Below, one piece after another: positions 1-64,000 of a DNA stretch of 64,000 nucleotides. Location: contig OZ244587.1 in NCBI GenBank assembly GCA_965218095.1, positions 5,536,001 to 5,600,000 of the forward strand. The letters run 5' to 3'. The notes below the pieces were generated by a model. It saw only the letters and a program-made list of their open reading frames with translations, searched no databases and had not been told where the DNA came from. Position numbers and translations under genes: made by a program. Within the stretch, counting starts at the first letter, position 1; the number at the start of each line of letters is the position of its first letter. Origin of the DNA: Candidatus Poribacteria bacterium. Its GTDB lineage: Bacteria > Poribacteria > WGA-4E > PCPOR2b.

Positions 1-176
1 TCAAATTGTATTAATTTGTCTTGGTACAGATCTTTAAAGAATGTTCCAAAACCAAGTTTTGCTTTATCCTTCTCAAAGATATCAAGAGGGTTTCCGTAAA
101 GAATACTTCTTACTTTCTCTTCGGCAAGCTTTTCGATAATTTCTTCTTTGTATCTTGATAATGTTAAATTAGACAT
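1..176 (-). CDS. 5' part of an AT-rich hypothetical protein running off the window edge
   Basis: Open frame from ATG at 176 (MSNLTLSRYKEEIIEKLAEEKVRSILYGNPLD...) with no stop before base 1; visibly AT-rich. Confidence 0.5.
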   Translation of the reverse strand, partial: MSNLTLSRYKEEIIEKLAEEKVRSILYGNPLDIFEKDKAKLGFGTFFKDLYQDKLIQF

Positions 177-251
177 CAAGATATTTTAACAGAATTTCCT
201 CCAATAGAACATCATCTTTTGAAAGGCTTCATTCACAGTTGCATAGCGTGA

Positions 252-1250
252 CTACTCTTCAAACGCCGAATCAAACGCACGCGCAGACGGCTCGAAGTCG
301 TAACCCTTGACCTTGGCGCACGCTTCGCGCGCCCCGTGCTCGCGGTCCATGCCGCTGTCTTCCCATTCAATTGATAGCGGCCCATCATATCCGATATTAT
401 TGAGCTTCCGGATAATCTCCTCAAAATCGATGTTGCCGCGACCAATTGACCGGAAATCCCAATATCGCCGTGCGTCGCCGAAGTTCAGGTGCCCGCCAAA
501 AACGCCGGAGAGCCGCGGCGTCGGCGACCACCACACGTCCTTCATGTGGGCGTGGTAGATGCGATCGCTGAACCGCTCAATGAATGCGACGTAATCGACG
601 CCTTGATACCCAAGATGGCTTGGATCATAATTAAAGCCAAACGTTTCACGCCCGTTGACTGCCTCAATAGCGCGTTCCGAACTCACGATGTCGAAGGCGA
701 TTTCGGTGGGATGAACTTCAAGTCCGAACTTGATACCAACTTCGTCGAACACATCGAAGACTGGATTCCAACGGTTGGCGAAGTCTTCAAAACCTGCGTC
801 GATTTGCGCAGGGTCGTTGGGCGGGAATGAGTAGAGCAGATGCCAGATGCTGCTGCCGGAAAACCCGTTGACCACGCTCACGCCGAGCTTTGCGCCGGCG
901 CGGGCGGTCTTTTTCATCTCCTCAGCGGCACGCTGACGAACTCCCTCCGTCTCGCCGTCACCCCAGACATGGAGTGGCAGGATGGCTTCGTGGCGACTGT
1001 CGATATTGTCGCAGACTGCCTGTCCGATGAGATGGTTACTAATCGCCCAGACTTTCAAACCGTACTTGGCTAAGAGATCGTGTCGCCCCTGGCAATAGCC
1101 TTCGTCTTCGAGGGCCTTATCGACTTCAAAGTGATCGCCCCAGCATGCCAATTCCAGACCATCGTATCCCCATTCGCTGGCTTTCTGAGCCAGATCTTCG
1201 ATGGGTAAATCCGCCCACTGTCCAGTAAATAGTGTCACAGGTCTTGCCAT
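252..1250 (-). CDS. Sugar phosphate isomerase/epimerase (xylose isomerase-like TIM barrel)
   Basis: Motifs GLEVHP, NYDPSH, HAHMKD, LSIEWED; RBS GGAGG. Confidence 0.9.
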
Positions 1251-1307
1251 TTGTTACCTCCTTTAGATGGTGGTGAGTGGTGGAATGGATTAGATTTGAT
1301 AACTGTT

Positions 1308-1326
1308 AAATGTCAACAGAACCTAA
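1308..1326. repeat. Solo IS5 terminal inverted repeat
   Basis: AAATGTCAACAGAACCTAA is identical to the end of the IS5 copy at 21662-21680; no IS body adjacent. Confidence 0.7.
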
Positions 1327-1328
1327 TA

Positions 1329-2501
1329 CTACGCCGGCGGTGTGTAGCTCGCGTCCACCCATGCCCGCTGATTCCCACTTTCCACGGACTTGTGGATGAA
1401 GTGTACGCCCCGCGCGCCATCCTGTGCCGTCGGGAAATCCATATCAAATTCACCGGGCGCTTCACCGGCGATCTTTGCCGCCATTGTACGAGTAGCGTTG
1501 ACATAGATGTTTGCAAACGCTTCGATGAACGCTTCCGGATGTCCAAACGGAAGTCGTGAGTTGTGTGCTACGATTGGGTCAACGTAACCATTTCCACGCT
1601 TATAAACATGCTCAGGCCCATCTAGGAAGCGGACGTGGAGGTAATTCGGATTTTCCTGACGCCACTCAAGGGAGGCATCCGTCCCGTAGATACGGATACG
1701 GAAGTTATTCTCCTCACCAACAGCGATCTGGGAAGCGAAAAGAAGACCCCGTGCACCGCCTTTATAATGCACCAGAAGATTCCCATCGTCTTCGAGCTTG
1801 CGCCCCTCGACGAAGGTGGTTAAGTCTGCGCAGATCGTCTCCAATTCCAGGCCGGTAATGTAGTGCGTGAGGTTCTCTGCGTGCGATCCAATGTCGCCAA
1901 TGCAGGATGAAACCCCCGCTTGATTCGGATCCGTCCGCCAGACTGCTTGCTTTGCACCTTCCCCCTCCAGGAATGTTGTCAACCACCCTTGCGAGTATTC
2001 GACGACGATCTTCCGAACCATTCCGAGCTTTCCCTGCGATACTAACTCACGGGCTTGCTTAACCATCGGATAACCGGTGTAGTTATGCGTCAACGCAAAG
2101 ATAATATCGTGTTGCTTCACCAAGCGGCAGATCGCCTCCGCATCTTCCAGCGTTGTCGTCATCGGCTTATCACAGATAATGTGGAAGCCTGCTTCGATGA
2201 ACATCCTGGCGATGTCAAAATGAACATGGTTTGGCGTCACAATGGACACGAAGTCAACCCGTTCCTCCTCTGGCGCTGCACTCTCTTTTTCTGCCATCTC
2301 CTGATATGAGCCGTACACGCGGTTCGGATCAAGCTGCAACTCCACGCCCTGGCGCCGCGATTTTTCAGGCGACGCAGAGAACGCGCCGGCGACCAGTTCG
2401 ATTTCCCCATCGAGCGCCGCTGCCTTCCGGTGGACGGCGCCAATGAATGCGTCTGGCCCGCCACCGACCATTCCATAACGTATTTTCCTTCTGAGTGGCA
2501 T
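1329..2501 (-). CDS. Gfo/Idh/MocA family oxidoreductase
   Basis: GMVGGG...FIGAVH, CDKP, DIGSH, GHPEAFIEAF motifs. Confidence 0.92.
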   Translation of the reverse strand: MPLRRKIRYGMVGGGPDAFIGAVHRKAAALDGEIELVAGAFSASPEKSRRQGVELQLDPNRVYGSYQEMAEKESAAPEEERVDFVSIVTPNHVHFDIARMFIEAGFHIICDKPMTTTLEDAEAICRLVKQHDIIFALTHNYTGYPMVKQARELVSQGKLGMVRKIVVEYSQGWLTTFLEGEGAKQAVWRTDPNQAGVSSCIGDIGSHAENLTHYITGLELETICADLTTFVEGRKLEDDGNLLVHYKGGARGLLFASQIAVGEENNFRIRIYGTDASLEWRQENPNYLHVRFLDGPEHVYKRGNGYVDPIVAHNSRLPFGHPEAFIEAFANIYVNATRTMAAKIAGEAPGEFDMDFPTAQDGARGVHFIHKSVESGNQRAWVDASYTPPA

Positions 2502-2809
2502 ATTGACCTCTCCTTACGATTTCAAAATTAACGCACAAAAATAGGCAGAGATTCCGTTTATCTCCTAAATTCTGGTTGGTATGATTCCACTATTTGCGAA
2601 CACTGATTATAGCATGATTGGGGATTCTTGTCAATCGGTAGGTGTACCAAAATTTATCAATCCCTTGCACCGCAAGCGCAAAAGATGGTAAACTTGCCAT
2701 GACCCTGTTTATCATAGGGCTTACGTGGTTGATTTGATCAATGCAAGCTTCACAGGACGGTACTTTTAAATTTGAAGTGCGTAACTTCTACATCATCAGG
2801 AGGGTGTGT

Positions 2810-3805
2810 ATGGCATTACGAGTTGCAGTGATTGGAATGCGCGGGATTGGCAATACGCATGCCAATGTTTATCACGAGAACGACCTCGCGGAGTTGGTTG
2901 CTGTGTGTGATCTCGTCAAAGAGCGGGCGGACGAATCGGCCCAGCGGCTGGGTGTAAAGGTGTATTACAGCGTCGCAGATCTTTTGGAAAACGAGGAACT
3001 CGACGCCGTCAGCGTCGCAACAGGGGGATTTGAAAACGGCGGCGATCATTTCGAGCCGACGATGCAGGCGCTTGAGGTGGGACTTCATGTGTTGTGTGAA
3101 AAGCCGTTGTCGAACGATGTGGCTCGCGCTCGGGAGATGGTCAACAAAGCGAAGGAAAAAGGGGTTTGCCTCGGAACGAATCTCAACCACCGCTTCACAC
3201 CGTTGGCGATTCAAGCAAAGGAATGGGTGACGAGCGGAAGGCTTGGCGAACTCCTCTTTATCAACATGGCGCTGTGGATTGAGAATCCGAATGAGACATC
3301 ACCGTTTTTCCATCTCAGAGCCCTGCATCCCCATTCGCTCGACGTGATAATGTACTTCTGTGGTCAAGTGGAGAAAGTGCATGCGTTTGCGATGCGTGCG
3401 CCGGGCAGGCGTAATTGGAGCAATGCTTCGATTAACCTCCAATTCAAGAATGGCGCGATTGGGCATCTCAGTGGGAGTTACGATGCAGGGCGCCTCAATG
3501 AACGGTGCGAGGTGGCCGGGACCAATGGACAGTTTGTTATCGACGGGGTGTTCGAGAAGCTGACGTTTTATCCACGACGCGGCGGTGATATCGAAGAGTA
3601 TTTCAACCCACCGACGAGGGAAGAAGGGCACATGGACTCTTTCGCGGATACGTTCAAAACACGGATCGGCGCATGGACACGACAACTTGTCGATGGCGTT
3701 TCACCCGATGAGATTGATGCCTCCGGTGCTGCGGGGCTTGCGACGCAGGAAATCATCGAAGCGGCGATTGAGTCGTTCCAGACCGATACGGTTGTGACGC
3801 TGTAA
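2810..3805 (+). CDS. Gfo/Idh/MocA family oxidoreductase
   Basis: VAVIGMRGIG Rossmann motif, CEKP, NHRF; AGGAGG RBS before ATG 2810. Confidence 0.9.
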   Translation: MALRVAVIGMRGIGNTHANVYHENDLAELVAVCDLVKERADESAQRLGVKVYYSVADLLENEELDAVSVATGGFENGGDHFEPTMQALEVGLHVLCEKPLSNDVARAREMVNKAKEKGVCLGTNLNHRFTPLAIQAKEWVTSGRLGELLFINMALWIENPNETSPFFHLRALHPHSLDVIMYFCGQVEKVHAFAMRAPGRRNWSNASINLQFKNGAIGHLSGSYDAGRLNERCEVAGTNGQFVIDGVFEKLTFYPRRGGDIEEYFNPPTREEGHMDSFADTFKTRIGAWTRQLVDGVSPDEIDASGAAGLATQEIIEAAIESFQTDTVVTL

Positions 3806-4037
3806 CTATTCCTGATGTCTTTCAAGATAGGGAATCGCGAATTCTCCCTTATGGGATGCTGATGGGGAAGGCAACCTCAAAGATCTGCATCGGGTGGAAC
3901 GAGCAAAACCGGTGCCCATAAAGAGCACGAAAAAACGCGGCGTCATTCCCTTATATTGATTGAATTTGATGGCTATGATCGGATTGAATATATATAATCA
4001 GCCAATCCACAAACCAAAATCTGAAATTCACAATCAA

Positions 4038-5036
4038 ATGACGCTCACGAAAATGCCTATCATCACTGTTAAGCATCTCAGCAAGAATTTCAAAGTCTAT
4101 AAACGCCGCACGGGGTTTTGGGGAAGTCTCAGCAACACAGTCTCGCGCAAGTATGATATTATCAAAGCCGTTGATAATGTGAATTTCACCCTTGAGCGTG
4201 GGGAATTGGTGGGATACATCGGTGCCAACGGGGCGGGGAAATCGACAACCATCAAAATGCTGACGGGCATCCTTGTGCCAACTTCGGGACATATTGACGT
4301 GATGGGATTGACGCCATATCACCGCCGGAAGGAAAACGCACGCCGGATTGGTGTCGTGTTCGGACAACGCACCCAACTCTGGTGGGATCTGCCTGTTATT
4401 GACTCCTTTGAGCTGCTCAAGCATATCTACGAAATTCCTCAGAAAGTGTATAAACAGAATCTCGAATTTTTCAGCGAACTGTTGCAATTACAGCCGTTTC
4501 TCTCCACGCCGGTGCGGAAACTGAGTCTTGGACAGCGGATGCGGTGCGATCTGACCGCGGCACTGCTGCATAACCCGGAAATCCTGTATTTAGATGAGCC
4601 GACCATCGGCTTGGATGTGGTCGCCAAAGAGCAGGTTCGCCAGTTTCTCAGGCAGATTAACGCCAAACACCAAGTGACGGTTATCCTGACGACGCATGAC
4701 CTCAACGATATCGAGAAAGTCTGTCAACGATTGATTATCATTGACAGCGGCAAAATCATCTATGACGGCGGCGTTGATGCGTTGAAAAAACGCTACGGCA
4801 AAACCCGGATGCTCATTGTTGACCTTGCACAGACGTATCCCGATATTCAACTTGCGGGCGTGAATCTGACCCGGCGCGAAGGAAATCGTATCTGGCTTGG
4901 GTTTGACCGAGATACGGTTTCCGCTTCCGAAGTCATCGCACAGTTGGCTGCGCGCTACGAGATTCAAGATTTGACAATCTCAGAACCGGAAATTGAGGAG
5001 ATTGTTCGACGGATATATGGGGCGGGCATGCGTTAA
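4038..5036 (+). CDS. ABC-2 type exporter ATP-binding protein
   Basis: Walker A GANGAGKST, signature LSLGQ, Walker B LYLDEP, FGQRTQLWWDLP motif; start codon uncertain. Confidence 0.92.
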   Translation: MTLTKMPIITVKHLSKNFKVYKRRTGFWGSLSNTVSRKYDIIKAVDNVNFTLERGELVGYIGANGAGKSTTIKMLTGILVPTSGHIDVMGLTPYHRRKENARRIGVVFGQRTQLWWDLPVIDSFELLKHIYEIPQKVYKQNLEFFSELLQLQPFLSTPVRKLSLGQRMRCDLTAALLHNPEILYLDEPTIGLDVVAKEQVRQFLRQINAKHQVTVILTTHDLNDIEKVCQRLIIIDSGKIIYDGGVDALKKRYGKTRMLIVDLAQTYPDIQLAGVNLTRREGNRIWLGFDRDTVSASEVIAQLAARYEIQDLTISEPEIEEIVRRIYGAGMR

Positions 5037-5058
5037 CCCAAGTATTAATCTATTGGAG

Positions 5059-5155
5059 AGAAACCGAGTTTTTCATTGGCGAATCGCCCACGAGCATTCA
5101 ATTCAGCCGATTTGGGCAACAATTGTGGGGGTAGGTTTCAAAAACTCGGTTTCTG
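5059..5155. repeat. REP-like inverted repeat
   Basis: AGAAACCGAGTTTTT ... AAAAACTCGGTTTCT. Confidence 0.6.
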
Positions 5156-5183
5156 ACGGATGGCTTATCTGGGTGGAAACTTA

Positions 5184-5306
5184 GGGCGTGTTGACGAACT
5201 CAGGGAAACGCACTCGTCACACGCTTCCGCTCGAGCGGAAAAGGCATTTCCCGATCCTTTGGATTGGCAAATCCAAAGGGAGCAAGAGGAATTCGTCAAC
5301 AGCCCC
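5184..5306. mobile_element. MITE with IS5-like ends
   Basis: TIRs GGGCGTGTTGACGAACT / AATTCGTCAACAGCCC with TA flanks; non-coding; related to 15375-15502. Confidence 0.65.
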
Positions 5307-5446
5307 TAGGTGAGTTAAGTCATTTTCAGTATTTTGGAAGGTTGGAAGAATGGAAGGATGGGGTTTGCCCTTGTGCGTCCTTCGGATGGTCAGATGACTG
5401 AGCACATCTCGCCCTTCGCCTTGTCACTCCAAAAAATGCCCAAATC

Positions 5447-5529
5447 AGGGGTTGACGCACCTTGATTTCTGCACCACCCTCTGAACTCCTGAACTCAAGG
5501 GTTGACGCTTAGAATTATGCACCACCCTC
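5447..5529. repeat. Tandem pair of hairpin units
   Basis: GGGTTGACGC...TGCACCACCCT occurs twice. Confidence 0.55.
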
Positions 5530-5551
5530 ATTTAATACCCACTTACCATTT

Positions 5552-6352
5552 ATGATGAAGAAATACCTCGCTTTTACGGCAAAAGCCTTTCAGCGGATGC
5601 TGACATATCGGTTCGAATTATGGATGGAACTGTTTATCAACGTGCTGTTCATGCTGGTCTATGTCTATCTGTGGAAGGCATTATACACGGAGCGAACATC
5701 GGTAGAAGGATACGACCTGAACGGGATTCTGACGTATATCGTCATCTCACAGACCTTGCTGTCCTTCACTTTTACACTCCGGGTGACGCGTATTATCGAA
5801 GATAAGGTACGCACCGGCAAGGTGGTCACGGATTTAATGAAACCGGTCGATTTTCAGTTGATGACGCTTGCTACGGCCGCGGGAACTTCGAGCCATATGG
5901 CACTATTCAATATGTTCCCCAAACTCTTACTGTTTTACGGCCTTCTGAGGCTATCGCTACCGCCATCGCTTTCGACTGTAGGGCTCTTTATCATCAGCGT
6001 GGTCTTAGGGTATCTCATTCTATTTAGTATCGAATTTATAATCGGCATGTTGGCCTTCTGGCTTGTCGAAGTCCGCGGCATTTACTACTTTGTTGTATGG
6101 GGGGTATCTATGTTGTTTTCAGGCTACTTTCTGCCGTTGGAGTTCTATCCCGACTTCTTAGCCAAAATCGCGGCGCTCTTGCCGTTTCGTGCTATTATCT
6201 ATTTTCCAACGGCCCTTTATACCGGCCAATTGACAGGCACCTCCCTGGTCACGGCACTGTTGATACAATTGACATGGGTGGTTGTGTTATTGGGGCTTGG
6301 GCGACTTGGATACCGCGCGGACTTCCGGAAACTGGTTGTTCAGGGCGGATAA
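5552..6352 (+). CDS. ABC-2 family permease (DUF990-like)
   Basis: About six TM segments, DLMKP and LPFRAIIYFP motifs; follows the ATPase. Confidence 0.88.
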   Translation: MMKKYLAFTAKAFQRMLTYRFELWMELFINVLFMLVYVYLWKALYTERTSVEGYDLNGILTYIVISQTLLSFTFTLRVTRIIEDKVRTGKVVTDLMKPVDFQLMTLATAAGTSSHMALFNMFPKLLLFYGLLRLSLPPSLSTVGLFIISVVLGYLILFSIEFIIGMLAFWLVEVRGIYYFVVWGVSMLFSGYFLPLEFYPDFLAKIAALLPFRAIIYFPTALYTGQLTGTSLVTALLIQLTWVVVLLGLGRLGYRADFRKLVVQGG

Positions 6353-6538
6353 AATGAGTACAACTGAAAAATGGTCTGAATCACGAATTAAACAGATGGC
6401 ACGGATAACGCGGATTAAGAACCGATTCAACCTTTCGATAATAAATCCGCGAACAGTCGGCAATTCGGACAATTTCTGAATCCCCGAAGGGCAAGATACA
6501 AGGACAAACGTCAATCTTCCATTCGTCGCGATACGTTC

Positions 6539-7650
6539 TGTCAAGTCCTGGTTCTGTTGACATTTCAAGGGAGCCATATAAGAGTAGAGACAAAGCTGAG
6601 AAATCCAAAATAACGGATAGCTAACTTCTCGAACCGAGAGAAGATGCGGCGATACCATTTTATCTTGTTAATGAAACATTCAACCAGATGTCTCTCTTTG
6701 TACAGATGTTTGTCGTAATCTCTTTGGTCAACACGATGACTTTTGGGCGGTATCACCGCAATCGCTCCATTCGCCTCAATAACGGCGATAAAATTGTCGG
6801 AGTCATATCCCTTGTCTCCAATCACATACTCGCTTTTATATCCAAGTATCAACCCTTCTGCTTCCGCTATGTCGTTTCTTTGACCGGGTGTCAGATGTAT
6901 TCTTAGGGGATTACCCAGGCCGTCAACGGTGATGTGAATTTTTGTACTGAATCCCCCGCGAGAGCAGCCTAACGCTTGGTTTTCAGTGCCACCCTTTTTT
7001 TTAAGGCACCCGCCGCAGACGGGTGCGCGCGGCAGATTGTACTGTCCACAATAAGCGACTCGATATCGGGGTCGGCGGCGAAGTGGGGATGCATCTGTGT
7101 GAAGACCCCTTTGTCGCACCACCGAGCAAACCGCTTATAGAGGGTGTTCGATTTACCATAGGTGTCTGGCAGAAGTCTCCATTGAGCCCCGCTACGGGGC
7201 GCCCAGAGAACAGCTTCGATAAAGCGGCGTGTTGTCGCTTCGTTGCCAACATAGATGGTGGGACAAGTTAGAAGAAACGAGTATATCTTTTTCCATTGGT
7301 CATCGGGTAAGGTTATTGGCATCATTCTTCTATTATGCCACAACCTTATACTCAAATATCAACAGAACCTAATATAGGTTTACATGAAATCACCTGAACT
7401 TCTAGTCATTTAGAGAGACTTTTTGACGACTTTTCTGATAAACCGCCTCAGGGGTTTGATATCCCAAACTGAGATGAGGCCGCTCGTTGCTATAGATAGA
7501 AACGCTTTGTTTGACGCCAACTGTGGCTTGTTGTATCAAGCCAAAGGTCTGATTTAACAGAAAGTCGATTTTCAAAATGCCATTGACCTGTTCAGCGACG
7601 GCGTTTTGGTAGACGTCGCCGTTTTGTGTCATGCTCATTCGCACGCCATG
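6539..7650 (-). pseudogene. IS3 family remnant (integrase C-terminus and right end) with IS5 copy 1 inserted in its terminal repeat
   Basis: ORF 7402-7644 NAVAEQVNGILK...ERPHLSLGYQTP; on the minus strand the end reads TGTAAACCTATATTA[IS5]AGGACTTGACA. Confidence 0.75.
6550..7369 (-). mobile_element. IS5 family (IS427-like) element, copy 1; two ORFs joined by an A-run frameshift
   Basis: TIR GGTTCTGTTGA; ORFs 6969-7355 and 6565-7122 with RSGAQWRLLP, GDKGYDSD, ERHLVECF. Confidence 0.93.
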
Positions 7651-7701
7651 TGAATCAAGGAAATCGGTGTAGGTATGACAACAGTATTGGACACCTCACT
7701 T

Positions 7702-8492
7702 ATGCGACGTTACTGCAAACTCTACTTTCTTCTCGCCGGCGCGTATGTGCGCACCGGCTCTCGTTCGGTCTCATGTGCCTCGGAATCGTTGCCAGCGAAG
7801 CCTGTCTGCTCGGCCTGTTAGGTGCTTTGTTCGCCAAGTTTCGCGCTGTGAATGGGTGGACGTGGGCAGAAGTTGTATTCCTGTACGGCCTAGGGAACAT
7901 GGCGTACTCACTCATGATGATATTGGGCAGCCAGCTCGACGATTTTGACAGGTACATTATTCGTGGCGAGTTGGACACAGTGCTGATTAAACCTGTGCCG
8001 CCGCTATTCTACATTCTTGCGAGTCAAGTGGAGTTCATCCACGTCTCGCGGGCGTTAGCAAGTATCGCTATCTTCGTTGTCGCGTTCCACTTGACCGATA
8101 TCCCTTGGACGATGAGCGTTACGCTGTTCACCCTCACAACAATTCTGAGTGGTACGGTGATTATGTTTACACTCATGCTCATCACTGCCACTGTCGCGCT
8201 ATGGGCGACAAAATCGGGAAAATTGACCAATCTGCTCATTACCGCGACCAAAGAGGCAGCCACTTTTCCCATCTCCATCTACCCGCTCGCCGTGCGCCTA
8301 CTTTTGACGTTTATTCTCCCCGTCGCTTTCGTGACGTATTATCCCGCCCAGCGGCTCCTTCAGAAAGGTGAGTTTCTCGGTATGCCTGAATATTTTCAAT
8401 TCGGCGCGCCCTTCGTTGCCATTCTGTTGTTGTTTTTTAGCTATGTATTTTGGTGGCTCGGGCTGCGGCGCTATCACAGTACAGGCTCCTGA
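7702..8492 (+). pseudogene. ABC-2 family permease (second permease), frameshifted near the 5' end
   Basis: ATG 7702 gives MRRYCKLYFLLAGAYVRT, which is out of frame with RLSFGLMCLG...; motifs GELDTVLIKP, FPISIYP, YHSTGS. Confidence 0.75.
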
Positions 8493-8689
8493 GGCGTTGC
8501 ACATCGAAGGATCCCAATCGAGGATCGGGACAAGCCTTCGATTCTCAGGGATTTTTACCATTACCACGTCTGTTCACTCTCACCTCCGTTCTCTCTTTTC
8601 TCGCCCGGATCTTTGATCGGGGTCTATGCCGGGCTGCTGATTAGCGATGTGCTGGGGTGATGCCATTTCTATATACTGGAGGGGAAAGC

Positions 8690-9827
8690 CTGTTATATCC
8701 TCCATGTCCCTGAACTGGATCGCTAGATGATCTGGAGACAAGTCTATTGGCAAGTTGATTTTGGGCTTGAATTGCGTGTACAAATATCTTAACCCAAGTT
8801 GCCACCTATTATCGAATAGGCGATTGAACTCAGAGTTGATTGATACTGCTGGCTAATACAAACAAGACCACTTTCAATTCAAATCCCTGTCGTGTCACCG
8901 CATGGATACAACGGGGGAGCAATCTCTCAATTAAACTCCCAACCGTCTCAACAGACTTACGATAGTAATTAGCCAAATAGGTCTCCCATGGCGGGTAGGC
9001 ACGCTTGGAATTCTGCTTGCGTATCGGCTTTAATTCCACTTCGACTGTTGCAACTATATCTTCTATCTCATAGTTATTGTACGCTTTGTCACCGTAGACT
9101 CGACTCCCCGGTGGCAAGTCGAAATCAAACCACTGTAACCCTTCAACGTCGCCTGTGCCCGCTGAGGTCACAAAGAATTCAACCGGTTGTTGGCTCGCGG
9201 TCACTAGCAGATGAACCTTCAAGCCATAGAAATACCGACGTTTGGACGCTTGATAGCCCCGAAATGCCTCATCGGTGTAGAGTTTCGACCGACAAATACG
9301 AATATTGTCACAGACCGCAATCGGCATAGTATCCATCACATAGATTTTCTGTTGATTGAGTTGTACATAGCTTTGTGCCAAGATTTTGAACAATGTGATG
9401 AACATCGGTTTAATTCGATGAAGTCGTCGATTGAATCGACTCTTTGAGAGCATCTTTGGGATATAGCCATGAGTGTGGAGAAAGTCTCGAGTTGTTTGAA
9501 AGTTTGCCCCAAAAAACAGGGCAGCGACGCCGCCGGTGGTCATCACCTCGGCATCAGACATCTGAGTTTGTGGGTGCGGTCTCGGGTTAAAGGCTTCTAA
9601 GAGCTTGTCACAGAGATAGAAAATGGTTGCAATTTGTATGTCCATGGGTTTCTCCTTTGAGGTGTTATGGTTGACTACCTCAATTTTAACGGAAAACCCA
9701 TGGATTTTCAATTACTAGCAACTTGGGTTATATTATCAAAATCATTATCGCAGTCAGCTTCTATCTTTAACCGAATCTTGCGGATTTCTTCGACTATAGG
9801 GTCTTTCCACATAACAGTTGGTTTCAT
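8690..9827 (-). pseudogene. Small hypothetical gene interrupted by IS982
   Basis: Removing the IS restores MKPTVMWKDPIVEEIRKIRLKIEADCDNDFDKIFVHAIQAQNQLANRLVSR; left coordinate approximate. Confidence 0.6.
8792..9728 (-). mobile_element. IS982 family element (transposase 8830-9645)
   Basis: TIR ACCCAAGTTGC / GCAACTTGGGT; MSDAEVMT, GYQASKRRYFYGLKVH, GDKAY; imperfect 7-bp TSD TATCTTA/TATATTA. Confidence 0.92.
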
Positions 9828-10085
9828 AGTGAGAGATTTTCGGTTCGCGTTTGGCACCACATCCCCACCAAACTTTAAAGTTGTCAGCGTAAGATTCTGT
9901 TCAAGGATATGTGCAACACATAACTGACATTCTTAGACGAAAAACTCCGTCAAGTCACAAATATTATAGCATGATCGTCTGGACTTAGAAATTCTTTTTT
10001 CGCTTGACGGAAATCGAGGGATGTGATAAATTCCGACTAATCTGCTTTCCAATATATCATCCTTCCACGACGTTCAAAACATCAC

Positions 10086-10559
10086 ATGCGCATGACATTC
10101 CTACCGGCTTTGATACAATGGCTTCACGTCGGATTAGTCGTGCTGCTGATTGGCGGCTTCTTCTTTCTCCGGGTGATTCTTCTGCCTTCGACCAAAGTGC
10201 TTCCCGAAAATCAGCAGTCCAAACTCCTAGAAGCGGCATTTCGCCGATTCAGGGTTACCATCTGGGTCGCGCTGGTGACAATTCTGTTGTCCGGCGTTTA
10301 CAATTTTATCGCCTTCATGAAATCGACGAGAGCCGCCGCTTGGGAATCCATCGAACCTGCCCAGGATCCTTCCTTATATATCCTTGTATTAGGAGTCAAG
10401 CTCTTTATCGTCTTTCTCATATTTACCTTCGGCATTCTGATGACGTTCCCTTATCCTGTTTTCGCGCCTATCCAAAAACGTCCTGCGTCATGGCTGAACT
10501 TGACGCTGGTGTTGGGGCTGATCGTGATCTTCTTGTCGGCGTTTCTGCGGCGGTTGTAG
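10086..10559 (+). CDS. Four-TM membrane protein (CopD/DUF4149-like)
   Basis: WLHV...GG and LLSGVYN pattern; four hydrophobic helices. Confidence 0.7.
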   Translation: MRMTFLPALIQWLHVGLVVLLIGGFFFLRVILLPSTKVLPENQQSKLLEAAFRRFRVTIWVALVTILLSGVYNFIAFMKSTRAAAWESIEPAQDPSLYILVLGVKLFIVFLIFTFGILMTFPYPVFAPIQKRPASWLNLTLVLGLIVIFLSAFLRRL

Positions 10560-10886
10560 TTGCCTGGATTCCAATGACTAAACTCAATCCTTTTCGCCCG
10601 GCGATGTTTTAAACCGCAAATTATCCACCCGACCGGTGAAATCCCAACTACTCCCCCGAAGGATAGTTCTCGTAATCACTGTCGGCTCCAAGTCTGGATT
10701 GTAGGGATGCGTTTCGACGCCAAACCAACCGTCGCGGACATTTTCCTTATGACCGCACAAATGTATGATTTCTTTCAGATTTGGCGAAGTGTAGATAACC
10801 CACCCGTTTTGTCGTATTTCCAGGGGGAGCGCCTCGCCGCCAGCCGGGATGGCAATCCTGACATAGTAGTTCGCAACCCTCGCCGC

Positions 10887-12317
10887 CTAAGACGGCTGGA
10901 ATAACCGCGTTCGGGTTTCAGTCCAATCCTCCGGGAGCGGATGAAAGGCGCCTTCGCCACAGTACCCCGGTCCGATCTTGGTGGCGTGACCCTGGCCAGT
11001 GACCTGAAATCGTGTGCCATTGAGTTCTGGAAGAACGTACCGGCTAAACCAGAAAGCGAGTTGTTGGCGCATCTCCTTCACCAGCGCTTGTTTTGATTTC
11101 TCATCCACAAGGTTCTTCCGTTCGTCCGGATCGACAACTAGATCATAGAGTTCGTGGGGACCGTAAGGATAGCGATGCACATATTTCCATTCCTGTGTCC
11201 GTATCATGCGGACCGGTCCATATTCGTCGAAGATAACGACCCCATCCTGTGCATCATTTGTCTCACCGAGAAGCACCGGCAGAAAGCTTCGTCCGGGGCG
11301 CAGCGGATCTTCTGGGGTTTCCAAGCCGAGATAGTCAAGTAGGGTGAGCATGAAATCATACTGGCTCACCAACGCTTCGGTGACACGCCCTCGTGCGAAG
11401 TCTCCGGTGTGGCTCATGATAAAGGGGACTTTGACGGAGTTTTCGTACATATTTCAGAGGGAAGGTGCCATTCCCCTTGTGCCAGAAGCCGTGATGTCCA
11501 CAGGAATAACCGTTGTCGTTGCTGAAGATGATTAGCGTATTGTCCCGTAAGCCAAGCCGATTAAGCCGTTCCAAGATACGACCAAGGTTCAGATCCATCA
11601 CCGTTATCGCAGCGAAATAGCCCTTCAACGATTCCCGGTTCCCCATGTGGTTGCGAGAATCGGGTCTCGCCCAGGCGTGCAATGCTTCCTGGGGGCACGT
11701 TTTGAATGGGCAATCAGCGTAGGATCCACAATGTCCTGCGGGTGTCCGGTGAAAGGTGTGTGCGGTGCGTTGTAGTGGACGCTGAGATAGAACGACTGAT
11801 CTTTGTTCGCCTCAATAAATTGCAAGGCATCGTCCGTAATGACATCGGTGAGATAGCTAGGCTGCACGCCCACCACTCCATCACGAATCATCTCCGCGTC
11901 GTTATATTGACTTCCCCCGGTTGGCATCGAAAACCAGTGACTGAAGCCGTGCTGCTGCGTCATGCTGTCGCCGAGATGCCACTTCCCACTGAGTCCGACA
12001 GTATAGCCGTTGGCCTTCAGCACATCTGTGTAACAGGTGAGCCCCTCAAGGTATCTTGCGGGATTTGGCGGCATGTTTCCATCTCGAATCCAGTTATGCA
12101 CGCCGTGCGCCGACGGAATCCTCCCGGTCATCACGCTGGCGCGCGCCGGCGAACAGACGGGAGAGGTACAAAAAAAGTTCTCGAAACGCACGCCGGTCGC
12201 CGCTAATCGGTCAATATTCGGGGTGCGAACCTCATCATTCCCGCAGCAGCCTGCCGCCCAGGGCCCCTGATCATCCGTGAGAATAAAGATTACATTGGAT
12301 CTATTGGAATTAGACAT
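10887..12317 (-). pseudogene. Sulfatase with two frameshifts
   Basis: ILTDDQ, CSPAR, GKWHLG; the gene continues through ORFs 11625-12374, 11356-11682 and 10887-11450. Confidence 0.85.
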
Positions 12318-12476
12318 TAATTGCGTTCCTTTTTCGTCAACCTTCAGGGGTTCAGTTTCTAATTCCCATTGCAATGGTGTGAAGGTACATCTGCTTCAGA
12401 TGAATCAAATCTGACGACAAACCTTCCGAAGGTTACTGATGTTAATCGAATTCACCAATTTACCATTCACCCTTAC

Positions 12477-13961
12477 CTACATGGGCCCAATCCGTCGGGG
12501 CCCGCGGTCCATTGCCAACATTGATGCGTCATAGCTACGCTTCATCATCTCCAGCTTGAGACGCTGGAGGTCCGGTTCATCCCACAGGTTCTCAAACTCA
12601 CCCGGGTCAGTCGCCAAGTCGTAGAGCTCTCCATGTTCGTGTCCATGATATACCACCAGCTTATACCGCTCATCCCGGTACATCGTGGCAAAGGTACCAT
12701 CCGGCAGGTCAACGGCATCGTAGTACTCACAGCGGACGTAATCCCGATGATAATCAGCGGCAACCTCTCCCCTGAGGCTGAGCAGCAGCGATCGCCCCTG
12801 CATCTGCTCCGGTACGTTCAAATGAGCCAACTCCAGCAGGGTTGGCGCTTTGTCAAGCAGTTCTACCAGCGCATCGCTTTTCAACCCCTCCTCAAACTGT
12901 CCAGGCCAGGAGAAGATGAGCGGGACTCGGACCAGCCCCTCGTAGAACCGACACCCCTTCTGGATCAGCCCGTGATCGCCGAGCATTTCCCCGTGATCAC
13001 TGGTGAAGATCACCACCGTTTGTTCACGCTGCCCGGTTTCCTCCAGCACACCTAAGATACGTCCCACCTGATCATCGATCAACTTGATCATAGCGTAATA
13101 AGCGGCTTGCAGAGTTTTAGCGTTCTGTGCGCCTTGTGATGCTTGGTCAGGTTGGCCCCCTTGCTGCGGACTTTGGGGTAAGATCGGGCTGCGGATGTCC
13201 AGTTCGTCCGGAGACCGTCCCTTTGACTGGAAATCAACCGCTTCCAGCTTCTGTTGCTGTTCTAAGTCGCTTTCTCGGAAAAGCGGTCCCGGCATCTTCG
13301 ATGGCTCAAACATATCCCGGTAGGTCTTCGGCGGATTGAAGGGGGGATGGGGGTCGTAGATATTCACGCTTGCCAACCAGGGGGCATCCCGTTTTTGCTG
13401 AATAAATTCAATTGTCTTTTCCGCGCACCAGGTAGTTTGGTGGAGTTCAGCAGGAACCCCGTCAATACTTCTGGTCAACTCTCCCAGAATATACCCCTTT
13501 GACCGCGCCCAGTCTGCGTAGTCGTGTCCCTTCTCCCAGTCATCACGGGGTGCGTGGCTGTACTGCCAGTAGCGGTATCCGTCGTTCACGCGGGGTTCGA
13601 GGCGGCGGTACGCACTGGCAAGGTGTAGCTTGCCAATTAGACCGCAGTCATACCCGGCCTCGGATAGAATGCGGGTCACCAAGGGCGGGCTGTCCGGGAA
13701 GCATTCATTCCCGTTGCCGTTTACATGAACAACGCTCGGGTACATCCCAGTCAGAAAACTCGCTCGACTCGGCGTGCAGATTGGGCTCTGGCAGTAGGCG
13801 TGAGTGAAGGCTACCCCCTCCCGGACCAACCGATCGATATTCGGGGTTGAAACATGTGGGTTGCCCAGGGCACCAATCGTGTCGTAACGCTGCTGGTCTG
13901 TGCAGATCCAGAGGATGTTCGGACGCGGGCGCCCATTGTTTTTGTTGTTGTTCATAGTCAT
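12477..13961 (-). CDS. Sulfatase (Cys-type, choline-sulfatase-like)
   Basis: ICTDQQR, CTPSR, GKLH, SDHGEMLGDH, ELYDL. Confidence 0.93.
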   Translation of the reverse strand: MTMNNNKNNGRPRPNILWICTDQQRYDTIGALGNPHVSTPNIDRLVREGVAFTHAYCQSPICTPSRASFLTGMYPSVVHVNGNGNECFPDSPPLVTRILSEAGYDCGLIGKLHLASAYRRLEPRVNDGYRYWQYSHAPRDDWEKGHDYADWARSKGYILGELTRSIDGVPAELHQTTWCAEKTIEFIQQKRDAPWLASVNIYDPHPPFNPPKTYRDMFEPSKMPGPLFRESDLEQQQKLEAVDFQSKGRSPDELDIRSPILPQSPQQGGQPDQASQGAQNAKTLQAAYYAMIKLIDDQVGRILGVLEETGQREQTVVIFTSDHGEMLGDHGLIQKGCRFYEGLVRVPLIFSWPGQFEEGLKSDALVELLDKAPTLLELAHLNVPEQMQGRSLLLSLRGEVAADYHRDYVRCEYYDAVDLPDGTFATMYRDERYKLVVYHGHEHGELYDLATDPGEFENLWDEPDLQRLKLEMMKRSYDASMLAMDRGPRRIGPM

Positions 13962-14157
13962 GTTGAATCTCCTCATAGGCTTAGCAGATATGCTCCATAA
14001 ACAGTCAGCAGAGAGATTTTCTCCCGAAAATGGTTATTCCTCTGTGTACACCATACCTTCTATGTCATGTGTCTCTGATCCCTGGTCCCCACCTATGGCA
14101 TGTGTGCTTCCTCCTGAGGACCTTTCATTCCGACATACGATCCGAACTTGTAATTCT

Positions 14158-15030
14158 TCATGACTGCCAGTGTGCCGGCACAATGGCATCCGTAAATCCC
14201 AATTGCTCGGAGATCCAGCCTTCCTGATAAAGCCCATTCTTGTAGGAGGAATGTTCGCTCTGCTTCACCTCGCTTTCGCCACCTAACGCCTCGGTCAATG
14301 GTGCGAGTGCCTGTAGGTCTCCCCAAAGCAGTGTCCGCGCACGAACAGCGGGGGCAAAGAAGAGCGGGTCAAAATAGGACAGCGTCCGCTTAACTCGTGC
14401 CTGCTTCTTTGGAAAGAGACGGAGATAATCTTCAACCTCCCCAGGTACTCGCTCGCGAGCGGTGTAAAATTGCCCTGGCGCAGCCACTACATGCGTTACG
14501 TCAGGTCGGAGCGCCGCCGTCATCAGCGGCAGGTCATCTTGCTGGACCGCCGCCAACCGGGAACGGTCTGCCTCCCGCCGCGTCAGCAGGTAGTCCACCG
14601 CCCTCAACCAATCCGCGACAATGCTGCGAAAGATGTAGGTCTCAGGGGCGTCGACTCCCTCAGTCATCAAACCTGGAAACATTGCTGCGAACGGCTTGTC
14701 GGCGTTGCGCTGTCCCCGCCCGGCAGTCGAAAAGATGAGGAACCGCCCGCGCTTCTCGCTGGCATCCCCTTGCGGCAATGGATTCACGACGCTGTGATAG
14801 CCAGGCCCAAGTAGCAAGCTCGGAAACGGTCCGTCCCCGTGTGGAATGCTCAGATAACCGAACAATCGATAAGGTCCGATGCTAGTGAAGCGCACCGTGT
14901 AGCAGTCGCAGAACTCTGTAGATCGGATCGGTAAATGTTCCTCTTCGGCAGCGATGGGTACGGCTGCCAATTCACGGCAGACCTGCTGCCAGTAGTTGTC
15001 GAAATCTTCTGGTCGAGATATGTTAGACAT
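14158..15030 (-). CDS. CE7/AXE1 acetylxylan esterase homologue lacking the nucleophile motif
   Basis: RPEDFDNYW, RGQ, LSYFD motifs; no GxSxG. Confidence 0.75.
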   Translation of the reverse strand: MSNISRPEDFDNYWQQVCRELAAVPIAAEEEHLPIRSTEFCDCYTVRFTSIGPYRLFGYLSIPHGDGPFPSLLLGPGYHSVVNPLPQGDASEKRGRFLIFSTAGRGQRNADKPFAAMFPGLMTEGVDAPETYIFRSIVADWLRAVDYLLTRREADRSRLAAVQQDDLPLMTAALRPDVTHVVAAPGQFYTARERVPGEVEDYLRLFPKKQARVKRTLSYFDPLFFAPAVRARTLLWGDLQALAPLTEALGGESEVKQSEHSSYKNGLYQEGWISEQLGFTDAIVPAHWQS

Positions 15031-15121
15031 ACAGGATTCCTTTAGGATGGTTCATTTTGACATCTGAGTTTGGTTTACGCGCTAACTTCGAACTTATAGC
15101 GAGTAAAACGCGCGCTTCTCC

Positions 15122-15184
15122 CGTCAGCCTCAACGAAGTAACGAATCTCTCGCACCTCAACGAGGAGATTCTTCGCTGCGCTCT
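15122..15184. repeat. REP-like palindrome
   Basis: ACGAATCTCT...GAGATTCTTCGCTGCGCTC hairpin. Confidence 0.45.
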
Positions 15185-15374
15185 ATTAGGTTTCCAAGAA
15201 ACTACCCGCAATGAGTTCTTCTCCGAAAAGTAGGCAAGATGCAAAGATGGCGTGAGGTACTATAGTGCGTCACGCCAGAAGTATTTGGACAGTTAAATGG
15301 TCAATATAGACCCCGATCGACGATCCGGGTTTGAGCTTTGGTAACTGCCCGAGCATTTATGCTTCAAAGCACTA

Positions 15375-15502
15375 AGGTCTGTTGACAAACTCGGGGAAAT
15401 GTAGGAACAGAATGGTTCGGCGGGAGCCTCAACCGTGTTCCTCCAAATGGTGAAGGGAGGGCAAGGCTCCCGCAGCGCCTCACTTAGTTCGTCAACACGC
15501 TC
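15375..15502. mobile_element. MITE with IS5-like ends (degenerate)
   Basis: GGTCTGTTGACAAACTCGGGGAAA ... AGTTCGTCAACACGC, similar to the ends of 5184-5306. Confidence 0.55.
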
Positions 15503-15624
15503 GCTCTAGCCATGTGAGATCCCGCGTAACGGGGCGAATCTTTATCTTGCCTCCTGTATCTTACTATCGGTTGCACCACGTTCCCGACTCATTTTCAAGT
15601 CGAAATGTCGGCTTATTTTGGAAT

Positions 15625-16566
15625 TCAGCCCTCTTTTAGATGCGTTTTGAAGAAATCATCCAGGACTGTGCTATGGTGAACAATGCCGGCGTCGTGTCCA
15701 TGTCCATCATAGGGATAGAGATGTTTGTCTTCGGATGCAATGCTACGCCAGACAGCGTAGCCAGTCTCCGGCGGGCAGACGTTGTCCTGCAAACCGATGT
15801 AAACCATAATAGGGCAGGTGATACGCGGCGCAAAGTTAATGCCGTCGAAGTAAGCCAGCGTCTCGCGCACTGCAGCTTTCCGCTTTGGATAGAGCCGCAA
15901 GTAATCACGGATTTCCTGATACGGATAAGTGTGGGCCAACTCAATCGCATCCATAAACCCACAGAGGAACGGCGCACCTGCGACAGCGGCTCGCACCTCG
16001 GGTCGCAGCGCCGTTGTGGCAATCGTTAACCCCCCGCCCTGACTGCTGCCGGCTACGCCGATGCGCTCACTGTCTACCTCGTCGCGTGAAAGTAAAAAAT
16101 CAATTACCCGTATCGCATCAATATAGAAGCCGCGATAAGAGTATGTGTTACGGTCTACAATGTTATAAGTCAGCAGCCCGGGGTAACCCGGATTGAACTG
16201 TTGGTTGCTGCGAATCTTCCCACGTGGTGCAGCACCGAAAGCCGCGTAGCCTTGGCGTGCGCTCTCACGCGGGATGGATGGGTCGCTGAGGTAGCCTGGC
16301 ATGTGTACAATTGCAGGCAGTTTCCCCGATTGGTCACATGGTAAGCAATACCAGCCAGCGATGCGCACGCCGTCGATGCTGTCATAATGCACATCATAAA
16401 CTTCGACCTCTGGCGTGCAACGTATCGGCACTAACTCCATCGTCGCGTTCAGCGGAATCTGCGCTGACTCCACCAACAGGTCATCCCAGAACGCGTCGAA
16501 GTCAGGAGGCTGCGTGACTATCGTCTGGTATTGGTCAGGCGGGATTCTACTCATTTTTTTCATCAC
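15625..16566 (-). CDS. CE7 acetylxylan esterase / cephalosporin-C deacetylase
   Basis: PPDFDAFW, GSSQGG nucleophile elbow, DNVCPP, HGH. Confidence 0.9.
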   Translation of the reverse strand: MMKKMSRIPPDQYQTIVTQPPDFDAFWDDLLVESAQIPLNATMELVPIRCTPEVEVYDVHYDSIDGVRIAGWYCLPCDQSGKLPAIVHMPGYLSDPSIPRESARQGYAAFGAAPRGKIRSNQQFNPGYPGLLTYNIVDRNTYSYRGFYIDAIRVIDFLLSRDEVDSERIGVAGSSQGGGLTIATTALRPEVRAAVAGAPFLCGFMDAIELAHTYPYQEIRDYLRLYPKRKAAVRETLAYFDGINFAPRITCPIMVYIGLQDNVCPPETGYAVWRSIASEDKHLYPYDGHGHDAGIVHHSTVLDDFFKTHLKEG

Positions 16567-16676
16567 ATCTCCTTGTACTAAGAGTGCGGGGAATTTCTAC
16601 CGGTCAAGGAAATTAGAATTGACAGAAGTCATCAACAATGCTATCTTATTTAGCAGAGGAAAGGGAGGTAGTTACG

Positions 16677-17045
16677 ATGCGACTGTGGTACAGACGCACA
16701 ATTTGGCTTTGGGTTTTACTTGTCATTGGTTGTGGCGCAACGCACCAATCTGAACCAGCAAACAAACCTCCGGTCGCGGGACACGGCAACCCGTATTTTG
16801 ATCAGGGTAACACCTACCTCAAAAAAAAGGAGTATCACAAGGCAATCGAACAGTATCAGCAGGCATTGCGTTTGGATCCGGATGTTGCAATTATTCACGC
16901 TGCACTCGGTTGGGCATATTATAACGTGGGGATGCTTGATGCCGCCATTGCCGAAGGTGAAGAAGTCATGCGCTTAGAGCCAAATCACCCCGATATACCA
17001 AAGTTGATGGAATTGCTTTACCAACAACGGAATCGACAGCGGTAA
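16677..17045 (+). CDS. TPR-containing lipoprotein
   Basis: Signal peptide with VIGC lipobox; two TPR motifs. Confidence 0.8.
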   Translation: MRLWYRRTIWLWVLLVIGCGATHQSEPANKPPVAGHGNPYFDQGNTYLKKKEYHKAIEQYQQALRLDPDVAIIHAALGWAYYNVGMLDAAIAEGEEVMRLEPNHPDIPKLMELLYQQRNRQR

Positions 17046-17107
17046 GAACGTGACACGTGATGAGTGAAACGCGGAGGGGTTGATTCGCTAATTCATCGAT
17101 CGGTTCA

Positions 17108-17998
17108 TCAAGTTGTCAAAGTTCTGACAAAGTTATCCATGAACCGATCCGCATCGACAGAAACGCAGACGGAAGCGTTTGGCTCACCGTTTGTTGGGAT
17201 CGTTGCCCCACGCAGATAATCGGCGCGTGTTTCGATCTCAATCCGCATCTCACGCCTTTCGCAGAAGGTCGGATCAATCAGCATCCCAACCGCCAACGGG
17301 TCATGGAGTGTTGGGCGTGGCTCAGGGTTATCTTCTCCCCACAGATGGATCAGCTCAAAACAGATCTGGTTAATCGGACGGTCTACGGCCCCAATGGCTT
17401 TCACCTGATCATAGCGCATGACACACTTCGCCGTGACATCAAGCCCGACCATTGTGATTGGTACCCCTGTGCTGAAGACAACCCGCGTGGCTTCGGGGTC
17501 GCAGAGCGCATTCCACTCTGGGCTGACCCGATCTGTCACACCGCCCATCATACAGATCTTTGCTTTCTGTGCCAGGCGCGGCTCCGTGATGAACGCCGCG
17601 GCAATGTTCGTCAAAGGCCCGATAGGGACGAGTGTGATGTCGCCATTGCCGGACATCACCGTGTCAATGATAAAGTCAACAGCATGACCGGACTGCGGTT
17701 TGATTGATGGCTGCTGTTTCTTCAAGAGCTCCATCTGGCGTGGACGATGATTTGCTGCGACCCCTTCCCAATCTGGAATGGATTGGAGAATGGTCTTGCC
17801 GATTCCTGCATAAACGGGAATATCCGTTCGATCTAACGCCTCCAGCACACAACACGCAAGTTCTGCGCGCTCCTCCACATTCTTGAAGACCGTTGTCACA
17901 CCGAGCAAATCAATTTTACCACTTAGAATCGCAAAGGTCAAGGCAAGTGTGTCGTCAATATCGTCACCAATATCCGTATCAAGTATAATTTTCTGCAT
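17108..17998 (-). CDS. Nucleoside hydrolase
   Basis: DTDIGDDIDD, IGPLTNIA, GLDVT, HDP. Confidence 0.92.
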   Translation of the reverse strand: MQKIILDTDIGDDIDDTLALTFAILSGKIDLLGVTTVFKNVEERAELACCVLEALDRTDIPVYAGIGKTILQSIPDWEGVAANHRPRQMELLKKQQPSIKPQSGHAVDFIIDTVMSGNGDITLVPIGPLTNIAAAFITEPRLAQKAKICMMGGVTDRVSPEWNALCDPEATRVVFSTGVPITMVGLDVTAKCVMRYDQVKAIGAVDRPINQICFELIHLWGEDNPEPRPTLHDPLAVGMLIDPTFCERREMRIEIETRADYLRGATIPTNGEPNASVCVSVDADRFMDNFVRTLTT

Positions 17999-18122
17999 AT
18001 TTCCCCCGCATAAATATGAACTAACCCCGATAGCAGATCAAGATTTCATTGATTGTGAGAAGTTTACCAGAAGTTCATTAAATAATCCAGAAATAACGGC
18101 TTTGAAAGAAAGGAAACTGATA

Positions 18123-18929
18123 ATGAAAATTGGCGCTTCGACGATATTCCATCGTAACCGTCCGCTAAACTGGACGCTCTTCCATGAATTCCAGCAAGCA
18201 GGGATTGAATCGCTGGAATTGACAGATTATCACCCTGAGTTTTCGTACACAGAGCTTGAGGCATTTACAGCATTGCGCTTGGGGATGACAAACTTGTCGC
18301 TACATCTCAACTCACTTCACATTCACCTTGAGATCTTCGACAGCGACTACGATCTCGCAACGCTCGACGCCATTCAACGAGAAAAGACGCTTGTCGCCTA
18401 CTGTCAGGCGGTTAATGCCATGGAGGTCCTGGGCGGTGGTATCCTTGTGACGCATCACATCCAGATTCCTGAACCTGACGACGCGCTGCATGCGGAAAAG
18501 CGCACCGCATTTCTCGACAATTTGCACACCATTGCGCAATATGCTGCCCCCATGGGAGTTTCCTTCGCTCTGGAAAATACGCCGCGCGGCTATACCCGTG
18601 AACCCACGCGCCTTGTCCAATTGATGATGGATTTGGGTGCGCCAAACGTCGGCGTCTGTATTGATACGGGACATCACAACATCGTCGGCGACCCGGTGGA
18701 AGCCCTGCGGATTATTGGAAAACATCTGTTTACCTTACACCTGCATGACAATCACGGTGAGCAAGATGAACATCTCTGCCCCGGACTCGGTGCCATCGAT
18801 TGGAACGGCGTCGTGGGTGTATTAGGTGAGATTGAGTATTCTGGGGTATTCATGTATGAACTCAGCCGATCAGAAGATTTAGCGAGAATTCGCCCAAACG
18901 CTGACCAACTCCTAGAACGTGAAGTGTGA
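18123..18929 (+). CDS. Sugar phosphate isomerase/epimerase family protein
   Basis: ALEN, DTGH, HLHDN, DEHL motifs. Confidence 0.85.
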   Translation: MKIGASTIFHRNRPLNWTLFHEFQQAGIESLELTDYHPEFSYTELEAFTALRLGMTNLSLHLNSLHIHLEIFDSDYDLATLDAIQREKTLVAYCQAVNAMEVLGGGILVTHHIQIPEPDDALHAEKRTAFLDNLHTIAQYAAPMGVSFALENTPRGYTREPTRLVQLMMDLGAPNVGVCIDTGHHNIVGDPVEALRIIGKHLFTLHLHDNHGEQDEHLCPGLGAIDWNGVVGVLGEIEYSGVFMYELSRSEDLARIRPNADQLLEREV

Positions 18930-19086
18930 TACGTCGGTCTGTTTCCGATTTACGCTTGACTTATGGACGAACAGTTGATACAATGCGTCTCGTCGAAAGG
19001 AAGCTCATATAAATATCAATCCTGAAATCATAGAAATCAAAAATATCGTTCAACAGAACAGAGACATCCTCTAGCAGCACGGTGAA

Positions 19087-19383
19087 ATGTTGATGGAGGT
19101 TATCAAAGAACAGAATTACTTGCGCGGCGCGCTAGATCAGGTAAACGAGCGGTTTAGTTCACTCGATGCACGTATAGATTCACTGGAAAGTCGTATAGTT
19201 TCCGTGGAAAATCGAATGATTTCGCTCGAAGAGCGCATGATTTCGCTTGAGGCTTGTGTCAGTGAGGTTCAGTCACGTTTGAGCAGAAAAATTCGAGATA
19301 ACCTCAGGTGGCTGATCGGGCTGATGATTCCAGTTTGGTTTGGTATACTTGTTGCCATCATCGTTGAGTTGGTTAAGGGCTAA
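19087..19383 (+). CDS. Coiled-coil protein with C-terminal TM helix (DUF1640-like), probably 5'-degraded
   Basis: Heptad repeats; the upstream in-frame extension carries a TAG at 19072. Confidence 0.6.
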   Translation: MLMEVIKEQNYLRGALDQVNERFSSLDARIDSLESRIVSVENRMISLEERMISLEACVSEVQSRLSRKIRDNLRWLIGLMIPVWFGILVAIIVELVKG

Positions 19384-19394
19384 CGGAGGTAACA

Positions 19395-20801
19395 ATGGAA
19401 GATATACTTCACAGTTCAATCGCTCAACTCGCGGAGCTCATCCGGAGGGGGGAAATCTCCCCCGTTGAACTCATAGAAATCACATTTCAGGCGATTGATC
19501 AAAGTGAACCGCAGCTAAACGCTTTCATCACGCTGTTTCGTGAGGAAAGCCTTGAGAGCGCGAGACAAGCAGAAACAGAGATTCAGCGAGGTGAAGATCG
19601 CGGACCCTTACACGGGATACCAATTGCTCTCAAAGACATCATCTGTGTGGCTGGAACGCGCAGTACATGTGGCTCGAAGTTCTTTTCTGATGAAGCACCG
19701 CAGTTCGATGCCACGCTTGTCTCCAAGTTGAAGCGGGCGGGCGCAATTATTATCGGCAAGACGAATTTGCATGAATTTGCCTTCGGTGTGACGACGGAGA
19801 ACCCCCACTTTGGCGCAACCGCTAATCCGTGGGATACCTCCCGCGTTCCGGGAGGGTCGAGTGGCGGTTCAGCGGCAGCCATCGTCGCGGGATTCTGCGC
19901 GGGCGCGTTGGGCAGCGATACGGGTGGATCGATTCGCATTCCGGCGGCGGTGTGTGGGCATGTGGGGTTGAAGCCGACCTACGGGCGCATCAGTGTCCAC
20001 GGGGTGATTGAACTTGCGCAGTCCCTGGATTGTGTCGGTCCGATGTGCCGTCATGTTCACGATGTCGCGGTCATGATGAATGTCCTTGCCGGCTACAATG
20101 CCTGCGATGTGCATAGCGAAGATCAACCTGTGCCGGACTATACCGAAGGATTGGATCGGCCTATCGGCAGCCGAAAAGCCGGCATCCCCAAACAGCATTT
20201 CTTTGATAACCTCGACCCCGAAATCGAGCGTGCGGTGGGTGAAGCGATTAAGGTCCTGGAGGGGTTAGGAGTGGAGATTAGCGAAATCGACCTTCCGTCT
20301 GTAGAGGCAGGGCATGAGGCAACGCTGACGATTGTGATGGCGGAAGCAAGCCACTTCCATCAGCAATGGCTTGAAGACCATCGAGCGGATTACGGAGTTG
20401 ATGTGCGAGAGGTGCTCGAAGCCGGTCTGTCGTTGCTGGCGTTGGATTACGTGAAGGCAGTTCGAGCGCGAGAAATCGCAAGACGCGAATTTTCGCAGAC
20501 GTATGAGCGGGTTGATTTCATTGTATCGCCGACTACCGCTATCCCTGCTCCCCTTCGCAGCACGCATGATTTGTCTGGTAGCAGCGAGTCCAACCGCATC
20601 CGTCCACGTTTGACCCAGAATACCCGTCTCTTTAACCTGCTCGGTTCACCGTCCATCTCCGTGCCGTGTGGTTTTACGGAAGAGAGATTGCCCATCGGGC
20701 TTCAAATTGCCGGGAAATGGTGGTCTGAAAAAATGCTGCTTCAAGTTGCTCATGCTTACGAAAGGGCAACTACCTGGCACACCATGCGTCCTGCACTTTA
20801 G
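19395..20801 (+). CDS. Amidase signature family protein (GatA-like)
   Basis: ALKD, GGSSGGS, GSDTGGSIR; gatB/gatC are not adjacent. Confidence 0.9.
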   Translation: MEDILHSSIAQLAELIRRGEISPVELIEITFQAIDQSEPQLNAFITLFREESLESARQAETEIQRGEDRGPLHGIPIALKDIICVAGTRSTCGSKFFSDEAPQFDATLVSKLKRAGAIIIGKTNLHEFAFGVTTENPHFGATANPWDTSRVPGGSSGGSAAAIVAGFCAGALGSDTGGSIRIPAAVCGHVGLKPTYGRISVHGVIELAQSLDCVGPMCRHVHDVAVMMNVLAGYNACDVHSEDQPVPDYTEGLDRPIGSRKAGIPKQHFFDNLDPEIERAVGEAIKVLEGLGVEISEIDLPSVEAGHEATLTIVMAEASHFHQQWLEDHRADYGVDVREVLEAGLSLLALDYVKAVRAREIARREFSQTYERVDFIVSPTTAIPAPLRSTHDLSGSSESNRIRPRLTQNTRLFNLLGSPSISVPCGFTEERLPIGLQIAGKWWSEKMLLQVAHAYERATTWHTMRPAL

Positions 20802-20857
20802 CATAGATAGATCACCAAGTTTTCGCTGTTATTTTAACTATTGTTATGGTGTAATTA

Positions 20858-21677
20858 GGTTCTGTTGACATTTGAGTATAAGGTTGTGGCATAATAGAAG
20901 AATGATGCCAATAACCTTACCTGATGAACAATGGAATAAGATATACCGGTTTCTTCTAAGCTGTCCCACCATCTATGTTGGCGACGAAGCTGCTACACGC
21001 CGCTTCGTCGAAGCCGTCCTGTGGGTGACTCGTAGCGGGGCTCAATGGAGACTTCTACCAGACACCTATGGCAAATGGAACACCCGCTACAAGCGTTTTG
21101 CTCGATGGTGCGACAAAGGTATCTTCACACAGATGCACCCCCACTTCGCCTCTGACCCCGATATCGAGTCGCTTATTGTGGACAGTACCATCTGCCGCGC
21201 TCACCCGTGTGCGGCGGGCGCCTTAAAAAAAACGGTGGGACTGAAAACCAAGCATTAGGTCGGTTTCGGGGCGGTTTCAGTACAAAAATTCACATCACAG
21301 TTGACGGACTAGGCAATCCGCTAAGAATTCATCTGACACCCGGTCAGAGACATGACATAACTGAGGCGGAAGGGTTGATAATCGGATATAACAGTGAATA
21401 TGTGATTGGAGACAAGGGGTACGATTCGGACGCTTTTATCGCGGTTATCAAGGCGAATGGAGCGATTGCGGTGATACCGCCAAAAAGTCATCGTGTTGAC
21501 CAAAGAACGTATGACAAACACTTATACAAAGAGAGACATCGGGTTGAATGTTTCATCAACAAGATAAAATGGTATCGTCGTATCTTCTCTCGGTTTGAGA
21601 AGTTAGCTGTCCGTTATTTTGGATTTCTCAGCTTTGTCGCCACTCTTATATGGCTCCGTTGAAATGTCAACAGAACC
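20858..21677 (+). mobile_element. IS5 family element, copy 2, apparently intact
   Basis: 16-bp TIRs, TA duplication, ORFs 20872-21258 and 21207-21662, A8 slippery site. Confidence 0.95.
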
Positions 21678-21728
21678 TAACTAAAATTACAAATCTATTC
21701 CATAAACCCATTTTCAAAGGAGAGCCCA

Positions 21729-22406
21729 ATGTGCGGACGATTTACGCTGAAAACAGAACCTGAGACTTTGACGGAAACCTTTCCCGGCTTCACCATGCCG
21801 GATGAACTTTCTCCTAGTTACAATATCGCGCCATCTCAGGAAGTCGCTGTTGTCCCAAACAACGGTGAGAACAAAGTGGAATTCTTTCAGTGGGGGCTAA
21901 TTCCGTCTTGGGCAAAAGACCCCAAAATCGGCAATCGCATGATTAATGCACGTGCCGAGACTCTTGCCGAAAAACCCTCCTTTCGGATGCCCTACAAGCG
22001 GCGCCGCTGTCTCGTTCTTGCAGATGGATTTTATGAATGGCGACAAGAACCGAGGAGTAAATCCAAAACCCCGATATACATTCGACTTGAATCTGACAAA
22101 CCCTTTGCCTTCGCGGGACTATGGGAAGTATGGCATCCGTCGGCGGACAACGATCCCCTCTTTTCCTGCACGATCATCACAACCACTCCTAACTCGCTAC
22201 TGGAAACCATTCACAGGTGCATGCCGGTCATCCTTGACCCTGATGCTTACGATCAGTGGTTAGAACCGCACGAGCAATCCCCTGATCAGTTGAACGGACT
22301 TCTCAAGCCGTATCTCGCTGAGGAGATGACAGCCTATCTAGTCTCGCGTTTGGTCAATTCTCCGAAGAATGACTTACCGGACTGCATCTTGCTGGTGGAG
22401 GCATAG
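21729..22406 (+). CDS. SOS response-associated peptidase (SRAP/YedK/HMCES)
   Basis: N-terminal MCGRF, WGLIP, NARAE, GFYEW. Confidence 0.93.
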   Translation: MCGRFTLKTEPETLTETFPGFTMPDELSPSYNIAPSQEVAVVPNNGENKVEFFQWGLIPSWAKDPKIGNRMINARAETLAEKPSFRMPYKRRRCLVLADGFYEWRQEPRSKSKTPIYIRLESDKPFAFAGLWEVWHPSADNDPLFSCTIITTTPNSLLETIHRCMPVILDPDAYDQWLEPHEQSPDQLNGLLKPYLAEEMTAYLVSRLVNSPKNDLPDCILLVEA

Positions 22407-22453
22407 GAAAGCAGAAAAAGTGAGGGGTGCCAGACCTCAATTGGTGACTCAAA

Positions 22454-22780
22454 ATGCTAACGAAAGAATTCATTGAAACAAGGAAATTAGAACGAAATGA
22501 TAAATTTTTCGCCGAAGTCCTTGGGCCAACGAGTGATGAACAGAAGTTGCTCTTCGTCCTCGAAAAGCTTGGGAAATTGCCGCGCGATTTTGATGGAAGC
22601 GTATTCTTACGGCTACTGCAACACCCAAACGCCAAAATTCGTTTGCTTGCCGTAAAGAATCTTGGAAAGTTAAAGGCTGTATCGTGGCTTGGCGCTGTTA
22701 AGGAATTTAAGGCAACGTGTAAAAAGCCCTGGACAGAATCCTCCCAGTCCCACTCACCGATGATGTTCAACGTTCTGTAA
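22454..22780 (+). pseudogene. HEAT-repeat protein N-terminal fragment
   Basis: LLQHPNAKIRLLAVKNLGK HEAT motif, then a short non-repeat tail. Confidence 0.5.
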
Positions 22781-22859
22781 CTCCCGACATTGTTCTTCAG
22801 AAACAGCGTGGTCAATACAGTTCCGAATTTTTAGTTGAGTTTGAAGAGGATTTTCGATT

Positions 22860-24050
22860 ATGCAGATTAAAACGCTTGAGATGTTGACGCTGCACATCCC
22901 CTTTTATGCGGATCATGTCACCCGACACATGCAGCATGCCTTGACGCACACCGAGCTTATGCAGGTGTACCGTGTCGAGTTGGATAACGGCGTCATTGGC
23001 TACGGCGAAAACATGGGAGACGAATCCGGCGCCTTCGATCGGGTCCTCGGACAAAACCCGTTCGCGATCATGCAGGATGACGGCATCGGTTTCGGCATTC
23101 AGATGTCCCTGTTCGACGCTGTTGGAAAAACGGTCGGTGTGCCAGTCTACCAGTTGCTAGGCACAAAAGTCCGTGATCGCTGCCCGATCGCATGGTGGGA
23201 TATTGACATGCCGCCGGAGGATTGGGTGAAGGAAGTAGAGGAATCGGTGAAGCACGGTTATATGTCGATCAAGCTCAAGGCACGTCCCTGGCGGGACATC
23301 TTCGCGCAAGTCGAAGCCGTTGGGAAGGTTGTCCCAGAAGGCTATAAACTCGACATCGATTTCAACGGTTTTCTCCGCACGGCGGACAGCGCGATGCCCA
23401 TCTTGCAAGAGTTAGATAAACATCCCAACGTCGCCATGTACGAAAGTCCGTACTATCTCGGCACAGATATTGAAGGCGCGGGGCGTTTGCAGGATGTGGT
23501 AGAAAAACGGATTGTTGAACACTTCAATGAGCCGTGTTTGCATGCCCGCTGCTGTGGTGGATTCGTTGTTGGCGGTGGTGCAACAGGGACACGGCGAGTC
23601 GGAGCGTTATGCGCATCATTTGACAAGCCATTCTGGTTACAGATGGTCGGAACGGGCATCACGGCGGCTTATGCCATGCACATCGGTGCGGTGCTGACGC
23701 CTGCGCAATTGCCGGCGATTACCTGTCATGAGTTGTGGGAACACGATTTGTTGATGCAGCGGTTAGAAGTGGTGGATGGAACAATTGCCCCGCCGGAAGC
23801 GCCGGGGCTGGGCGTCGAAGTTGATGAGTATGCGCTGGAACGCTATCGCGTTGAGCCGGGGACGCCTTCGCCCACACAGCTTTATAAGCAGAGGAAACGA
23901 ATCTGTCGTGTGCATATCCCCGAAGGCAAAGGCGGTGAGGACGTTCACGATTTCACGGGTGAGGATGTCTATTATCCCGCTTTCAGTGAGGGGAAGTATC
24001 CGGGATTCGTCCGGGGCGTCTGGATGGAAGTGATTGAATCGATGGGTTAG
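22860..24050 (+). CDS. Mandelate racemase/muconate lactonizing enzyme family protein
   Basis: GYGE, FDAVGK..GVPVYQLLG, KLK, DFN, PGLGVE. Confidence 0.88.
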   Translation: MQIKTLEMLTLHIPFYADHVTRHMQHALTHTELMQVYRVELDNGVIGYGENMGDESGAFDRVLGQNPFAIMQDDGIGFGIQMSLFDAVGKTVGVPVYQLLGTKVRDRCPIAWWDIDMPPEDWVKEVEESVKHGYMSIKLKARPWRDIFAQVEAVGKVVPEGYKLDIDFNGFLRTADSAMPILQELDKHPNVAMYESPYYLGTDIEGAGRLQDVVEKRIVEHFNEPCLHARCCGGFVVGGGATGTRRVGALCASFDKPFWLQMVGTGITAAYAMHIGAVLTPAQLPAITCHELWEHDLLMQRLEVVDGTIAPPEAPGLGVEVDEYALERYRVEPGTPSPTQLYKQRKRICRVHIPEGKGGEDVHDFTGEDVYYPAFSEGKYPGFVRGVWMEVIESMG

Positions 24051-24106
24051 ATCTGGAAGTTCAGATGAAAGAAAACACAACCATTGTATAATAACCCAAG
24101 TTGCTA

Positions 24107-26182
24107 GGTTCTGTTGACATTTCAAGGGAGCCATATAAGAGTGGCGACAAAGCTGAGAAATCCAAAATAACGGACAGCTAACTTCTCGAACCGAGAGAAG
24201 ATGCGGCGATACCATTTTATCTTGTTAATGAAACATTCAACCCGATGTCTCTCTTTGTATAAGTGTTTGTCGTACGTTCTTTGGTCAACACGATGACTTT
24301 TTGGCGGTATCACTGCAATCGCTCCATTCGCCTTGATAACCGCGATAAAATTGTCGGAGTCATATCCCTTGTCTCCAATCACATACTCGCTTTTATATCC
24401 AAGTATCAACGCTTCTGCTTCCGCTATGTCGTTTCTTTGACCGGGCGTCAGATGAATTCTTAGTGGATTACCCAGGCCGTCAACGGTGATGTGATTTTTT
24501 GTACTGAATCCCCCGCGAGAGCAGCCTAACGCTTGGTTTTCAGTGCCACCCTTTTTTTTAAGGCACCCGTCGCACACGGGTGCGCTCGAATGATTGTACT
24601 GTCCACAATAAGCGACTCGATATCGGGGTCGGCGGCGAAGTGGTGGTGCATCTGTGTGAAGACCCCTTTGTCGCACCACCGAGCAAACCGCTTATAGAGG
24701 GTGTTCGATTTACCATAGGTGTCTGGCAGAAGTCTCCATTGAGCACCGCTACGGGTCGCCCAGAGAACAGCTTCGATAAAGCGGCGTGTTGTCGCTTCGT
24801 TGCCAACATAGATGTTGGGACAAGTTAGAAGAAACGAGTATATCTTTTTCCATTGGTCATCGGGTAAGGTTTATAATGGTCCCCAATATTCGGGCCAGGA
24901 GTTAAGTAAGAAATAACGTCTAACTCCCGTCCACCAATGGAGGTCTGAATATGTCAACCAAACGGATTCGGCATACTGCCAAATTCAAGTTTCAAATAGC
25001 CGTTGAAGCCATCAAGCCCGATAAAACTATCAACCAATTGGCAAGCGAGCATCAGTTGCACCCAAGCCAAATCAGCCAATGGAAGAAACAGTTGCTTGAA
25101 CAAGGTAGCGATATTTTCGCTACCAACCCGACCCAGCGACAGCGTGAGCAAAATGACAGGGAGTCGAGCCTGTATGAGCAAATGGGGCGGTTGAATATGG
25201 AACTCGACTGGTTGAAAAAAAAAGCTGCCTCAAGCCGCTGAACAGAGACGGGCACTCGTTGAACCCGACCACCTGAAACTGAGTATCCGTCGTCAGTGTG
25301 AATTACTCGGTTTTTCCCGGTCAACCCTCTACTGTCAACCGGCTACAGAGTCAGCAGACAATCTGCATCTGATGAGATAAATAGATGAGCAGTATCTGCA
25401 AACCCCTTTCTATGGGAGTCGTCGAATGACACAACATCTTAAGCGGCTTGGCTACCGTGTGAACCGCAAACGCATCCAGCGACTGATGCGTTTGATGGGT
25501 ATAGAAGCGATTTATCCCAAACCCTCAGCCATCAACAGCGAGCATCGGATTTACCCATACCTATTACGGGACTATGAGGTGACCGCTGCCAATGAGGTCT
25601 GGTCGGCTGACATTACCTATATCCCGATGGATAAAGGGTTTATGTATCTGGTGGCGATACTCGACTGGTATAGTCGTTACGTCATCACTTGGGAGTTATC
25701 CAATAGTCTATCAGGGCAGTTCTGTCTCGACGCTTTGCATCACGCATTATCTGGGGCAACCCCCATCATCTTCAATACTGACCAAGGTGTCCAGTTTACA
25801 GCCAATGCTTTCACCGATACGGTCGAAGCCGCTGATATTGCTATGAGTATGGACAGCGTGGGGAGAGCCATTGACAACATTTACATTGAGCGGTTTTGGC
25901 GAAGCGTCAAGTATGAAGATGTTTATCACAAACTTTACCAAACAGGGCAAGCCCTGTTTGATGGATTAACTCAATATATCCGTTTCTATAATCAACAGCG
26001 ACCTCACCAGAGTCTAAATTATGCTACCCCGGCTGAGGTCTATCTGAGCTAAAGCAGTGTCAGTTTATCTCAAATATCTTACTTATTTTTCCTGTATTTT
26101 GGCCTCGACAATGGGTCCACTTTAGTTATTGGCATCATTCTTCTATTATGCCACAACCTTATACTCAAATGTCAACAGAACC
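24107..26182 (-). mobile_element. IS5 family element, copy 3, interrupted by IS3
   Basis: TIRs at 24107 and 26182 with TA flanks; near-identical to copy 1. Confidence 0.92.
24872..26124 (+). mobile_element. IS3 family element nested in IS5; orfB has an internal stop
   Basis: 3-bp TSD GTT, imperfect TIRs, orfA 24951-25241 with A9G slippery site, WSADITY and IERFWRS, TAA at 25378. Confidence 0.92.
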
Positions 26183-26184
26183 TA

Positions 26185-26412
26185 GTGCTAGAAGCAATGT
26201 ATCAAGATTTACTTAATATGAGAACAGGAATAGCAAGAGATAATTTATCTCAAGAAAAAATCAGAAATATAAAAATTCATGTCCCGCCGCTTGATATTCA
26301 ACAGCGGTTAGTGGCAGAAGTCGAGCAATTAGAATCAGAAATCACCCAAGCCCAAGCCGTGATTGACAAAGCCACCGAGCGCAAAAATGTCATTCTCACA
26401 AACTATCTATAA
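26185..26412 (+). pseudogene. HsdS-like (type I/IIG RM specificity) C-terminal fragment
   Basis: NLSQEKIRNIKIHVPPLDIQQRLV motif; begins directly at the IS5 end. Confidence 0.75.
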
Positions 26413-26430
26413 AAAAACAGAAAAAAGCAC

Positions 26431-26504
26431 ATCAGTTGTGGCGGATTCGGTTAGTTGTACACTTTTTGGCAAACTTGCGCTGCAACTGATCTCAGTAATT
26501 AAAC
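26431..26504 (+). repeat. Degenerate attC-like hairpin
   Basis: ATCAGTTGTGGCG / CGCTGCAACTGAT followed by CTCAGTAATTAAAC (degenerate R' box). Confidence 0.4.
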
Positions 26505-26531
26505 GAAGTCAGAGAAAGGAGCAAGAGGAAA

Positions 26532-27785
26532 TTGGGACCAATCACGCTCTTCGATAAATCGTTCCTACAGTCGCTTAACGTTGATGAATCGGTGTGGTTT
26601 GACAACTTCTTCTATTCTATTATCTGCCCGATCTTCTATGTGGAGACACTGGCGGATCTAAAAAAGCCAAAACTTCACAGACCCCCTGAACAAGAAGTTG
26701 GAATAATCGCAGACAAGTTTCCGGAAATGCACTGTGCACCAACACTGCATCATCAAGAGATGGTGATAGGTGATTTGCTAGGAAACCATGTTCCACTCAC
26801 TGTCCGGATTCCAAGAGACCCTAGTCGGCTCGTGAAATCCGATAGACATAAAGGTGTTATTTTCGAGGAATCGCCTGAAGAAGAAGCGTTTCTTCGTTGA
26901 CAGTCAAGAGAGTTTCATGACCTTGAACGCAAATTCGCAAGCACTTGGCGTACGAATCTTGAATCCCTTGATTTAAAAAGGATTCCTGATGAATTCCGGA
27001 ATCTTGGGATATCAGGCCGTAATTGCAAGTCATTACAAGAAGCCAAGTCAATCGCTGACGCTCTTGTAAACGGGACCGACAAAACACTTGAGGCGTTGAG
27101 ATTTGTGTTCTTTATTCTTGATGTTCCAGAAAGAGATCGCAACTTAATAATGGAACGTTGGTTAAAATCCGAGTTGCCATTTCTGTCAAGCTTTGCTCCG
27201 TACGCTGCGCATGTTCTAACGATAGAGATCTTCTTCCGAATCTCGCTTGAAGCCAGCCAAATTTCGTCGGATCGACCCTCGAATCGTTTAGATATCGCTT
27301 ATCTGTACTATCTTCCTTTCTGCCAAGTGTTCGTTTCATGGGACAAACTTCATCGTCGATGCGCTCCTCTCTTCTTGAGAGAAAACCAGACCTTCATTTG
27401 GGGGCCAGAACTAGAAAGTGCACTATCTGCCCTGGATCAACACTACAGTGCCTTGCCGGAAAGCGAAAAAGAAAAAGGCGTGATGCACTTTGCGCCATAT
27501 CCTCCAACCGAAATTGAGTCAATCATATCGCAAGAATGGGATAAATATCTGCATGGCTGGCGAGAATGCGCACAGGAGCCACCGATTAAACCAGATCTGA
27601 ATCCCGGGATCGTTAAGGAATTGACAAACCTTACTGAAGCCCCACCTCTACAGCCGGAGGCGGTCGATTTCAACCCAGAAGATGCCAACGTAATGGCTGT
27701 AAAGCGAAGGGTGCGTAAGACAAAGGGAAAATGGTGGCAGTTACCCCGCGACTTAGAGGATAAGAACGATGAGAAAAGCCGATAA
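26532..27785 (+). pseudogene. Hypothetical cassette gene of about 417 codons with one in-frame TGA
   Basis: ORFs 26532-26900 and 27096-27785 share a frame; the only stop is at 26898 (FLR*QSREF); ends 2 nt before an attC. Confidence 0.8.
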
Positions 27786-27787
27786 GC

Positions 27788-27841
27788 GGCTAACAAGTGG
27801 GTCAAGCGGACCCGCGAGGCCGCTTACCCAAGTCGTTAGGG
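27788..27841 (+). other. Integron attC site
   Basis: GGCTAAC...GTTAGGG; GGT(C)AAGCGG(A)CC pairs with GGCCGCTTACC leaving two extrahelical bases. Confidence 0.85.
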
Positions 27842-27858
27842 AAAACGGGGAGGACAAA

Positions 27859-28122
27859 ATAGCAATATCACCAAAGTGCATCGTATTCGCATTGATTTTC
27901 ACCGTCTCGGTTTTCCTCGTTTACGTTTTGGCGACTGATACCATCAGAATGAAGATGGATCTGCCACAGCGAATCAATGCTTCTTTTCGACTATTTAAAA
28001 CTCAAAATATGTGGACGCATCTTCTGCTAGACACGCGCAATGGACGTGTTTGGCAAGTTAGCTTTAGTGTCAATGCAGAAGGTCTTAACGGGAATGTTAA
28101 TATCATTGTTACTTTTACTTAA
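27859..28122 (+). pseudogene. Truncated secreted hypothetical protein (cassette gene)
   Basis: GGAGG then ATA in place of ATG, signal-like segment, FRLFKTQNMWTHLLLDTRNGRVWQV. Confidence 0.5.
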
Positions 28123-28149
28123 CCTGATAGTAAAAATAAGGAGGGAGAT

Positions 28150-28857
28150 ATGCTACGCTTTATCTGGGTCGCGTGCCTGATGGCTTTTATCGGCTTTGGC
28201 TGTGGTGGTGATGATGCCACTGATGGTGGTGGCACTCCCACGGTACGTCTTGTCAAAGATACCAGTGATAGTGATCACCTTCATACCAGTGGTAGTTATC
28301 ACCTTCAGTGGGATGAACCGCTTTTAGCGGATCGGATAGTTTTAGTCCATGTGATATATAACCCTATAAAGTACACTAATAGAAAGATTACCTTTCTATT
28401 TGGTGAGAGTCATCAATCTGAGAAATTTACCCTTCCTAACTATCATCGAGAGCTTACCGCCCGCCTTCGCGGGGAGCTTACCGCCCGCCTTAAGTGGATT
28501 CTTAAGGGCTCTCAGAAGGACGGTTTTTACTTTGAGCGGACAGGATTGGGTCAAGAGGAAATGTGGGTGGACTTTCGTTTTCCGTATCTCGGAGAGAGGG
28601 TTATTGAAGACTACTTGTACATCTGCCGCACGGGAAATATTCAATCGGAGCAAATCCAAGTTTCTCAATTTTCTCCTTCGGTTCTGATAAAGCTCCCCCC
28701 CGCAGATGATCGGTTTAATAATCTCGAGCTGCCCAAGAGCGCATATAATGCGAATGGTGAGGGTGACGAGAAAATTCTTGTCGAATATCCATTTCAACCG
28801 TACAAGGTAGGCGATCCGTCAGAGCTTACCTTCGAGTGGAGAAAGGAAGGTTCTTAA
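28150..28857 (+). CDS. Hypothetical lipoprotein
   Basis: Lipobox GFGC, RBS; internal duplication ELTARLRG-ELTARL. Confidence 0.75.
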   Translation: MLRFIWVACLMAFIGFGCGGDDATDGGGTPTVRLVKDTSDSDHLHTSGSYHLQWDEPLLADRIVLVHVIYNPIKYTNRKITFLFGESHQSEKFTLPNYHRELTARLRGELTARLKWILKGSQKDGFYFERTGLGQEEMWVDFRFPYLGERVIEDYLYICRTGNIQSEQIQVSQFSPSVLIKLPPADDRFNNLELPKSAYNANGEGDEKILVEYPFQPYKVGDPSELTFEWRKEGS

Positions 28858-28986
28858 TCATGAAACTTTCTGATTAGCTTCCGAGTCTTATTACCGCCAA
28901 GCTTATTATTGCCTCTGCCTTCTTTGGTTATGCTACGTTAAAGGAGGATGTCAAGCTGTTATCCAAAGACATAGAGAATATTCGCA

Positions 28987-29220
28987 GTGAACTGTCAGCG
29001 CAACGTCAAGAATTTCGTGCGGACTTACAAGGCGTCCGCGCACAAAGGCAAGTTCTTGGTCATTGACATCGAAACGGGTGAATACGAAATGAACGCTGAC
29101 GATTTGGTAGCCACGAAACGTCTACTTGCCAAGCATCCCAATGCTGTCGTTTACGGTTTACAAATCGGGTTTCCAACTGCTTATCGAATCGGCGGACACT
29201 TTTCGGTGAAAACACAATGA
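28987..29220 (+). pseudogene. Small DUF5678-like gene, followed by a vestigial MITG... start
   Basis: HKGKFLVIDIETGEYE...IG motif; overlapping ATGATAACTGGA start of a truncated partner. Confidence 0.5.
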
Positions 29221-29242
29221 TAACTGGAACGGAGAGTTTTTG

Positions 29243-29488
29243 ATGGACTACAAAATACCACTTGTTCTGACACCACCACCTGAAGGGGGATATACAGTGA
29301 CTTCCCCTCTGTTGCCTGAGTTGGTAACCGAAGGTGATTCGTTAGACGAAGCATTAGAAAACGTCAAAGACGCTCTTGCTGCGGTCATTGAGCTATATCA
29401 GGATCTGGGACGTTCATTGCCTGAGAACACCCAGATTCCTGACGCGAATAGTCCCGTGTGGCTAGAAACGGTGGTCTCCGCCTCATGA
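29243..29488 (+). CDS. hicB: HicB family antitoxin
   Basis: EGGYTVTSPLLPELVTEGDSLDEALENVKDAL. Confidence 0.88.
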   Translation: MDYKIPLVLTPPPEGGYTVTSPLLPELVTEGDSLDEALENVKDALAAVIELYQDLGRSLPENTQIPDANSPVWLETVVSAS

Positions 29489-29525
29489 AATATCGAGAAG
29501 TTGCTCGAAAATTAACAGCCCTTGT
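29485..29525 (+). pseudogene. HicA toxin 5' remnant
   Basis: Overlapping ATGA; MKYREVARKLTAL, then a break into attC sequence. Confidence 0.65.
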
Positions 29526-29583
29526 CGGTAAACCCCCGCCGTGCTCGTCCGATTCATCGGACAACTGAGGTTGGTCGTTAGGC
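29525..29583 (+). other. Right arm of an attC carrying a palindromic insertion
   Basis: CCCCCGCC[GTGCTCGTCCGATTCATCGG]ACAACTGAGGTTGGTCGTTAGGC; compare 31385-31417. Confidence 0.65.
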
Positions 29584-29625
29584 GCCAAAAGAGACCATCA
29601 TTGAAAAAGAGGAAATATTTGAAGA

Positions 29626-31077
29626 ATGCCGGTTAACGCTATCCAAGAGATTAAGAGAACCGAAGATACCAGAGATGATATGCTTTTGGGGCAGATAGAG
29701 GAACTCGATAAATCCCTAACCGAATATTTTCCCGATACGCTTGTCGTTGATAATGCTTTGACCAGAAAACTGGTCAGTTTCCAAGCCAATAAAGCCCGTA
29801 CACACTATAGATGGTACAAATACAAAGAGGCATTTTCTGCTGATTTAGTGGAATATCTTTTCCGCAAGTATAATGTAATAAAAGGTAAAATACTGGAGCC
29901 TTTTGCGGGTGCGGGGACCGCTTTATTTGCCTGTTCCTCTTTGGGTTATCACTCTGAAGGTATTGAAGTATTACCGATTGGGCAAAAAATCATAAGAGCA
30001 AATGTGCTCGCTAGAGGTGCGAATAAACAGAGCATTGTTTCTGGATTAGAAAGCTGGTTACTTCAAAAGCCTTGGAAGGCCGAAGGTGAAATTAAGGATT
30101 TTGAAGTGCTTCGTATAACCGATGGCGCGTATCCTCAAAAAACACACCACAAAATCGGAAGGTATCTAAATGAGTTGGAGGGTGAACCTCCAGAAACAAA
30201 AGAGATATTACTGTTTGCCCTGTTATGCATTCTGGAGCCGATAAGCTATACAAGGAAAGATGGGCAGTACCTCCGATGGGATTACAGATCTGGACGCAGA
30301 AATGGTAAAAACACCTTTGACAAAGGAAAGATTTTGCCATTCGATGAAGCCATTGTAGAAAAGCTAAACGAAATAAAAGATGATATTAACCTTGGGGATG
30401 GCAAGGACGATCTATTCTCATTTATGCAGGAGGATATACAGGCAGGCGATGTGAATTTATTAAAAGGGTCATGTTTAGAGGTTCTTCCGAAATTGGAAAG
30501 CAGGGCTTATTCTGGGATAATTACATCACCACCCTACTGCAATCGTTATGATTATACACGCACTTATGCCTTAGAACATGCACTGCTTGGGGTTGATGAA
30601 ATTGGGTTAGCGGGCTTGCGGCAAGCGATGTTAAGCTGCACGGTAGAAAACAAAGCGAAAGCACTGATTGACCTAAATCCCGAATGGCAAACGGCTATAG
30701 GCATTTGTGATGGCTTACCTTTATTGCAGGGGGTATTGAACTATTTGGATTACAAAAGAGATAAAAAAGAACTCAATAACAGTGGAATTACTCGTATGGT
30801 GAGAGGTTATTTTTATGAGATGGCTTGCGTTATCCAAGAATGTTACAGGGTATTGGATAAAGGCGGCATGATGTTCATGGTTAATGACAATGTTAGGTAT
30901 GCTGGGACTGCAATATCTGTAGATACAATCCTCTCAAAAATAGCTGAAGACATTGGATTTCAAATAGAAAATATCCTTGTTCTGCCTCAAGGTAAGGGGA
31001 ATAGCTCCCAACAAATGGGTAAGCACGGACGCGAAGCACTAAGAAAATGTGTCTATGTATGGAAAAAGGATCAATAA
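29626..31077 (+). CDS. N4-cytosine DNA methyltransferase (M.AvaI/M.BsoBI-like)
   Basis: EPFAGAGT motif I, TSPPY catalytic motif, KGNSSQQMG; AT-rich; adjacent to a BsoBI-like fragment. Confidence 0.88.
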   Translation: MPVNAIQEIKRTEDTRDDMLLGQIEELDKSLTEYFPDTLVVDNALTRKLVSFQANKARTHYRWYKYKEAFSADLVEYLFRKYNVIKGKILEPFAGAGTALFACSSLGYHSEGIEVLPIGQKIIRANVLARGANKQSIVSGLESWLLQKPWKAEGEIKDFEVLRITDGAYPQKTHHKIGRYLNELEGEPPETKEILLFALLCILEPISYTRKDGQYLRWDYRSGRRNGKNTFDKGKILPFDEAIVEKLNEIKDDINLGDGKDDLFSFMQEDIQAGDVNLLKGSCLEVLPKLESRAYSGIITSPPYCNRYDYTRTYALEHALLGVDEIGLAGLRQAMLSCTVENKAKALIDLNPEWQTAIGICDGLPLLQGVLNYLDYKRDKKELNNSGITRMVRGYFYEMACVIQECYRVLDKGGMMFMVNDNVRYAGTAISVDTILSKIAEDIGFQIENILVLPQGKGNSSQQMGKHGREALRKCVYVWKKDQ

Positions 31078-31167
31078 ATGCCGTTTAATAACCACCTGAA
31101 ATCGTACGAAAATTTAATTACTCCCTATGAGGAGACGCGGGCAGGATTTATTTCCTTTATGCTTTAA
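31078..31167 (+). pseudogene. AvaI/BsoBI-family restriction endonuclease 5' remnant
   Basis: MPFNNHLKSYENLITPYEETRAGFISF resembles the BsoBI N-terminus as recalled. Confidence 0.75.
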
Positions 31168-31289
31168 TAGAACAAACACCGATGAAGGCACTCACATACT
31201 GAATCAAAACCTCTGCTATTCTAAACGGCGAAAAATGGGTCAATGAGTGGCTGGCAACATGCAATTGATTCAAAGTATCCAGTGAACGC

Positions 31290-31417
31290 ACCTAACCAGC
31301 TGTTGCAGTTGACGGCGGGGCACTGTGGTTTTATGACTGTTTTTGGTTTGTGGCGGGGTTTGGTTGTCGGATGTGTTTCGGCAACCCCCCGCCACAACTG
31401 AACTTGGGGCGTTGGGC
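31290..31417 (+). other. Integron attC site
   Basis: ACCTAAC...GTTGGGC; GTT(G)CAGTTG(A)CGGCGGGG pairs with CCCCGCCACAACTGAAC. Confidence 0.8.
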
Positions 31418-31502
31418 ATACACGGTCAATCAGATGTCTTTAATTCAGGAAACGGGGTTTTCCTTGCCACAACACTTAGCTGAGGGCTGGTTTATAATTG
31501 TT

Positions 31503-32744
31503 TTGAAAAGATTTATCACTTTTCACTTATGGGTTGCAATCCTGATCTCGATTCTCAGCGCCGATCTCGCGGAGCCACAGAAGAATTCTCTGAGTGTCGT
31601 CGGCGCGTTGAGCGGCGAGACCGACAAGGGATTCGCTCGCGCCTTTGAGCCAATGACACTTCAGTTTCCACACGATCACGGCCCACATCCAGGCTATAAA
31701 ACCGAGTGGTGGTATTATACCGGCAACCTGCGGACTGATAGTGGTCAAGATTTCGATACGCCCCGCTACGCGAGGGCAGAGCCTGCCCCGATTCATCGAA
31801 TCTCTTCTGCTACTCAATCCAAGGATTTTGGCTATCAACTTACCTTTTTCCGCTTCGCCCTAACACCTCAAATGCCAGAGCGGATTTCAAATCTTGCCAC
31901 GAACCAGATTTACATGGCCCACTTTGCCCTGACAGATGCAGCACACAGTCAGTATTTCTGCTTTGAACGCTTTAGCCGGGGAGCTGGCGAACTGGCAGGA
32001 GCGACAGGAGAGCCAACGTATGAAGTCTGGCTGGAGAATTGGTCAGCTAAAGAAGTAGAGCCGGGCGTAGTACGCTTGCAGGCAGTGGACGATCAAATGG
32101 AACCACAAACAGCAATTGATCTGACGCTGCGAGAGACACACCTACCGATACTGCATGGCAACCGTGGTTTAAGCCAGAAAGGTCCAGAGCCGGGCAACGC
32201 CAATTACTACTATAGTCTCGTACAGTTGGAGACAATTGGCGACATCACGAGCAATGGCAAAACGATGACAGTTAGCGGGCTCAGTTGGATGGACCATGAG
32301 TTTGGCACCAGCGCCCTCGCGGAAAGGGTGGTGGGTTGGGACTGGTTCAGCTTACAGTTGGAGAACGGTGCTGCGCTGATGCTGTACTGCCTTCGCCAAT
32401 CCGATCAGTCATACGCTCCGCACACTTTTGAAGGCACTCTGGTATACCCTGATGGGCGGCAGTTGCGTATCGGGATGGCGGATTTCACGCTGACCCCCAG
32501 GGGCAAGTGGACCAGTCCGAAAAGTGGCGCCGCCTATCCCTCCGGCTGGCACGTCGTCTTTCCCGAATTAAACATTGATTTGCAGATCGAACCCCTCATC
32601 CCGAATCAGGAGTTTCACATTAGCTTTACGTATTGGGAAGGCGCTGTACGGGTCAGTGGACAGATGGACAGCGTAACAGTCAGCGGTCGAGGATATGCTG
32701 AGTTAACTGGCTACAGTGATTCATCAGGTCAGTATCTGAGGTGA
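31503..32744 (+). CDS. Secreted AttH/CrtC lipocalin-like protein with an in-frame REP insertion
   Basis: [39 protein letters not shown]. Confidence 0.88.
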
Positions 32745-32794
32745 ATTCTACGCACGAAGTTTAACGAAAAAACTCGTGTGAGGAGGAAGAAAAG

Positions 32795-35557
32795 ATGCAT
32801 AAACCGAATCAATGTTGGATGATTGTGTATTCTATTTTCATCTCATTCATTATCCTTTACAATGCGCATACCTGGGCGCAGCAGTCCACGCCAGCTAAAA
32901 CTGATGAAGAAATGATAGAAGATTTTGCAAAACGCGCGACAGCCGGGCTCAAAGGAAAGGTAATTTGGGAAGGGCAAGACCTATCGCGGACAACTGTACA
33001 AATTTATAAGGATAAGAATCTGAAAAACCTTTACACGGGCGTCACACAGTTAAAAGGGGGTGAATTTGAAATTCGCGTTGAGTCGGGGAGTTACTACCTT
33101 GTCGCCTTTGTGGATTTGAATCGCTCCGACAAATTTGATAGCGGTGACGGTATGGGCATCTTTGGTATCACGGATTGGAATGATCCAAACCAACAAAAAC
33201 AGCTCGTTAAGGTTGCGGAGCGGCAGACGATTAGGAGGCTTGAGATTATCATCACCGCAAGAATGCAGAAGGTTGATGGAAGGGATCAAATTGTTTCAGT
33301 ACATAACTACCAAGAAAATCCACTTGAACGGTTCAAGACAGAACTGGCAAGGATTTCCTCCGGCATTAAGGGGCAATTGACCGATGAACGACATGAATCG
33401 TTCACGCGCGCACTTGTCTTTGCCTACACAGATCTTTCTTGGAAATACCGGGCGGGAAAGGCGCAGGTTGAGGCAGATGGCAGCTTTACGCTCAACCTGT
33501 TACCAGGGAAGTATTATTTGATGGCAATCATTGATGAAAACAACACAAATCTTTTTGATCCTGGGGATGAACTCGGTATCTACGGCATCGCAGATCTGCG
33601 CGATCGTCAGGCATTTCCCCAGCCTGTGCTGGTTAAGCGTAACCAATTTACCCAGGACATCCCGATCACCATCGTGGGAACACAACTCAAAAATGGGAGA
33701 ATCATTGCGTTGGATGAACGCACGGTAGAGATTGAAACTGCTGGCACCAGAACAGCAGAGATTTCTGGCCAAGTGAGATGGAAAGGGCATTCGCTGAAAG
33801 GAAGCGTTATCCAGATTTACCGGGACGCGACTTTGCTAAAAGAGATTGATCAGGTTGCGGTGGACGAAAATGGGAAATTTAATCTTCAACTCTCGCCGGG
33901 GGATTACTATTTGATAGCAAACGTTGATGCGGACAGCGATGGTAGATACAGCCCGGGCGATGGGCTTGGCGGGTATGGAACCGCGGACATCACCACCACG
34001 CCTCCATCGGCATTGACCTTAGTAGCAGGTACCAACCCCAAAATCCAAATTTTTGTGAGCGCCCGGTACAACGCGGATGGGCAGCTTGAAGCGGTTGCGG
34101 AAGGTGTGATCGACCTTCACCAGGATAGCGGTAGCGGCATTGCCGGGCAGATTCAGTACGCTGGAAAAGAATTTAAGGAGGGGATGATCTCAATTTCGGA
34201 AACGCCTGACTTTCAGTCACCGGTTGCGATCTCCTTAAATCTGGAGGTGGATGGACGCTATGAGGTGTCCATCCCGCCAGGAGATTACTACGTCATGGCG
34301 GTTGTCGATCTCGATGGCGATCGGAAGGCTGGCTTGCGAGATGGGGTTGGGTTTTATGGCACACGGCGCCCTGTGCGAGGCAAGCCACAACAGGTCTCTG
34401 TGTTTGCGGAGCATATTACGCTGCACATCGATATTGAAATCTTCGCGATATACATTGATGTGGAGGGTAACATTGCTGAAATCGAGGATGGAGGCCGTTC
34501 AGAAATCAAACTGCGGTATGGAGAGCCAGAAGACGTTTTTACGTTTACCCGCTTTGGACGCCAGATCGAGGAGTGGTGGTACTGGACACAAGGGGTTAGC
34601 TTCAAATTTGAAGCCAATGGCGCTGGGTGGAAATTGCAAAACCGCAAAGATTTTGAACCGAAGGCGGTTGACTCCGAGCAGTTAAAACAGCTTGAGCAGG
34701 AGTTTGAACAATCTGATAATCAAACAGCCGGTGAAGCCCGAGACACACAACCCGAATCGGAAGCGACGCCGCTAAATGTCCTGATCTACTACAGCTATGA
34801 TGACGTCATCTGGGGGTATGCCCCAACAGGGATACAACAGCCGTTGGGAGCGGGAACACAACCAACCGCGTCGCTGGATGGTAGACTCACCTATCTAGAC
34901 CTCGAAGGAAATGTCGTCGTCCACAATTCAGATGACCCAGAGGGAAGGCTGCTGCTTGATAGGCGTGAATTGACATCGGATGTGATGATCTCTCCTGACG
35001 GTGCATACCTTGCGTTTGCTAGGCGGAGTATGGATCGACGGCGCATCTATATTCGACATATTTCGAGTCAAGAAGAATTCCTCGTGCCTTCGACAGCTCA
35101 AGAAATGTTTACACCTGCATGGAATCCGAGCGGAGAATTGCTGGCATACGGCACAAGGGGAAGCGTCGAAAATCCAGAGGACCGTGAAGATTGGAATATC
35201 TACGGATATGATCAGGTGAGTGGACGAGTTGAACCTATCTGCATCGGTCCAGAAGATGATGCGGAGCCAGCATGGTCTCCGACAGATCCGAATCTGCTGG
35301 CTTTTTCACGCGCAGAAGGACGGCATCGCCAGATCTGGATTGTCAGGTTCAGCCCGGAGGGAGAACCGAGCGAGGGACAATTGACCCGCTACGGCGGCGA
35401 AAAACCGGTGTGGCTGCCTGATGGCTCAACAATTCTCTATGAAAACAACGGTCAGCTTTGGCTCATTTCAACAGACGGGTCAGAAAACCGGCCGGTGATG
35501 GTCAAGGACAGGGTGCTTTTTGGATACGAGCCATATGTGATCCCTTTGATTCCGTGA
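32795..35557 (+). CDS. Large secreted protein: four Ig-like Ca-loop domains plus TolB/PD40 propeller
   Basis: Signal peptide; four YYL..DxDxDG-like..GD repeats; PAWSP and PVWLPDG repeats. Confidence 0.8.
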   Translation: MHKPNQCWMIVYSIFISFIILYNAHTWAQQSTPAKTDEEMIEDFAKRATAGLKGKVIWEGQDLSRTTVQIYKDKNLKNLYTGVTQLKGGEFEIRVESGSYYLVAFVDLNRSDKFDSGDGMGIFGITDWNDPNQQKQLVKVAERQTIRRLEIIITARMQKVDGRDQIVSVHNYQENPLERFKTELARISSGIKGQLTDERHESFTRALVFAYTDLSWKYRAGKAQVEADGSFTLNLLPGKYYLMAIIDENNTNLFDPGDELGIYGIADLRDRQAFPQPVLVKRNQFTQDIPITIVGTQLKNGRIIALDERTVEIETAGTRTAEISGQVRWKGHSLKGSVIQIYRDATLLKEIDQVAVDENGKFNLQLSPGDYYLIANVDADSDGRYSPGDGLGGYGTADITTTPPSALTLVAGTNPKIQIFVSARYNADGQLEAVAEGVIDLHQDSGSGIAGQIQYAGKEFKEGMISISETPDFQSPVAISLNLEVDGRYEVSIPPGDYYVMAVVDLDGDRKAGLRDGVGFYGTRRPVRGKPQQVSVFAEHITLHIDIEIFAIYIDVEGNIAEIEDGGRSEIKLRYGEPEDVFTFTRFGRQIEEWWYWTQGVSFKFEANGAGWKLQNRKDFEPKAVDSEQLKQLEQEFEQSDNQTAGEARDTQPESEATPLNVLIYYSYDDVIWGYAPTGIQQPLGAGTQPTASLDGRLTYLDLEGNVVVHNSDDPEGRLLLDRRELTSDVMISPDGAYLAFARRSMDRRRIYIRHISSQEEFLVPSTAQEMFTPAWNPSGELLAYGTRGSVENPEDREDWNIYGYDQVSGRVEPICIGPEDDAEPAWSPTDPNLLAFSRAEGRHRQIWIVRFSPEGEPSEGQLTRYGGEKPVWLPDGSTILYENNGQLWLISTDGSENRPVMVKDRVLFGYEPYVIPLIP

Positions 35558-35786
35558 TGCGTGGAACGAAGAATTCTTTATTGGAAATTTAGCACTTACC
35601 GTTCGCGTTATTCCAAAGGTAAAAGTTGAATTAATCGTCCCGGTCCCTTTGACGCATCTTAAGAACGGCATTTTGGTCTGAAAATGGTGTGTTGACGGAT
35701 TTCAACCTACTATATCTTTGTGGGTTAGCCGTTCTCTACGTAAACACCACAGCTGCAGAATCGCAAGTCCCATGTGATTATTCTCC

Positions 35787-35907
35787 GGCTAACGGACTGT
35801 GTTTCGGCCGGGCCAGCGCAGACCTCAATCACAGTTTGCCCCAAAGGGCATAAAACGACCAGAATAAAAACTGAGTTCAGGACGTCGGCTGCAAACGCTT
35901 GTTGGGT
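35787..35907 (-). other. Integron attC site, isolated
   Basis: Minus strand ACCCAAC-AAGCG-TTTGCAGCCGAC...CGGCCGAAAC...GTTAGCC, followed by GGAG and ATG. Confidence 0.75.
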
Positions 35908-36199
35908 TGTATAGCCTCGTATTGCAAATCATGCTGCGAAAACTGGCTTGACAGGAGCGGAACAGACGTCAATGCGCATTGAAGAGCTGAAACGTCGACT
36001 CTAAGCAGGCTAACTCGTACACGACCATTCGGAAAAGTGGTAGCGAGGGGGCGTGGGAGCGGGAAAGAATGACCCTCACATACTCACCCCCTCTGTGGTT
36101 TGACAAGCCCCCGATGAAGTATCGGGAGCAATATGTGCCGAAAAGTCACTAACTGTCTGCTGCCAAACCACTTTTTTCAGTCAACCAGGGAGGTTGTTT

Positions 36200-37345
36200 G
36201 TGAAAATAAAGCACATTGAAGCCATCCCCTTAGTTCGTGAATTAGAAGACATTTTCCAGGGTGGCACCTATAAAATTACCAGCCGCAACACGATCGTCAC
36301 CCGCGTTGAATTGGATAACGGCATCGTCGGCGAAACCTTTGGTGGTGACGAAGACCAGTACAATTTCGATGTCTGCCGCGTGGTTAATGAGATCTACCGT
36401 CCGCTGCTGATCGGTGGAGATGTACGTGACGTTGAAGCACACTGGCAGCGGATGTGGAACATCAGGGTGGACTTGAACAATCGGGGCATTCATAGCCTCG
36501 ATTTAGCCAAGCATTGTGTCCTTACCCAGGCCATTGCGGCGGTAGATATCGCGCTCTGGGATGCCCTCGGCAAATTGCTTCAACAGCCGGTGTATAAATT
36601 GCTAGGTGGGTATTGGGATCAGGTGCGGGTAATCGCCATCGGCGGTTATGTCATGCAAGGGGGAAGCATCACCGATCTGAAAAGCGAAATTGAATATTAC
36701 AAAGCGCAGCAGGTCCTCGGCATGAAATTAAAAGTCGGCAGCCTGTCAGTCGAAGAAGACATTGAACGTGCACGCCTCGCCCGCAAAATCGGCGGACCAG
36801 ATTTTCATCTCTGCACCGATTCCAACCAGGCATGGACAGTAGATGAGGCGATGGAATTTGCCCGCAGCGTCCAGGAGCTCAACCTGGCCTGGCTGGAAGA
36901 GCCTGTGTCTTGGTACGAGCAGATTGATGGCAACGCCCGCCTTCGCACGCTCGGTATCCCCATCAACGCGGGCCAGGGCGAAATCTCCCGCCACGGCTGT
37001 AAGGATCTGGTGGTCCGGGGTGCGGTTGATATCCTTAATGTTGATGCGACCATTGCGGGTGGGATTACGGAATGGCGCCGTGCGGCAGGAATGGCAAGTT
37101 GTTTCGGCGTATTGATGGCCCATCATGAGGAGCCGCAGGTCGCCCTGCACCTGCTGGCCGGTGTGGCAAACGGGCTGTGTGTCGAAATTTTCCCCAACTA
37201 TAACCGTGACCCGATGTGGTTTGATCTGCCGGTTCAACAGCCGGAGATCAAGGATGGATACATGCTGCTGCCTGAAAAGCCCGGGCTGGGCATCGATCTG
37301 AATCCGGCGGTCATTGAAAAATGGCGAGCCGATAACTTGACTTAG
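36200..37345 (+). CDS. Mandelate racemase/muconate lactonizing enzyme family protein
   Basis: DIALWD, KLK, DSN, WLEEP, PGLG. Confidence 0.92.
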   Translation: MKIKHIEAIPLVRELEDIFQGGTYKITSRNTIVTRVELDNGIVGETFGGDEDQYNFDVCRVVNEIYRPLLIGGDVRDVEAHWQRMWNIRVDLNNRGIHSLDLAKHCVLTQAIAAVDIALWDALGKLLQQPVYKLLGGYWDQVRVIAIGGYVMQGGSITDLKSEIEYYKAQQVLGMKLKVGSLSVEEDIERARLARKIGGPDFHLCTDSNQAWTVDEAMEFARSVQELNLAWLEEPVSWYEQIDGNARLRTLGIPINAGQGEISRHGCKDLVVRGAVDILNVDATIAGGITEWRRAAGMASCFGVLMAHHEEPQVALHLLAGVANGLCVEIFPNYNRDPMWFDLPVQQPEIKDGYMLLPEKPGLGIDLNPAVIEKWRADNLT

Positions 37346-37381
37346 ATTAAAAGAGCTCATCGGCGGATCCACTGCTGGCCT

Positions 37382-37459
37382 GCCCCCCCCGGCTCCCCAA
37401 TGCCGGGGGAGAATTGCACAAACTCCCCCGATCCATCGGGGAATTGGGGGACGGGGGGC
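37382..37459. repeat. GC-rich REP-like palindrome
   Basis: GCCCCCC...GGGGGGC containing CCCCGATCCATCGGGG. Confidence 0.55.
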
Positions 37460-37581
37460 GAATGTAACAAAGTCAAGATAAGTAATAACCCGAATTACGA
37501 CCTTTCACGCAATTGGCCCGTTTTCATTGACGGATGCCTCAGAATCCAATGCGGTGGGAAGGAAGAATCGAGGAGAAAATC

Positions 37582-38592
37582 ATGAAAACCAAAATTCTAG
37601 GCCGAACCGGACTGGAGGTGTCCATTGTGGGACTGGGGGCCGCATTCATTGGTATTCCCACGCCCAATCAAGCTGCGGTTGAATACCCGGAAGATTACCG
37701 TAGCGTTCGCCCGGGCGAATCCCGCACCAGTTGCACCAGTTATATGGACGAAGACCTTGGCGTACAAACTGTCCATGCCGCCATAGAGGCTGGGTGTACC
37801 CTCATTGACACTGCGCCCCTTTATGGGGGAACCCAGAGCGAAAAAATAATCGGTCGTGCCCTGAAGGAGCGCCCCGATCTGGCCGCTAAGTGCATTGTCA
37901 CCACCAAGGTAGGGCAACTCACGATGGACAGCCGGGATTATCGCTTTGACGCAATCCTGCGCGATGTAGAAGCTAGCCAGGAACGTCTGGGCGTCGAACA
38001 GTTTGAAGTCCTCTACATCCACGACGCCATGGATGTCCCGATGAAGCAGGTGATGGGCAAGGACGGCGCCCTGGGGGCATTACGCAAACTCCAGAACGAG
38101 GGAGTCGTTCGGTTCGTTGGCGCCGCCGCCAACGAACCCAAAACCAATGCGCCCTACATTGAAACCGGGGAATTCGATGCTGCCGTCGTTCCTGAAGCCT
38201 GGAGTCTTCTAAACCAGCTTGCAGCAGAACGCATCCTACCTGCCGCGGAAAGGTACAACGTGGGGCTTGTCGTCGCCACGCCGTTGGAGCGAGGGCTGCT
38301 AGCGACTGGCCCAGTAGCAGGAATCAACTATCTCGCACGAAATTTCAGCCAGGTCTGCCTGGACCACGTCACCAAAATCCAGTCCCCCTGCCGCGACCAC
38401 AACATCCCGATGGCAGCGGCTGCCCTTCAGTGGTGCACCCGCCACCCGCAGATCGCCACCACGATTCCGGGTGCCCGCCTTCCCGACGAAGCCATCGAAA
38501 ACGCCCGTGCGGCTAGCGTCGAAATTCCGGAAGCCTTCTGGGAAGATTTAACGCCCCTGATCCGACATTTTGAAGCAGGGATAGACCGTTAG
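37582..38592 (+). CDS. Aldo/keto reductase
   Basis: LGRTGL, DTAPLYG, TTKVG, YIHD, IPGA. Confidence 0.9.
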   Translation: MKTKILGRTGLEVSIVGLGAAFIGIPTPNQAAVEYPEDYRSVRPGESRTSCTSYMDEDLGVQTVHAAIEAGCTLIDTAPLYGGTQSEKIIGRALKERPDLAAKCIVTTKVGQLTMDSRDYRFDAILRDVEASQERLGVEQFEVLYIHDAMDVPMKQVMGKDGALGALRKLQNEGVVRFVGAAANEPKTNAPYIETGEFDAAVVPEAWSLLNQLAAERILPAAERYNVGLVVATPLERGLLATGPVAGINYLARNFSQVCLDHVTKIQSPCRDHNIPMAAAALQWCTRHPQIATTIPGARLPDEAIENARAASVEIPEAFWEDLTPLIRHFEAGIDR

Positions 38593-38614
38593 GACCGACT
38601 GTCACATCAAATCA

Positions 38615-39445
38615 TCATGGTTTGATAGCTGACGCAAGGATCGCAGGCATTGGAATTGAGACCCTACCACCTTTTTCATAAACTCTGGCGGCGCGACTAA
38701 CAACCGTGCGAACGGCGCGCAATGCTTCACTGGATTGGGCGCGGAGAAGACCTCCGGTACGCGCTGTCGCTTCGTAGAAAGCCGCGAAGAGTTCATCAGG
38801 GGAATCGAGCTGCCAGAGCTGTGCAATCTCCACAATTTGGAGATTCGCAAAGCCAACCTCGAGCAGCGTTCGTTGACTCTCAGCGGGCTCGCTAAAGCGG
38901 AAGAAAGGCGGACCTGGGGGCAAGGGCACGTTGGGGTTGCCGTGTGTCTCAATTGCCTCTAATATAATTTGAAATCCGATAGCCGCTTTGGGGAGCGTCC
39001 ACACTGTAAAGCCGATCTTTCCACCGCAGCGGAGAACGCGACGCGCTTCTGCCAAAGCTTGTTCGGGGCACCCGAAATGTAGTAATCCGAAATTGATGAC
39101 AACCGCATCAAAGCAACCGTTGGAGAAGGGTAATGCCTCTGCATCGCCTGTGCAGAACGCAATGTCTGGGTATTGTTTCCGCGCTTCAGCGAGCATGGCT
39201 TCTGAGAAATCAACGCCGACGACGTGAGCCCCTCGTTGTGCGGCAGCCTGTGCGATGTTGCCCTGTCCGGTTGCGACATCAAGCAAGTGCATACCCCCAT
39301 GTATCTGGACAGTGGATAGAAGTGGCTCCACGGCTTGAATGGTGAGGCGGGTCCAAAAGTTATGGTAAAGTCTGGCGCTTCTTTCCCAGGCGGCATGTTC
39401 AAACGCCCAGAATGGATTGGGTTGAACAGACAGGTTGTTTGCCAT
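38615..39445 (-). CDS. Class I SAM-dependent methyltransferase
   Basis: LDVATGQG, GVDFS, GDAEALPF. Confidence 0.9.
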   Translation of the reverse strand: MANNLSVQPNPFWAFEHAAWERSARLYHNFWTRLTIQAVEPLLSTVQIHGGMHLLDVATGQGNIAQAAAQRGAHVVGVDFSEAMLAEARKQYPDIAFCTGDAEALPFSNGCFDAVVINFGLLHFGCPEQALAEARRVLRCGGKIGFTVWTLPKAAIGFQIILEAIETHGNPNVPLPPGPPFFRFSEPAESQRTLLEVGFANLQIVEIAQLWQLDSPDELFAAFYEATARTGGLLRAQSSEALRAVRTVVSRAARVYEKGGRVSIPMPAILASAIKP

Positions 39446-39477
39446 GCGATCCTCTTCAAGGTTAAGCCACTATGCAC

Positions 39478-39981
39478 TCAGATGCCGGCATCTAAGAACA
39501 TCTGCTTGACAAGTTCTACAGATGTGAGGAGACACGCTTTTCCGATCTCGGTGGTCACGTCGCGCAGATCTTCCCCGCCAACCCCTTCAGGTCAGACCGA
39601 TCTGCCCGCTGCAAGCTGCGAGACATCCACAAGCTCAGGTCGGGGCGCCATCGCGCAAGAGGTCTCATTTCGCGCTGCGTGATCGATCTGGCTCTTCCAG
39701 GGATCACAAAAGTCATTGGTGACACCGAACAGTTATGTCCCATCTGGCTCAAGCCGCAAACGGTCAGGTCTCAGGTGAATGGGAGGCATGACAATCCCGC
39801 CGAGTTGACGAGCGCAAATAACCATCAGACCTTCGCTGATAATCGCATCGGATCCGAATGGCAGATGTTCGCCGTGCTATTCTAGTGTTCCCAACGGCAG
39901 ATGGGCAATGGGTCGTTCGGCTAGCCGTTCCCGAAACTTGTGAGGCAGTAATTCGGCGTAACGCACTTTTTCTTTATCCAT
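39478..39981 (-). pseudogene. Creatininase family pseudogene (not in the ORF track)
   Basis: MDKEKVRYAELLP...LPLGTLE*HGEHLPFGSD and later HAARNETS; stops, frameshifts and an internal deletion. Confidence 0.75.
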
Positions 39982-40085
39982 GCGGATTTTTCCTTCCTTG
40001 AAAATTTACGACGGATTCAGGATTTCACGTAGATTCTGCAAGTAAATATCAAGTGATGACCGAGCGGTTGATTCGCACATGTGCG

Positions 40086-41483
40086 TCACTTTTTCTGCGG
40101 GATGAGATCTAAGCATACCAATCGATCCTTTCCACGGACATACAACAGACCGTTTGAGAGAACCGGCGCCGCCCAGGCTGGGTATTTGATCAGTTTCTCT
40201 CCGCGCTGGTCAGTAATCTGGACGCGAGACATAACGTCCAGTTTTTCAGGCGTGACACGGATGGACATCAACGTGCCGAATTCGCCGAGACTCACGAAGT
40301 ATCCATCCACGTAAAGCAGCGACGACCGTTCATCAATCCGCTCTGACCAGATGACTTTGCCCGTTTGTAGTCTGACACAACGCAGTTCGCATCCGTTGGA
40401 ATGCCGTCCGCTGCAACCGTAGAGATATCCGTTGTCGTGGATGGCTGTGTTCCAGTGCAACTGCATCACTTTGTTCCGACGACCTCGAAGATCCTTCCAT
40501 ACTACCTCGTATCCGCCCGGACGGACTTTCAGCAAAGCACTACCCGGGCCATAAGTCTCGCTGATAAACACCAGATCGCCGACCACGACCGGATTGGAGG
40601 CGTTGACTGATTCTAGCTTTTTAGCTCGCCAGGGATAGTGGAAGTCCACCGCCCCCGTGCGAGGCTCAAAGCCAACCAACCCACCACGTGCAAAAACAAA
40701 ACACCACCGACGGCCATTGATTGTCGCCGGCGTTGGGCTCGCACAACTAGCCAGTTCATCGGCGATCTGGTAGACCACTTCGCCGGTCCATTTGTTAAAG
40801 GCGACGATACCACTGCCGTTTCCCCTGATCCGACCTCCGGAAGCGAGCAGATTCCTGGGGCCGCCCGGTGGTGAGCCGCCAATTTGCACAATCAGCAGTT
40901 CCTCCTCAACCACAGGTGTAGATGCAACACCGAAGAAGTTTTGAACGACGTGAAATTGGGCGGTGGTGTCCACTTTCCACAACTGTTTCCCATCTGACAC
41001 GTTGATACAGTGCAGCATCCCTTCGGCGCCGAAAATGTACACACGGTTTCCATCAACGACCGGGCAGGTTCGCGGGCCATTGTTATAACCGTACATATCT
41101 TCGTAATCGGTCGGATACTCAAATCGCCAAAGTTCATCGCCGGTTTCGCTTTTCATGCAGGTCAAGCGAGCTTTGTCGCCGTGGCGATCAAACAGGAATA
41201 ACCGGCCCCGAGAGATGGTTGGTGCACCGTAGCTGGCGGCGATCTTCTTATGCCAGACGATGGATGGACCTTCTTTGGGCCACGGAATAGGGATGGATTT
41301 CTCAGAGGACTTACTATCTCCGGTTGGACCGAGGAAGCGTGGCCAGTCGCTGCCGGTTTTTCGCGTGCGGAGATCTGGGGCCTGAGCTTCTGCTGTCGAA
41401 CCTTGAACTTCATTCCAACTGACTGCGCCGAGCATAAAAACAAATGCCAGCCGAATGAAAACCATCAATTTCGCCTCCATCAA
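40086..41483 (-). CDS. PQQ-like beta-propeller protein, secreted
   Basis: DWPRFLGP, repeated TG..LW motifs, LYVR. Confidence 0.88.
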   Translation of the reverse strand: MMEAKLMVFIRLAFVFMLGAVSWNEVQGSTAEAQAPDLRTRKTGSDWPRFLGPTGDSKSSEKSIPIPWPKEGPSIVWHKKIAASYGAPTISRGRLFLFDRHGDKARLTCMKSETGDELWRFEYPTDYEDMYGYNNGPRTCPVVDGNRVYIFGAEGMLHCINVSDGKQLWKVDTTAQFHVVQNFFGVASTPVVEEELLIVQIGGSPPGGPRNLLASGGRIRGNGSGIVAFNKWTGEVVYQIADELASCASPTPATINGRRWCFVFARGGLVGFEPRTGAVDFHYPWRAKKLESVNASNPVVVGDLVFISETYGPGSALLKVRPGGYEVVWKDLRGRRNKVMQLHWNTAIHDNGYLYGCSGRHSNGCELRCVRLQTGKVIWSERIDERSSLLYVDGYFVSLGEFGTLMSIRVTPEKLDVMSRVQITDQRGEKLIKYPAWAAPVLSNGLLYVRGKDRLVCLDLIPQKK

Positions 41484-41531
41484 TCATCCCCAAGCGTTAG
41501 CGCTGCATAACAGCGTTTCCATACGCCACAA

Positions 41532-42431
41532 TCAGTCCGATATTTTACGCACAATAATCTCGCCTGAAGTTTTGAGTTTTAAGTACCTCGCAAGGTTGCC
41601 TTGATTGATCGCAACTTCAAAAATCCCACCGCTTCCAAACAGACCAACGTAGTCACCCACGGGAACATCCCCGTAAGCCTTGACATATTCGCAGTGGATT
41701 TTTTGTCTATTGTCAAAATCGACTTCGATCGTTTGTCCCTGTCGTATGTCCAGCGCTGCAAACAGGTCGGAACGTATGTTCGTGATTGCATTTCCGTACT
41801 CGTCAATCACATCGATTTGTCCGACAATCTCGCCATTAGCCACCTTCGCAAATGAGATTGGCAGACGTATATATTCCTTCAAAACCGGCCCCACCTTCTC
41901 AAAAGGAAAACCTTTGGCAAGATACGCAGCAGCAGGCCCGAAAATATCCCGTCCATGAAATGTGCTCGATTGAATCGCCTGACGCATCACTTCTTGGTTT
42001 GTGAGCTCCCGGACCTCCACGACCCCCATCACCTGACCGACCAGTGTCAAAAGCCCATTATCCGGGGCAACGAAATAGTTGCCATTCCTGGTCTTGAGCG
42101 CGATTGGCTTGCGGCTTGTGCCAACTCCCGGGTCTACAACAGCAACGAAAACAGTACCCTGCGGAAACTCTGGAGCCGCTTTAGCGAGGGTATACGCACC
42201 TTCCTGAATATCAAATTTTGAAACCTCGTGCGAGATTTCGTCAATCCTTGCCTGAGGGAAAACCTTATACATCGCACCCTTCATCGCGCCAATGTAAAAA
42301 TCCTTGCCCCCAAAGTCGGTTATCATGATAATCAAACCGTTGGGCTGGTCGCCCATTGTAGACACTGCAAAGCTGGCCACGGTAAAGCATAAAAGCGCCA
42401 CGCAAACACTGTAACAAGGGTATCTCTTCAT
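41532..42431 (-). CDS. DUF62 SAM hydroxide adenosyltransferase (fluorinase/chlorinase family) with a signal-like N-terminus
   Basis: TDFG, VVDPGVG, PDNG, TFHGRD, DEYGN. Confidence 0.9.
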   Translation of the reverse strand: MKRYPCYSVCVALLCFTVASFAVSTMGDQPNGLIIMITDFGGKDFYIGAMKGAMYKVFPQARIDEISHEVSKFDIQEGAYTLAKAAPEFPQGTVFVAVVDPGVGTSRKPIALKTRNGNYFVAPDNGLLTLVGQVMGVVEVRELTNQEVMRQAIQSSTFHGRDIFGPAAAYLAKGFPFEKVGPVLKEYIRLPISFAKVANGEIVGQIDVIDEYGNAITNIRSDLFAALDIRQGQTIEVDFDNRQKIHCEYVKAYGDVPVGDYVGLFGSGGIFEVAINQGNLARYLKLKTSGEIIVRKISD

Positions 42432-42486
42432 TGTATCAAAACTCCTTTCTTACTCCTGAACTGCCCAATTCTAAATTTTCTCTCCT

Positions 42487-43029
42487 TTAGTCCCCGGCTT
42501 CCTCAAACTCCTCGTCAATGCGAAGATCGATTGCCCCAAGGTTGGCCAGCCAAAACAGGTAGGCATCTTCACGGTTATCAGTGTAATATCTTTTCCGAAT
42601 GGAAGCAATCTTAAACCCAAACTGGCGATAGAGATTCTGCGCGGGTATATTGCTCACTCGTACCTCCAAGAAAACATGCTTCCCACCGAGTTTCCTGATA
42701 AGCGCGAGGGATTTTGCGAGGAGGTATTTACCAACGCTCCGGTTTCGATAGGCAGGAGAAACAGCGAAGTTGGCAATATGTGCTTCATCTTCAACTGTCC
42801 AGAAGTTAATAAATGCAATTGGATTTTTGCAGTGACGAGCAACGAGAAAATGAACCTGCCGTCCGCCGTGTTTTAGTCCTTCACGAAAGGAGGCTTCGTT
42901 CCAAGGGCAGGAAAATGATTGCCGTTCAATCTCCATTACTGCTGGAAGATCACTCTCCACCATGTAATCAATTTGAACCGCTGCGAGCGGCGGTTTTACT
43001 TTTATGACGTTCAACCTCTGTTTTTCCAC
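42487..43029 (-). CDS. rimI: Ribosomal protein alanine acetyltransferase
   Basis: IERQSF.PW, LEVRVSN.PAQNLY, RKRYY..NREDA. Confidence 0.85.
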   Translation of the reverse strand: MEKQRLNVIKVKPPLAAVQIDYMVESDLPAVMEIERQSFSCPWNEASFREGLKHGGRQVHFLVARHCKNPIAFINFWTVEDEAHIANFAVSPAYRNRSVGKYLLAKSLALIRKLGGKHVFLEVRVSNIPAQNLYRQFGFKIASIRKRYYTDNREDAYLFWLANLGAIDLRIDEEFEEAGD

Positions 43030-43057
43030 TTTTCCAGGGTCATTATTTTCAACTTTT

Positions 43058-43187
43058 GAGCGTTGGTCGAGTAGCGGTGGGTTGAGTAGGCACAGTTATA
43101 TCGAAACCTGAAGCCGTATCGAGACCAACGCTCACTTGGTTTCGATACACGCAGTTTATCCCGATCCTCTCGGGGCTACTCAACCGG
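43058..43187. repeat. Cluster of REP-like elements (GGTTTCGATAC...CTACTCAACC family)
   Basis: Nested inverted copies at about 43066-43126 and a direct copy at 43138-43185. Confidence 0.7.
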
Positions 43188-43370
43188 TGTTCGCTTGTTT
43201 CCACGATTCATTGTAGCACTCAGAACTTACTGTGTCAATCCTGAAATCATCGCGGTCGACAACCCCAAACAATAATTCTACTTGCAACCAGACGTTTTCA
43301 GCGATATAATGCGTGGGAGATAAAACTGATCGTTGTTTGCTTCAGCCACCAACCACTGGAGGACAGAACC

Positions 43371-43640
43371 ATGAAAATTTCCCAAATCGAACTTTTCCCA
43401 ATTCATACACCACGCGAGACCGGGGCCATCTCGCTGCACATCATTGGGAAGATGCACACCGATGCGGGCATCTGTCAGGGATGCCGGATGTTCCACAGAT
43501 GGAGCGTGAAATTAACGAAGCACTCAAGGGCGTTGAGATTCACAACACACCGGTGATTGACGCACAGGTGAAGGAGTTGGGTAAAATCTTCGGCGCGGGA
43601 ATCGAGATGGCAGCCCTGGACATCAAACGATCCTTCTATG
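43371..43640 (+). pseudogene. Enolase-superfamily N-terminal remnant
   Basis: GGAGG RBS, MKISQIELFP...TDAGI.G, then AGIEMAALDI in another frame. Confidence 0.6.
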
Positions 43641-43888
43641 TCGTCTACGAGAGGAATGGAAGAAAAGAAAGAATGGAAGGAAGAGCTTTTACATTTTACA
43701 CATTACATTTTACGTATTCTTCTTACGCATCACGTTTCACGGTTGACCGTCCTCAAACTGTGGATCTTTTGGGTGCGATTTTTGGGGAAACTGTGTTATA
43801 ATTTTGGAAATTTCAAAAGATCAAGAGACATGATTCGTTTATGATTGCCAAAGACATACCTGAGATATATGAATGAGGGAGGAAATGC

Positions 43889-44770
43889 ATGATTGATTCT
43901 CACTACTTTGAGCCGACCACCGTTGAGGAGACCTGCACGCTGTTAGCCGAACACAGTGACGCTGCGAAGGTTGTTGCGGGCGGACAAAGCCTCGCCCCGT
44001 TGTTGCGGCGTGGACAGGTGCAGCCATCGTGTCTAGTGAGTATCCAGCACGTCGCCGGATTGGACCGCATCACCGTATCTGAGGAAGGTGTGAAAATTGG
44101 TGCGATGGTTACGCTGGATCGCTTAGAAACTGCATGCAACGCGCACCCGACGGTACGGGCGTTGAGCGAGACCATCAAAGACGTTGGGGATGTGCAAATT
44201 CGTGACCGCGCAACCCTTGTTGGGGGTATCTGTGAGGCGCATCCAGCAAGTGACATTACCGCGGTCTTGATGGCGCTTAACGCCGCGGTGAAATTGGTGA
44301 CAGCCGACGGTAAACGGATTTTACCTTTGCGTGATTTTGTCGCTGACGCCTTTACCACTGCCTCTCAGCCGGATGAGTTGCTGACTGAGGTCGTCATCCC
44401 GCCGTTTGCTCTTCCACGTTCGGCTGCTGTCTATCGCCGGTTTATTCTACGCGCCGGCGATTATCCCGTCGTCGGCGTTGGCGTATTCGTCAGCCTTGAT
44501 GACACAGAACAGTGTCAGGAATCGCGCATCGTGGTCGGCGCCTGTCTTGGCACTCCGATCCACGCGCGGGAGGCGGAGGGGCAACTGAAGGGCCGCAACG
44601 TCGTCGAAGATGACCAACCGCTCGCCGAAGCCGCTGCCCTGGCCGCCGCCCATGTTACACCGTTGAGCGATCCGATGGCGTCGGGCGAATACAAAAAGGG
44701 CCTCATCGGCGTGCTGACCAGGGAAGCGCTGACGGACGCTGTCGCTCTCGCTGTTGCGACAGACCGTTGA
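43889..44770 (+). CDS. Xanthine/CO dehydrogenase family FAD subunit (CoxM-like)
   Basis: AGGQSL, IGAMVT, QIRDRAT, HPASD. Confidence 0.88.
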   Translation: MIDSHYFEPTTVEETCTLLAEHSDAAKVVAGGQSLAPLLRRGQVQPSCLVSIQHVAGLDRITVSEEGVKIGAMVTLDRLETACNAHPTVRALSETIKDVGDVQIRDRATLVGGICEAHPASDITAVLMALNAAVKLVTADGKRILPLRDFVADAFTTASQPDELLTEVVIPPFALPRSAAVYRRFILRAGDYPVVGVGVFVSLDDTEQCQESRIVVGACLGTPIHAREAEGQLKGRNVVEDDQPLAEAAALAAAHVTPLSDPMASGEYKKGLIGVLTREALTDAVALAVATDR

Positions 44771-44823
44771 GGCGCTGATTTGAAAACCAGGGAGACTGAA
44801 AACTAACTACCGGAGGCTTTTTA

Positions 44824-45294
44824 ATGAAATATCCACTGTCGTTGACCGTCAATGACGAAAACTATGACATCCTCGTTGAGCCCTACCATACCTTAATGGA
44901 GGCTATCCGTGATGGAATTGGGCTAACAGGAACTAAGTGTGCTTGTGAGGACGGGCGCTGTGGGAGCTGCACCGTGCTGCTTGAGGGGCATCTGGTGAAA
45001 TCCTGTCTGGTGCTTGCGCTGCAAGCAAAGGGGAAATCGGTTTTGACCATAGAAGGCCTGGGGACCCCCGATGATCTGCATCCGCTGCAAGTCGCGTTCC
45101 TCGAACACGGCGCCGTGCAGTGCGGCTACTGCACACCGGGGATGCTGCTAGCCGCGAAGAAGCTGCTGGATGAAAACCCAAACCCGACTGAAGAAAACGT
45201 CCGCGTCGCACTCGTCGGGAACCTGTGTCGTTGCGGGGTTTACACTCACGCAACACAGGCGATTTTGAGCCTGACCGGACATGATACGACTTGA
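44824..45294 (+). CDS. 2Fe-2S subunit (CoxS-like)
   Basis: CEDGRCGSCT, QCGYCTPG, NLCRCG. Confidence 0.92.
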   Translation: MKYPLSLTVNDENYDILVEPYHTLMEAIRDGIGLTGTKCACEDGRCGSCTVLLEGHLVKSCLVLALQAKGKSVLTIEGLGTPDDLHPLQVAFLEHGAVQCGYCTPGMLLAAKKLLDENPNPTEENVRVALVGNLCRCGVYTHATQAILSLTGHDTT

Positions 45295-45530
45295 GATTGA
45301 CTATCATCATTGATAATTACCATGGAAGATTAACAGTTCCCCGCAAACTATCCGGTGACCCGTTGGACACTTCTGCGTATCCTGAGTTGATTAATGCCAT
45401 CGTACTTTCGGCAATGCGAAAAAAGACGGTTGACCTACTAGTAGATCGGGAGGAGTACGATCAACTGTTTGAAGCGTTACACAGCGGCGGCGTGCAGGCG
45501 CCGGGATCGACACTTGAAGTGTAGCGTCAC

Positions 45531-45561
45531 AAACCTGACAAGTTTCAAAAACCTGTCAGGT
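45531..45561. repeat. REP-like hairpin
   Basis: ACCTGACAAGTTT-CAA-AAACCTGTCAGGT. Confidence 0.55.
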
Positions 45562-45591
45562 CTACACATCAACGAAGGCGGGTAGTAGGTT

Positions 45592-47106
45592 ATGTATTTA
45601 CCCTTCCAATCCTCCATTTCCGCGAGTGTTCGCACAACACGGTTTCGCCAAATCACTCTATCTATCATCCTTATTTTACCTTGCCTGCTTTCTTCCCATG
45701 CTTTTGGGGCGATTGTCATCAACGAGGTGATAGCAAACCCACTCGATGAAGATACGGGTGAATTCATTGAGTTGTACAACACCGGCGCAGAACCTATTGA
45801 CGTGCTCAATTGGCAGTTCACCGATGGGGATGCGACGGATATCATCCAGCCATTTCAAGAGGAGGGACAGACAACCATCTCGCCACAGGGTTACGCGCTA
45901 ATTTTGGACGCCGAGTATGCGGGTGAGTATGATCTGCATCCGGATACCATCTTACTAACGACGAAAAATACGACTCTCGGCAACGGCTTGCAAATCAATG
46001 ATCCGATCACGCTATTCGACGAAGGCAGGGAAAACGTCATTGACACCTATTCTCACCCGTTTAATCCTAAAAATGGAATTTCGGCGGAGCGTGTCGACGT
46101 CAATGTCGGAGACATTCCTGAGAACTGGAAAGCGAGTATTGATCCGTCCGGTTCGACGCCGGGGCGTGAGAATAGTGTATCGGGTCCCGGGATTGATCAA
46201 CTGCCTGATGATAAGCTAGAGTTCTCTGATGCTAAACCAAAACCTCCTGACAATAAATTAAAGCCCGGCAAAGAAGAGCCAATACCCTCCAAGCCTGAGA
46301 GAGAGGAACCGCCGCTGCCCATCACGCCAATCCTCATCAACGAGATTATGCACAGCCCCGATACGAAAACCCGACAAACCGAATGGATTGAGCTATTTAA
46401 CCCAAATCCGCAGTCGGTGACTCTTGATAAATGGCGCGTTGAGGATGCTTCAGAAAGGTCTGGAGAAATCCCCGAAAACACACAGATTGTTGGAAATGGA
46501 TTCTTGATATTCGCAAAAAGTCAATCCGATTTTCAAGCATGGTATCCAGAGGTCACCAAGGTTGTTGAGATCAAGCTCCCAGCCCTTAATAATACAGGCG
46601 ACACGATTATCCTCTATGATTTTGCGAACCGAAAGATCGACACCGTAAACTATGTCGGGTCAGGTTCGATACGCGGTAGATCACTCGAAAGGGTTCAGAT
46701 CTCCCTCCTTCCGGATTAGCAAAAGAATTGGCAGCTTTCGGTTGCGCTCGCCGGTGCAACGCCGGGAGAGATCAACAGCCGCAGCCAAACGGCTACCGGC
46801 AAACCGAAGTTCACCATCACGCCGACGCCTTTCAATCCACAAGTGTCAGAAACGACTATCCGCTACGAAGCGCCGACTGGAGCCTTGATTACTGTGCAGA
46901 TTCTTGATTCTGCTGGCAGGCTTGTCCGCCTTCTCCTCGATCGGCGTGAAGCCGGCGGAGTGCAATCGATTAAATGGAATGGGCGGAATGAAAATGGAGA
47001 GCGCGTCTCCGTTGGTGTGTACATCTGCCAACTGATTGTTTCTAGCAATCGGAAGCAGCCGGCAATGCGGGTTGCCAAGACGATTGTCGTTGCGGAAAAA
47101 CTGTAA
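45592..47106 (+). pseudogene. Secreted protein with two lamin-tail domains and an FlgD-Ig C-terminus, frameshifted near 46700
   Basis: INEV..NP/EFIELYN motif twice; continues in another frame NWQLS..GATPG..PTPFNP..WNGRNENG..GVY. Confidence 0.78.
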
Positions 47107-47141
47107 CGTGCAACGTGAAGCATGAAAACCCGGAGGTTAAA

Positions 47142-47417
47142 ATGAACCAAAGCCTTTTATATCATGGATTGATCAGCAAAGAGGCGGACCGTTATTGTGC
47201 ACTCTGCGTCGAATTTAACATTGCGACTGAAGGCAGGACACTTAACGAAGCGAAAAGGAACCTGAAGGAAGCTGTTGAAGGATACCTAGAAGTGGTCATG
47301 GAGATTAACGATCGAGAAGGATTGATTCCTAGACATGCTCCGGATGATCTTGTCAGGGAATATGAAGTGTCATCCCAAGACGTTGAAGAGTATCATAGCC
47401 CAATCCGGATTGCCTAA
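47142..47417 (+). CDS. hicB: HicB family antitoxin, orphan
   Basis: ALCVEFNIATEGRTLNEAKRNLKEAVEGYL. Confidence 0.8.
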   Translation: MNQSLLYHGLISKEADRYCALCVEFNIATEGRTLNEAKRNLKEAVEGYLEVVMEINDREGLIPRHAPDDLVREYEVSSQDVEEYHSPIRIA

Positions 47418-47468
47418 AGAAGTTTTCAACTAAACACACCTAGCACAGGTAAAACGTGAAAGGAAACA

Positions 47469-48383
47469 ATGATCGCCGACAAAAAAGCCGCCTACATCGC
47501 CCTCAATTTCGTGCGAGGGGTCGGCCCCAAAATGTTTGAGGCGCTGTTGAGTCGATTTATACAGCCTGAAGCGGTGGTCGCTGCATCAATCGACGAACTC
47601 TGTGCACTCCCGCGATTGACACCGGCGATTGCCGAGGCAATCCACGGCATTGATATTGATGCGGTTGTCGCGGAGCTTACGGCGCTAGAACAAATAGGCA
47701 TTGCAGTTCACACCTTCGATGAAGAGACGTATCCACCCAATCTCCAATTGATTCCAAATCCCCCGCCGATCCTCTTTCAGGCGGGAGAATTCATCGGCGA
47801 TGACACGAAATCGATCGCAATCGTCGGCACACGCAAACCGAGCGCAAATGGGGTAAAGTTGGCACGACAACTCGCAATTGGACTTGCCGAACGTGGATTC
47901 ACCATCGTGAGTGGCCTCGCTCTGGGGATTGATATATCAGCACATCAGGGGGCACTCGAAGCCGGCGGACGGACCCTTGCTGTGCTTGGGTCGGGCATCC
48001 AAGTCATTCATCCCTATCGAAATCAAGGGCTCGCTGAACAGATCCGCCATTCGGGCGCGATTTTCTCCGAAGCCAAGCCGAAGGCACCCCCGACGACCGG
48101 TGCATTGATGAGCCGGGATCGCATCGTCAGCGGGCTTGCGTTGGCAACGATTGTTGTTGAAGTCAGCGATCAGAGTGGAAGCATGGACACCGCCAATCAA
48201 GCCCGAAAACAGGGGCGAAAACTCTTCGCCATTGACAATGAATGTACAGGGAATCAGCGACTCGTTGCACAAGGCGCAGCCTCCATTACAGATCTAACAG
48301 GAGCATCCTTAGATTGGATCGCGGAAGTCACGATGGAAGAAGGTAGGAATGGGCTTGAGTCCCAACAAATGATGCCATTTTGA
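47469..48383 (+). CDS. dprA: DNA-processing protein DprA
   Basis: AIVGTR, VSGLALGID, AHQGAL, RDRIVSGL. Confidence 0.92.
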   Translation: MIADKKAAYIALNFVRGVGPKMFEALLSRFIQPEAVVAASIDELCALPRLTPAIAEAIHGIDIDAVVAELTALEQIGIAVHTFDEETYPPNLQLIPNPPPILFQAGEFIGDDTKSIAIVGTRKPSANGVKLARQLAIGLAERGFTIVSGLALGIDISAHQGALEAGGRTLAVLGSGIQVIHPYRNQGLAEQIRHSGAIFSEAKPKAPPTTGALMSRDRIVSGLALATIVVEVSDQSGSMDTANQARKQGRKLFAIDNECTGNQRLVAQGAASITDLTGASLDWIAEVTMEEGRNGLESQQMMPF

Positions 48384-48469
48384 AAATAGGACGATGGGGA
48401 AAGGAAGAATGGAAGGAAGGCTTCATTTCACGTATCACGCATCACGTTTCACGATTAAGGGGGGGCAAC

Positions 48470-50035
48470 ATGGACAGTGCAACTTTTGCCGCAATTGATG
48501 TCGGATCTAACGCCATGCGGCTGGAAATTGTTGAAGTGAAGGCTGACAGTACTGTTGAGGAGATCTATCAACACCGTGCCCCCGTCCGTCTGGGGCACGA
48601 AGTCTTCTTGACCGGGTTTCTGAGCCAGAATGTCATTGAGAAAGCGATTGAGGCGTTTGGTGAGTTTCGTGAGGTCATTGAGAAGTCGAGGATTCACACG
48701 ACTCGTGCAATTGCAACGAGCGCGACACGCGAAGCCATCAATGGCGATGAGCTGGTAGAGCGTGTCTACAATAGTTCTGGCATTCAATTGGAGCGGATTT
48801 CCGGCGGCGACGAGGCGCGTCTCGTCCAACTTGCTGTGACTCGCAAGATCGACCTCCGTGACAAGATTGTCCTTGTCATCGACATCGGAGGGGGAAGCGT
48901 TGAGTTCGACGTCATTGATCGCGGTTCAATTGTCTACTCCAACAGTCTGCGGCTGGGAACCGTGAGGTTGCATGAAACCTTCCTCCGAACGGATGCCGTT
49001 TCTGATCTACAGATTTTGTTGCTCAAGGCATACATGGAGCAACTCCTTGAAACAACATTGGACGCCATCAACGCACACGAAATTGACCTAGTGCTCGGTA
49101 CGGGCGGGAATGTCGAAGAGCTCGGGAGACAGATCGGGGTGAATGCAGAAAAGGAAAGCTTTCCAGAAGATGTCCCCTTCATTCCGCTACGGGATTTCCA
49201 GGTCTTCGCCAGAGAGATTTCCAGATTGAGCGTGAAGGAGCGGATGGATCGTTACGACATGCGACCGGATCGGGCAGATGTCATTTTACCCGCGAGTCTC
49301 GTCCTCACCGAAGTGGTGAGCAACATTGTCGGTGCGAGAGGGCTTTATGCTGCGAATGTTGGACTCAAGGATGGCGTGCTAGTGGAGATGGTCGATCGCT
49401 TCCGAAACTCATGGGACGTGACTTCGGAGGAAGCGGAGATCATCAAAGCGGCGACGGCGCTCGGACATAAATACCGCTTCCATTTGGGACACGCTGAACA
49501 GGTTTGTTATTTGACAGAGTTGCTATTTAATCAACTGCAACCACTCCATCAGTTGTTTTCAGAGTTACGGATGCTGCTGCGTGTTGCCGCGACACTCCAC
49601 GAAATTGGCGGGTATGTCAACCCATCTTCACACCATAAACATTCCTACTACTTGATACGGAATTCGGAAATTGTTGGACTGAATGAAAAACAACTTGAAC
49701 TGATTGCCAATATTGCCCGTTATCATCGCAAGGCATTTCCCGACCTACAGAAACATCTTCATTTTCAAGAGCTCTCGCACGCTGAAAGGGAACAAGTGAC
49801 CAAACTCGCTGCCATTTTGCGCGTCGCTGATGCATTAGATCATCAACATAAATCAATTGTCGAAGGTCTGAAAGTCAAGATTCTGGATGACGCAATTGAA
49901 ATTGATGTTAAATCTCTTGACAAGTGTCTGTTAGAAAGATGGCATCTTCAAGAGAAGGGGCAATTGTTCACGCATACATTTGGACGTTCCATTCGCCTGC
50001 TGGTGAATGGGAAAACCGGCGAAGAGATTGACTAA
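48470..50035 (+). CDS. ppx: Ppx/GppA exopolyphosphatase with HD domain
   Basis: AIDVGSN, ATSATREA, DIGGGSVE, HHKHSYY, ARYHR. Confidence 0.92.
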   Translation: MDSATFAAIDVGSNAMRLEIVEVKADSTVEEIYQHRAPVRLGHEVFLTGFLSQNVIEKAIEAFGEFREVIEKSRIHTTRAIATSATREAINGDELVERVYNSSGIQLERISGGDEARLVQLAVTRKIDLRDKIVLVIDIGGGSVEFDVIDRGSIVYSNSLRLGTVRLHETFLRTDAVSDLQILLLKAYMEQLLETTLDAINAHEIDLVLGTGGNVEELGRQIGVNAEKESFPEDVPFIPLRDFQVFAREISRLSVKERMDRYDMRPDRADVILPASLVLTEVVSNIVGARGLYAANVGLKDGVLVEMVDRFRNSWDVTSEEAEIIKAATALGHKYRFHLGHAEQVCYLTELLFNQLQPLHQLFSELRMLLRVAATLHEIGGYVNPSSHHKHSYYLIRNSEIVGLNEKQLELIANIARYHRKAFPDLQKHLHFQELSHAEREQVTKLAAILRVADALDHQHKSIVEGLKVKILDDAIEIDVKSLDKCLLERWHLQEKGQLFTHTFGRSIRLLVNGKTGEEID

Positions 50036-50207
50036 ACTTTACCCGATATACCTATTGACCTGAGGAGCAGCGATCAGAAGGGATATAGCACGGATTATCC
50101 GAATGAACGGATTTATACCGCAGATGATCTGTTAATTCTGTGAATCTGTGCGTAAGCGCAAAAATACTGGGCTTGGGTCAAAGCTGCATCAGGACTGAGT
50201 TTCATGC

Positions 50208-50477
50208 TCATTTGTTTCTCTCATATTCTTCCAAGGTTTTCATCGCTTCAGAGGTTGCTATTATTTTCAATGCCGCAGCAGTAAGGACACGAACCTCCCC
50301 TTCCTCATCGTTGATTGCCTTAATCAACGCGGGCACAGCCAATTTACCCGTCTGACTCAACGCTAAAGCCGCATTACGGCGAACAGACTCATCGCCATCA
50401 CCCAACTGTTTGATGTGCGATTCAATATCCTGTGCCTTGGAACTCAAACCGCTCCAAATCAGACTCACAAGACACAA
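50208..50477 (-). CDS. Short HEAT-repeat protein or fragment
   Basis: VRRNAALAL..AVPALIKA..VRVLTAAAL. Confidence 0.6.
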   Translation of the reverse strand: MCLVSLIWSGLSSKAQDIESHIKQLGDGDESVRRNAALALSQTGKLAVPALIKAINDEEGEVRVLTAAALKIIATSEAMKTLEEYERNK

Positions 50478-50870
50478 ATCGGGCTGATTTTATCGGAAGT
50501 ACACCTGAAGGGTGTTCGGGGGCTTTTGCCCAGAAGGATATGGTTTTGACAGAACTATTGGAGTTTCGGTTTATCCAGACTTAGGTGAGATGGCTTCGAT
50601 GCTGATGAGAACTGAAAAGCTCACTATTTTTGACACTTACAATCTGTGCTATAAATCGAATTTTCGGACAATTGTAGTTCTAACCGCCCCAACTCAATCA
50701 GACTTTCCAGATCATCTATGTCTTCGGAGGCATATTCGGCGAAGAGCCCACGTACAGCATTCAATACCTTTTCAGCCGCTTGTCCCAACATTCGAGTCAC
50801 ATCGGCCAGGTTGGGGTTCATAACAGTCGCCATGTGTACTTGCACCCCTTCCAATGATGAATAAGCCGCT

Positions 50871-51467
50871 CTACTCGGTTTCCGCCTGATTGAGAAGCTG
50901 TTCAATCTCTTCCAGCGAGGGGAGTGCCGACAGATCTTTCAATCCAAACTGTTCCAGAAATTCATCAGTGGTCGCAAAAAGAAGCGAGCGCCCTTGACCG
51001 GGCTTCCGTCCGGCGATACGAACCATCCGCTTTTCGATTAGCGAATTGAGAACGCTATCGCTGTTGACGCCGCGGATCTCCTCGACTTCGGATCGGGTCA
51101 CGGGTTGTTTGTAGGCGACAATAGCGAGGGCTTCTAGGGCGGAAGGCGAGAGCTTGACGCGGACCTGGCGCGTGTAGAATTTTTCAATCCACTGGTGATA
51201 CGCGGCGTGTGTACAGATCTGAAACCCGTTGGCAATCTCAATAAGCTGAAAGCTGCGATTCATTTCCTGATACTCGTCCCGCAACAGCATGAGTTGTTGG
51301 CGGATTTGCCGAGTAGATACGTCGTCGAACAATTGGCTGAACTGCTCCAACGAAATTGGTTCGCTGGCAGCAAACAGAATGGCTTCGAGAATTGATTTGA
51401 TTTCGTCTGGGTTAGGTGCTAGCGTGTTGGTTGCGTCCATGGTGATTGAATGTTCGGTGTCAGGCAT
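50871..51467 (-). CDS. scpB: SMC-Scp complex subunit ScpB
   Basis: LEAILF, LEALAIVAYKQPVTRSEVEEIRGV, FLEQFGL. Confidence 0.93.
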   Translation of the reverse strand: MPDTEHSITMDATNTLAPNPDEIKSILEAILFAASEPISLEQFSQLFDDVSTRQIRQQLMLLRDEYQEMNRSFQLIEIANGFQICTHAAYHQWIEKFYTRQVRVKLSPSALEALAIVAYKQPVTRSEVEEIRGVNSDSVLNSLIEKRMVRIAGRKPGQGRSLLFATTDEFLEQFGLKDLSALPSLEEIEQLLNQAETE

Positions 51468-51509
51468 GGGCGAAACCCCATTGGACCTGGAATTGGTTTT
51501 CAAGATGTG

Positions 51510-52835
51510 TGTAATTACCCCCAAAACCTAGACAGTTGACTAAGATGGATTTCTAACTGGCAAGCCGGTCATCATCTGTGCGAAAATATGGGTCAGAAAC
51601 GCCCAGAAAAAGAAAGGAGTTTTCATACCATGTCCCGCAGAAAACAGCAGAAAACAGCAGAAAACAGTACGATGGTCGATTCAAAGCACAGGTGGCTATT
51701 GAGGCGATAAAAAACCAACAAACCGTCGCTCAGATTGCCAGTCATTACGGTGTCCACCCGACTCAAGTAAGCCAATGGAAAAAGCAGGCTCTTGAACAAC
51801 TACCTCAACTGCTTGCAAACGGACGCCCAAAAGCAGCCTCTGACAACGACCAGTTAGTTGATGAACTCTATCGCCAAATCGGACAGTTGAAGGTGGAACT
51901 CGACTGGCTTCAAAAAAAAACGCAACTGCTCCGTTGAACAGAAGCGACAGCTTGTTGAAAAGGGGTGCCATTCACCGTCAGTTGTCAGACAATGCGAACT
52001 GCTGGGTTTGTGCCTCGTTCTATTACCGACCCGTAGGCGAGTCGCCACACAATCTGCTCTATATGCGTCTGATAGATGAGCAGTACACAAAGACACCGTT
52101 CTATGGCGTCCCTCGATTGACGGTATGGCTTCGTTCCCAAGGGCATGTTGTCAATCGAAAGCGGGTGGCTCGGTTGATGCGAAAGATGGGATTGGCTGCC
52201 ATCTATCCGAAGCCCAAGCCCTCGGGTATAGCTAAACCGTCGAAGATGTATCCCTATCTACTGAAGGGATTAAGTATCATCAGACCGAATCAGGTCTGGG
52301 CAACGGATATAACCTATATTCGCTTGACTCGTGGTTTCGTTTATCTAGTAGCGGTTATGGATTGGTTTTCCCGGTACGTGGTGTCGTGGGAACTTTCAAA
52401 CTCACTAGACGTATACTTTTGTCTGTCGGCTCTCGAACGCGCACTTAGCCAATTGAGACCGTTGATATTCAACAACGACCAAGGCAGTCAATTTACTTCT
52501 GATGCTTTTACAGCTCGACTTCAAGCGGCTCAGATTGCCATCAGTTGGGACGGCAGAGGCAGCTATTTTGACAATATCTTTATTGAGCGGCTCTGGCGCA
52601 GTGTCAAGTATGAGGAGGTCTATCTCAACGACTATGACTCCGTTACTACAGCTTGGCGTCGATTGAGAGACTATTTCAACTTTTACAATCAACAGCGGTT
52701 TCATCAATCGCTCAATTATCGAACACCGCACGGGGTGTATTTCCAATAATTTCAGGCGTTTCACCCTGACCGAGTTGGTCAGATTGTCTATCTTAAATCT
52801 CATTCATTGCTGTCTGAAGGATGGGGGTAAGTTCA
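51510..52835 (+). mobile_element. IS3 family element, degenerate
   Basis: TIR TGTAATTACCCCC..AGACAG / CTGTCT..GGGGGTAAGTTCA; WATDITY, IERLWRS; no TSD. Confidence 0.9.
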
Positions 52836-52837
52836 GG

Positions 52838-53260
52838 ATGAAGTCAGAAGTTGCAAAGAACGACATTCTTATGACATCTGAAGCACCACTCGGTCAGGTT
52901 TACTATTTAGCCGAAAAGAAGAAAATCTGTTTAAGTCAAAGACTGTTTTGTATCAGGGCTAATCCGAATATCATCAAACCTTCCGTTCTATTCTATATGA
53001 TTGGTTCACCTGCGATCCAGAATCAACTCCATGCAAGAGCTACAGGAACAACCGTGTTGGGTATCCGGCAAGCAGCCCTGCGAAAAATATCCGTGATAAT
53101 CCCACCTCTGCAATTACAGAGAAAAGCCGAATCGGTTTTGGGAACACTCATCACTACCAAAGAAACACTTGAAAAAAAGAACACCAACCTCCGCTAAACC
53201 CGCGACCTTCCACTCCCCAAACTCATCTCAGGGGAGATTGACGTATCCGACCTTCTCCTT
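52838..53260 (+). pseudogene. Type I RM HsdS C-terminal fragment
   Basis: ATGTTV.GI, IIPP, NLR*TRDL.LPKLISGEIDV. Confidence 0.8.
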
Positions 53261-53305
53261 CGCTAAAATCCAAGAGAAGAAACGCGCCTACCGGAACAGG
53301 AACGC

Positions 53306-54415
53306 TCAGAATTTCAGCCCCAAGCTAACCCGATGCGCCCGTTGCAGATGCCCAAAATCAGCGAAGGCATAATCGAGAGAAAGCGCCGTTGATGCAAAAT
53401 CCGTGTTTATTCCAAATCCGAGGGTAATCCCCTCTTCATCATCACTCCGTTCAGGCCCCAAGCGGAATTTATAACCCCCACGAATGGCCGCCATCTTTTT
53501 GTACCAGTACTCTAACCCCAAGTTTAGCCGTTCGCTGTTGTCAGTGGGATGGTTGCCATCAACTGCAACGGTGAGGAGGTTATCGCCAGTATTAAGCAAA
53601 TCGTAGGCGATGCCGAGGCGGAAATTGGACGGCAGAGGAAATTCTACAGTTTCTAATTCAGCCTTTCGCGTTGGATTCGTCGTATCTGGATAAGGACGAT
53701 AGTCGGCATTTCTTGGATCCCCGGCTTCTTCGGCGCCGGTCTCAAGGTCTGGACCGCTGAAACGCATTTCGGGTCCAAAGTTCGAGAAAGACATCCCAAT
53801 GCGTAAACTTCTCCAGCCTGTGTGGTATAAGGTCCCAACATCAATCGCCACTCCTGTGGCACTTTCCTGATGGATCTGCTGATGGATGTATTTGGCATTG
53901 ATACCGAAGGAGAGGTTGACCCCCGATTCTTTTTCGTAGAGCTGTCTGGAATACGCCACCGACACCGCCGCATCCCATGCCGAGAACCAGAGCCCCGTGC
54001 CATCCGGCTTCGCAAGGGTTGTGATTTCCATATCGGGGACGTTGAGGAATGTAACGCTTGCACCCAAGGTGCCCACCTTTTCTATCGGCGTGGCGAACGC
54101 AAGATAGTTATATCGGATATCGGCGAGCCATATCGTATGCGTGTCTGAAAAGCTAGTCTGTTTGAGCTGGCTTAACCCTGCCGGATTCCAGTAGATGCTG
54201 GTAACATCGTTGGCAAGCCCACCAAACGCACCTCCCAAACTGTCCACCCGCGCCCCGGGGCCAATTTTCAGAAACTGTGCACCGGCAGTCCCGACATTGG
54301 TGGTCGCATCGCTTGGAACTACCCATAAAAACATAACAGTAAATAAGAAAATAGAAATTGTCGGGGCGAATCGCCCCCTGTCCATTGCTAGATTCACAAA
54401 AATAGTATTGTGCAT
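53306..54415 (-). CDS. PorV/PorQ family outer-membrane protein
   Basis: AQFLKIGPGAR, IYWNPAGL, LP..FRLG, DYAF..HRVSLGLKF with terminal Phe. Confidence 0.88.
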   Translation of the reverse strand: MHNTIFVNLAMDRGRFAPTISIFLFTVMFLWVVPSDATTNVGTAGAQFLKIGPGARVDSLGGAFGGLANDVTSIYWNPAGLSQLKQTSFSDTHTIWLADIRYNYLAFATPIEKVGTLGASVTFLNVPDMEITTLAKPDGTGLWFSAWDAAVSVAYSRQLYEKESGVNLSFGINAKYIHQQIHQESATGVAIDVGTLYHTGWRSLRIGMSFSNFGPEMRFSGPDLETGAEEAGDPRNADYRPYPDTTNPTRKAELETVEFPLPSNFRLGIAYDLLNTGDNLLTVAVDGNHPTDNSERLNLGLEYWYKKMAAIRGGYKFRLGPERSDDEEGITLGFGINTDFASTALSLDYAFADFGHLQRAHRVSLGLKF

Positions 54416-54456
54416 GTGTTTATCCTCAAGAGTGCGCTTCCAAAGCGCGTCCCCCT

Positions 54457-57400
54457 TTATCGAATAATCGCAAACCGACTAATCTTATTTCCGATAACGG
54501 CATTGCTTTCATCGTGTGCTTCAACATGATAGATATAGACGCCACTGGCAAGTGCCTGATTGTAAAAATTAAGAAGGTCAAACGCTTCTGTGCCGCCCTT
54601 GTCGCCCTGTGCCAAACGCTCATCTGAGTTGAAGGGCGCGAAGCTTTCGTGTTCGATCTCCTGCACTAATTCACCCGCCAATGTATAAATCCGAATGGTA
54701 CACCGCGGCGGAAGGTGCGTGAAGAAGATCTTATCCGTTCCTTCAGCAGTCACAGCCCTGTTTGTGACGAAGTAAGGGTTCGGCACGACGCGGATTCGTT
54801 CTAGATCTGCTTTGATATCTTCAGCGGCGAGCGACTCGCCTTGTGTCGTCAGCAGGAACTCGTCGCCATCCCGCGGCGCACTGACACCCCCCATGTCAAC
54901 AGTGAATACATCCCCGGCGGAGATTTCGTGGTTGGGATCGTTTATGAAGACGTACCCACCCCGAATGTAAATCCCAAAAAAGTCCGGTGTGTCTTCCCGG
55001 CTATATGTATCACTCCAGCCGGCACCTAGGATTGCGTATCCCTCGGCCTGCTGGTCGTTGAATTGAATTTCTTCGCCTGTATCTTCGTCCACCACTTTGA
55101 CGTGCGTATCATCAACGAACGTGATCGAATACCTATGCGGGCGGTAATACGTTGCCCAGTTGATACTGGGCCAGGTGTTCTCTCCGGCACTGGGAGATTG
55201 GATGTCCACCGTCCACCCCGGAACGGAGCCTGCGCTCAGTTCGACGTTGTTGATTGGGTTTTCGGTTGGACTCCCGTAAGTCACATCAACCCCCGTTATC
55301 TTCAAGACGATTCCATCAAACATCGGGGAGAGCACCTCAACAGCCTCGCCGTGGCCAGGATCATACCACTCAAACGGTTGCTGCTCCACTACCGTTTGAT
55401 TTATTGTCATGTCAATAATCTCATAAGAGGGCGGTTGATAGCCGGGACCTGTGATATACGCACCGGGGCCTATCTGTTTCGCGCCCTGCCAGACGATTTT
55501 ATATTGGTGTCCCGTCACCTTGTTTGGCGCGATCACCATCGGTTCAACGGTGACAGTCCCCACCCCTTGGTCCTCTACGTCGACGGTCGCTTCTCGATAC
55601 CCGGCAGGCTGGGCGCGCGGAACGACATGGACCATCGTCTCAATCTGGCTGCTCTCCATCGCAATAAGCCCAGTTTTCGGGTTGCCTGTATCGAATGAGG
55701 TCACCGCATAGGTGTATTGAATCCCGTTCGTCAATCCTTCGTCAGTATAGAAATTCTTGATGCCTGCATCTTCACCAAGTGCCATTGAAGGCGTGGAAAC
55801 GATGCGGAAGATATCGCCAGCCACAGGCGGACCTGAGGGCCCGTCCGTAATTTCCACATACACCCCCCCAAAGTAGATTGGAGCACCGGAACGATAGACC
55901 CCGTCGGGATACGCTTCACCCGTATTAAAATCCTTCAGGACAGCATACCCGCCGCCGTCTGCTGGGAATTCGGGGTTATACGCTATAACTTCCCATAGCG
56001 TTGTATTAATCACCTCAAAGGTTGTGCTGGAATTGAATTTGATTGCGTAGACCGCGCTTTTGAAGAAGTCAGCGAAGTGAGGTTCATCGCCAAGGCCTGC
56101 AATGGTAGCGTCTGACTGTTTGCCGACATGCGCGACCGTAAAGAAATTACCGGTTGCGCTCGGTTTGTCAAACTCCACCAGCATCTCCCAATCTTCCACA
56201 GGTTTGCCGGTGGTTGGATCGTAGGAGGGATCTCGCCGGTAAACTCTATAGCCCTCAAAAATTTTCTCCGGGTCGGTGGGATCAGCATATTTTTCGATAC
56301 TTTTATTGATACCTCTATCAACCCAGAGCCCAGCACTTTTCCAGACGAGCGTCACCTGTCCATCGGCAGGATAAGCCGTTACCTGCGGAGACGGTGGCGG
56401 GGCAGGTGCAACGTAGGCATCATCATACAACTTCTGCGCCCAGTCTGCAGACGCTTGTAAACCGGCAAGTCCCTCACCGATAGCCACTGCTGTTACGAAG
56501 GTGAACTCCTGTCCGGGGGCGAGTGACGCTATGGGCCCGTAGGACTGGATAAAGCGTTGGTCATCGTAGTTTGCGGGCAGTGGGTCAACACCGGGGCCGC
56601 TGATTAAAGCGTACATCTCCGCATCAGTCGTTGGGTCGGTGGCTATCGTAATCCGTTTGTGCGCCGTAAAAGGAATTTTTGCCCCGATATCCTGTGGGTT
56701 ATTCCCCACATACGCATCCAATACTCGCAAACCGATGTACCCGGGTGCAGAAGCGTTGGAGAACCCGTAAGAGAGGTAGCGGTTCGGGTACGCATCGGGG
56801 TTGAGAGCGTCCGGCGTTTCATCTAACGCAATAAAATCATCAGCCGAGTAGCTTGCTGTGCCTGTCTCATTGCTGGAGACATCTATGTCATACCGGAACG
56901 CCATAAACAGGTCTTCGAGCATCTCACCGCCAACGTTTTTGACCTTGTATTCTAGAATAAAGAAATCGTAGAGCGGTGCATAACTCCATTGAAAGCCGTT
57001 GACCTCAAGTTCTAATCCAAGAATTAAGCCCTGATTCGCTTCAGGGTTCGTGTCGGCGCATTTGAACATGATAGCTTGGCTTGTCGGCGTTCCTTTTGTC
57101 GTGACACCGGGCTTGTTTGAAATCACCTCAGGCACATCGTCGGTGGGCCAAATTTCGCTTTGCCTGCCATCTGACGCGGAAACTCCAATCTCCCCGCCTT
57201 TTTTGGCACCGATCCAAATATCGCCTTCATAGATGTAAGAATCGTTTGTTCCTGCGGGCCACCACCCTGAAGGGTTTGCGGTCGGGTTGCTGGGGTAGCC
57301 GACGACTGCGGTGTTGTAGACAGCAGACGACAGATTGCCTACATCCAGTGCCTTCCAATCCACGGCAGCCATCACCGGTAGGATTGCTACGATTAACAGC

Positions 57401-57462
57401 CCAGATATGAGCAATGCTATTAGGGGCAGCGCTGCGCGTCTGCCCGGTTGCATGTGTTTCAT
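54457..57462 (-). CDS. Large secreted protein with FN3-like region and T9SS-like C-terminal domain
   Basis: Signal peptide; FEGYRVYR, YAVTSFD, IRVVPNPY...IRIYTLAGELV...ASGVYIY..FAIIR. Confidence 0.85.
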   Translation of the reverse strand: MKHMQPGRRAALPLIALLISGLLIVAILPVMAAVDWKALDVGNLSSAVYNTAVVGYPSNPTANPSGWWPAGTNDSYIYEGDIWIGAKKGGEIGVSASDGRQSEIWPTDDVPEVISNKPGVTTKGTPTSQAIMFKCADTNPEANQGLILGLELEVNGFQWSYAPLYDFFILEYKVKNVGGEMLEDLFMAFRYDIDVSSNETGTASYSADDFIALDETPDALNPDAYPNRYLSYGFSNASAPGYIGLRVLDAYVGNNPQDIGAKIPFTAHKRITIATDPTTDAEMYALISGPGVDPLPANYDDQRFIQSYGPIASLAPGQEFTFVTAVAIGEGLAGLQASADWAQKLYDDAYVAPAPPPSPQVTAYPADGQVTLVWKSAGLWVDRGINKSIEKYADPTDPEKIFEGYRVYRRDPSYDPTTGKPVEDWEMLVEFDKPSATGNFFTVAHVGKQSDATIAGLGDEPHFADFFKSAVYAIKFNSSTTFEVINTTLWEVIAYNPEFPADGGGYAVLKDFNTGEAYPDGVYRSGAPIYFGGVYVEITDGPSGPPVAGDIFRIVSTPSMALGEDAGIKNFYTDEGLTNGIQYTYAVTSFDTGNPKTGLIAMESSQIETMVHVVPRAQPAGYREATVDVEDQGVGTVTVEPMVIAPNKVTGHQYKIVWQGAKQIGPGAYITGPGYQPPSYEIIDMTINQTVVEQQPFEWYDPGHGEAVEVLSPMFDGIVLKITGVDVTYGSPTENPINNVELSAGSVPGWTVDIQSPSAGENTWPSINWATYYRPHRYSITFVDDTHVKVVDEDTGEEIQFNDQQAEGYAILGAGWSDTYSREDTPDFFGIYIRGGYVFINDPNHEISAGDVFTVDMGGVSAPRDGDEFLLTTQGESLAAEDIKADLERIRVVPNPYFVTNRAVTAEGTDKIFFTHLPPRCTIRIYTLAGELVQEIEHESFAPFNSDERLAQGDKGGTEAFDLLNFYNQALASGVYIYHVEAHDESNAVIGNKISRFAIIR

Positions 57463-57624
57463 TTTTCCTCCTAAAAGACGAGATAAGGGGTCCTCCCCTA
57501 CAGTAGGTGAATCAACTGATAACACACTTACGGAGTCGGACTTAGAGGGAGCATGTTGATAACCACTTCAACGAAGTATAAAAATCAGAGAGGCTCCGTC
57601 ATCAACCGAGACGGCGGATTGGTG

Positions 57625-57717
57625 TTAAGATTTTTTGGCGTGTTTTATGGCATGGCCTGTGACGATGCCTAGACCAGTGAGAAACACTACAACTACTACA
57701 ACTGCAACCCATTCCAT
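57625..57717 (-). CDS. 30-aa hydrophobic small ORF (not in the ORF track)
   Basis: AAAGGAG RBS; MEWVAVVVVVVFLTGLGIVTGHAIKHAKKS*. Confidence 0.6.
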   Translation of the reverse strand: MEWVAVVVVVVFLTGLGIVTGHAIKHAKKS

Positions 57718-57779
57718 AGCTCTCCTTTCAAAATAGGTATGCGTTTCTGAAAGGATACCTATTTTCTGCCTTTTTTCAC

Positions 57780-57974
57780 CTAGTGATGAAGGATTGCCTC
57801 AATCGGATCTGGAGACAGAATGAGATAATGCTCTTCTTCATAAGCCTCCACCAGTGTAACAAGCACATCAAGTTTATCCCCCTCCGGCGAACCGTAGTTT
57901 GAACCCCAGAGTTTTTCTATATCCTTCAGCGCAGCTTCATAGTCTACTTCTGTTTTGATTGGTTTAATTTCCAT
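57780..57974 (-). pseudogene. HigA-like antitoxin truncated before the HTH
   Basis: MEIKPIKTEVDYEAAL...EGDKLDVLVTLVEAYE..PDPIEAI, then stop. Confidence 0.8.
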
Positions 57975-57985
57975 AGTTATTACCT

Positions 57986-58042
57986 TAGACTGTAGCAACG
58001 TTAATTGTATCATAGACTTGGTGTGTTCCAACAAACCTGATT
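57986..58042 (-). pseudogene. HigB toxin 3' remnant
   Basis: IRFVGTHQVYDTINVATV* directly upstream of higA. Confidence 0.7.
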
Positions 58043-58063
58043 TCTGTGTCGCTGCATGTCAGG

Positions 58064-59119
58064 CTACCTATGGTTCCACATCTGGACGCGGCGCATAAAT
58101 ACCGAGGGGTCTGCCGTCCATTCTGCATAGCCGATATTCCTGTTATCCGTCAGATAGTTCAACTTTTCATCAATGCAAGTAGCGAGTGCTGCGTCTTCCA
58201 CCGCTAGGGTAAACCCACCGAGTTCAAATTGTTCATCAAGGGCGGTGACAGCGAACATGCTATTGGAGGCCTGGGCGGTATCACGGTTTCCGACCTCTCC
58301 CCTTGCTATTGCGTCAATCCTCCCTGCGGCGAGAGCATCCAGAAGTTCCGATTCCCCAACCTCATCCCCAAGATAAATGACTTGCGGCATATTTTCCGAA
58401 GGTGGATAGAGATGACTCCGCCCAGCCAAATTCGGGGTGGTACTGGCGGCGGTAATTATGTACGCCGCAGTGCCATCGGCAACGACGGTGCCTAGCGTTG
58501 TCTCAACGCGCGTCCCCTCGGCGAGGACACCGTTGACATCAACGAGCCCCGTCAGTTCCAGCAAGCGTGCTTCTCCGGTCGTAGCGGAAAGCACACCAAC
58601 GCGCACATCGCTAGTCAGATCCGCATGAGTAGCGAAGCGTTCTACATCTGTGGCGCGTACCAAAAGCGACTGGCGAAACTTGATATGTCCCGACGTAAAA
58701 TTGACAACTTTGTTGCCGGTCGTATCTCGGGTCCGAGCGTCGAGAATCGTGATGCCGCCGCCGACAAGATCGTATTCCGGCTCGGCGGACTTGAGCCAGA
58801 TGTCCGGCCAGACCGCGATAGGGTGGCGGACAAAGGATAATCCTGCGCCTTGCATCGCCTCGAGTGCTGTCAACAGGTCCGCTTCATAGCCGAGATGCGT
58901 GTTGAAAGCCTCGGAAGTAGGGTCTTCGTCGGCACTGTAACTCACAGGTGAAAAATATGCGTAAAAACCGACATTGAGGGCTCGAGTGCCATCTGTGCAG
59001 GCTTGCGACAGCATAGCGGGTTGAAGAATTTGCTGAAGTTGTTCGCAGGCAGAAAGCCCCGCAACTAGAATGGCAATCGCTAATACAGATGCGAGCGTTG
59101 TGATTTTTTTAATGTTCAT
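58064..59119 (-). CDS. Family 3-like substrate-binding lipoprotein
   Basis: Lipobox LSAC, GYEADL, GITI..AR, L.AGRIDA. Confidence 0.75.
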   Translation of the reverse strand: MNIKKITTLASVLAIAILVAGLSACEQLQQILQPAMLSQACTDGTRALNVGFYAYFSPVSYSADEDPTSEAFNTHLGYEADLLTALEAMQGAGLSFVRHPIAVWPDIWLKSAEPEYDLVGGGITILDARTRDTTGNKVVNFTSGHIKFRQSLLVRATDVERFATHADLTSDVRVGVLSATTGEARLLELTGLVDVNGVLAEGTRVETTLGTVVADGTAAYIITAASTTPNLAGRSHLYPPSENMPQVIYLGDEVGESELLDALAAGRIDAIARGEVGNRDTAQASNSMFAVTALDEQFELGGFTLAVEDAALATCIDEKLNYLTDNRNIGYAEWTADPSVFMRRVQMWNHR

Positions 59120-59188
59120 CTCGGCAATGTTCCGACTGATGGTTGGGGTTGGTAGGGTCTTGTTCTCTTTTTCTACTCTTCAAAGGCA

Positions 59189-61136
59189 CTATGTATCAGA
59201 TTCGTTAATCTTATTGTAGATATCAGTACCCATGGAAACCAATTTCTCACGGATTTCGGGCCAATCGTCCCGGTCATTTTTGCCTTTGTTAAGGACCGGG
59301 AATTTAACTTTCGTATACTGGGACGTGTCTGTATTTTTGTAATTGTAATCTGGTTTTGAAAATAACTCCATGACCTCGTCTCTACGTTCTGTAGAATTTG
59401 CCTCGTAGAAGTACAATTCAATATAGCATTTCCGCTTAGTAAGCACCAGATATACTTCTATATCATCACGTATAGTCTTACCTAGCCAACCTCCCTTATA
59501 GACAAATACAGATTTTCTGGCAAATAGTTCACCTAGTTTACCTTGGATGATCGGTTCCCAGAATTCGTTGTATTCAAGGTCGGTTTGCCTCTCGGTTTGA
59601 ATATCTATTGCGGGCCGAACTACCTGATGAAAGGATAGCTCTTTGTGTACATTGGCTTGTGCTTGAATTAGATGAGGGGTGTGCATAAATATAGTTGACA
59701 TAATCAAGCCAAAAGGGTTTCCTATTGTTATCATAGCAAAAGGAGCCCCAATATGGTACAAAGACCAATGTTGGCTGATTATGTCACTCTTATTATGCAA
59801 CTCTTTGAGCAGTTTATGCAACACCGTATTGACAAACCAGGTGTCACACACGCAAAACCATTGACATATTCAACCACCTCGTTTATCATTTTCTTCATGT
59901 TGATGCAGTTTCACGGCATCTATGGCTTCAAAACGCAATGGCGGTGGCTAATCAATCACCCAGAAGTGTTACAAATGCTGGGGTGGCAACAGCCCCCTCA
60001 TCGAACCACGATTGCACGTCGCTATAAGGCATTATATGAAGTGATAGAGGCATTTGTATTGTTTATCGGTCAGTATGCCACTGACTTGTCCCAACAATTC
60101 AACTTGGCTCATCTGGTAGCCGACAAAAGTTTATTTAAGGCACGAGGACCCGTCTGGCATCAAACTGACCGCAAAGCAGGAAAAGCACCTAAACATCTAC
60201 GCAACCTCGACACCGATGCCACGTGGAGCAAGAGTGGTTATCATGGCTGGGTCTATGGCTACGGACTTCACATTATCTGCACACAAGGTGCGTTCCCAAC
60301 ACTGATAACTGTGCACCGTGCGTCGGTCTCCGAAAGTTGGGCGATAGATGCTAAAGCGTCTGAGATTCTGACACAACTTTCACCGCAGACACTCACTGCC
60401 GATGATGCCTATACCCAAGCAGACCGTATCCGTCGTTGGGCGAAGGCACAAGTCGCTTTGATTACCCCGGCACTTAGATGGACAAAGGGACGGTTTGCCA
60501 AGGCGTATCATCGATTTATCAACCAACCCAAGCAGCGTCTCTGTTTAAGCAAACGTCGCAGTTCGGTTGAACCGTTGTTTGACTTGATTGCTAAAGTGAT
60601 AGGCACCACTCCTCAACAGAAGCAGTTACCGGTCAAGGGGTTTTTCAATGTACGCTGTTGTTTAGCTATCGGGGTGTTATCAGTGCAAGTGGCTATGATT
60701 GCCAATGCCATATGGAAGTTACCTGCTCGCAATATCTCTCATATGGCGGCTGTTTTCCAATGAACTACTATGCACACCCCTCAATTAGATACCAACCAAT
60801 TTCGCTGTCTTCATTGCGTAGATTACACGTGGTGATCATAAGGTCCTCAAAATCTTCAGCGACCAGCACAGCCACTGTGGCTTCCTTCAACCGTGCGTAG
60901 GCTTCAAGCCTGCCCCAGTGATCCCAATTCGCTGTGCCAAACTGATTTTCGACCACGAGTACGCCATCCTCTCCGACAGCGATAATATCCGCCTTACGCC
61001 TACCGACATTGGATTCCGTTTCTGGGTCTTCAAACTTACCGACGTTAAGTGCATTGAGCGTATCGGCGAGATCTGCCGAGAAATCTTCTTCCCGTTTATA
61101 GATGGATGAGAGTGAGATTGATTTTTGAAGTTTCAT
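59189..61136 (-). pseudogene. PD-(D/E)xK-like nuclease plus DUF4268-like protein split by an IS
   Basis: EEDFS, ADI, VENQF, DHWG; rejoins in frame as GWYLI|QAQANVHK once the IS and one TSD are removed. Confidence 0.78.
59674..60782 (+). mobile_element. DDE insertion sequence, IS982-like (transposase 59768-60763)
   Basis: TIR GAGGGGTGTGCATA / TATGCACACCCCTC, perfect 8-bp TSD AATTAGAT, WVYGYGLH and RSSVE motifs. Confidence 0.88.
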
Positions 61137-61147
61137 TTGACTCTCCT

Positions 61148-61205
61148 GTACAACGCCCAAGCTTAGTTATCCGATGAATTGGACGAGCAGGGCAGGAGTT
61201 TCCAA
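61148..61205 (-). other. Right arm of an attC carrying a palindromic insertion
   Basis: Minus strand CTCCTGCC[CTGCTCGTCCAATTCATCGG]ATAACTAAGCTTGGGCGTTGTAC, then AGGAG and ATG. Confidence 0.55.
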
Positions 61206-61233
61206 AACAGGGTTGACACACCAAAACCTGTTA

Positions 61234-61467
61234 TCAATCGCAATGGCGGGCTAGGTGCATTGCGTCGTCCATGCCTTTCAATACGAATCGTAAAGCTTCA
61301 TTAACAGCTTCTTCGTTGGGGAAAGCGGCGACAACATCCGGCGCAAGCTGGACAATGTTTGTACTGGCAGCATATTGCTGTGCATATTTCCCACGAGTCC
61401 CATTTTTCAGCAATGTTTCGTCGTATTCGGGACGCAATTCGTCATTAGGTGCGGTTATGTCAGCCAT
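61234..61467 (-). CDS. BrnA-like antitoxin
   Basis: DELRPEYD..RGKY..L.PDV..FP...VNEALR; overlaps the brnT stop. Confidence 0.75.
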   Translation of the reverse strand: MADITAPNDELRPEYDETLLKNGTRGKYAQQYAASTNIVQLAPDVVAAFPNEEAVNEALRFVLKGMDDAMHLARHCD

Positions 61468-61630
61468 TTTCGTATATTTTCCTTTCTTGACGTGTGACTT
61501 CGCGGGCACTGATAATTCGGATTCGTTGTCCGCGATCTGTGTGGGAGATAATGAGCAACCGTCTTTGTGTTGACTCACCAATCGTGATGTATCGGGATTC
61601 ATCATTTGAATAATCCGGATCGGGAAGCTT
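61460..61630 (-). pseudogene. BrnT toxin 3' half
   Basis: PDPDYSNDESRYITIG...IRIISAREVTRQERKIYE; N-terminus missing. Confidence 0.78.
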
Positions 61631-61892
61631 CAGTCTGTAGCGCACTCTCTTGCGCCAAGCCAACAAAGGGCATGCTGAAGCTCAACACTGTCATCAAAAA
61701 AATAAAACATGAAACATTGAATTTATTTTCACTGTATCTCTCCTGTTCAGATTTACGACCAGCGAATAGCTCTTTGGTCTCTCGTGTGTGAAAGATGTGC
61801 CTCTGATAAACGAAAGTCCACCTTGGGTAATTACCTGTTGTAGACCCACAAAGGCGAGCCCTGCGGCACCGCCCATGCAGCGTTTTTTCCAA

Positions 61893-64000
61893 CTACTTCA
61901 GTATCAGCATCTTCCGCGTTGCCGTGAACTCGCCTGCTCTCAGCGTGTAAAAATAGATACCGCTCGCAACAGATTCTCCGACTGCATTTCTGCCATCCCA
62001 ATATGCCGCGCGACTCTGGCTCTGATACATGCCTACATCTTGATGTCCTAGGGCTAAGGTGCGTACCACTGTTCCATCCAACGCATAGAGCATCAGCGTA
62101 ACATCGGCAGGCTCTGCCAACCGATACGGTATCCACGTCTCCGGATTGAAGGGGTTCGGGTAATTTGGTAATAGCAACGTTTCGTTCGGAGTTAACGCTG
62201 CCAAGAGTTGTTCTAAGAAGCGAATGCCTCGTTGGAATGTTGCATCTGTAAGGTCCAATTGCTGCGCTTGTGTGAGCCACTGTCGTACTTCTGTTGCGGT
62301 GAGCGATTCAAGGACTTGTGGATGCGCTGAAGGTGCGGCTGCTGCATCCCCAAACATGCCTGCGACCAGGACCAAATCCAGAATATTCACAATCCCATCT
62401 CCACTAACATCTGCTGCCAAATTTTTTCCTTCATTTCCAAGCTCGGACGCGACCAGGACCAAATCCAAGATATTCACGGTTCCATCGCTGTTGACATCCG
62501 CCGTTCGCACTGCGCTGTCGTCAAACTGTATCTCCACCCCTCTGCTTTGAATGATGGGAATGTGGGCGTGGATGGATCCATAGCTAAGGGGGTTTTCACT
62601 TACATCCACCTGGTCCCCACGCCCCAGTCTAGTATTTGCGACTAAGGGTGAGAGGTCCGATATGTTATTATCTTCAAGCCGCAGTACTGTCAGGTTGGTT
62701 AATCCTGCTATCGCTGATATGTCCGTTATATTATTACCTCCAAGCCACAGTCTTGTCAGGTTGATTAATCCTGCTATCGCTGATATGTCCGTTATGTTAT
62801 TGCCTATAAGCCCCAAGAATGTCAAGTTAGTTAATCCCGCCACGGGCGATATGTCCGTTATGTTATTGTCTGTAAGCCCCAGTCCTGTCAGGTTAGTTAA
62901 TCCTGCTATCGCTGATATGTCCGTTATGGAGTTCTCCCAAAGCCCCAGTCCTGTCAGATTAGTTAATCCTGCTATCGCTGATATGTCCGTTATGTTATTG
63001 CCTTCAAGCCGCAGTACTGTCAGGTTAGTTAATCCTGCTAGGGCAGAGATATCCGATATAGAATTGTCCCTAAGATACAGGCTTGTCAGGTTGGTTAATC
63101 CTGCCAAAGGCGAGAGATCAGATACTGAGTTGCTGTTAATGGAACGTCCCTCCGTCTCCACATACTCAGTGCCAAGATGCAGTGTTGTCAGATTGGTTGC
63201 ACTTTCAAGCCCGGTCAAATCGCTAATGTTAGCGTTACGGGCGGAAAGTCGGGTCAAAGTCAGCATATCCGCTACAGTGATGGTGTCACCTGACGTTTTG
63301 CCGCGAGCGTTCTCAATGACAGCGCGGAGGTTGGGGTCGGGTATATCCACCGTTTGGGCAATGTCCTCCGATTGCACGACGATGCTGTCAAATTCTACCC
63401 TAACCCCTCTGCTTTGAAGAGCAGGAATGTGGGTGTCGATGGATAGGGAGTTCAGGAAATTGCCCCTCGCATTAACCCTGTCTCCTCTCCCCAGTCCTGT
63501 ATTTGCAACTAAGGGTGAGAGGTCCGATATAGAATTATTGTCAAGCCCCAGTCTAGTCAAGTTGGTTAATCCTGCCAGGGGTGAGATGTCTGTTATGTTA
63601 TTGCCTTCAAGCCACAGCACTGTCAGGTTGGTTAATCCTGCCAAAGGCGAGAGATCAGATATTGAGTTGCTGTTAATGTAAAGTTCCTCCGTCTCCACAT
63701 ACTCAGTGCCAAGATGCAGTGTTGTCAGGTTGATTGCACTTTCAAGCCCGGTCAAATCGCTAATGTTAGCGTTACGGGCGGAAAGTCGGGTCAAAGTCAG
63801 CATATCCGCCACAGTGATGGTGGCACCTGACGTTTTGCCGCGCAGGTTCTCAATTACGGCGCGTAGGTTGGGGTCAGGTATATCCACCGTCTGCGCTATG
63901 TCCTCTGGTCGCACGACGATGTCGTCAAACTGGATAGCAACTCCTCTGCTTTGGAGGGCGGGAATGTGGGTGTTGATGGATACGGCGTTGAGGAAGTTTC
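61893..64000 (-). CDS. Internalin-like LRR protein with dockerin-like and FlgD-type C-terminal domains; 5' end lies outside the window
   Basis: IPDPNLR caps, 22-aa LTNLTxLxLxxNxIxD repeats, DVNSDGTVNILDLV, NYPNPFNPETWIPY. Confidence 0.93.
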   Translation of the reverse strand, partial: NFLNAVSINTHIPALQSRGVAIQFDDIVVRPEDIAQTVDIPDPNLRAVIENLRGKTSGATITVADMLTLTRLSARNANISDLTGLESAINLTTLHLGTEYVETEELYINSNSISDLSPLAGLTNLTVLWLEGNNITDISPLAGLTNLTRLGLDNNSISDLSPLVANTGLGRGDRVNARGNFLNSLSIDTHIPALQSRGVRVEFDSIVVQSEDIAQTVDIPDPNLRAVIENARGKTSGDTITVADMLTLTRLSARNANISDLTGLESATNLTTLHLGTEYVETEGRSINSNSVSDLSPLAGLTNLTSLYLRDNSISDISALAGLTNLTVLRLEGNNITDISAIAGLTNLTGLGLWENSITDISAIAGLTNLTGLGLTDNNITDISPVAGLTNLTFLGLIGNNITDISAIAGLINLTRLWLGGNNITDISAIAGLTNLTVLRLEDNNISDLSPLVANTRLGRGDQVDVSENPLSYGSIHAHIPIIQSRGVEIQFDDSAVRTADVNSDGTVNILDLVLVASELGNEGKNLAADVSGDGIVNILDLVLVAGMFGDAAAAPSAHPQVLESLTATEVRQWLTQAQQLDLTDATFQRGIRFLEQLLAALTPNETLLLPNYPNPFNPETWIPYRLAEPADVTLMLYALDGTVVRTLALGHQDVGMYQSQSRAAYWDGRNAVGESVASGIYFYTLRAGEFTATRKMLILK

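Follow-up and report, generated by a model that had tools for sequence, protein, structure and literature searches.

Two attC sites and a probable remnant integron cassette array in a Poribacteria-like chromosome

Introduction

CALINs are defined, in the descriptions given by PMC4889954 and PMC9024848, as two or more attC sites that share a strand and are separated by less than 4 kb, with neither intI nor an intI pseudogene close by (10 kb), and 2,961 of them are reported for the RefSeq set of the latter source (PMC9024848). Sedentary chromosomal integrons are described as storing anti-phage and toxin-antitoxin (TA) cassettes (10.1101/2024.07.02.601686). Because CALINs are common and defence and TA cassettes have already been described, an element of this kind is in itself ordinary. 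The locus studied here lies in a 64-kb stretch of DNA that was analysed as a whole (the window), and it is probably a remnant integron cassette array, i.e. a decaying CALIN, in a Poribacteria-like chromosome. It resembles the CALINs described in PMC4889954 and PMC9024848 in its heterogeneous attC sites, its cargo unlike resistance cassettes and its adjoining insertion sequence (IS) elements, but only two of its sites pass an attC model and the others are fossils. It likewise resembles the sedentary integrons of 10.1101/2024.07.02.601686 in its restriction-modification (RM) and TA-type cargo, and in having one family of sites (termed B-type below) both within the array and in a related genome; unlike the integrons described there, it has no integrase, is tiny and contains only incomplete defence and TA modules.

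Methods

Searches for attC sites used two covariance models of our own construction, R1 and R2, which are surrogates for, and distinct from, the model of IntegronFinder; they derive from plasmid class 1 attC sites only (7 and 11 training sites, respectively), and their E-values are rough. A MAFFT alignment of 11 attC sites misaligned the 3' arms, and for this reason R1 was instead bootstrapped from 7 well-aligned sites, after which the sites were re-aligned with the model. Six true attC sites held out of R2 scored 42.7, 30.1, 28.5, 24.8, 15.5 and 9.5 bits with that model, while on the plasmid loci the non-attC background reached at most 10.2 bits, and true sites read on the wrong strand reached at most 13.7 bits. 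The covariance models took the place of a scan of our own for R boxes and arm alignment, which ranked sites A and B first with a score of 16 but was too unspecific, as two unrelated places scored nearly as high (15 and 14). A scan of the window at Rfam gathering thresholds gave 0 matches, with no attC family.

Results and discussion

Two sites match attC in sequence and structure

A preliminary description of this DNA had named four attC sites. Two of them, site A (27788-27841, + strand, 54 nt) and site B (31290-31417, + strand, 128 nt, the last site of the array), pass both covariance models as complete attC sites with exactly these boundaries, whereas a half site ending at 29583 and a degenerate site near 26500 fail and are considered in the next section. 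When the whole window was searched on both strands with filters off (128 kb of strand), site A scored 33.5 bits with R1 (E 4e-6) and 35.3 bits with R2 (E 2.9e-7), and site B scored 23.8 bits (E 1.3e-3) and 25.0 bits (E 2.2e-4), respectively. A and B outscored everything else in the window with these author-built class 1 models, being the two top matches with R1 and with R2; the next-best match reached 12.6 bits with R1 and 10.1 bits with R2. Both sites are intergenic and lie just past the ends of genes, and they share a common geometry in which AAC is followed by 5 nt, 3 bp, a bulge, 6 bp and a bulged A, with all nine of the nine L-box pairs formed in each. The R'' and R' boxes of site A (GGCTAAC and GTTAGGG) each deviate at one position from the consensus RYYYAAC / GTTRRRY, while those of site B (ACCTAAC and GTTGGGC) match it exactly. 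The two extrahelical bases that had been claimed for site A were found as C27803 and A27810. Its bottom strand folds as DNA with -13.9 kcal/mol (z -3.0), the minimum-energy fold is the canonical one, and the predicted probability of the recombinogenic bottom-strand fold is 0.72. Site A shares its geometry, bulges and length class with the class 1 attC sites of aadA5 and aadA1 (plasmid loci L005 and L001; 57-60 nt, against 54 nt here), and has the L'' core TCAAGCGGAC in common with the aadA5 site. It differs from them in its R box ends, GGCTAAC and GTTAGGG with their single consensus mismatches, as well as in host and cargo.

These features bear on the reading in which neither site is related to integrons and the region is an ordinary defence/TA island whose terminator hairpins match attC by chance. 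RM and TA remnants are indeed interspersed with IS elements in this region, as is typical of defence islands. However, site A matches attC in both sequence and structure (e.g. the core TCAAGCGGAC found in the aadA5 attC) at an E-value of ~3e-7, the AAC and GTT boxes are placed at the exact spacing in both sites, and a T run is absent 3' of A and of B, and we regard a chance origin as highly improbable.

Site B is the less regular of the two. Its 3' spacer comprises 7 nt rather than 6, and its first bulge is a G where the model has a C. Its minimum-energy fold is non-canonical, as an inner repeat (31348-31358) out-competes the canonical pairing, and the predicted probability of the recombinogenic fold is 5e-5, which is low, yet within the range of 1.8e-6 to 0.74 obtained for true sites (n=16). 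In our reading, B also shows the signature of a cassette, as its R'' box is complementary at six of seven positions to GTTAGGC, with which its own cassette begins, compared with five of seven for its current R' box.

Relatives of site B lie at gene ends in the array and in a Poribacteria genome

The three B-type elements of the window (B itself, C and D) all lie inside the 5-kb array, and none is present in the other 59 kb. Site C (29522-29583, + strand) is the half site that had been described as ending at 29583; it consists of the 3' half of a B-type element, with the R' box GTTAGGC at 29577-29583 and no 5' half. It aligns to the 3' arm of B in two collinear blastn segments, and to the 3' half of an element, e2, in a Candidatus Poribacteria metagenome-assembled genome (MAG; locus L014), including a 20-nt block that is common to them. 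Its fold is no better than those of shuffled sequences, and it was undetected by R2 (at most 5 bits, local searches included). Site D (26431-26504, + strand), the degenerate site near 26500, has ATTAAAC (26498-26504) in place of R', no R'' and an inverted repeat (26431-26443 / 26478-26490); it matches B by blastn (69% over 58 nt, E 0.018), is orthologous to a fuller element, e1, in L014, and was likewise undetected by R2 (0 bits). No usable match was obtained for C or D when they were treated as truncated sites within short stretches. The proposal that these two are attC sites thus did not hold with R2, and both are retained here only as sequence relatives of B. The two B-type elements of L014 occur at gene ends, adjoining a Type IIG gene and a 417-aa gene that are orthologous to genes of the array. 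With the attC model, e2 scored at most 5 bits, and a filters-off scan of L014 gave no match at e1.

Much of this evidence concerns an explanation in which only site A is a true attC, belonging to a stray cassette at a secondary site, and the B-type elements are a structured intergenic repeat specific to Poribacteria, one copy of which looks like attC by chance. In its favour, all B-type elements but B itself (C, D, e1 and e2, four of five) were missed by, or failed, the attC model, three of them (D, e1 and e2) have ATT in place of the invariant GTT, the minimum-energy fold of B is the non-canonical one noted above, and integrase-mediated insertion of cassettes outside att sites is reported in the preprint 10.1101/2022.09.11.507474. 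Against it, B scores 25 bits, ~12 bits more than any background match in the ~469 kb of strand covered by the unfiltered searches, and its full 5' architecture, comprising an R''-like box, 5 nt, 3 nt, a bulge, CAGTTG, A and C, is shared with e2. Moreover, over the ~88 kb of Poribacteria-like DNA covered, the B-type copies are co-oriented and clustered at gene ends, not dispersed in the manner of ordinary REP sequences, which the preliminary description had named as a pattern that would refute its reading. A solitary attC at A is therefore improbable to us, and we read both A and B as sites of the same array.

The array is bounded on its left by insertion sequences and has no integrase in the window

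On its left, the array is bounded by a copy of an IS5-family element on the - strand (24105-24871 and 26125-26184) that is split by an IS3-family element (~24872-26124). Both assignments are based on the repeat families D2, D6, I2 and I3 and on matches to the Pfam families DDE_Tnp_1, HTH_Tnp_1 and rve, and the IS3 element is 87.6% identical to an IS3 in a second Poribacteria locus, L015. Where the IS5 copy ends, at 26184, the first gene of the array is cut short, which agrees with the earlier suggestion that the array is decaying or cut by IS elements. The genes between 26185 and 31417 are all co-oriented, and the GC content within the array is 41-47%, compared with ~50% in the flanks.

A complete integron comprises intI, attI and a Pc promoter; here, no intI is present in the window, and IS elements are found upstream instead. 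None of the 66 open reading frames (ORFs) scanned across the window matches the Pfam family Phage_integrase, and the best E-value of a tblastn search of the full 64 kb with IntI1 was 3.3, both of which uphold the claim that the window contains no tyrosine recombinase. As the two sites, A and B, lie on the same strand with a gap of 3,449 nt (from the end of A at 27841 to the start of B at 31290) and no integrase is encoded in the 64-kb window, the locus falls within the definition of a CALIN, and its initial description as an integrase-less, CALIN-like array stands for these two modelled sites.

The array could also have been part of a complete integron, with its intI either situated outside the window or separated from it by IS-mediated rearrangement, in which case its cassettes would still be mobilisable. 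The IS elements cut the upstream side exactly where intI would be expected. In addition, about half of CALINs are stated to occur in replicons that encode IntI, with rearrangements splitting integrons (PMC4889954), and CALIN counts are described as inflated by draft assemblies (PMC9024848). On the other hand, no intI or remnant of it is present within 26 kb on either side of the array, no tyrosine recombinase was found in L014 or L015 by Pfam-scanned ORFs or IntI1 tblastn, and cargo and sites alike are heavily decayed, which speaks against ongoing selection or turnover. We consider a distant integrase unlikely, albeit the most serious of the alternatives, and retain the reading of a decaying CALIN.

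Most of the cargo genes are truncated or interrupted

Of the first gene of the array (26185-26412, + strand), a Type IIG RM or HsdS-like specificity gene, only the C-terminal 75 codons are left. The remnant matches Pfam Methylase_S (3.3e-7) and positions 1202-1269 of the 1271 positions of the PADLOC profile REase_MTase_IIG (9.2e-13), and tblastn aligns it with the C-terminal end (residues 1130-1229) of the Type IIG enzyme in L014, which has 1229 aa. A Methylase_S fragment elsewhere in the window (52775-53197) was considered as a further piece of this gene and rejected, having no tblastn match at E<=1e-3. Following site D is a gene of 417 codons with no assigned function (26532-27785, + strand). 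Its stop codon (27783-27785) lies 2 nt ahead of site A, as originally noted, but the gene is not intact; it contains an in-frame TGA (26898-26900) in a column that is Trp in all 12 of 12 aligned homologs, and is therefore a recent pseudogene. Its closest relatives, with 80% and 79% amino acid identity, are in two Candidatus Poribacteria MAGs, in support of the proposal of a Poribacteria-like host.

Between site A and the HicB gene lies a region of mixed cargo and fragments (27842-29239, + strand). It contains a small ORF (~27949-28122, +) and a lipoprotein-like ORF (28150-28857, +), neither with a family match, followed by the final 70 codons (29008-29220, +) of what is a whole small gene in L015 (L015:3360-3629; 77% over 70 aa by tblastn). 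The labels 'DUF5678-like', 'aspartyl-protease-like' and 'hicA stub', which had been considered for small genes, have no Pfam support and were discarded or kept as tentative readings. Within the second cassette, several genes and fragments follow one another without an intervening site, R2 giving no match between the ORFs of 27842-29239, which is a point against reading the locus as an array. The HicB-like antitoxin gene itself (29240-29488, +) matches Pfam HicB_lk_antitox (1.2e-6; 29.1 bits, above the cut-off of 27). Its stop codon is overlapped by a 27-codon ORF (29485-29568, +) that has neither a HicA match nor any other Pfam match and may be the stub of a toxin gene; HicB is thus present next to an ORF of only 27 codons, not to a full HicA partner.

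The gene at 29626-31077 (+ strand) is intact and encodes a Type II DNA methyltransferase (483 aa), which matches Pfam N6_N4_Mtase and positions 26-480 of the 481 positions of the PADLOC profile MTase_II PDLC03224 (3.3e-163). It is now an orphan. Immediately downstream, the start of a BsoBI-type restriction endonuclease gene (31078-31167, +) runs for 29 codons before two stop codons, and phmmer aligns it with residues 6-33 of the 323 residues of BsoBI (PDB 1dc1, E 2.6e-6). The arrangement resembles Type II RM systems of the BsoBI/AvaI type, in that the endonuclease start matches BsoBI and a full-length methylase adjoins it upstream; however, only 29 of ~323 endonuclease codons are left here, and the two genes are consequently not a working pair. 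Of the AvaI/BsoBI-like RM pair that had been proposed, only the methylase is therefore intact, and the statement that the array carries defence genes was too strong, as it contains RM and TA remnants and none of its defence systems is intact.

A proposed history of the locus

We infer past integrase activity and a present immobility of the array. An integron integrase would once have brought in the cassettes by recombining the folded bottom strands of attC sites, and the array, now lacking an accessible integrase, attI and Pc promoter, would be eroding. The pile-up of IS5 and IS3 may have removed all sequence upstream of 26185, internal deletions may account for the missing half of site C and for the loss of the greater part of three genes, the 417-codon gene would have acquired a nonsense mutation and the boundary site D would have lost its R boxes, leaving the full set of recombination-site features only in A and B. 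With an integrase provided in trans, recombination between A and B would be predicted to excise 27836-31411 as a single circle of 3,576 nt, and nothing else would be mobile. The methylase and HicB have probably persisted because their toxic partners are gone and each survivor is harmless or even protective on its own. With its IS truncation, R-box loss, half-site deletion and surviving harmless partners, the locus illustrates clearly how a cassette array decays.

Implications for Poribacteria

Poribacteria are a candidate phylum of sponge symbionts. No relevant paper mentioning them together with integrons was found in the literature searched, and the possible extension of integrons to this phylum is the sole novel angle of the locus. 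The locus is evidence for integron-type sites in a Poribacteria-like genome, and for a related family of ~130-nt sites that is also present in a Poribacteria MAG. We tentatively propose that Poribacteria may possess, or may until recently have possessed, an active integron system that uses a separate attC family of this length, the B-type elements, which would bound cassettes in at least two genomes and of which fossil D/e1 junctions would be kept between the same two genes. If true, integrons would reach a phylum for which our searches returned no such report, and a lineage-specific attC model seeded with the B-type family could be used to mine cassettes, and to hunt for the missing integrase, in sponge symbionts.

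The 417-aa family

Homologs of the 417-codon gene number 2,381, with a length of ~416 aa, and none has a Pfam family. The product encoded in the array likewise has no match in Pfam, NCBIfam or PADLOC, and a profile search of the PDB with the family gave a best E-value of 0.35. No attC was detectable beside the homologs in 10 other genomes, and a partnership of the family with RM systems outside Poribacteria was considered and dropped, as the gene sits alone among unrelated genes in 8 other loci. In a protein atlas, the family falls into unnamed clusters only; a cluster containing PIN, at 0.82, is at most a lead.

Covariance models of attC sites single out sites A and B

The preliminary description placed two complete attC sites, A (27788-27841) and B (31290-31417), a half site, C (29522-29583), and a degenerate site, D (26431-26504), in the window, and proposed an attC covariance model as a check. 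No Rfam family matches the window. Surrogate models were therefore built from 13 class 1 integron regions in plasmid records, whose attC sites were located behind annotated cassette genes; R1 comprises seven of these plasmid sites with canonical structure, and R2 comprises 11 different attC sites, re-aligned with R1. Each model was scanned over the full length of the window on both strands with filters off, and A and B ranked first and second with both. R1 returned A at 33.5 bits (E 4e-6) and B at 23.8 bits (E 1.3e-3), with the next best match at 12.6 bits, and R2 returned A at 35.3 bits (E 2.9e-7), B at 25.0 bits (E 2.2e-4) and the next best at 10.1 bits, with six matches altogether at E up to 10; these E-values are rough, unlike the empirical margin of about 12 bits or more that separates the two sites from all background. 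R2 was calibrated on six true attC sites outside its training set, which scored 42.7 (lnu(F)), 30.1 (arr-3), 28.5 (arr-2), 24.8 (dfrA14), 15.5 (an unnamed cassette) and 9.5 bits (dfrA1), and on background, which reached 10.2 bits in non-attC DNA of the plasmid loci and 13.7 bits for true sites on the wrong strand. Measured against these held-out sites and this background, A and B score like genuine attC sites.

In the model alignments both sites follow the canonical plan, in which the R'' box is followed by 5 nt, a 3-bp step, one bulged base, a 6-bp L box and a bulged A, and beyond these by a variable centre, the mirror arm and R'; all nine L-box pairs are formed in each (9/9). Site A is compact (54 nt), its bottom-strand minimum-energy fold is canonical (-13.9 kcal/mol, z -3.0), and its recombinogenic-fold probability of 0.72 lies at the top of the range for 16 true sites (1.8e-6 to 0.74). 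Site B deviates in having a 7-nt 3' spacer and a G as its first bulge, and its minimum-energy fold is taken over by a second, inner copy of the stem (31348-31358), whose pairing with the 3' arm is perfect. Its canonical-fold probability of 5e-5 is low, although long true sites such as those of blaOXA-1, dfrA1 and arr-3 have values in the same range.

The remaining two claims did not hold as attC sites: C and D gave no match to R1 or R2 in the whole-window scans, scored at most 5 bits when short stretches were searched locally with R2, and fold no better than shuffles.

An insertion-cut array with eroded cargo

The credible genes of 26185-31417 all lie on the + strand, and the region has a GC content of 41-47%, as compared to about 50% in its flanks. 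The left edge is formed by an IS5-family copy with an IS3-family element inserted in it. This copy extends to 26184 and has cut short a Type IIG/HsdS-like gene, of which a C-terminal remnant of 75 codons is left (26185-26412; Pfam Methylase_S; PADLOC REase_MTase_IIG positions 1202-1269 of 1271). No other piece of this gene was found in the window; at 51578-53197, a second, different IS3-family element is directly followed by a 140-codon Methylase_S (HsdS-like) fragment, which was considered as such a piece and rejected. The IS5-family element is present in three copies at 89-95% identity (6550-7373, 20854-21677 and 24105-26184). An ABC-2 transporter gene pair (5552-8492) is disrupted by one of them. 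Copies 2 and 3 lie in opposite orientation on either side of 2.4 kb that hold an SRAP peptidase and an enolase-like fragment, an arrangement suggestive of a composite element or of an inversion mediated by the IS.

Site D separates the remnant from a 417-codon gene (26532-27785), which is followed by site A, small genes and fragments of unknown function, a HicB-like gene (29240-29488), a 27-codon ORF, and site C. A lipoprotein-like ORF (28150-28857) contains two 24-nt tandem duplications (28259-28306 and 28450-28491). After site C lies a full-length Type II methylase (29626-31077; PADLOC 3.3e-163), and then a 29-codon stub that matches residues 6-33 of the 323 in BsoBI and ends in two stop codons, so that only the methylase half of the proposed AvaI/BsoBI-like pair is complete. 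Downstream of site B is a secreted CrtC/lipocalin-like gene, which probably starts at TTG 31503 and thus does not overlap the site. The cargo does include restriction-modification genes, as had been proposed, and a HicB-like gene, but no intact defence system.

The expectation that the array lacks an integrase was borne out, as no Phage_integrase domain was detected in 66 ORFs scanned across the window and a tblastn search with IntI1 over the 64 kb gave a best E of 3.3. By the definition of PMC4889954, a CALIN consists of at least two attC sites that cluster on the same strand within 4 kb and have no integron-integrase beside them; PMC9024848 retains the two-site threshold and counts 2,961 CALINs in RefSeq complete genomes. 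With 3,449 nt between sites A and B, the locus qualifies. Two of the four sites described earlier are upheld, the picture of a decaying, IS-fragmented array was essentially right, and what is left is a CALIN that has decayed, has been cut by insertion sequences and holds no intact defence system. PMC4889954 describes CALINs as abundant, with heterogeneous attC sequences and few known cassettes, and gives the loss of intI, rearrangement and insertion at secondary sites as possible origins; a preprint (10.1101/2024.07.02.601686) reports chromosomal integrons with defence and toxin-antitoxin cargo. The literature retrieved on Poribacteria and sponge symbionts yielded no paper on integrons in this lineage, although supplementary tables of surveys could list such integrons. 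As a kind of element the CALIN is ordinary, and its novelty, a modest one, lies in the host.

The 417-codon gene and its relatives

With 2,381 matches of about 416 aa, the family of the 417-codon gene is large and unnamed; it has no counterpart in Pfam, and its N-terminus (MGPITLFDKSF...CPIFYVETLADLKK) is very conserved. An in-frame TGA in the window gene corresponds to tryptophan in 12 of 12 aligned homologs, and the gene is therefore a fresh pseudogene. The family is represented in Poribacteria, Binatia, Pseudomonas, Myxococcota and other groups, where its genes usually stand by themselves with unrelated neighbours; in Poribacteria, a Type IIG restriction-modification gene precedes them. A genome scan with the protein recovered 10 loci, the closest being the Candidatus Poribacteria MAG contigs L014 and L015 (80% and 79% amino-acid identity), in support of the Poribacteria-like host guessed previously. 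R2 with default filters found no attC site at an E of 1 or below in any of the 10 loci, and with filters off the best score in seven of them was 12.3 bits; the family is therefore not generally cassette-borne.

At L015, the IS3-family element of the left edge (87.6% identity) lies where D is expected, and the 417-aa gene is followed immediately by 53 nt that hold the methylase end and the endonuclease start (window 31033-31085), and then by a small gene, whole there, whose 5' part is missing from the window. No attC site was found at the L015 junctions. L015 thus shows the same island broken down in another way: the two genomes have pieces in common, but in a different order and with different junctions. 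The IS3 (L015 727-2005) occupies the position of D (window 26422-26496) and replaces its palindromic core, so the element may target the hairpin.

Relatives of site B

Although C and D fail as attC sites, they are related to B. D and B are 69% identical along 58 nt (E 0.018), and C shows two collinear matches to the 3' arm of B. The relationship is settled by two elements in L014, e1 (77% identity to B over 102 nt, E 5e-15) and e2 (74% over 76 nt, E 4e-8). The former occupies exactly the position of D in the window, with a complete Type IIG enzyme of 1229 aa on one side and the 417-aa homolog on the other; the latter lies where a 144-codon ORF ends and retains an R''-like GCCGAAC with the full 5' architecture. 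A 20-nt block common to C and e2 is missing from B, and two subtypes of these B-type elements therefore appear to exist. We read C, D, e1 and e2 as fossil cassette junctions. The rival explanation, that B and its relatives are a lineage-specific repeat merely resembling attC, is kept, given that D, e1 and e2 carry ATT in place of the R' GTT and that R2 scores e2 at only 4.7 bits. Beyond the fossil-junction reading, the most interesting point is whether the B-type elements are a working Poribacteria attC family served by an integrase elsewhere in these genomes.

Other genes in the window

A sulfatase that appears to be divided between two ORFs (10887-12374, - strand; Sulfatase N-terminal and SGSH_C) adjoins an intact paralog (12477-13976) and is probably a frameshifted pseudogene. 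On the - strand at 61893-63914, a gene built on 66-nt tandem repeats (62580-63710) encodes a large protein of leucine-rich repeats that also carries a dockerin domain and a FlgD Ig-like domain and looks like the eukaryote-like repeat proteins expected in symbionts.

Follow-up and report, generated by a model that had tools for sequence, protein, structure and literature searches.

A 20-nt hairpin block at a fixed point of an attC family in Candidatus Poribacteria, proposed to be a member of a lineage-specific set of tiny dispersed repeats

Introduction

attC sites are defined by their fold and not by their sequence, and the variable top tends to be regarded as neutral filler. The SDR units (small dispersed repeats) of filamentous cyanobacteria (Elhai et al. 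2008, Genome Res) are reportedly hairpin-forming units of 21-27 nt that occupy varied non-coding contexts and lie nested in each other or in larger repeats, and their mobility was reportedly argued from filled and empty sites.

The available portion of PMC3733652 describes REP elements nested in palindromes as well as CGTC-tagged REPs that lack a dedicated transposase, and TnpAREP work on REP elements is presented in an excerpt of PMC8266576. An integron attC as a recurrent REP host was absent from the literature searched; published lists of REP families by species might include repeats akin to the unit. In the accessible text of PMC2727003, the attC variable terminal structure (VTS) ranges from 3 nt up to a branched structure, and swapping the 65-bp VTS of the VCR for three bases changed recombination less than 2.5-fold. 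Furthermore, group IIC-attC introns and IS1111-attC elements insert at defined attC positions according to the sections available of PMC3001079 and PMC11187229, and folded attC DNA is therefore a recognised target of mobile DNA.

A first-pass annotation of the window (the whole 64,000-nt stretch of Candidatus Poribacteria DNA that was analysed) had reported one short module at the same attC-arm junction at 29533-29583 (+) and 61148-61205 (-), and its absence at 31387-31417. Here we follow this module through the window, its genome and related genomes.

Results

The sequences confirmed the reported arrangement. The module at 29541-29560 (+) is GTGCTCGTCCGATTCATCGG, and the second copy, at 61171-61190 (-), is CTGCTCGTCCAATTCATCGG, which carries two mismatches relative to the first and has one mismatch and one wobble pair in its stem. 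Both are placed in an attC-like arm, where a CCCGCC-type stem precedes them and the L' box (ACAACTGAAC) follows, with the layout CCCCCGCC / GTGCTCGTCCGATTCATCGG / ACAACTGAGGTTGGTCGTTAGGC at the (+) site, where R' GTTAGGC occupies 29577-29583, and CCTGCC / CTGCTCGTCCAATTCATCGG / ATAACTAAGCTTGGGCGTTGT at the (-) site. In the arm at 31387-31417 (+), which has no module, CCCCGCC directly joins ACAACTGAAC and the arm ends in GTTGGGC.

By nhmmer, the first copy lies in the 3' remnant of an attC-family site (29525..29583, +), matched over model positions 119-186 only, which holds the 3' side of the VTS, the CCCCCGCC stem, the module, the L' box, the spacer and R'. This site consists of the attC 3' part only (~59 nt, without a 5' arm) and abuts a truncated small ORF at ~29524; its hairpin, GTCCGAT-TC-ATCGGAC, spans 29547-29562, and the inserted block occupies 29542-29561 when read in the CCG^C register established below. 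The second copy lies in a degenerate 3' part of a site of the same family (61148..61230, -; nhmmer model positions 100-179, E 6.8e-11), with an R'-like end, GCGTTGT, that no longer matches GTTRRRY. Both filled copies in the window thus fall short on core sites, the first retaining R' only. The empty arm, by comparison, belongs to a full-length site (31290..31417, +) with R'' ACCTAAC, L'' GTTGCAGTTG, R' GTTGGGC and a long VTS, in which the empty junction CCCCGCC^ACAACTGAAC falls at 31393/31394. A 483-aa ORF that encodes a DNA methylase domain (29626..31077, +; PF01555, 36.8 bits, E 5.2e-9) sits between the attC remnant and this next attC, in a cassette-like layout.

The host family is dispersed and comprises ~30 members of 125-150 nt in the genome, including clusters of 3-4 sites at 370379-373862 and 5240034-5245836; no Rfam family matched five of its sites at E up to 1. 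Its members present inverted core sites, with the consensus GCCTAAC...GTTAGG (ACCTAAC...GTTGGGC at 31290-31417). In alignments read by eye, L'' and L' pair between GTT[G]CAGTTG[A]CGGCGGG on the 5' arm and CCCGCCG-CAACTG-AAC on the 3' arm, leaving two extrahelical bases, 6 bp apart, on the R''-L'' arm and the central spacers CAGTC and TTTGTTC unpaired. The top strand has G as the first extrahelical base, and the bottom strand thus C, which departs from the bottom-strand G given as usual at this position in the accessible text of PMC2727003.

Every intI gene of the genome is broken, the best match holding 7 stops and reaching 216 bits where the cut-off is 265, and an N-terminal intI fragment at 1055430-1055824 (-) lies ~0.9 kb from an attC site at 1056720 (+). 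The integron of this genome is defunct. A related genome, G006, encodes an intact intI (505.8 bits), and the 14.9-kb contig that bears it holds no site of this attC family.

Comparison of the family members with hmmalign (32 nhmmer matches) revealed the same 3' junction, CCGCC-G-CAACTGAAC, with or without an inserted block. The insertion point is fixed at CCG^C, opposite the second extrahelical base of the attC; a filled site minus 20 nt gives the exact empty sequence on either arm, and no filled attC site shows a target duplication. Within the genome, approximately 16 of ~30 sites are filled, at least 12 are empty and two are short forms of 58-59 nt in which a headless hairpin makes up the entire VTS, these counts being approximate as they were hand-picked from the hmmalign alignment and from noisy censuses with loose regular expressions. 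Filled 3' junctions numbered 10 in this genome (G000), 18 in a genome of the same family and another genus (G001), 10 in G006 and one in G013, and empty junctions four, eight and five in G000, G001 and G006, respectively. At least four genera have filled attC sites, and at least three of these have empty ones as well. The family junction is present in 17 metagenome contigs: it is empty in 12 and filled in four, and in one the same point is occupied by another hairpin, of 30 nt. The empty form looks like the base state of the attC family.

A mirror copy of the block, also at CCG^C, is found on the 5' arm of 12 sites in G001 and in 6 of the 29 attC rows of an alignment. Filled sites fall among empty ones when 44 attC cores are placed in a tree after removal of the block columns, a weak tree given its ~125 columns, and the near-paralogous pair at 2738636 (+) and 2755772 (-) differs by the block. 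Each genus has its own apical hairpin sequence, in which the sixth pair covaries (CG in seven rows, UG in five, AU in four and UA in two, the other 5 of 23 rows being an alignment artefact), a pattern that selection on structure explains no less well, and no better, than mobility.

The genome-wide search for variants showed that the block is special neither to the window nor to attC sites. The 18-mer GCTCGTCCRATTCATCGG has seven exact copies in the genome, and a more general unit of ~20-22 nt, in which an unpaired head, TGCTC, precedes a hairpin of 6-7 bp, GTCCGA(T)-loop-(A)TCGGA, has ~50 copies, with flanks that are unrelated beyond C.GT...C. A left-flank C-N-G and a right-flank C accompany most copies, and these bases could be the unit's own. 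The outer half-sites, GCTCGTCCG and CGGAC, are invariant and the length of the centre varies by 3-7 nt; CGTC arises at the junction of head and stem in every copy, overlapping the stem. Exact-pattern counts were 33 in G000, 131 in G001 (a genome with ~140 unit copies overall) and five in G005, compared to zero in 16 genomes from three other families, and a control with the reversed pattern gave zero in all 41 genomes.

Of 49 copies, 37 lie outside ORFs of at least 150 aa, though such ORFs cover 77% of the genome, and orientation to neighbouring genes is mixed (~12 sense, 6 antisense and 8 between convergent genes, from a table read by eye). Some 40 copies lie outside attC sites, with flanks unlike attC and the same sharp unit ends. 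Among 37 non-attC copies, GTAG is found upstream of five, CTAC downstream of seven and both at one; 11 of the 37 have GTAG at most 16 nt upstream or CTAC at most 14 nt downstream. The form with a TTCA loop and this head, in contrast, is confined to attC sites (6/6), suggesting that most attC copies here come from one filled ancestor and not from repeated insertion.

The CCGAT-N-ATCGG hairpins that had been noted near 31787, 36110, 37428 and 43160 exist, the one near 31787 in degenerate form, and belong to a separate and abundant family, CCCGAT-loop-ATCGGG, which is devoid of the GTGCTC head. Their reported nesting in other hairpins was clear in only two cases, at 36107..36129 (+), within a 10-nt inverted repeat, and at 37424..37451 (+), where CCCCGATCCATCGGGG lies within imperfect inverted arms of ~20 nt; the 43160 hairpin adjoins another hairpin and is not inside one. 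In some attC sites a block composed of CTTCTTAGT and CCCGAT..ATCGGGG nests inside L'', and in some a CCCGAT..ATCGGGGCAGGCT block directly precedes the module head.

We also looked for signs of mobility. None of the four Y1_Tnp genes in G000 or of the five in G001 is flanked by the unit within 1.5 kb; in G000, three are flanked by other hairpin repeats and the fourth lies ~430 nt from one unit. The copies show no bias in replication strand (25 versus 24), as judged from a weak GC skew and an unsure origin call. For non-attC copies, an empty orthologue was sought in one syntenic spacer, where the unit is absent in G005, G006 and G002 and the spacer is unalignable, and a within-genome screen returned no empty paralogs, most contexts being unique; this screen also failed to recover the empty attC sites already known, whose right flank does not have the length that a BLAST alignment needs. 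Metagenome contigs gave zero matches to the exact flank pattern of the first window site. Contigs from four public runs (three studies), compared with 28501-48500, showed no 20-nt gain or loss at 29541-29561 or at 31393/31394, a result with no bearing on the absence of alleles, since such contigs drop rare variants and cover is patchy. Run-contig joints at 31730/31830 and 37386/37440 delete stretches that hold CCCGAT hairpins; with short sides of 24 and 37 letters, these joints may derive from paralogs.

Discussion

On the reading that we favour, the block in these attC sites represents one type of copy within a family of very small repeats that are dispersed through the genome and specific to the lineage. 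Its scatter across the genome, together with its presence or absence at a fixed attC point, points to a colonising REP-like repeat and not to a new kind of site, and we give about even chances to the reading that it is a REP- or SDR-like micro-repeat nested in the variable top of the attC. The unit would have entered as a block through a site-specific process, probably acting on single-stranded or hairpin DNA in the manner proposed for REP elements and for IS200/IS605 ends, and would then have spread along with the attC family. A unit on one arm is predicted to fold as a side hairpin, so that a three-way junction forms at the VTS base, and a unit with its mirror copy would lengthen the stem by ~16 bp; judging from the experiments in which the VTS was replaced, both should be tolerated by the integrase. 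The discrete micro-element postulated by the first-pass annotation thus survives in its sharp ends, its presence or absence in paralogous attC sites, its occurrence in many unrelated places and its frequent location within other hairpins, and is favoured over an oddity of a single arm. Its proposed targeting of folded single-stranded DNA gained no link to an enzyme and no bias in replication strand.

The data do not support the part of that proposal in which the two window copies were separate insertions. Both share the loop variant that, with this head, is found only in attC sites, which suggests that they were inherited with the attC family, and we take them to be relics lodged in remnants of attC sites. 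No evidence spoke for the suggested inactivation of cassettes by the block, and since both copies lie in such remnants and all intI genes are broken, inactivation or fixation is moot here. Chance likeness or a recent local duplication has practically negligible prospects. Nothing but the common 18-20 nt speaks for these explanations, and GCTCGTCCRATTCATCGG has two matches in the window against 0.13 expected and two matches in none of 100 shuffles, and the flanks, which nhmmer aligns to the same dispersed attC family, are only ~70-75% alike over 60 nt (alignment read by eye), so that descent of both arms from one recent duplication is contradicted. Local copying of the block from a nearby VTS TCGGACG, with which it shares 7 nt and pairs in a predicted fold, was also considered and fails to explain the copies outside attC.

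A more substantial competitor, which we consider somewhat unlikely, holds that the hairpin is a native part of the attC family, that is, a subclass of site. Its ancestor would have been two-armed, with the hairpin extending the L stem, the other forms would have arisen through loss or recombination between palindromic hairpins, and the dispersed copies would constitute a separate, related REP family sharing the hairpin. The unrecognised attC subclass offered as an option by the first-pass annotation is descriptively true, and the occurrence of filled sites across genera, each with its own apical sequence and a covarying hairpin, agrees with it, as does the fact that 10 of the 13 units of G006 lie in attC sites. 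Double-armed sites do exist, their two copies pairing together, and deletion between the hairpins of such a site would yield exactly the headless short form. On the other hand, this subclass leaves unexplained the non-attC copies, in which the unit, head included, keeps its sharp ends in places unlike attC; the majority of metagenome contigs are empty; a 5'-arm copy was detected by exact pattern in G001 only among 25 genomes; and repeated loss of exactly 20 nt without flanking microhomology is, in our reading, unlikely. The unit might instead be a non-mobile functional motif under selection, either a hairpin to which a host protein binds or an RNA element for mRNA stability or processing, that arose or was recruited in attC sites and intergenic DNA. 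Invariant half-sites around a variable centre fit hairpin recognition, the copies are mainly intergenic, and an RNA-element role has often been proposed for REPs (PMC3733652, in its available portion). We nonetheless regard this as quite improbable, given that orientation to neighbouring genes is mixed, that copy number varies between genera from zero to 131 in a manner unexpected of a conserved regulatory motif, and that ~50 independent origins of a 5-nt asymmetric head are implausible.

A bolder form of the micro-repeat reading, which we hold to be unlikely, would have a 20-nt non-coding unit, smaller than any demonstrated mobile element, insert without duplication at CNG^C in folded single-stranded DNA. 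It would have repeatedly entered either attC arm and remodelled the variable top, recombination of two palindromic copies would produce a minimal attC of ~58 nt, and the unit would be mobilised by an enzyme not yet recognised, in this candidate phylum.

Discrete hairpin blocks, also present at other places of the genome, make up the variable attC top here, and within a single attC family there are sites with no block, with a block on one arm or on both, and with the hairpin alone. Should the blocks be mobile, they would provide a route for the lengthening, shortening and diversification of attC sites, as well as a new class among the few elements known to target attC. The block is also a lineage marker of the candidate phylum. 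Because attC sites with such insertions are longer and branched, attC finders may miss or split them. We saw no sign of medical relevance.

The closest likeness is to REP elements as characterised in the available portion of PMC3733652: like them, the unit consists of an unpaired head and a stem-loop, occurs between genes in tens to hundreds of copies with a patchy distribution between relatives, and is sometimes nested in other palindromes. It contains CGTC at the junction of head and stem, where this overlaps the stem, and like CGTC-tagged REPs lacks a flanking dedicated transposase; it differs from them in its stem of 6-7 bp, theirs being, in the same text, of 8-9 bp with A/T at the first positions. 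Furthermore, head-to-head dimers are not the rule for the unit, and, in contrast with REPtrons, no RAYT gene is flanked by it in G000 or G001. The cyanobacterial SDR units belong to another phylum and have other sequences, and clean filled and empty pairs were seen here only within the attC family. Within the attC, the block resembles the tops of large sites such as the Vibrio cholerae VCR, insofar as the text available on these describes them, in lying above the L stem, in the most variable zone, and in forming a branched top. Unlike the branches of the VCR VTS, however, this branch is a discrete unit that also exists outside attC, is present or absent among sister sites and adjoins the position opposite the second extrahelical base. 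Finally, group IIC-attC introns and IS1111-attC elements are, in the sections available on them, kilobase-sized and equipped with their own enzymes, whereas the unit measures 20 nt and encodes nothing.

A hairpin block at a fixed point of attC-like arms

The window (G000:C1:5536001-5600000 in G000, the genome that holds it) lies inside one 6.35-Mb contig with a G+C content of 50%. The three arms compared in the first-pass annotation, two filled with a palindromic module and one empty, were recovered with the sequences it had described. The block at site 1 is GTGCTCGTCCGATTCATCGG (29541-29560, forward strand), preceded by CCCCCGCC and followed by ACAACTGAG..GTTAGGC, and that at site 2 is CTGCTCGTCCAATTCATCGG (61171-61190, reverse strand), with CCTGCC before it and ATAACTAAG..GCGTTGT after it. 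At the empty junction, CCCCGCC-ACAACTGAAC..GTTGGGC (31387-31417, forward strand), zero nucleotides separate the two parts. A filled 3' arm stripped of the 20 nt TGCTCG...CGGA reads CCGCCG^CAACTG exactly, which is the empty form. Two copies of the 18-mer GCTCGTCCRATTCATCGG are present in the window against 0.13 expected, and none of 100 shuffles contained two matches. Both filled copies in the window are partial sites, site 1 retaining approximately the last 59 nt and site 2 being a degenerate 3' part.

Window positions 29240-29524 hold a HicB-like antitoxin ORF (PF15919, 29.1 bits) and then about 13 first codons of a small ORF from 29485, which is broken off at the start of the attC remnant of site 1 and whose start may resemble that of a HicA toxin. 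Contigs from one public run show a different continuation beyond 29524. In four public runs, the summed contig depth at 29168-31168 and 47844-48500 was several-fold above that of neighbouring bins, and both the region of the methylase cassette and the second stretch (47844-48500) therefore probably have paralogs or are present in several organisms. The remnant of site 2 lies between a DDE transposase ORF (PF01609, 59753-60763) and a 673-aa protein with leucine-rich repeats and a dockerin domain (61893-63914).

The host repeat and its integrases

The block resides in a repeat of 125-150 nt, and a search of G000 with a profile of six complete copies located this repeat in 32 places (E < 1e-4). 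Its consensus, GCCTAAC - 5 nt - GTTGCAGTTG-A-CGGCGGG - ~90 nt - CCCCGCC-G-[block]-CAACTGAAC - 7 nt - GTTAGG, contains both inverted attC core sites (RYYYAAC and GTTRRRY), a 5' arm whose L boxes carry two unpaired bases six pairs apart, and an unpaired central spacer. About 20 nt separate GTTAG from the ORF starts in this family, a DNA methylase ORF (29626-31077) separates site 1 from the empty site, and the sites are clustered in places, such as the four within 3.5 kb at 370379-373862 of G000. Evidence from the integrase is weaker. The top intI match in G000 reaches 216 bits, against a cut-off of 265, and contains 7 stops; of two further pieces, one N-terminal and one C-terminal, the former is placed as expected, divergent from an attC ~0.9 kb away. 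Usual attC sites (PMC2727003) have a G on the bottom strand as first unpaired base, whereas in the host family this G is on the top strand. No Rfam family matched five of the host sites. We accept the host as a putative attC family belonging to a decayed, scattered integron.

At 2744972-2745251 of G000, an attC 5' half is fused directly to an integron integrase C-terminal fragment (model positions 238-313), apparently a scar left by recombination or deletion. Loci L045 and L050, on contigs of records titled Caldithrix sp. and Candidatus Poribacteria, are identical over the ~200 nt compared around a filled attC remnant, which could reflect mis-binning or recent transfer.

A filled site is predicted to fold at about -24 kcal/mol on the top strand and -22 on the bottom strand, and the empty window site at -24 and -21, respectively. 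In the predicted top-strand fold of this filled site, the 5' half of the block pairs with a TCGGACG stretch in the top structure, and the complements of these two segments pair in the bottom-strand fold. Because its position is above the L stem, where attC tops range from 3 nt to branched structures and where exchanging the 65-bp VCR top for three bases altered recombination less than 2.5-fold (PMC2727003), the block would be expected to be tolerated by the site. Inactivation or fixation of cassettes by the block, as the first-pass annotation had proposed, finds no support; the cassettes of G000 are already fixed by broken integrases and truncated arms.

Forms and distribution of the unit

The unit also occurs in the 5' arm as an inverted mirror copy, GTTGACGG^[TCCGA...CGAGCA]^CGGGG, whose insertion point on the unit's own strand is again CCG^C. 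Such copies are present in 6 of 29 attC rows from a public-record search and 12 times in G001, a genome of a related genus in the same family; a single site of G000 carries the 5'-arm copy only (4724951). Copies in both arms can pair with each other, lengthening the stem. In short sites of 58-59 nt (4730520 and 2044937 in G000, and locus L030), the entire top is the hairpin without its head, the exact remainder expected if, as we infer, they arose by deletion between the palindromic hairpins of a two-armed site.

An exact-pattern census of 41 genomes, with the reversed pattern as a control, counted 33 units in G000, 131 in G001, 5 in G005 and one in each of four genomes of a third genus, and none in 16 genomes from three other families of the order; the control gave no match in any of the 41 genomes. 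Hairpins abutting the L' box number 10 in G000, 18 in G001, 10 in G006 and 1 in G013, and the apical hairpin sequences differ genus by genus; in G006, 10 of 13 units lie within attC sites. Empty junctions were also found by exact pattern (4 in G000, 8 in G001 and 5 in G006), and 17 metagenome contigs with the family junction comprise 12 empty, 4 filled and one other. That last contig bears a different 30-nt hairpin at exactly the block's junction. The public-record search returned 31 stretches, 29 attC-like and two chance matches in coding DNA of other phyla, and filled sites occur in records titled Candidatus Poribacteria.

In G000, GTGCTCGTCCG occurs 140 times with at most one mismatch, in many cases with a hairpin after it, and a stricter pattern retrieved 50 copies. 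Conservation beyond the unit among the 50 copies is limited to C.GT ahead of GCTCG and C behind TCGGA, with otherwise unrelated flanks. The loops are GAA (23 copies), TCCCA (8), TTCA (6) and others; all six TTCA copies with the block's head are in attC sites, and the same 16-nt hairpin with a different head belongs to at least three copies of another composite repeat. In a genome covered to 77% by ORFs of at least 150 aa, 37 of 49 copies fall outside such ORFs. A GTAG no more than 16 nt upstream, or a CTAC no more than 14 nt downstream, accompanies 11 of the 37 non-attC copies, and one 42-nt form of this kind is common to G000 and G001 (91-97% identity). The block is thus not special to attC sites.

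Other hairpin repeats

Among hairpins with a 5-bp stem, CCGAT-loop-ATCGG is the most over-represented in G000 (271 copies, whereas the average stem has 20.7). The recurrent CCGAT hairpins first noted alongside the block are indeed present in the window (31783-31800, 36107-36129, 37424-37451 and 43161-43176), but they belong to CCCGAT-loop-ATCGGG, a separate and far larger genome-wide family with variable heads and tails, many copies of which lie within longer palindromes or ~100-nt composite repeats. A CCCGAT..ATCGGGGCAGGCT unit directly precedes the block's head in the attC family. Another discrete block measures 24 nt and consists of the head CTTCTTAGT and a CCCGAT..ATCGGGG hairpin. In some attC sites of G000, G001, G013 and named records (G000 373758 and 1616945; loci L023, L026, L043 and L053) it interrupts the L'' box (GTTGCAGT^TGAC); two of its eight G000 copies are in attC sites and six outside. 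Pattern scans also surfaced, as noise, a highly repeated G000 sequence with dozens of copies sharing identical 65-nt stretches (e.g. 47846, 351571 and 556020), probably an insertion sequence end.

Origin of filled and empty sites

These analyses establish a discrete unit at fixed points of either arm, with filled and empty sites coexisting and a patchy occurrence across genera. We see roughly an even chance that a REP- or SDR-like micro-repeat underlies this pattern; it would have entered the attC family as a single block and then been carried along with it. The main rival, in which the hairpin is a native part of this attC family and the various forms were produced by loss, appears rather unlikely. 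Inspection of the block ends revealed no microhomology favouring slippage deletion of exactly 20 nt, and two sites alike also over 30 nt upstream differ, one with the block, yet the other without it. The three kinds of empty junction (G/C, GT/A and A/C) are one transition apart, and the direction of change is therefore not readable from them. Once the block columns are left out, filled and empty sites appear intermixed in a tree of 44 attC cores built on a short alignment, as do genomes. No clean orthologous empty site was found: the spacer between convergent genes at 3618300 lacks the unit in the relatives G005, G006 and G002 but is unalignable.

Reading the unit as a functional motif, which we consider improbable, would account for its invariant half-sites, but leaves the jumps in copy number unexplained and sits poorly with the mixed orientation relative to neighbouring genes. 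The copies in G000 show no replication-strand bias (25 versus 24). Among 23 rows, the five outer pairs of the hairpin are nearly invariant and the sixth covaries (CG 7, UG 5, AU 4, UA 2; the other five reflect an alignment artefact from a longer loop), which fits structural constraint under any origin. As to a mobilizing enzyme for a micro-repeat, none of the Y1_Tnp genes (four in G000, five in G001) is flanked by the unit. Three in G000 (626507-626836, 3422249-3422581 and 6008932-6009297) each have a different hairpin repeat of their own on both sides (TTGGCGGGGCA..TGCCCCGCCAA, AGAAACCGAGTTTT..AAAACTCGGTTTCT and GGTGGGGC..GCCCCACC), forming REPtron-like units with no relation to the block.

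Comparison with known systems

In the literature, supplementary data aside, we came across neither a REP-like unit within attC sites nor repeats of this kind in Poribacteria. Small dispersed repeats are a class close to the block. Large attC-targeting elements also come close, as do the branched attC tops of PMC2727003. The closest described counterparts are the CGTC- and GTAG-tagged REPs of PMC3733652, among them palindrome-nested REPs and transposase-less CGTC REPs.
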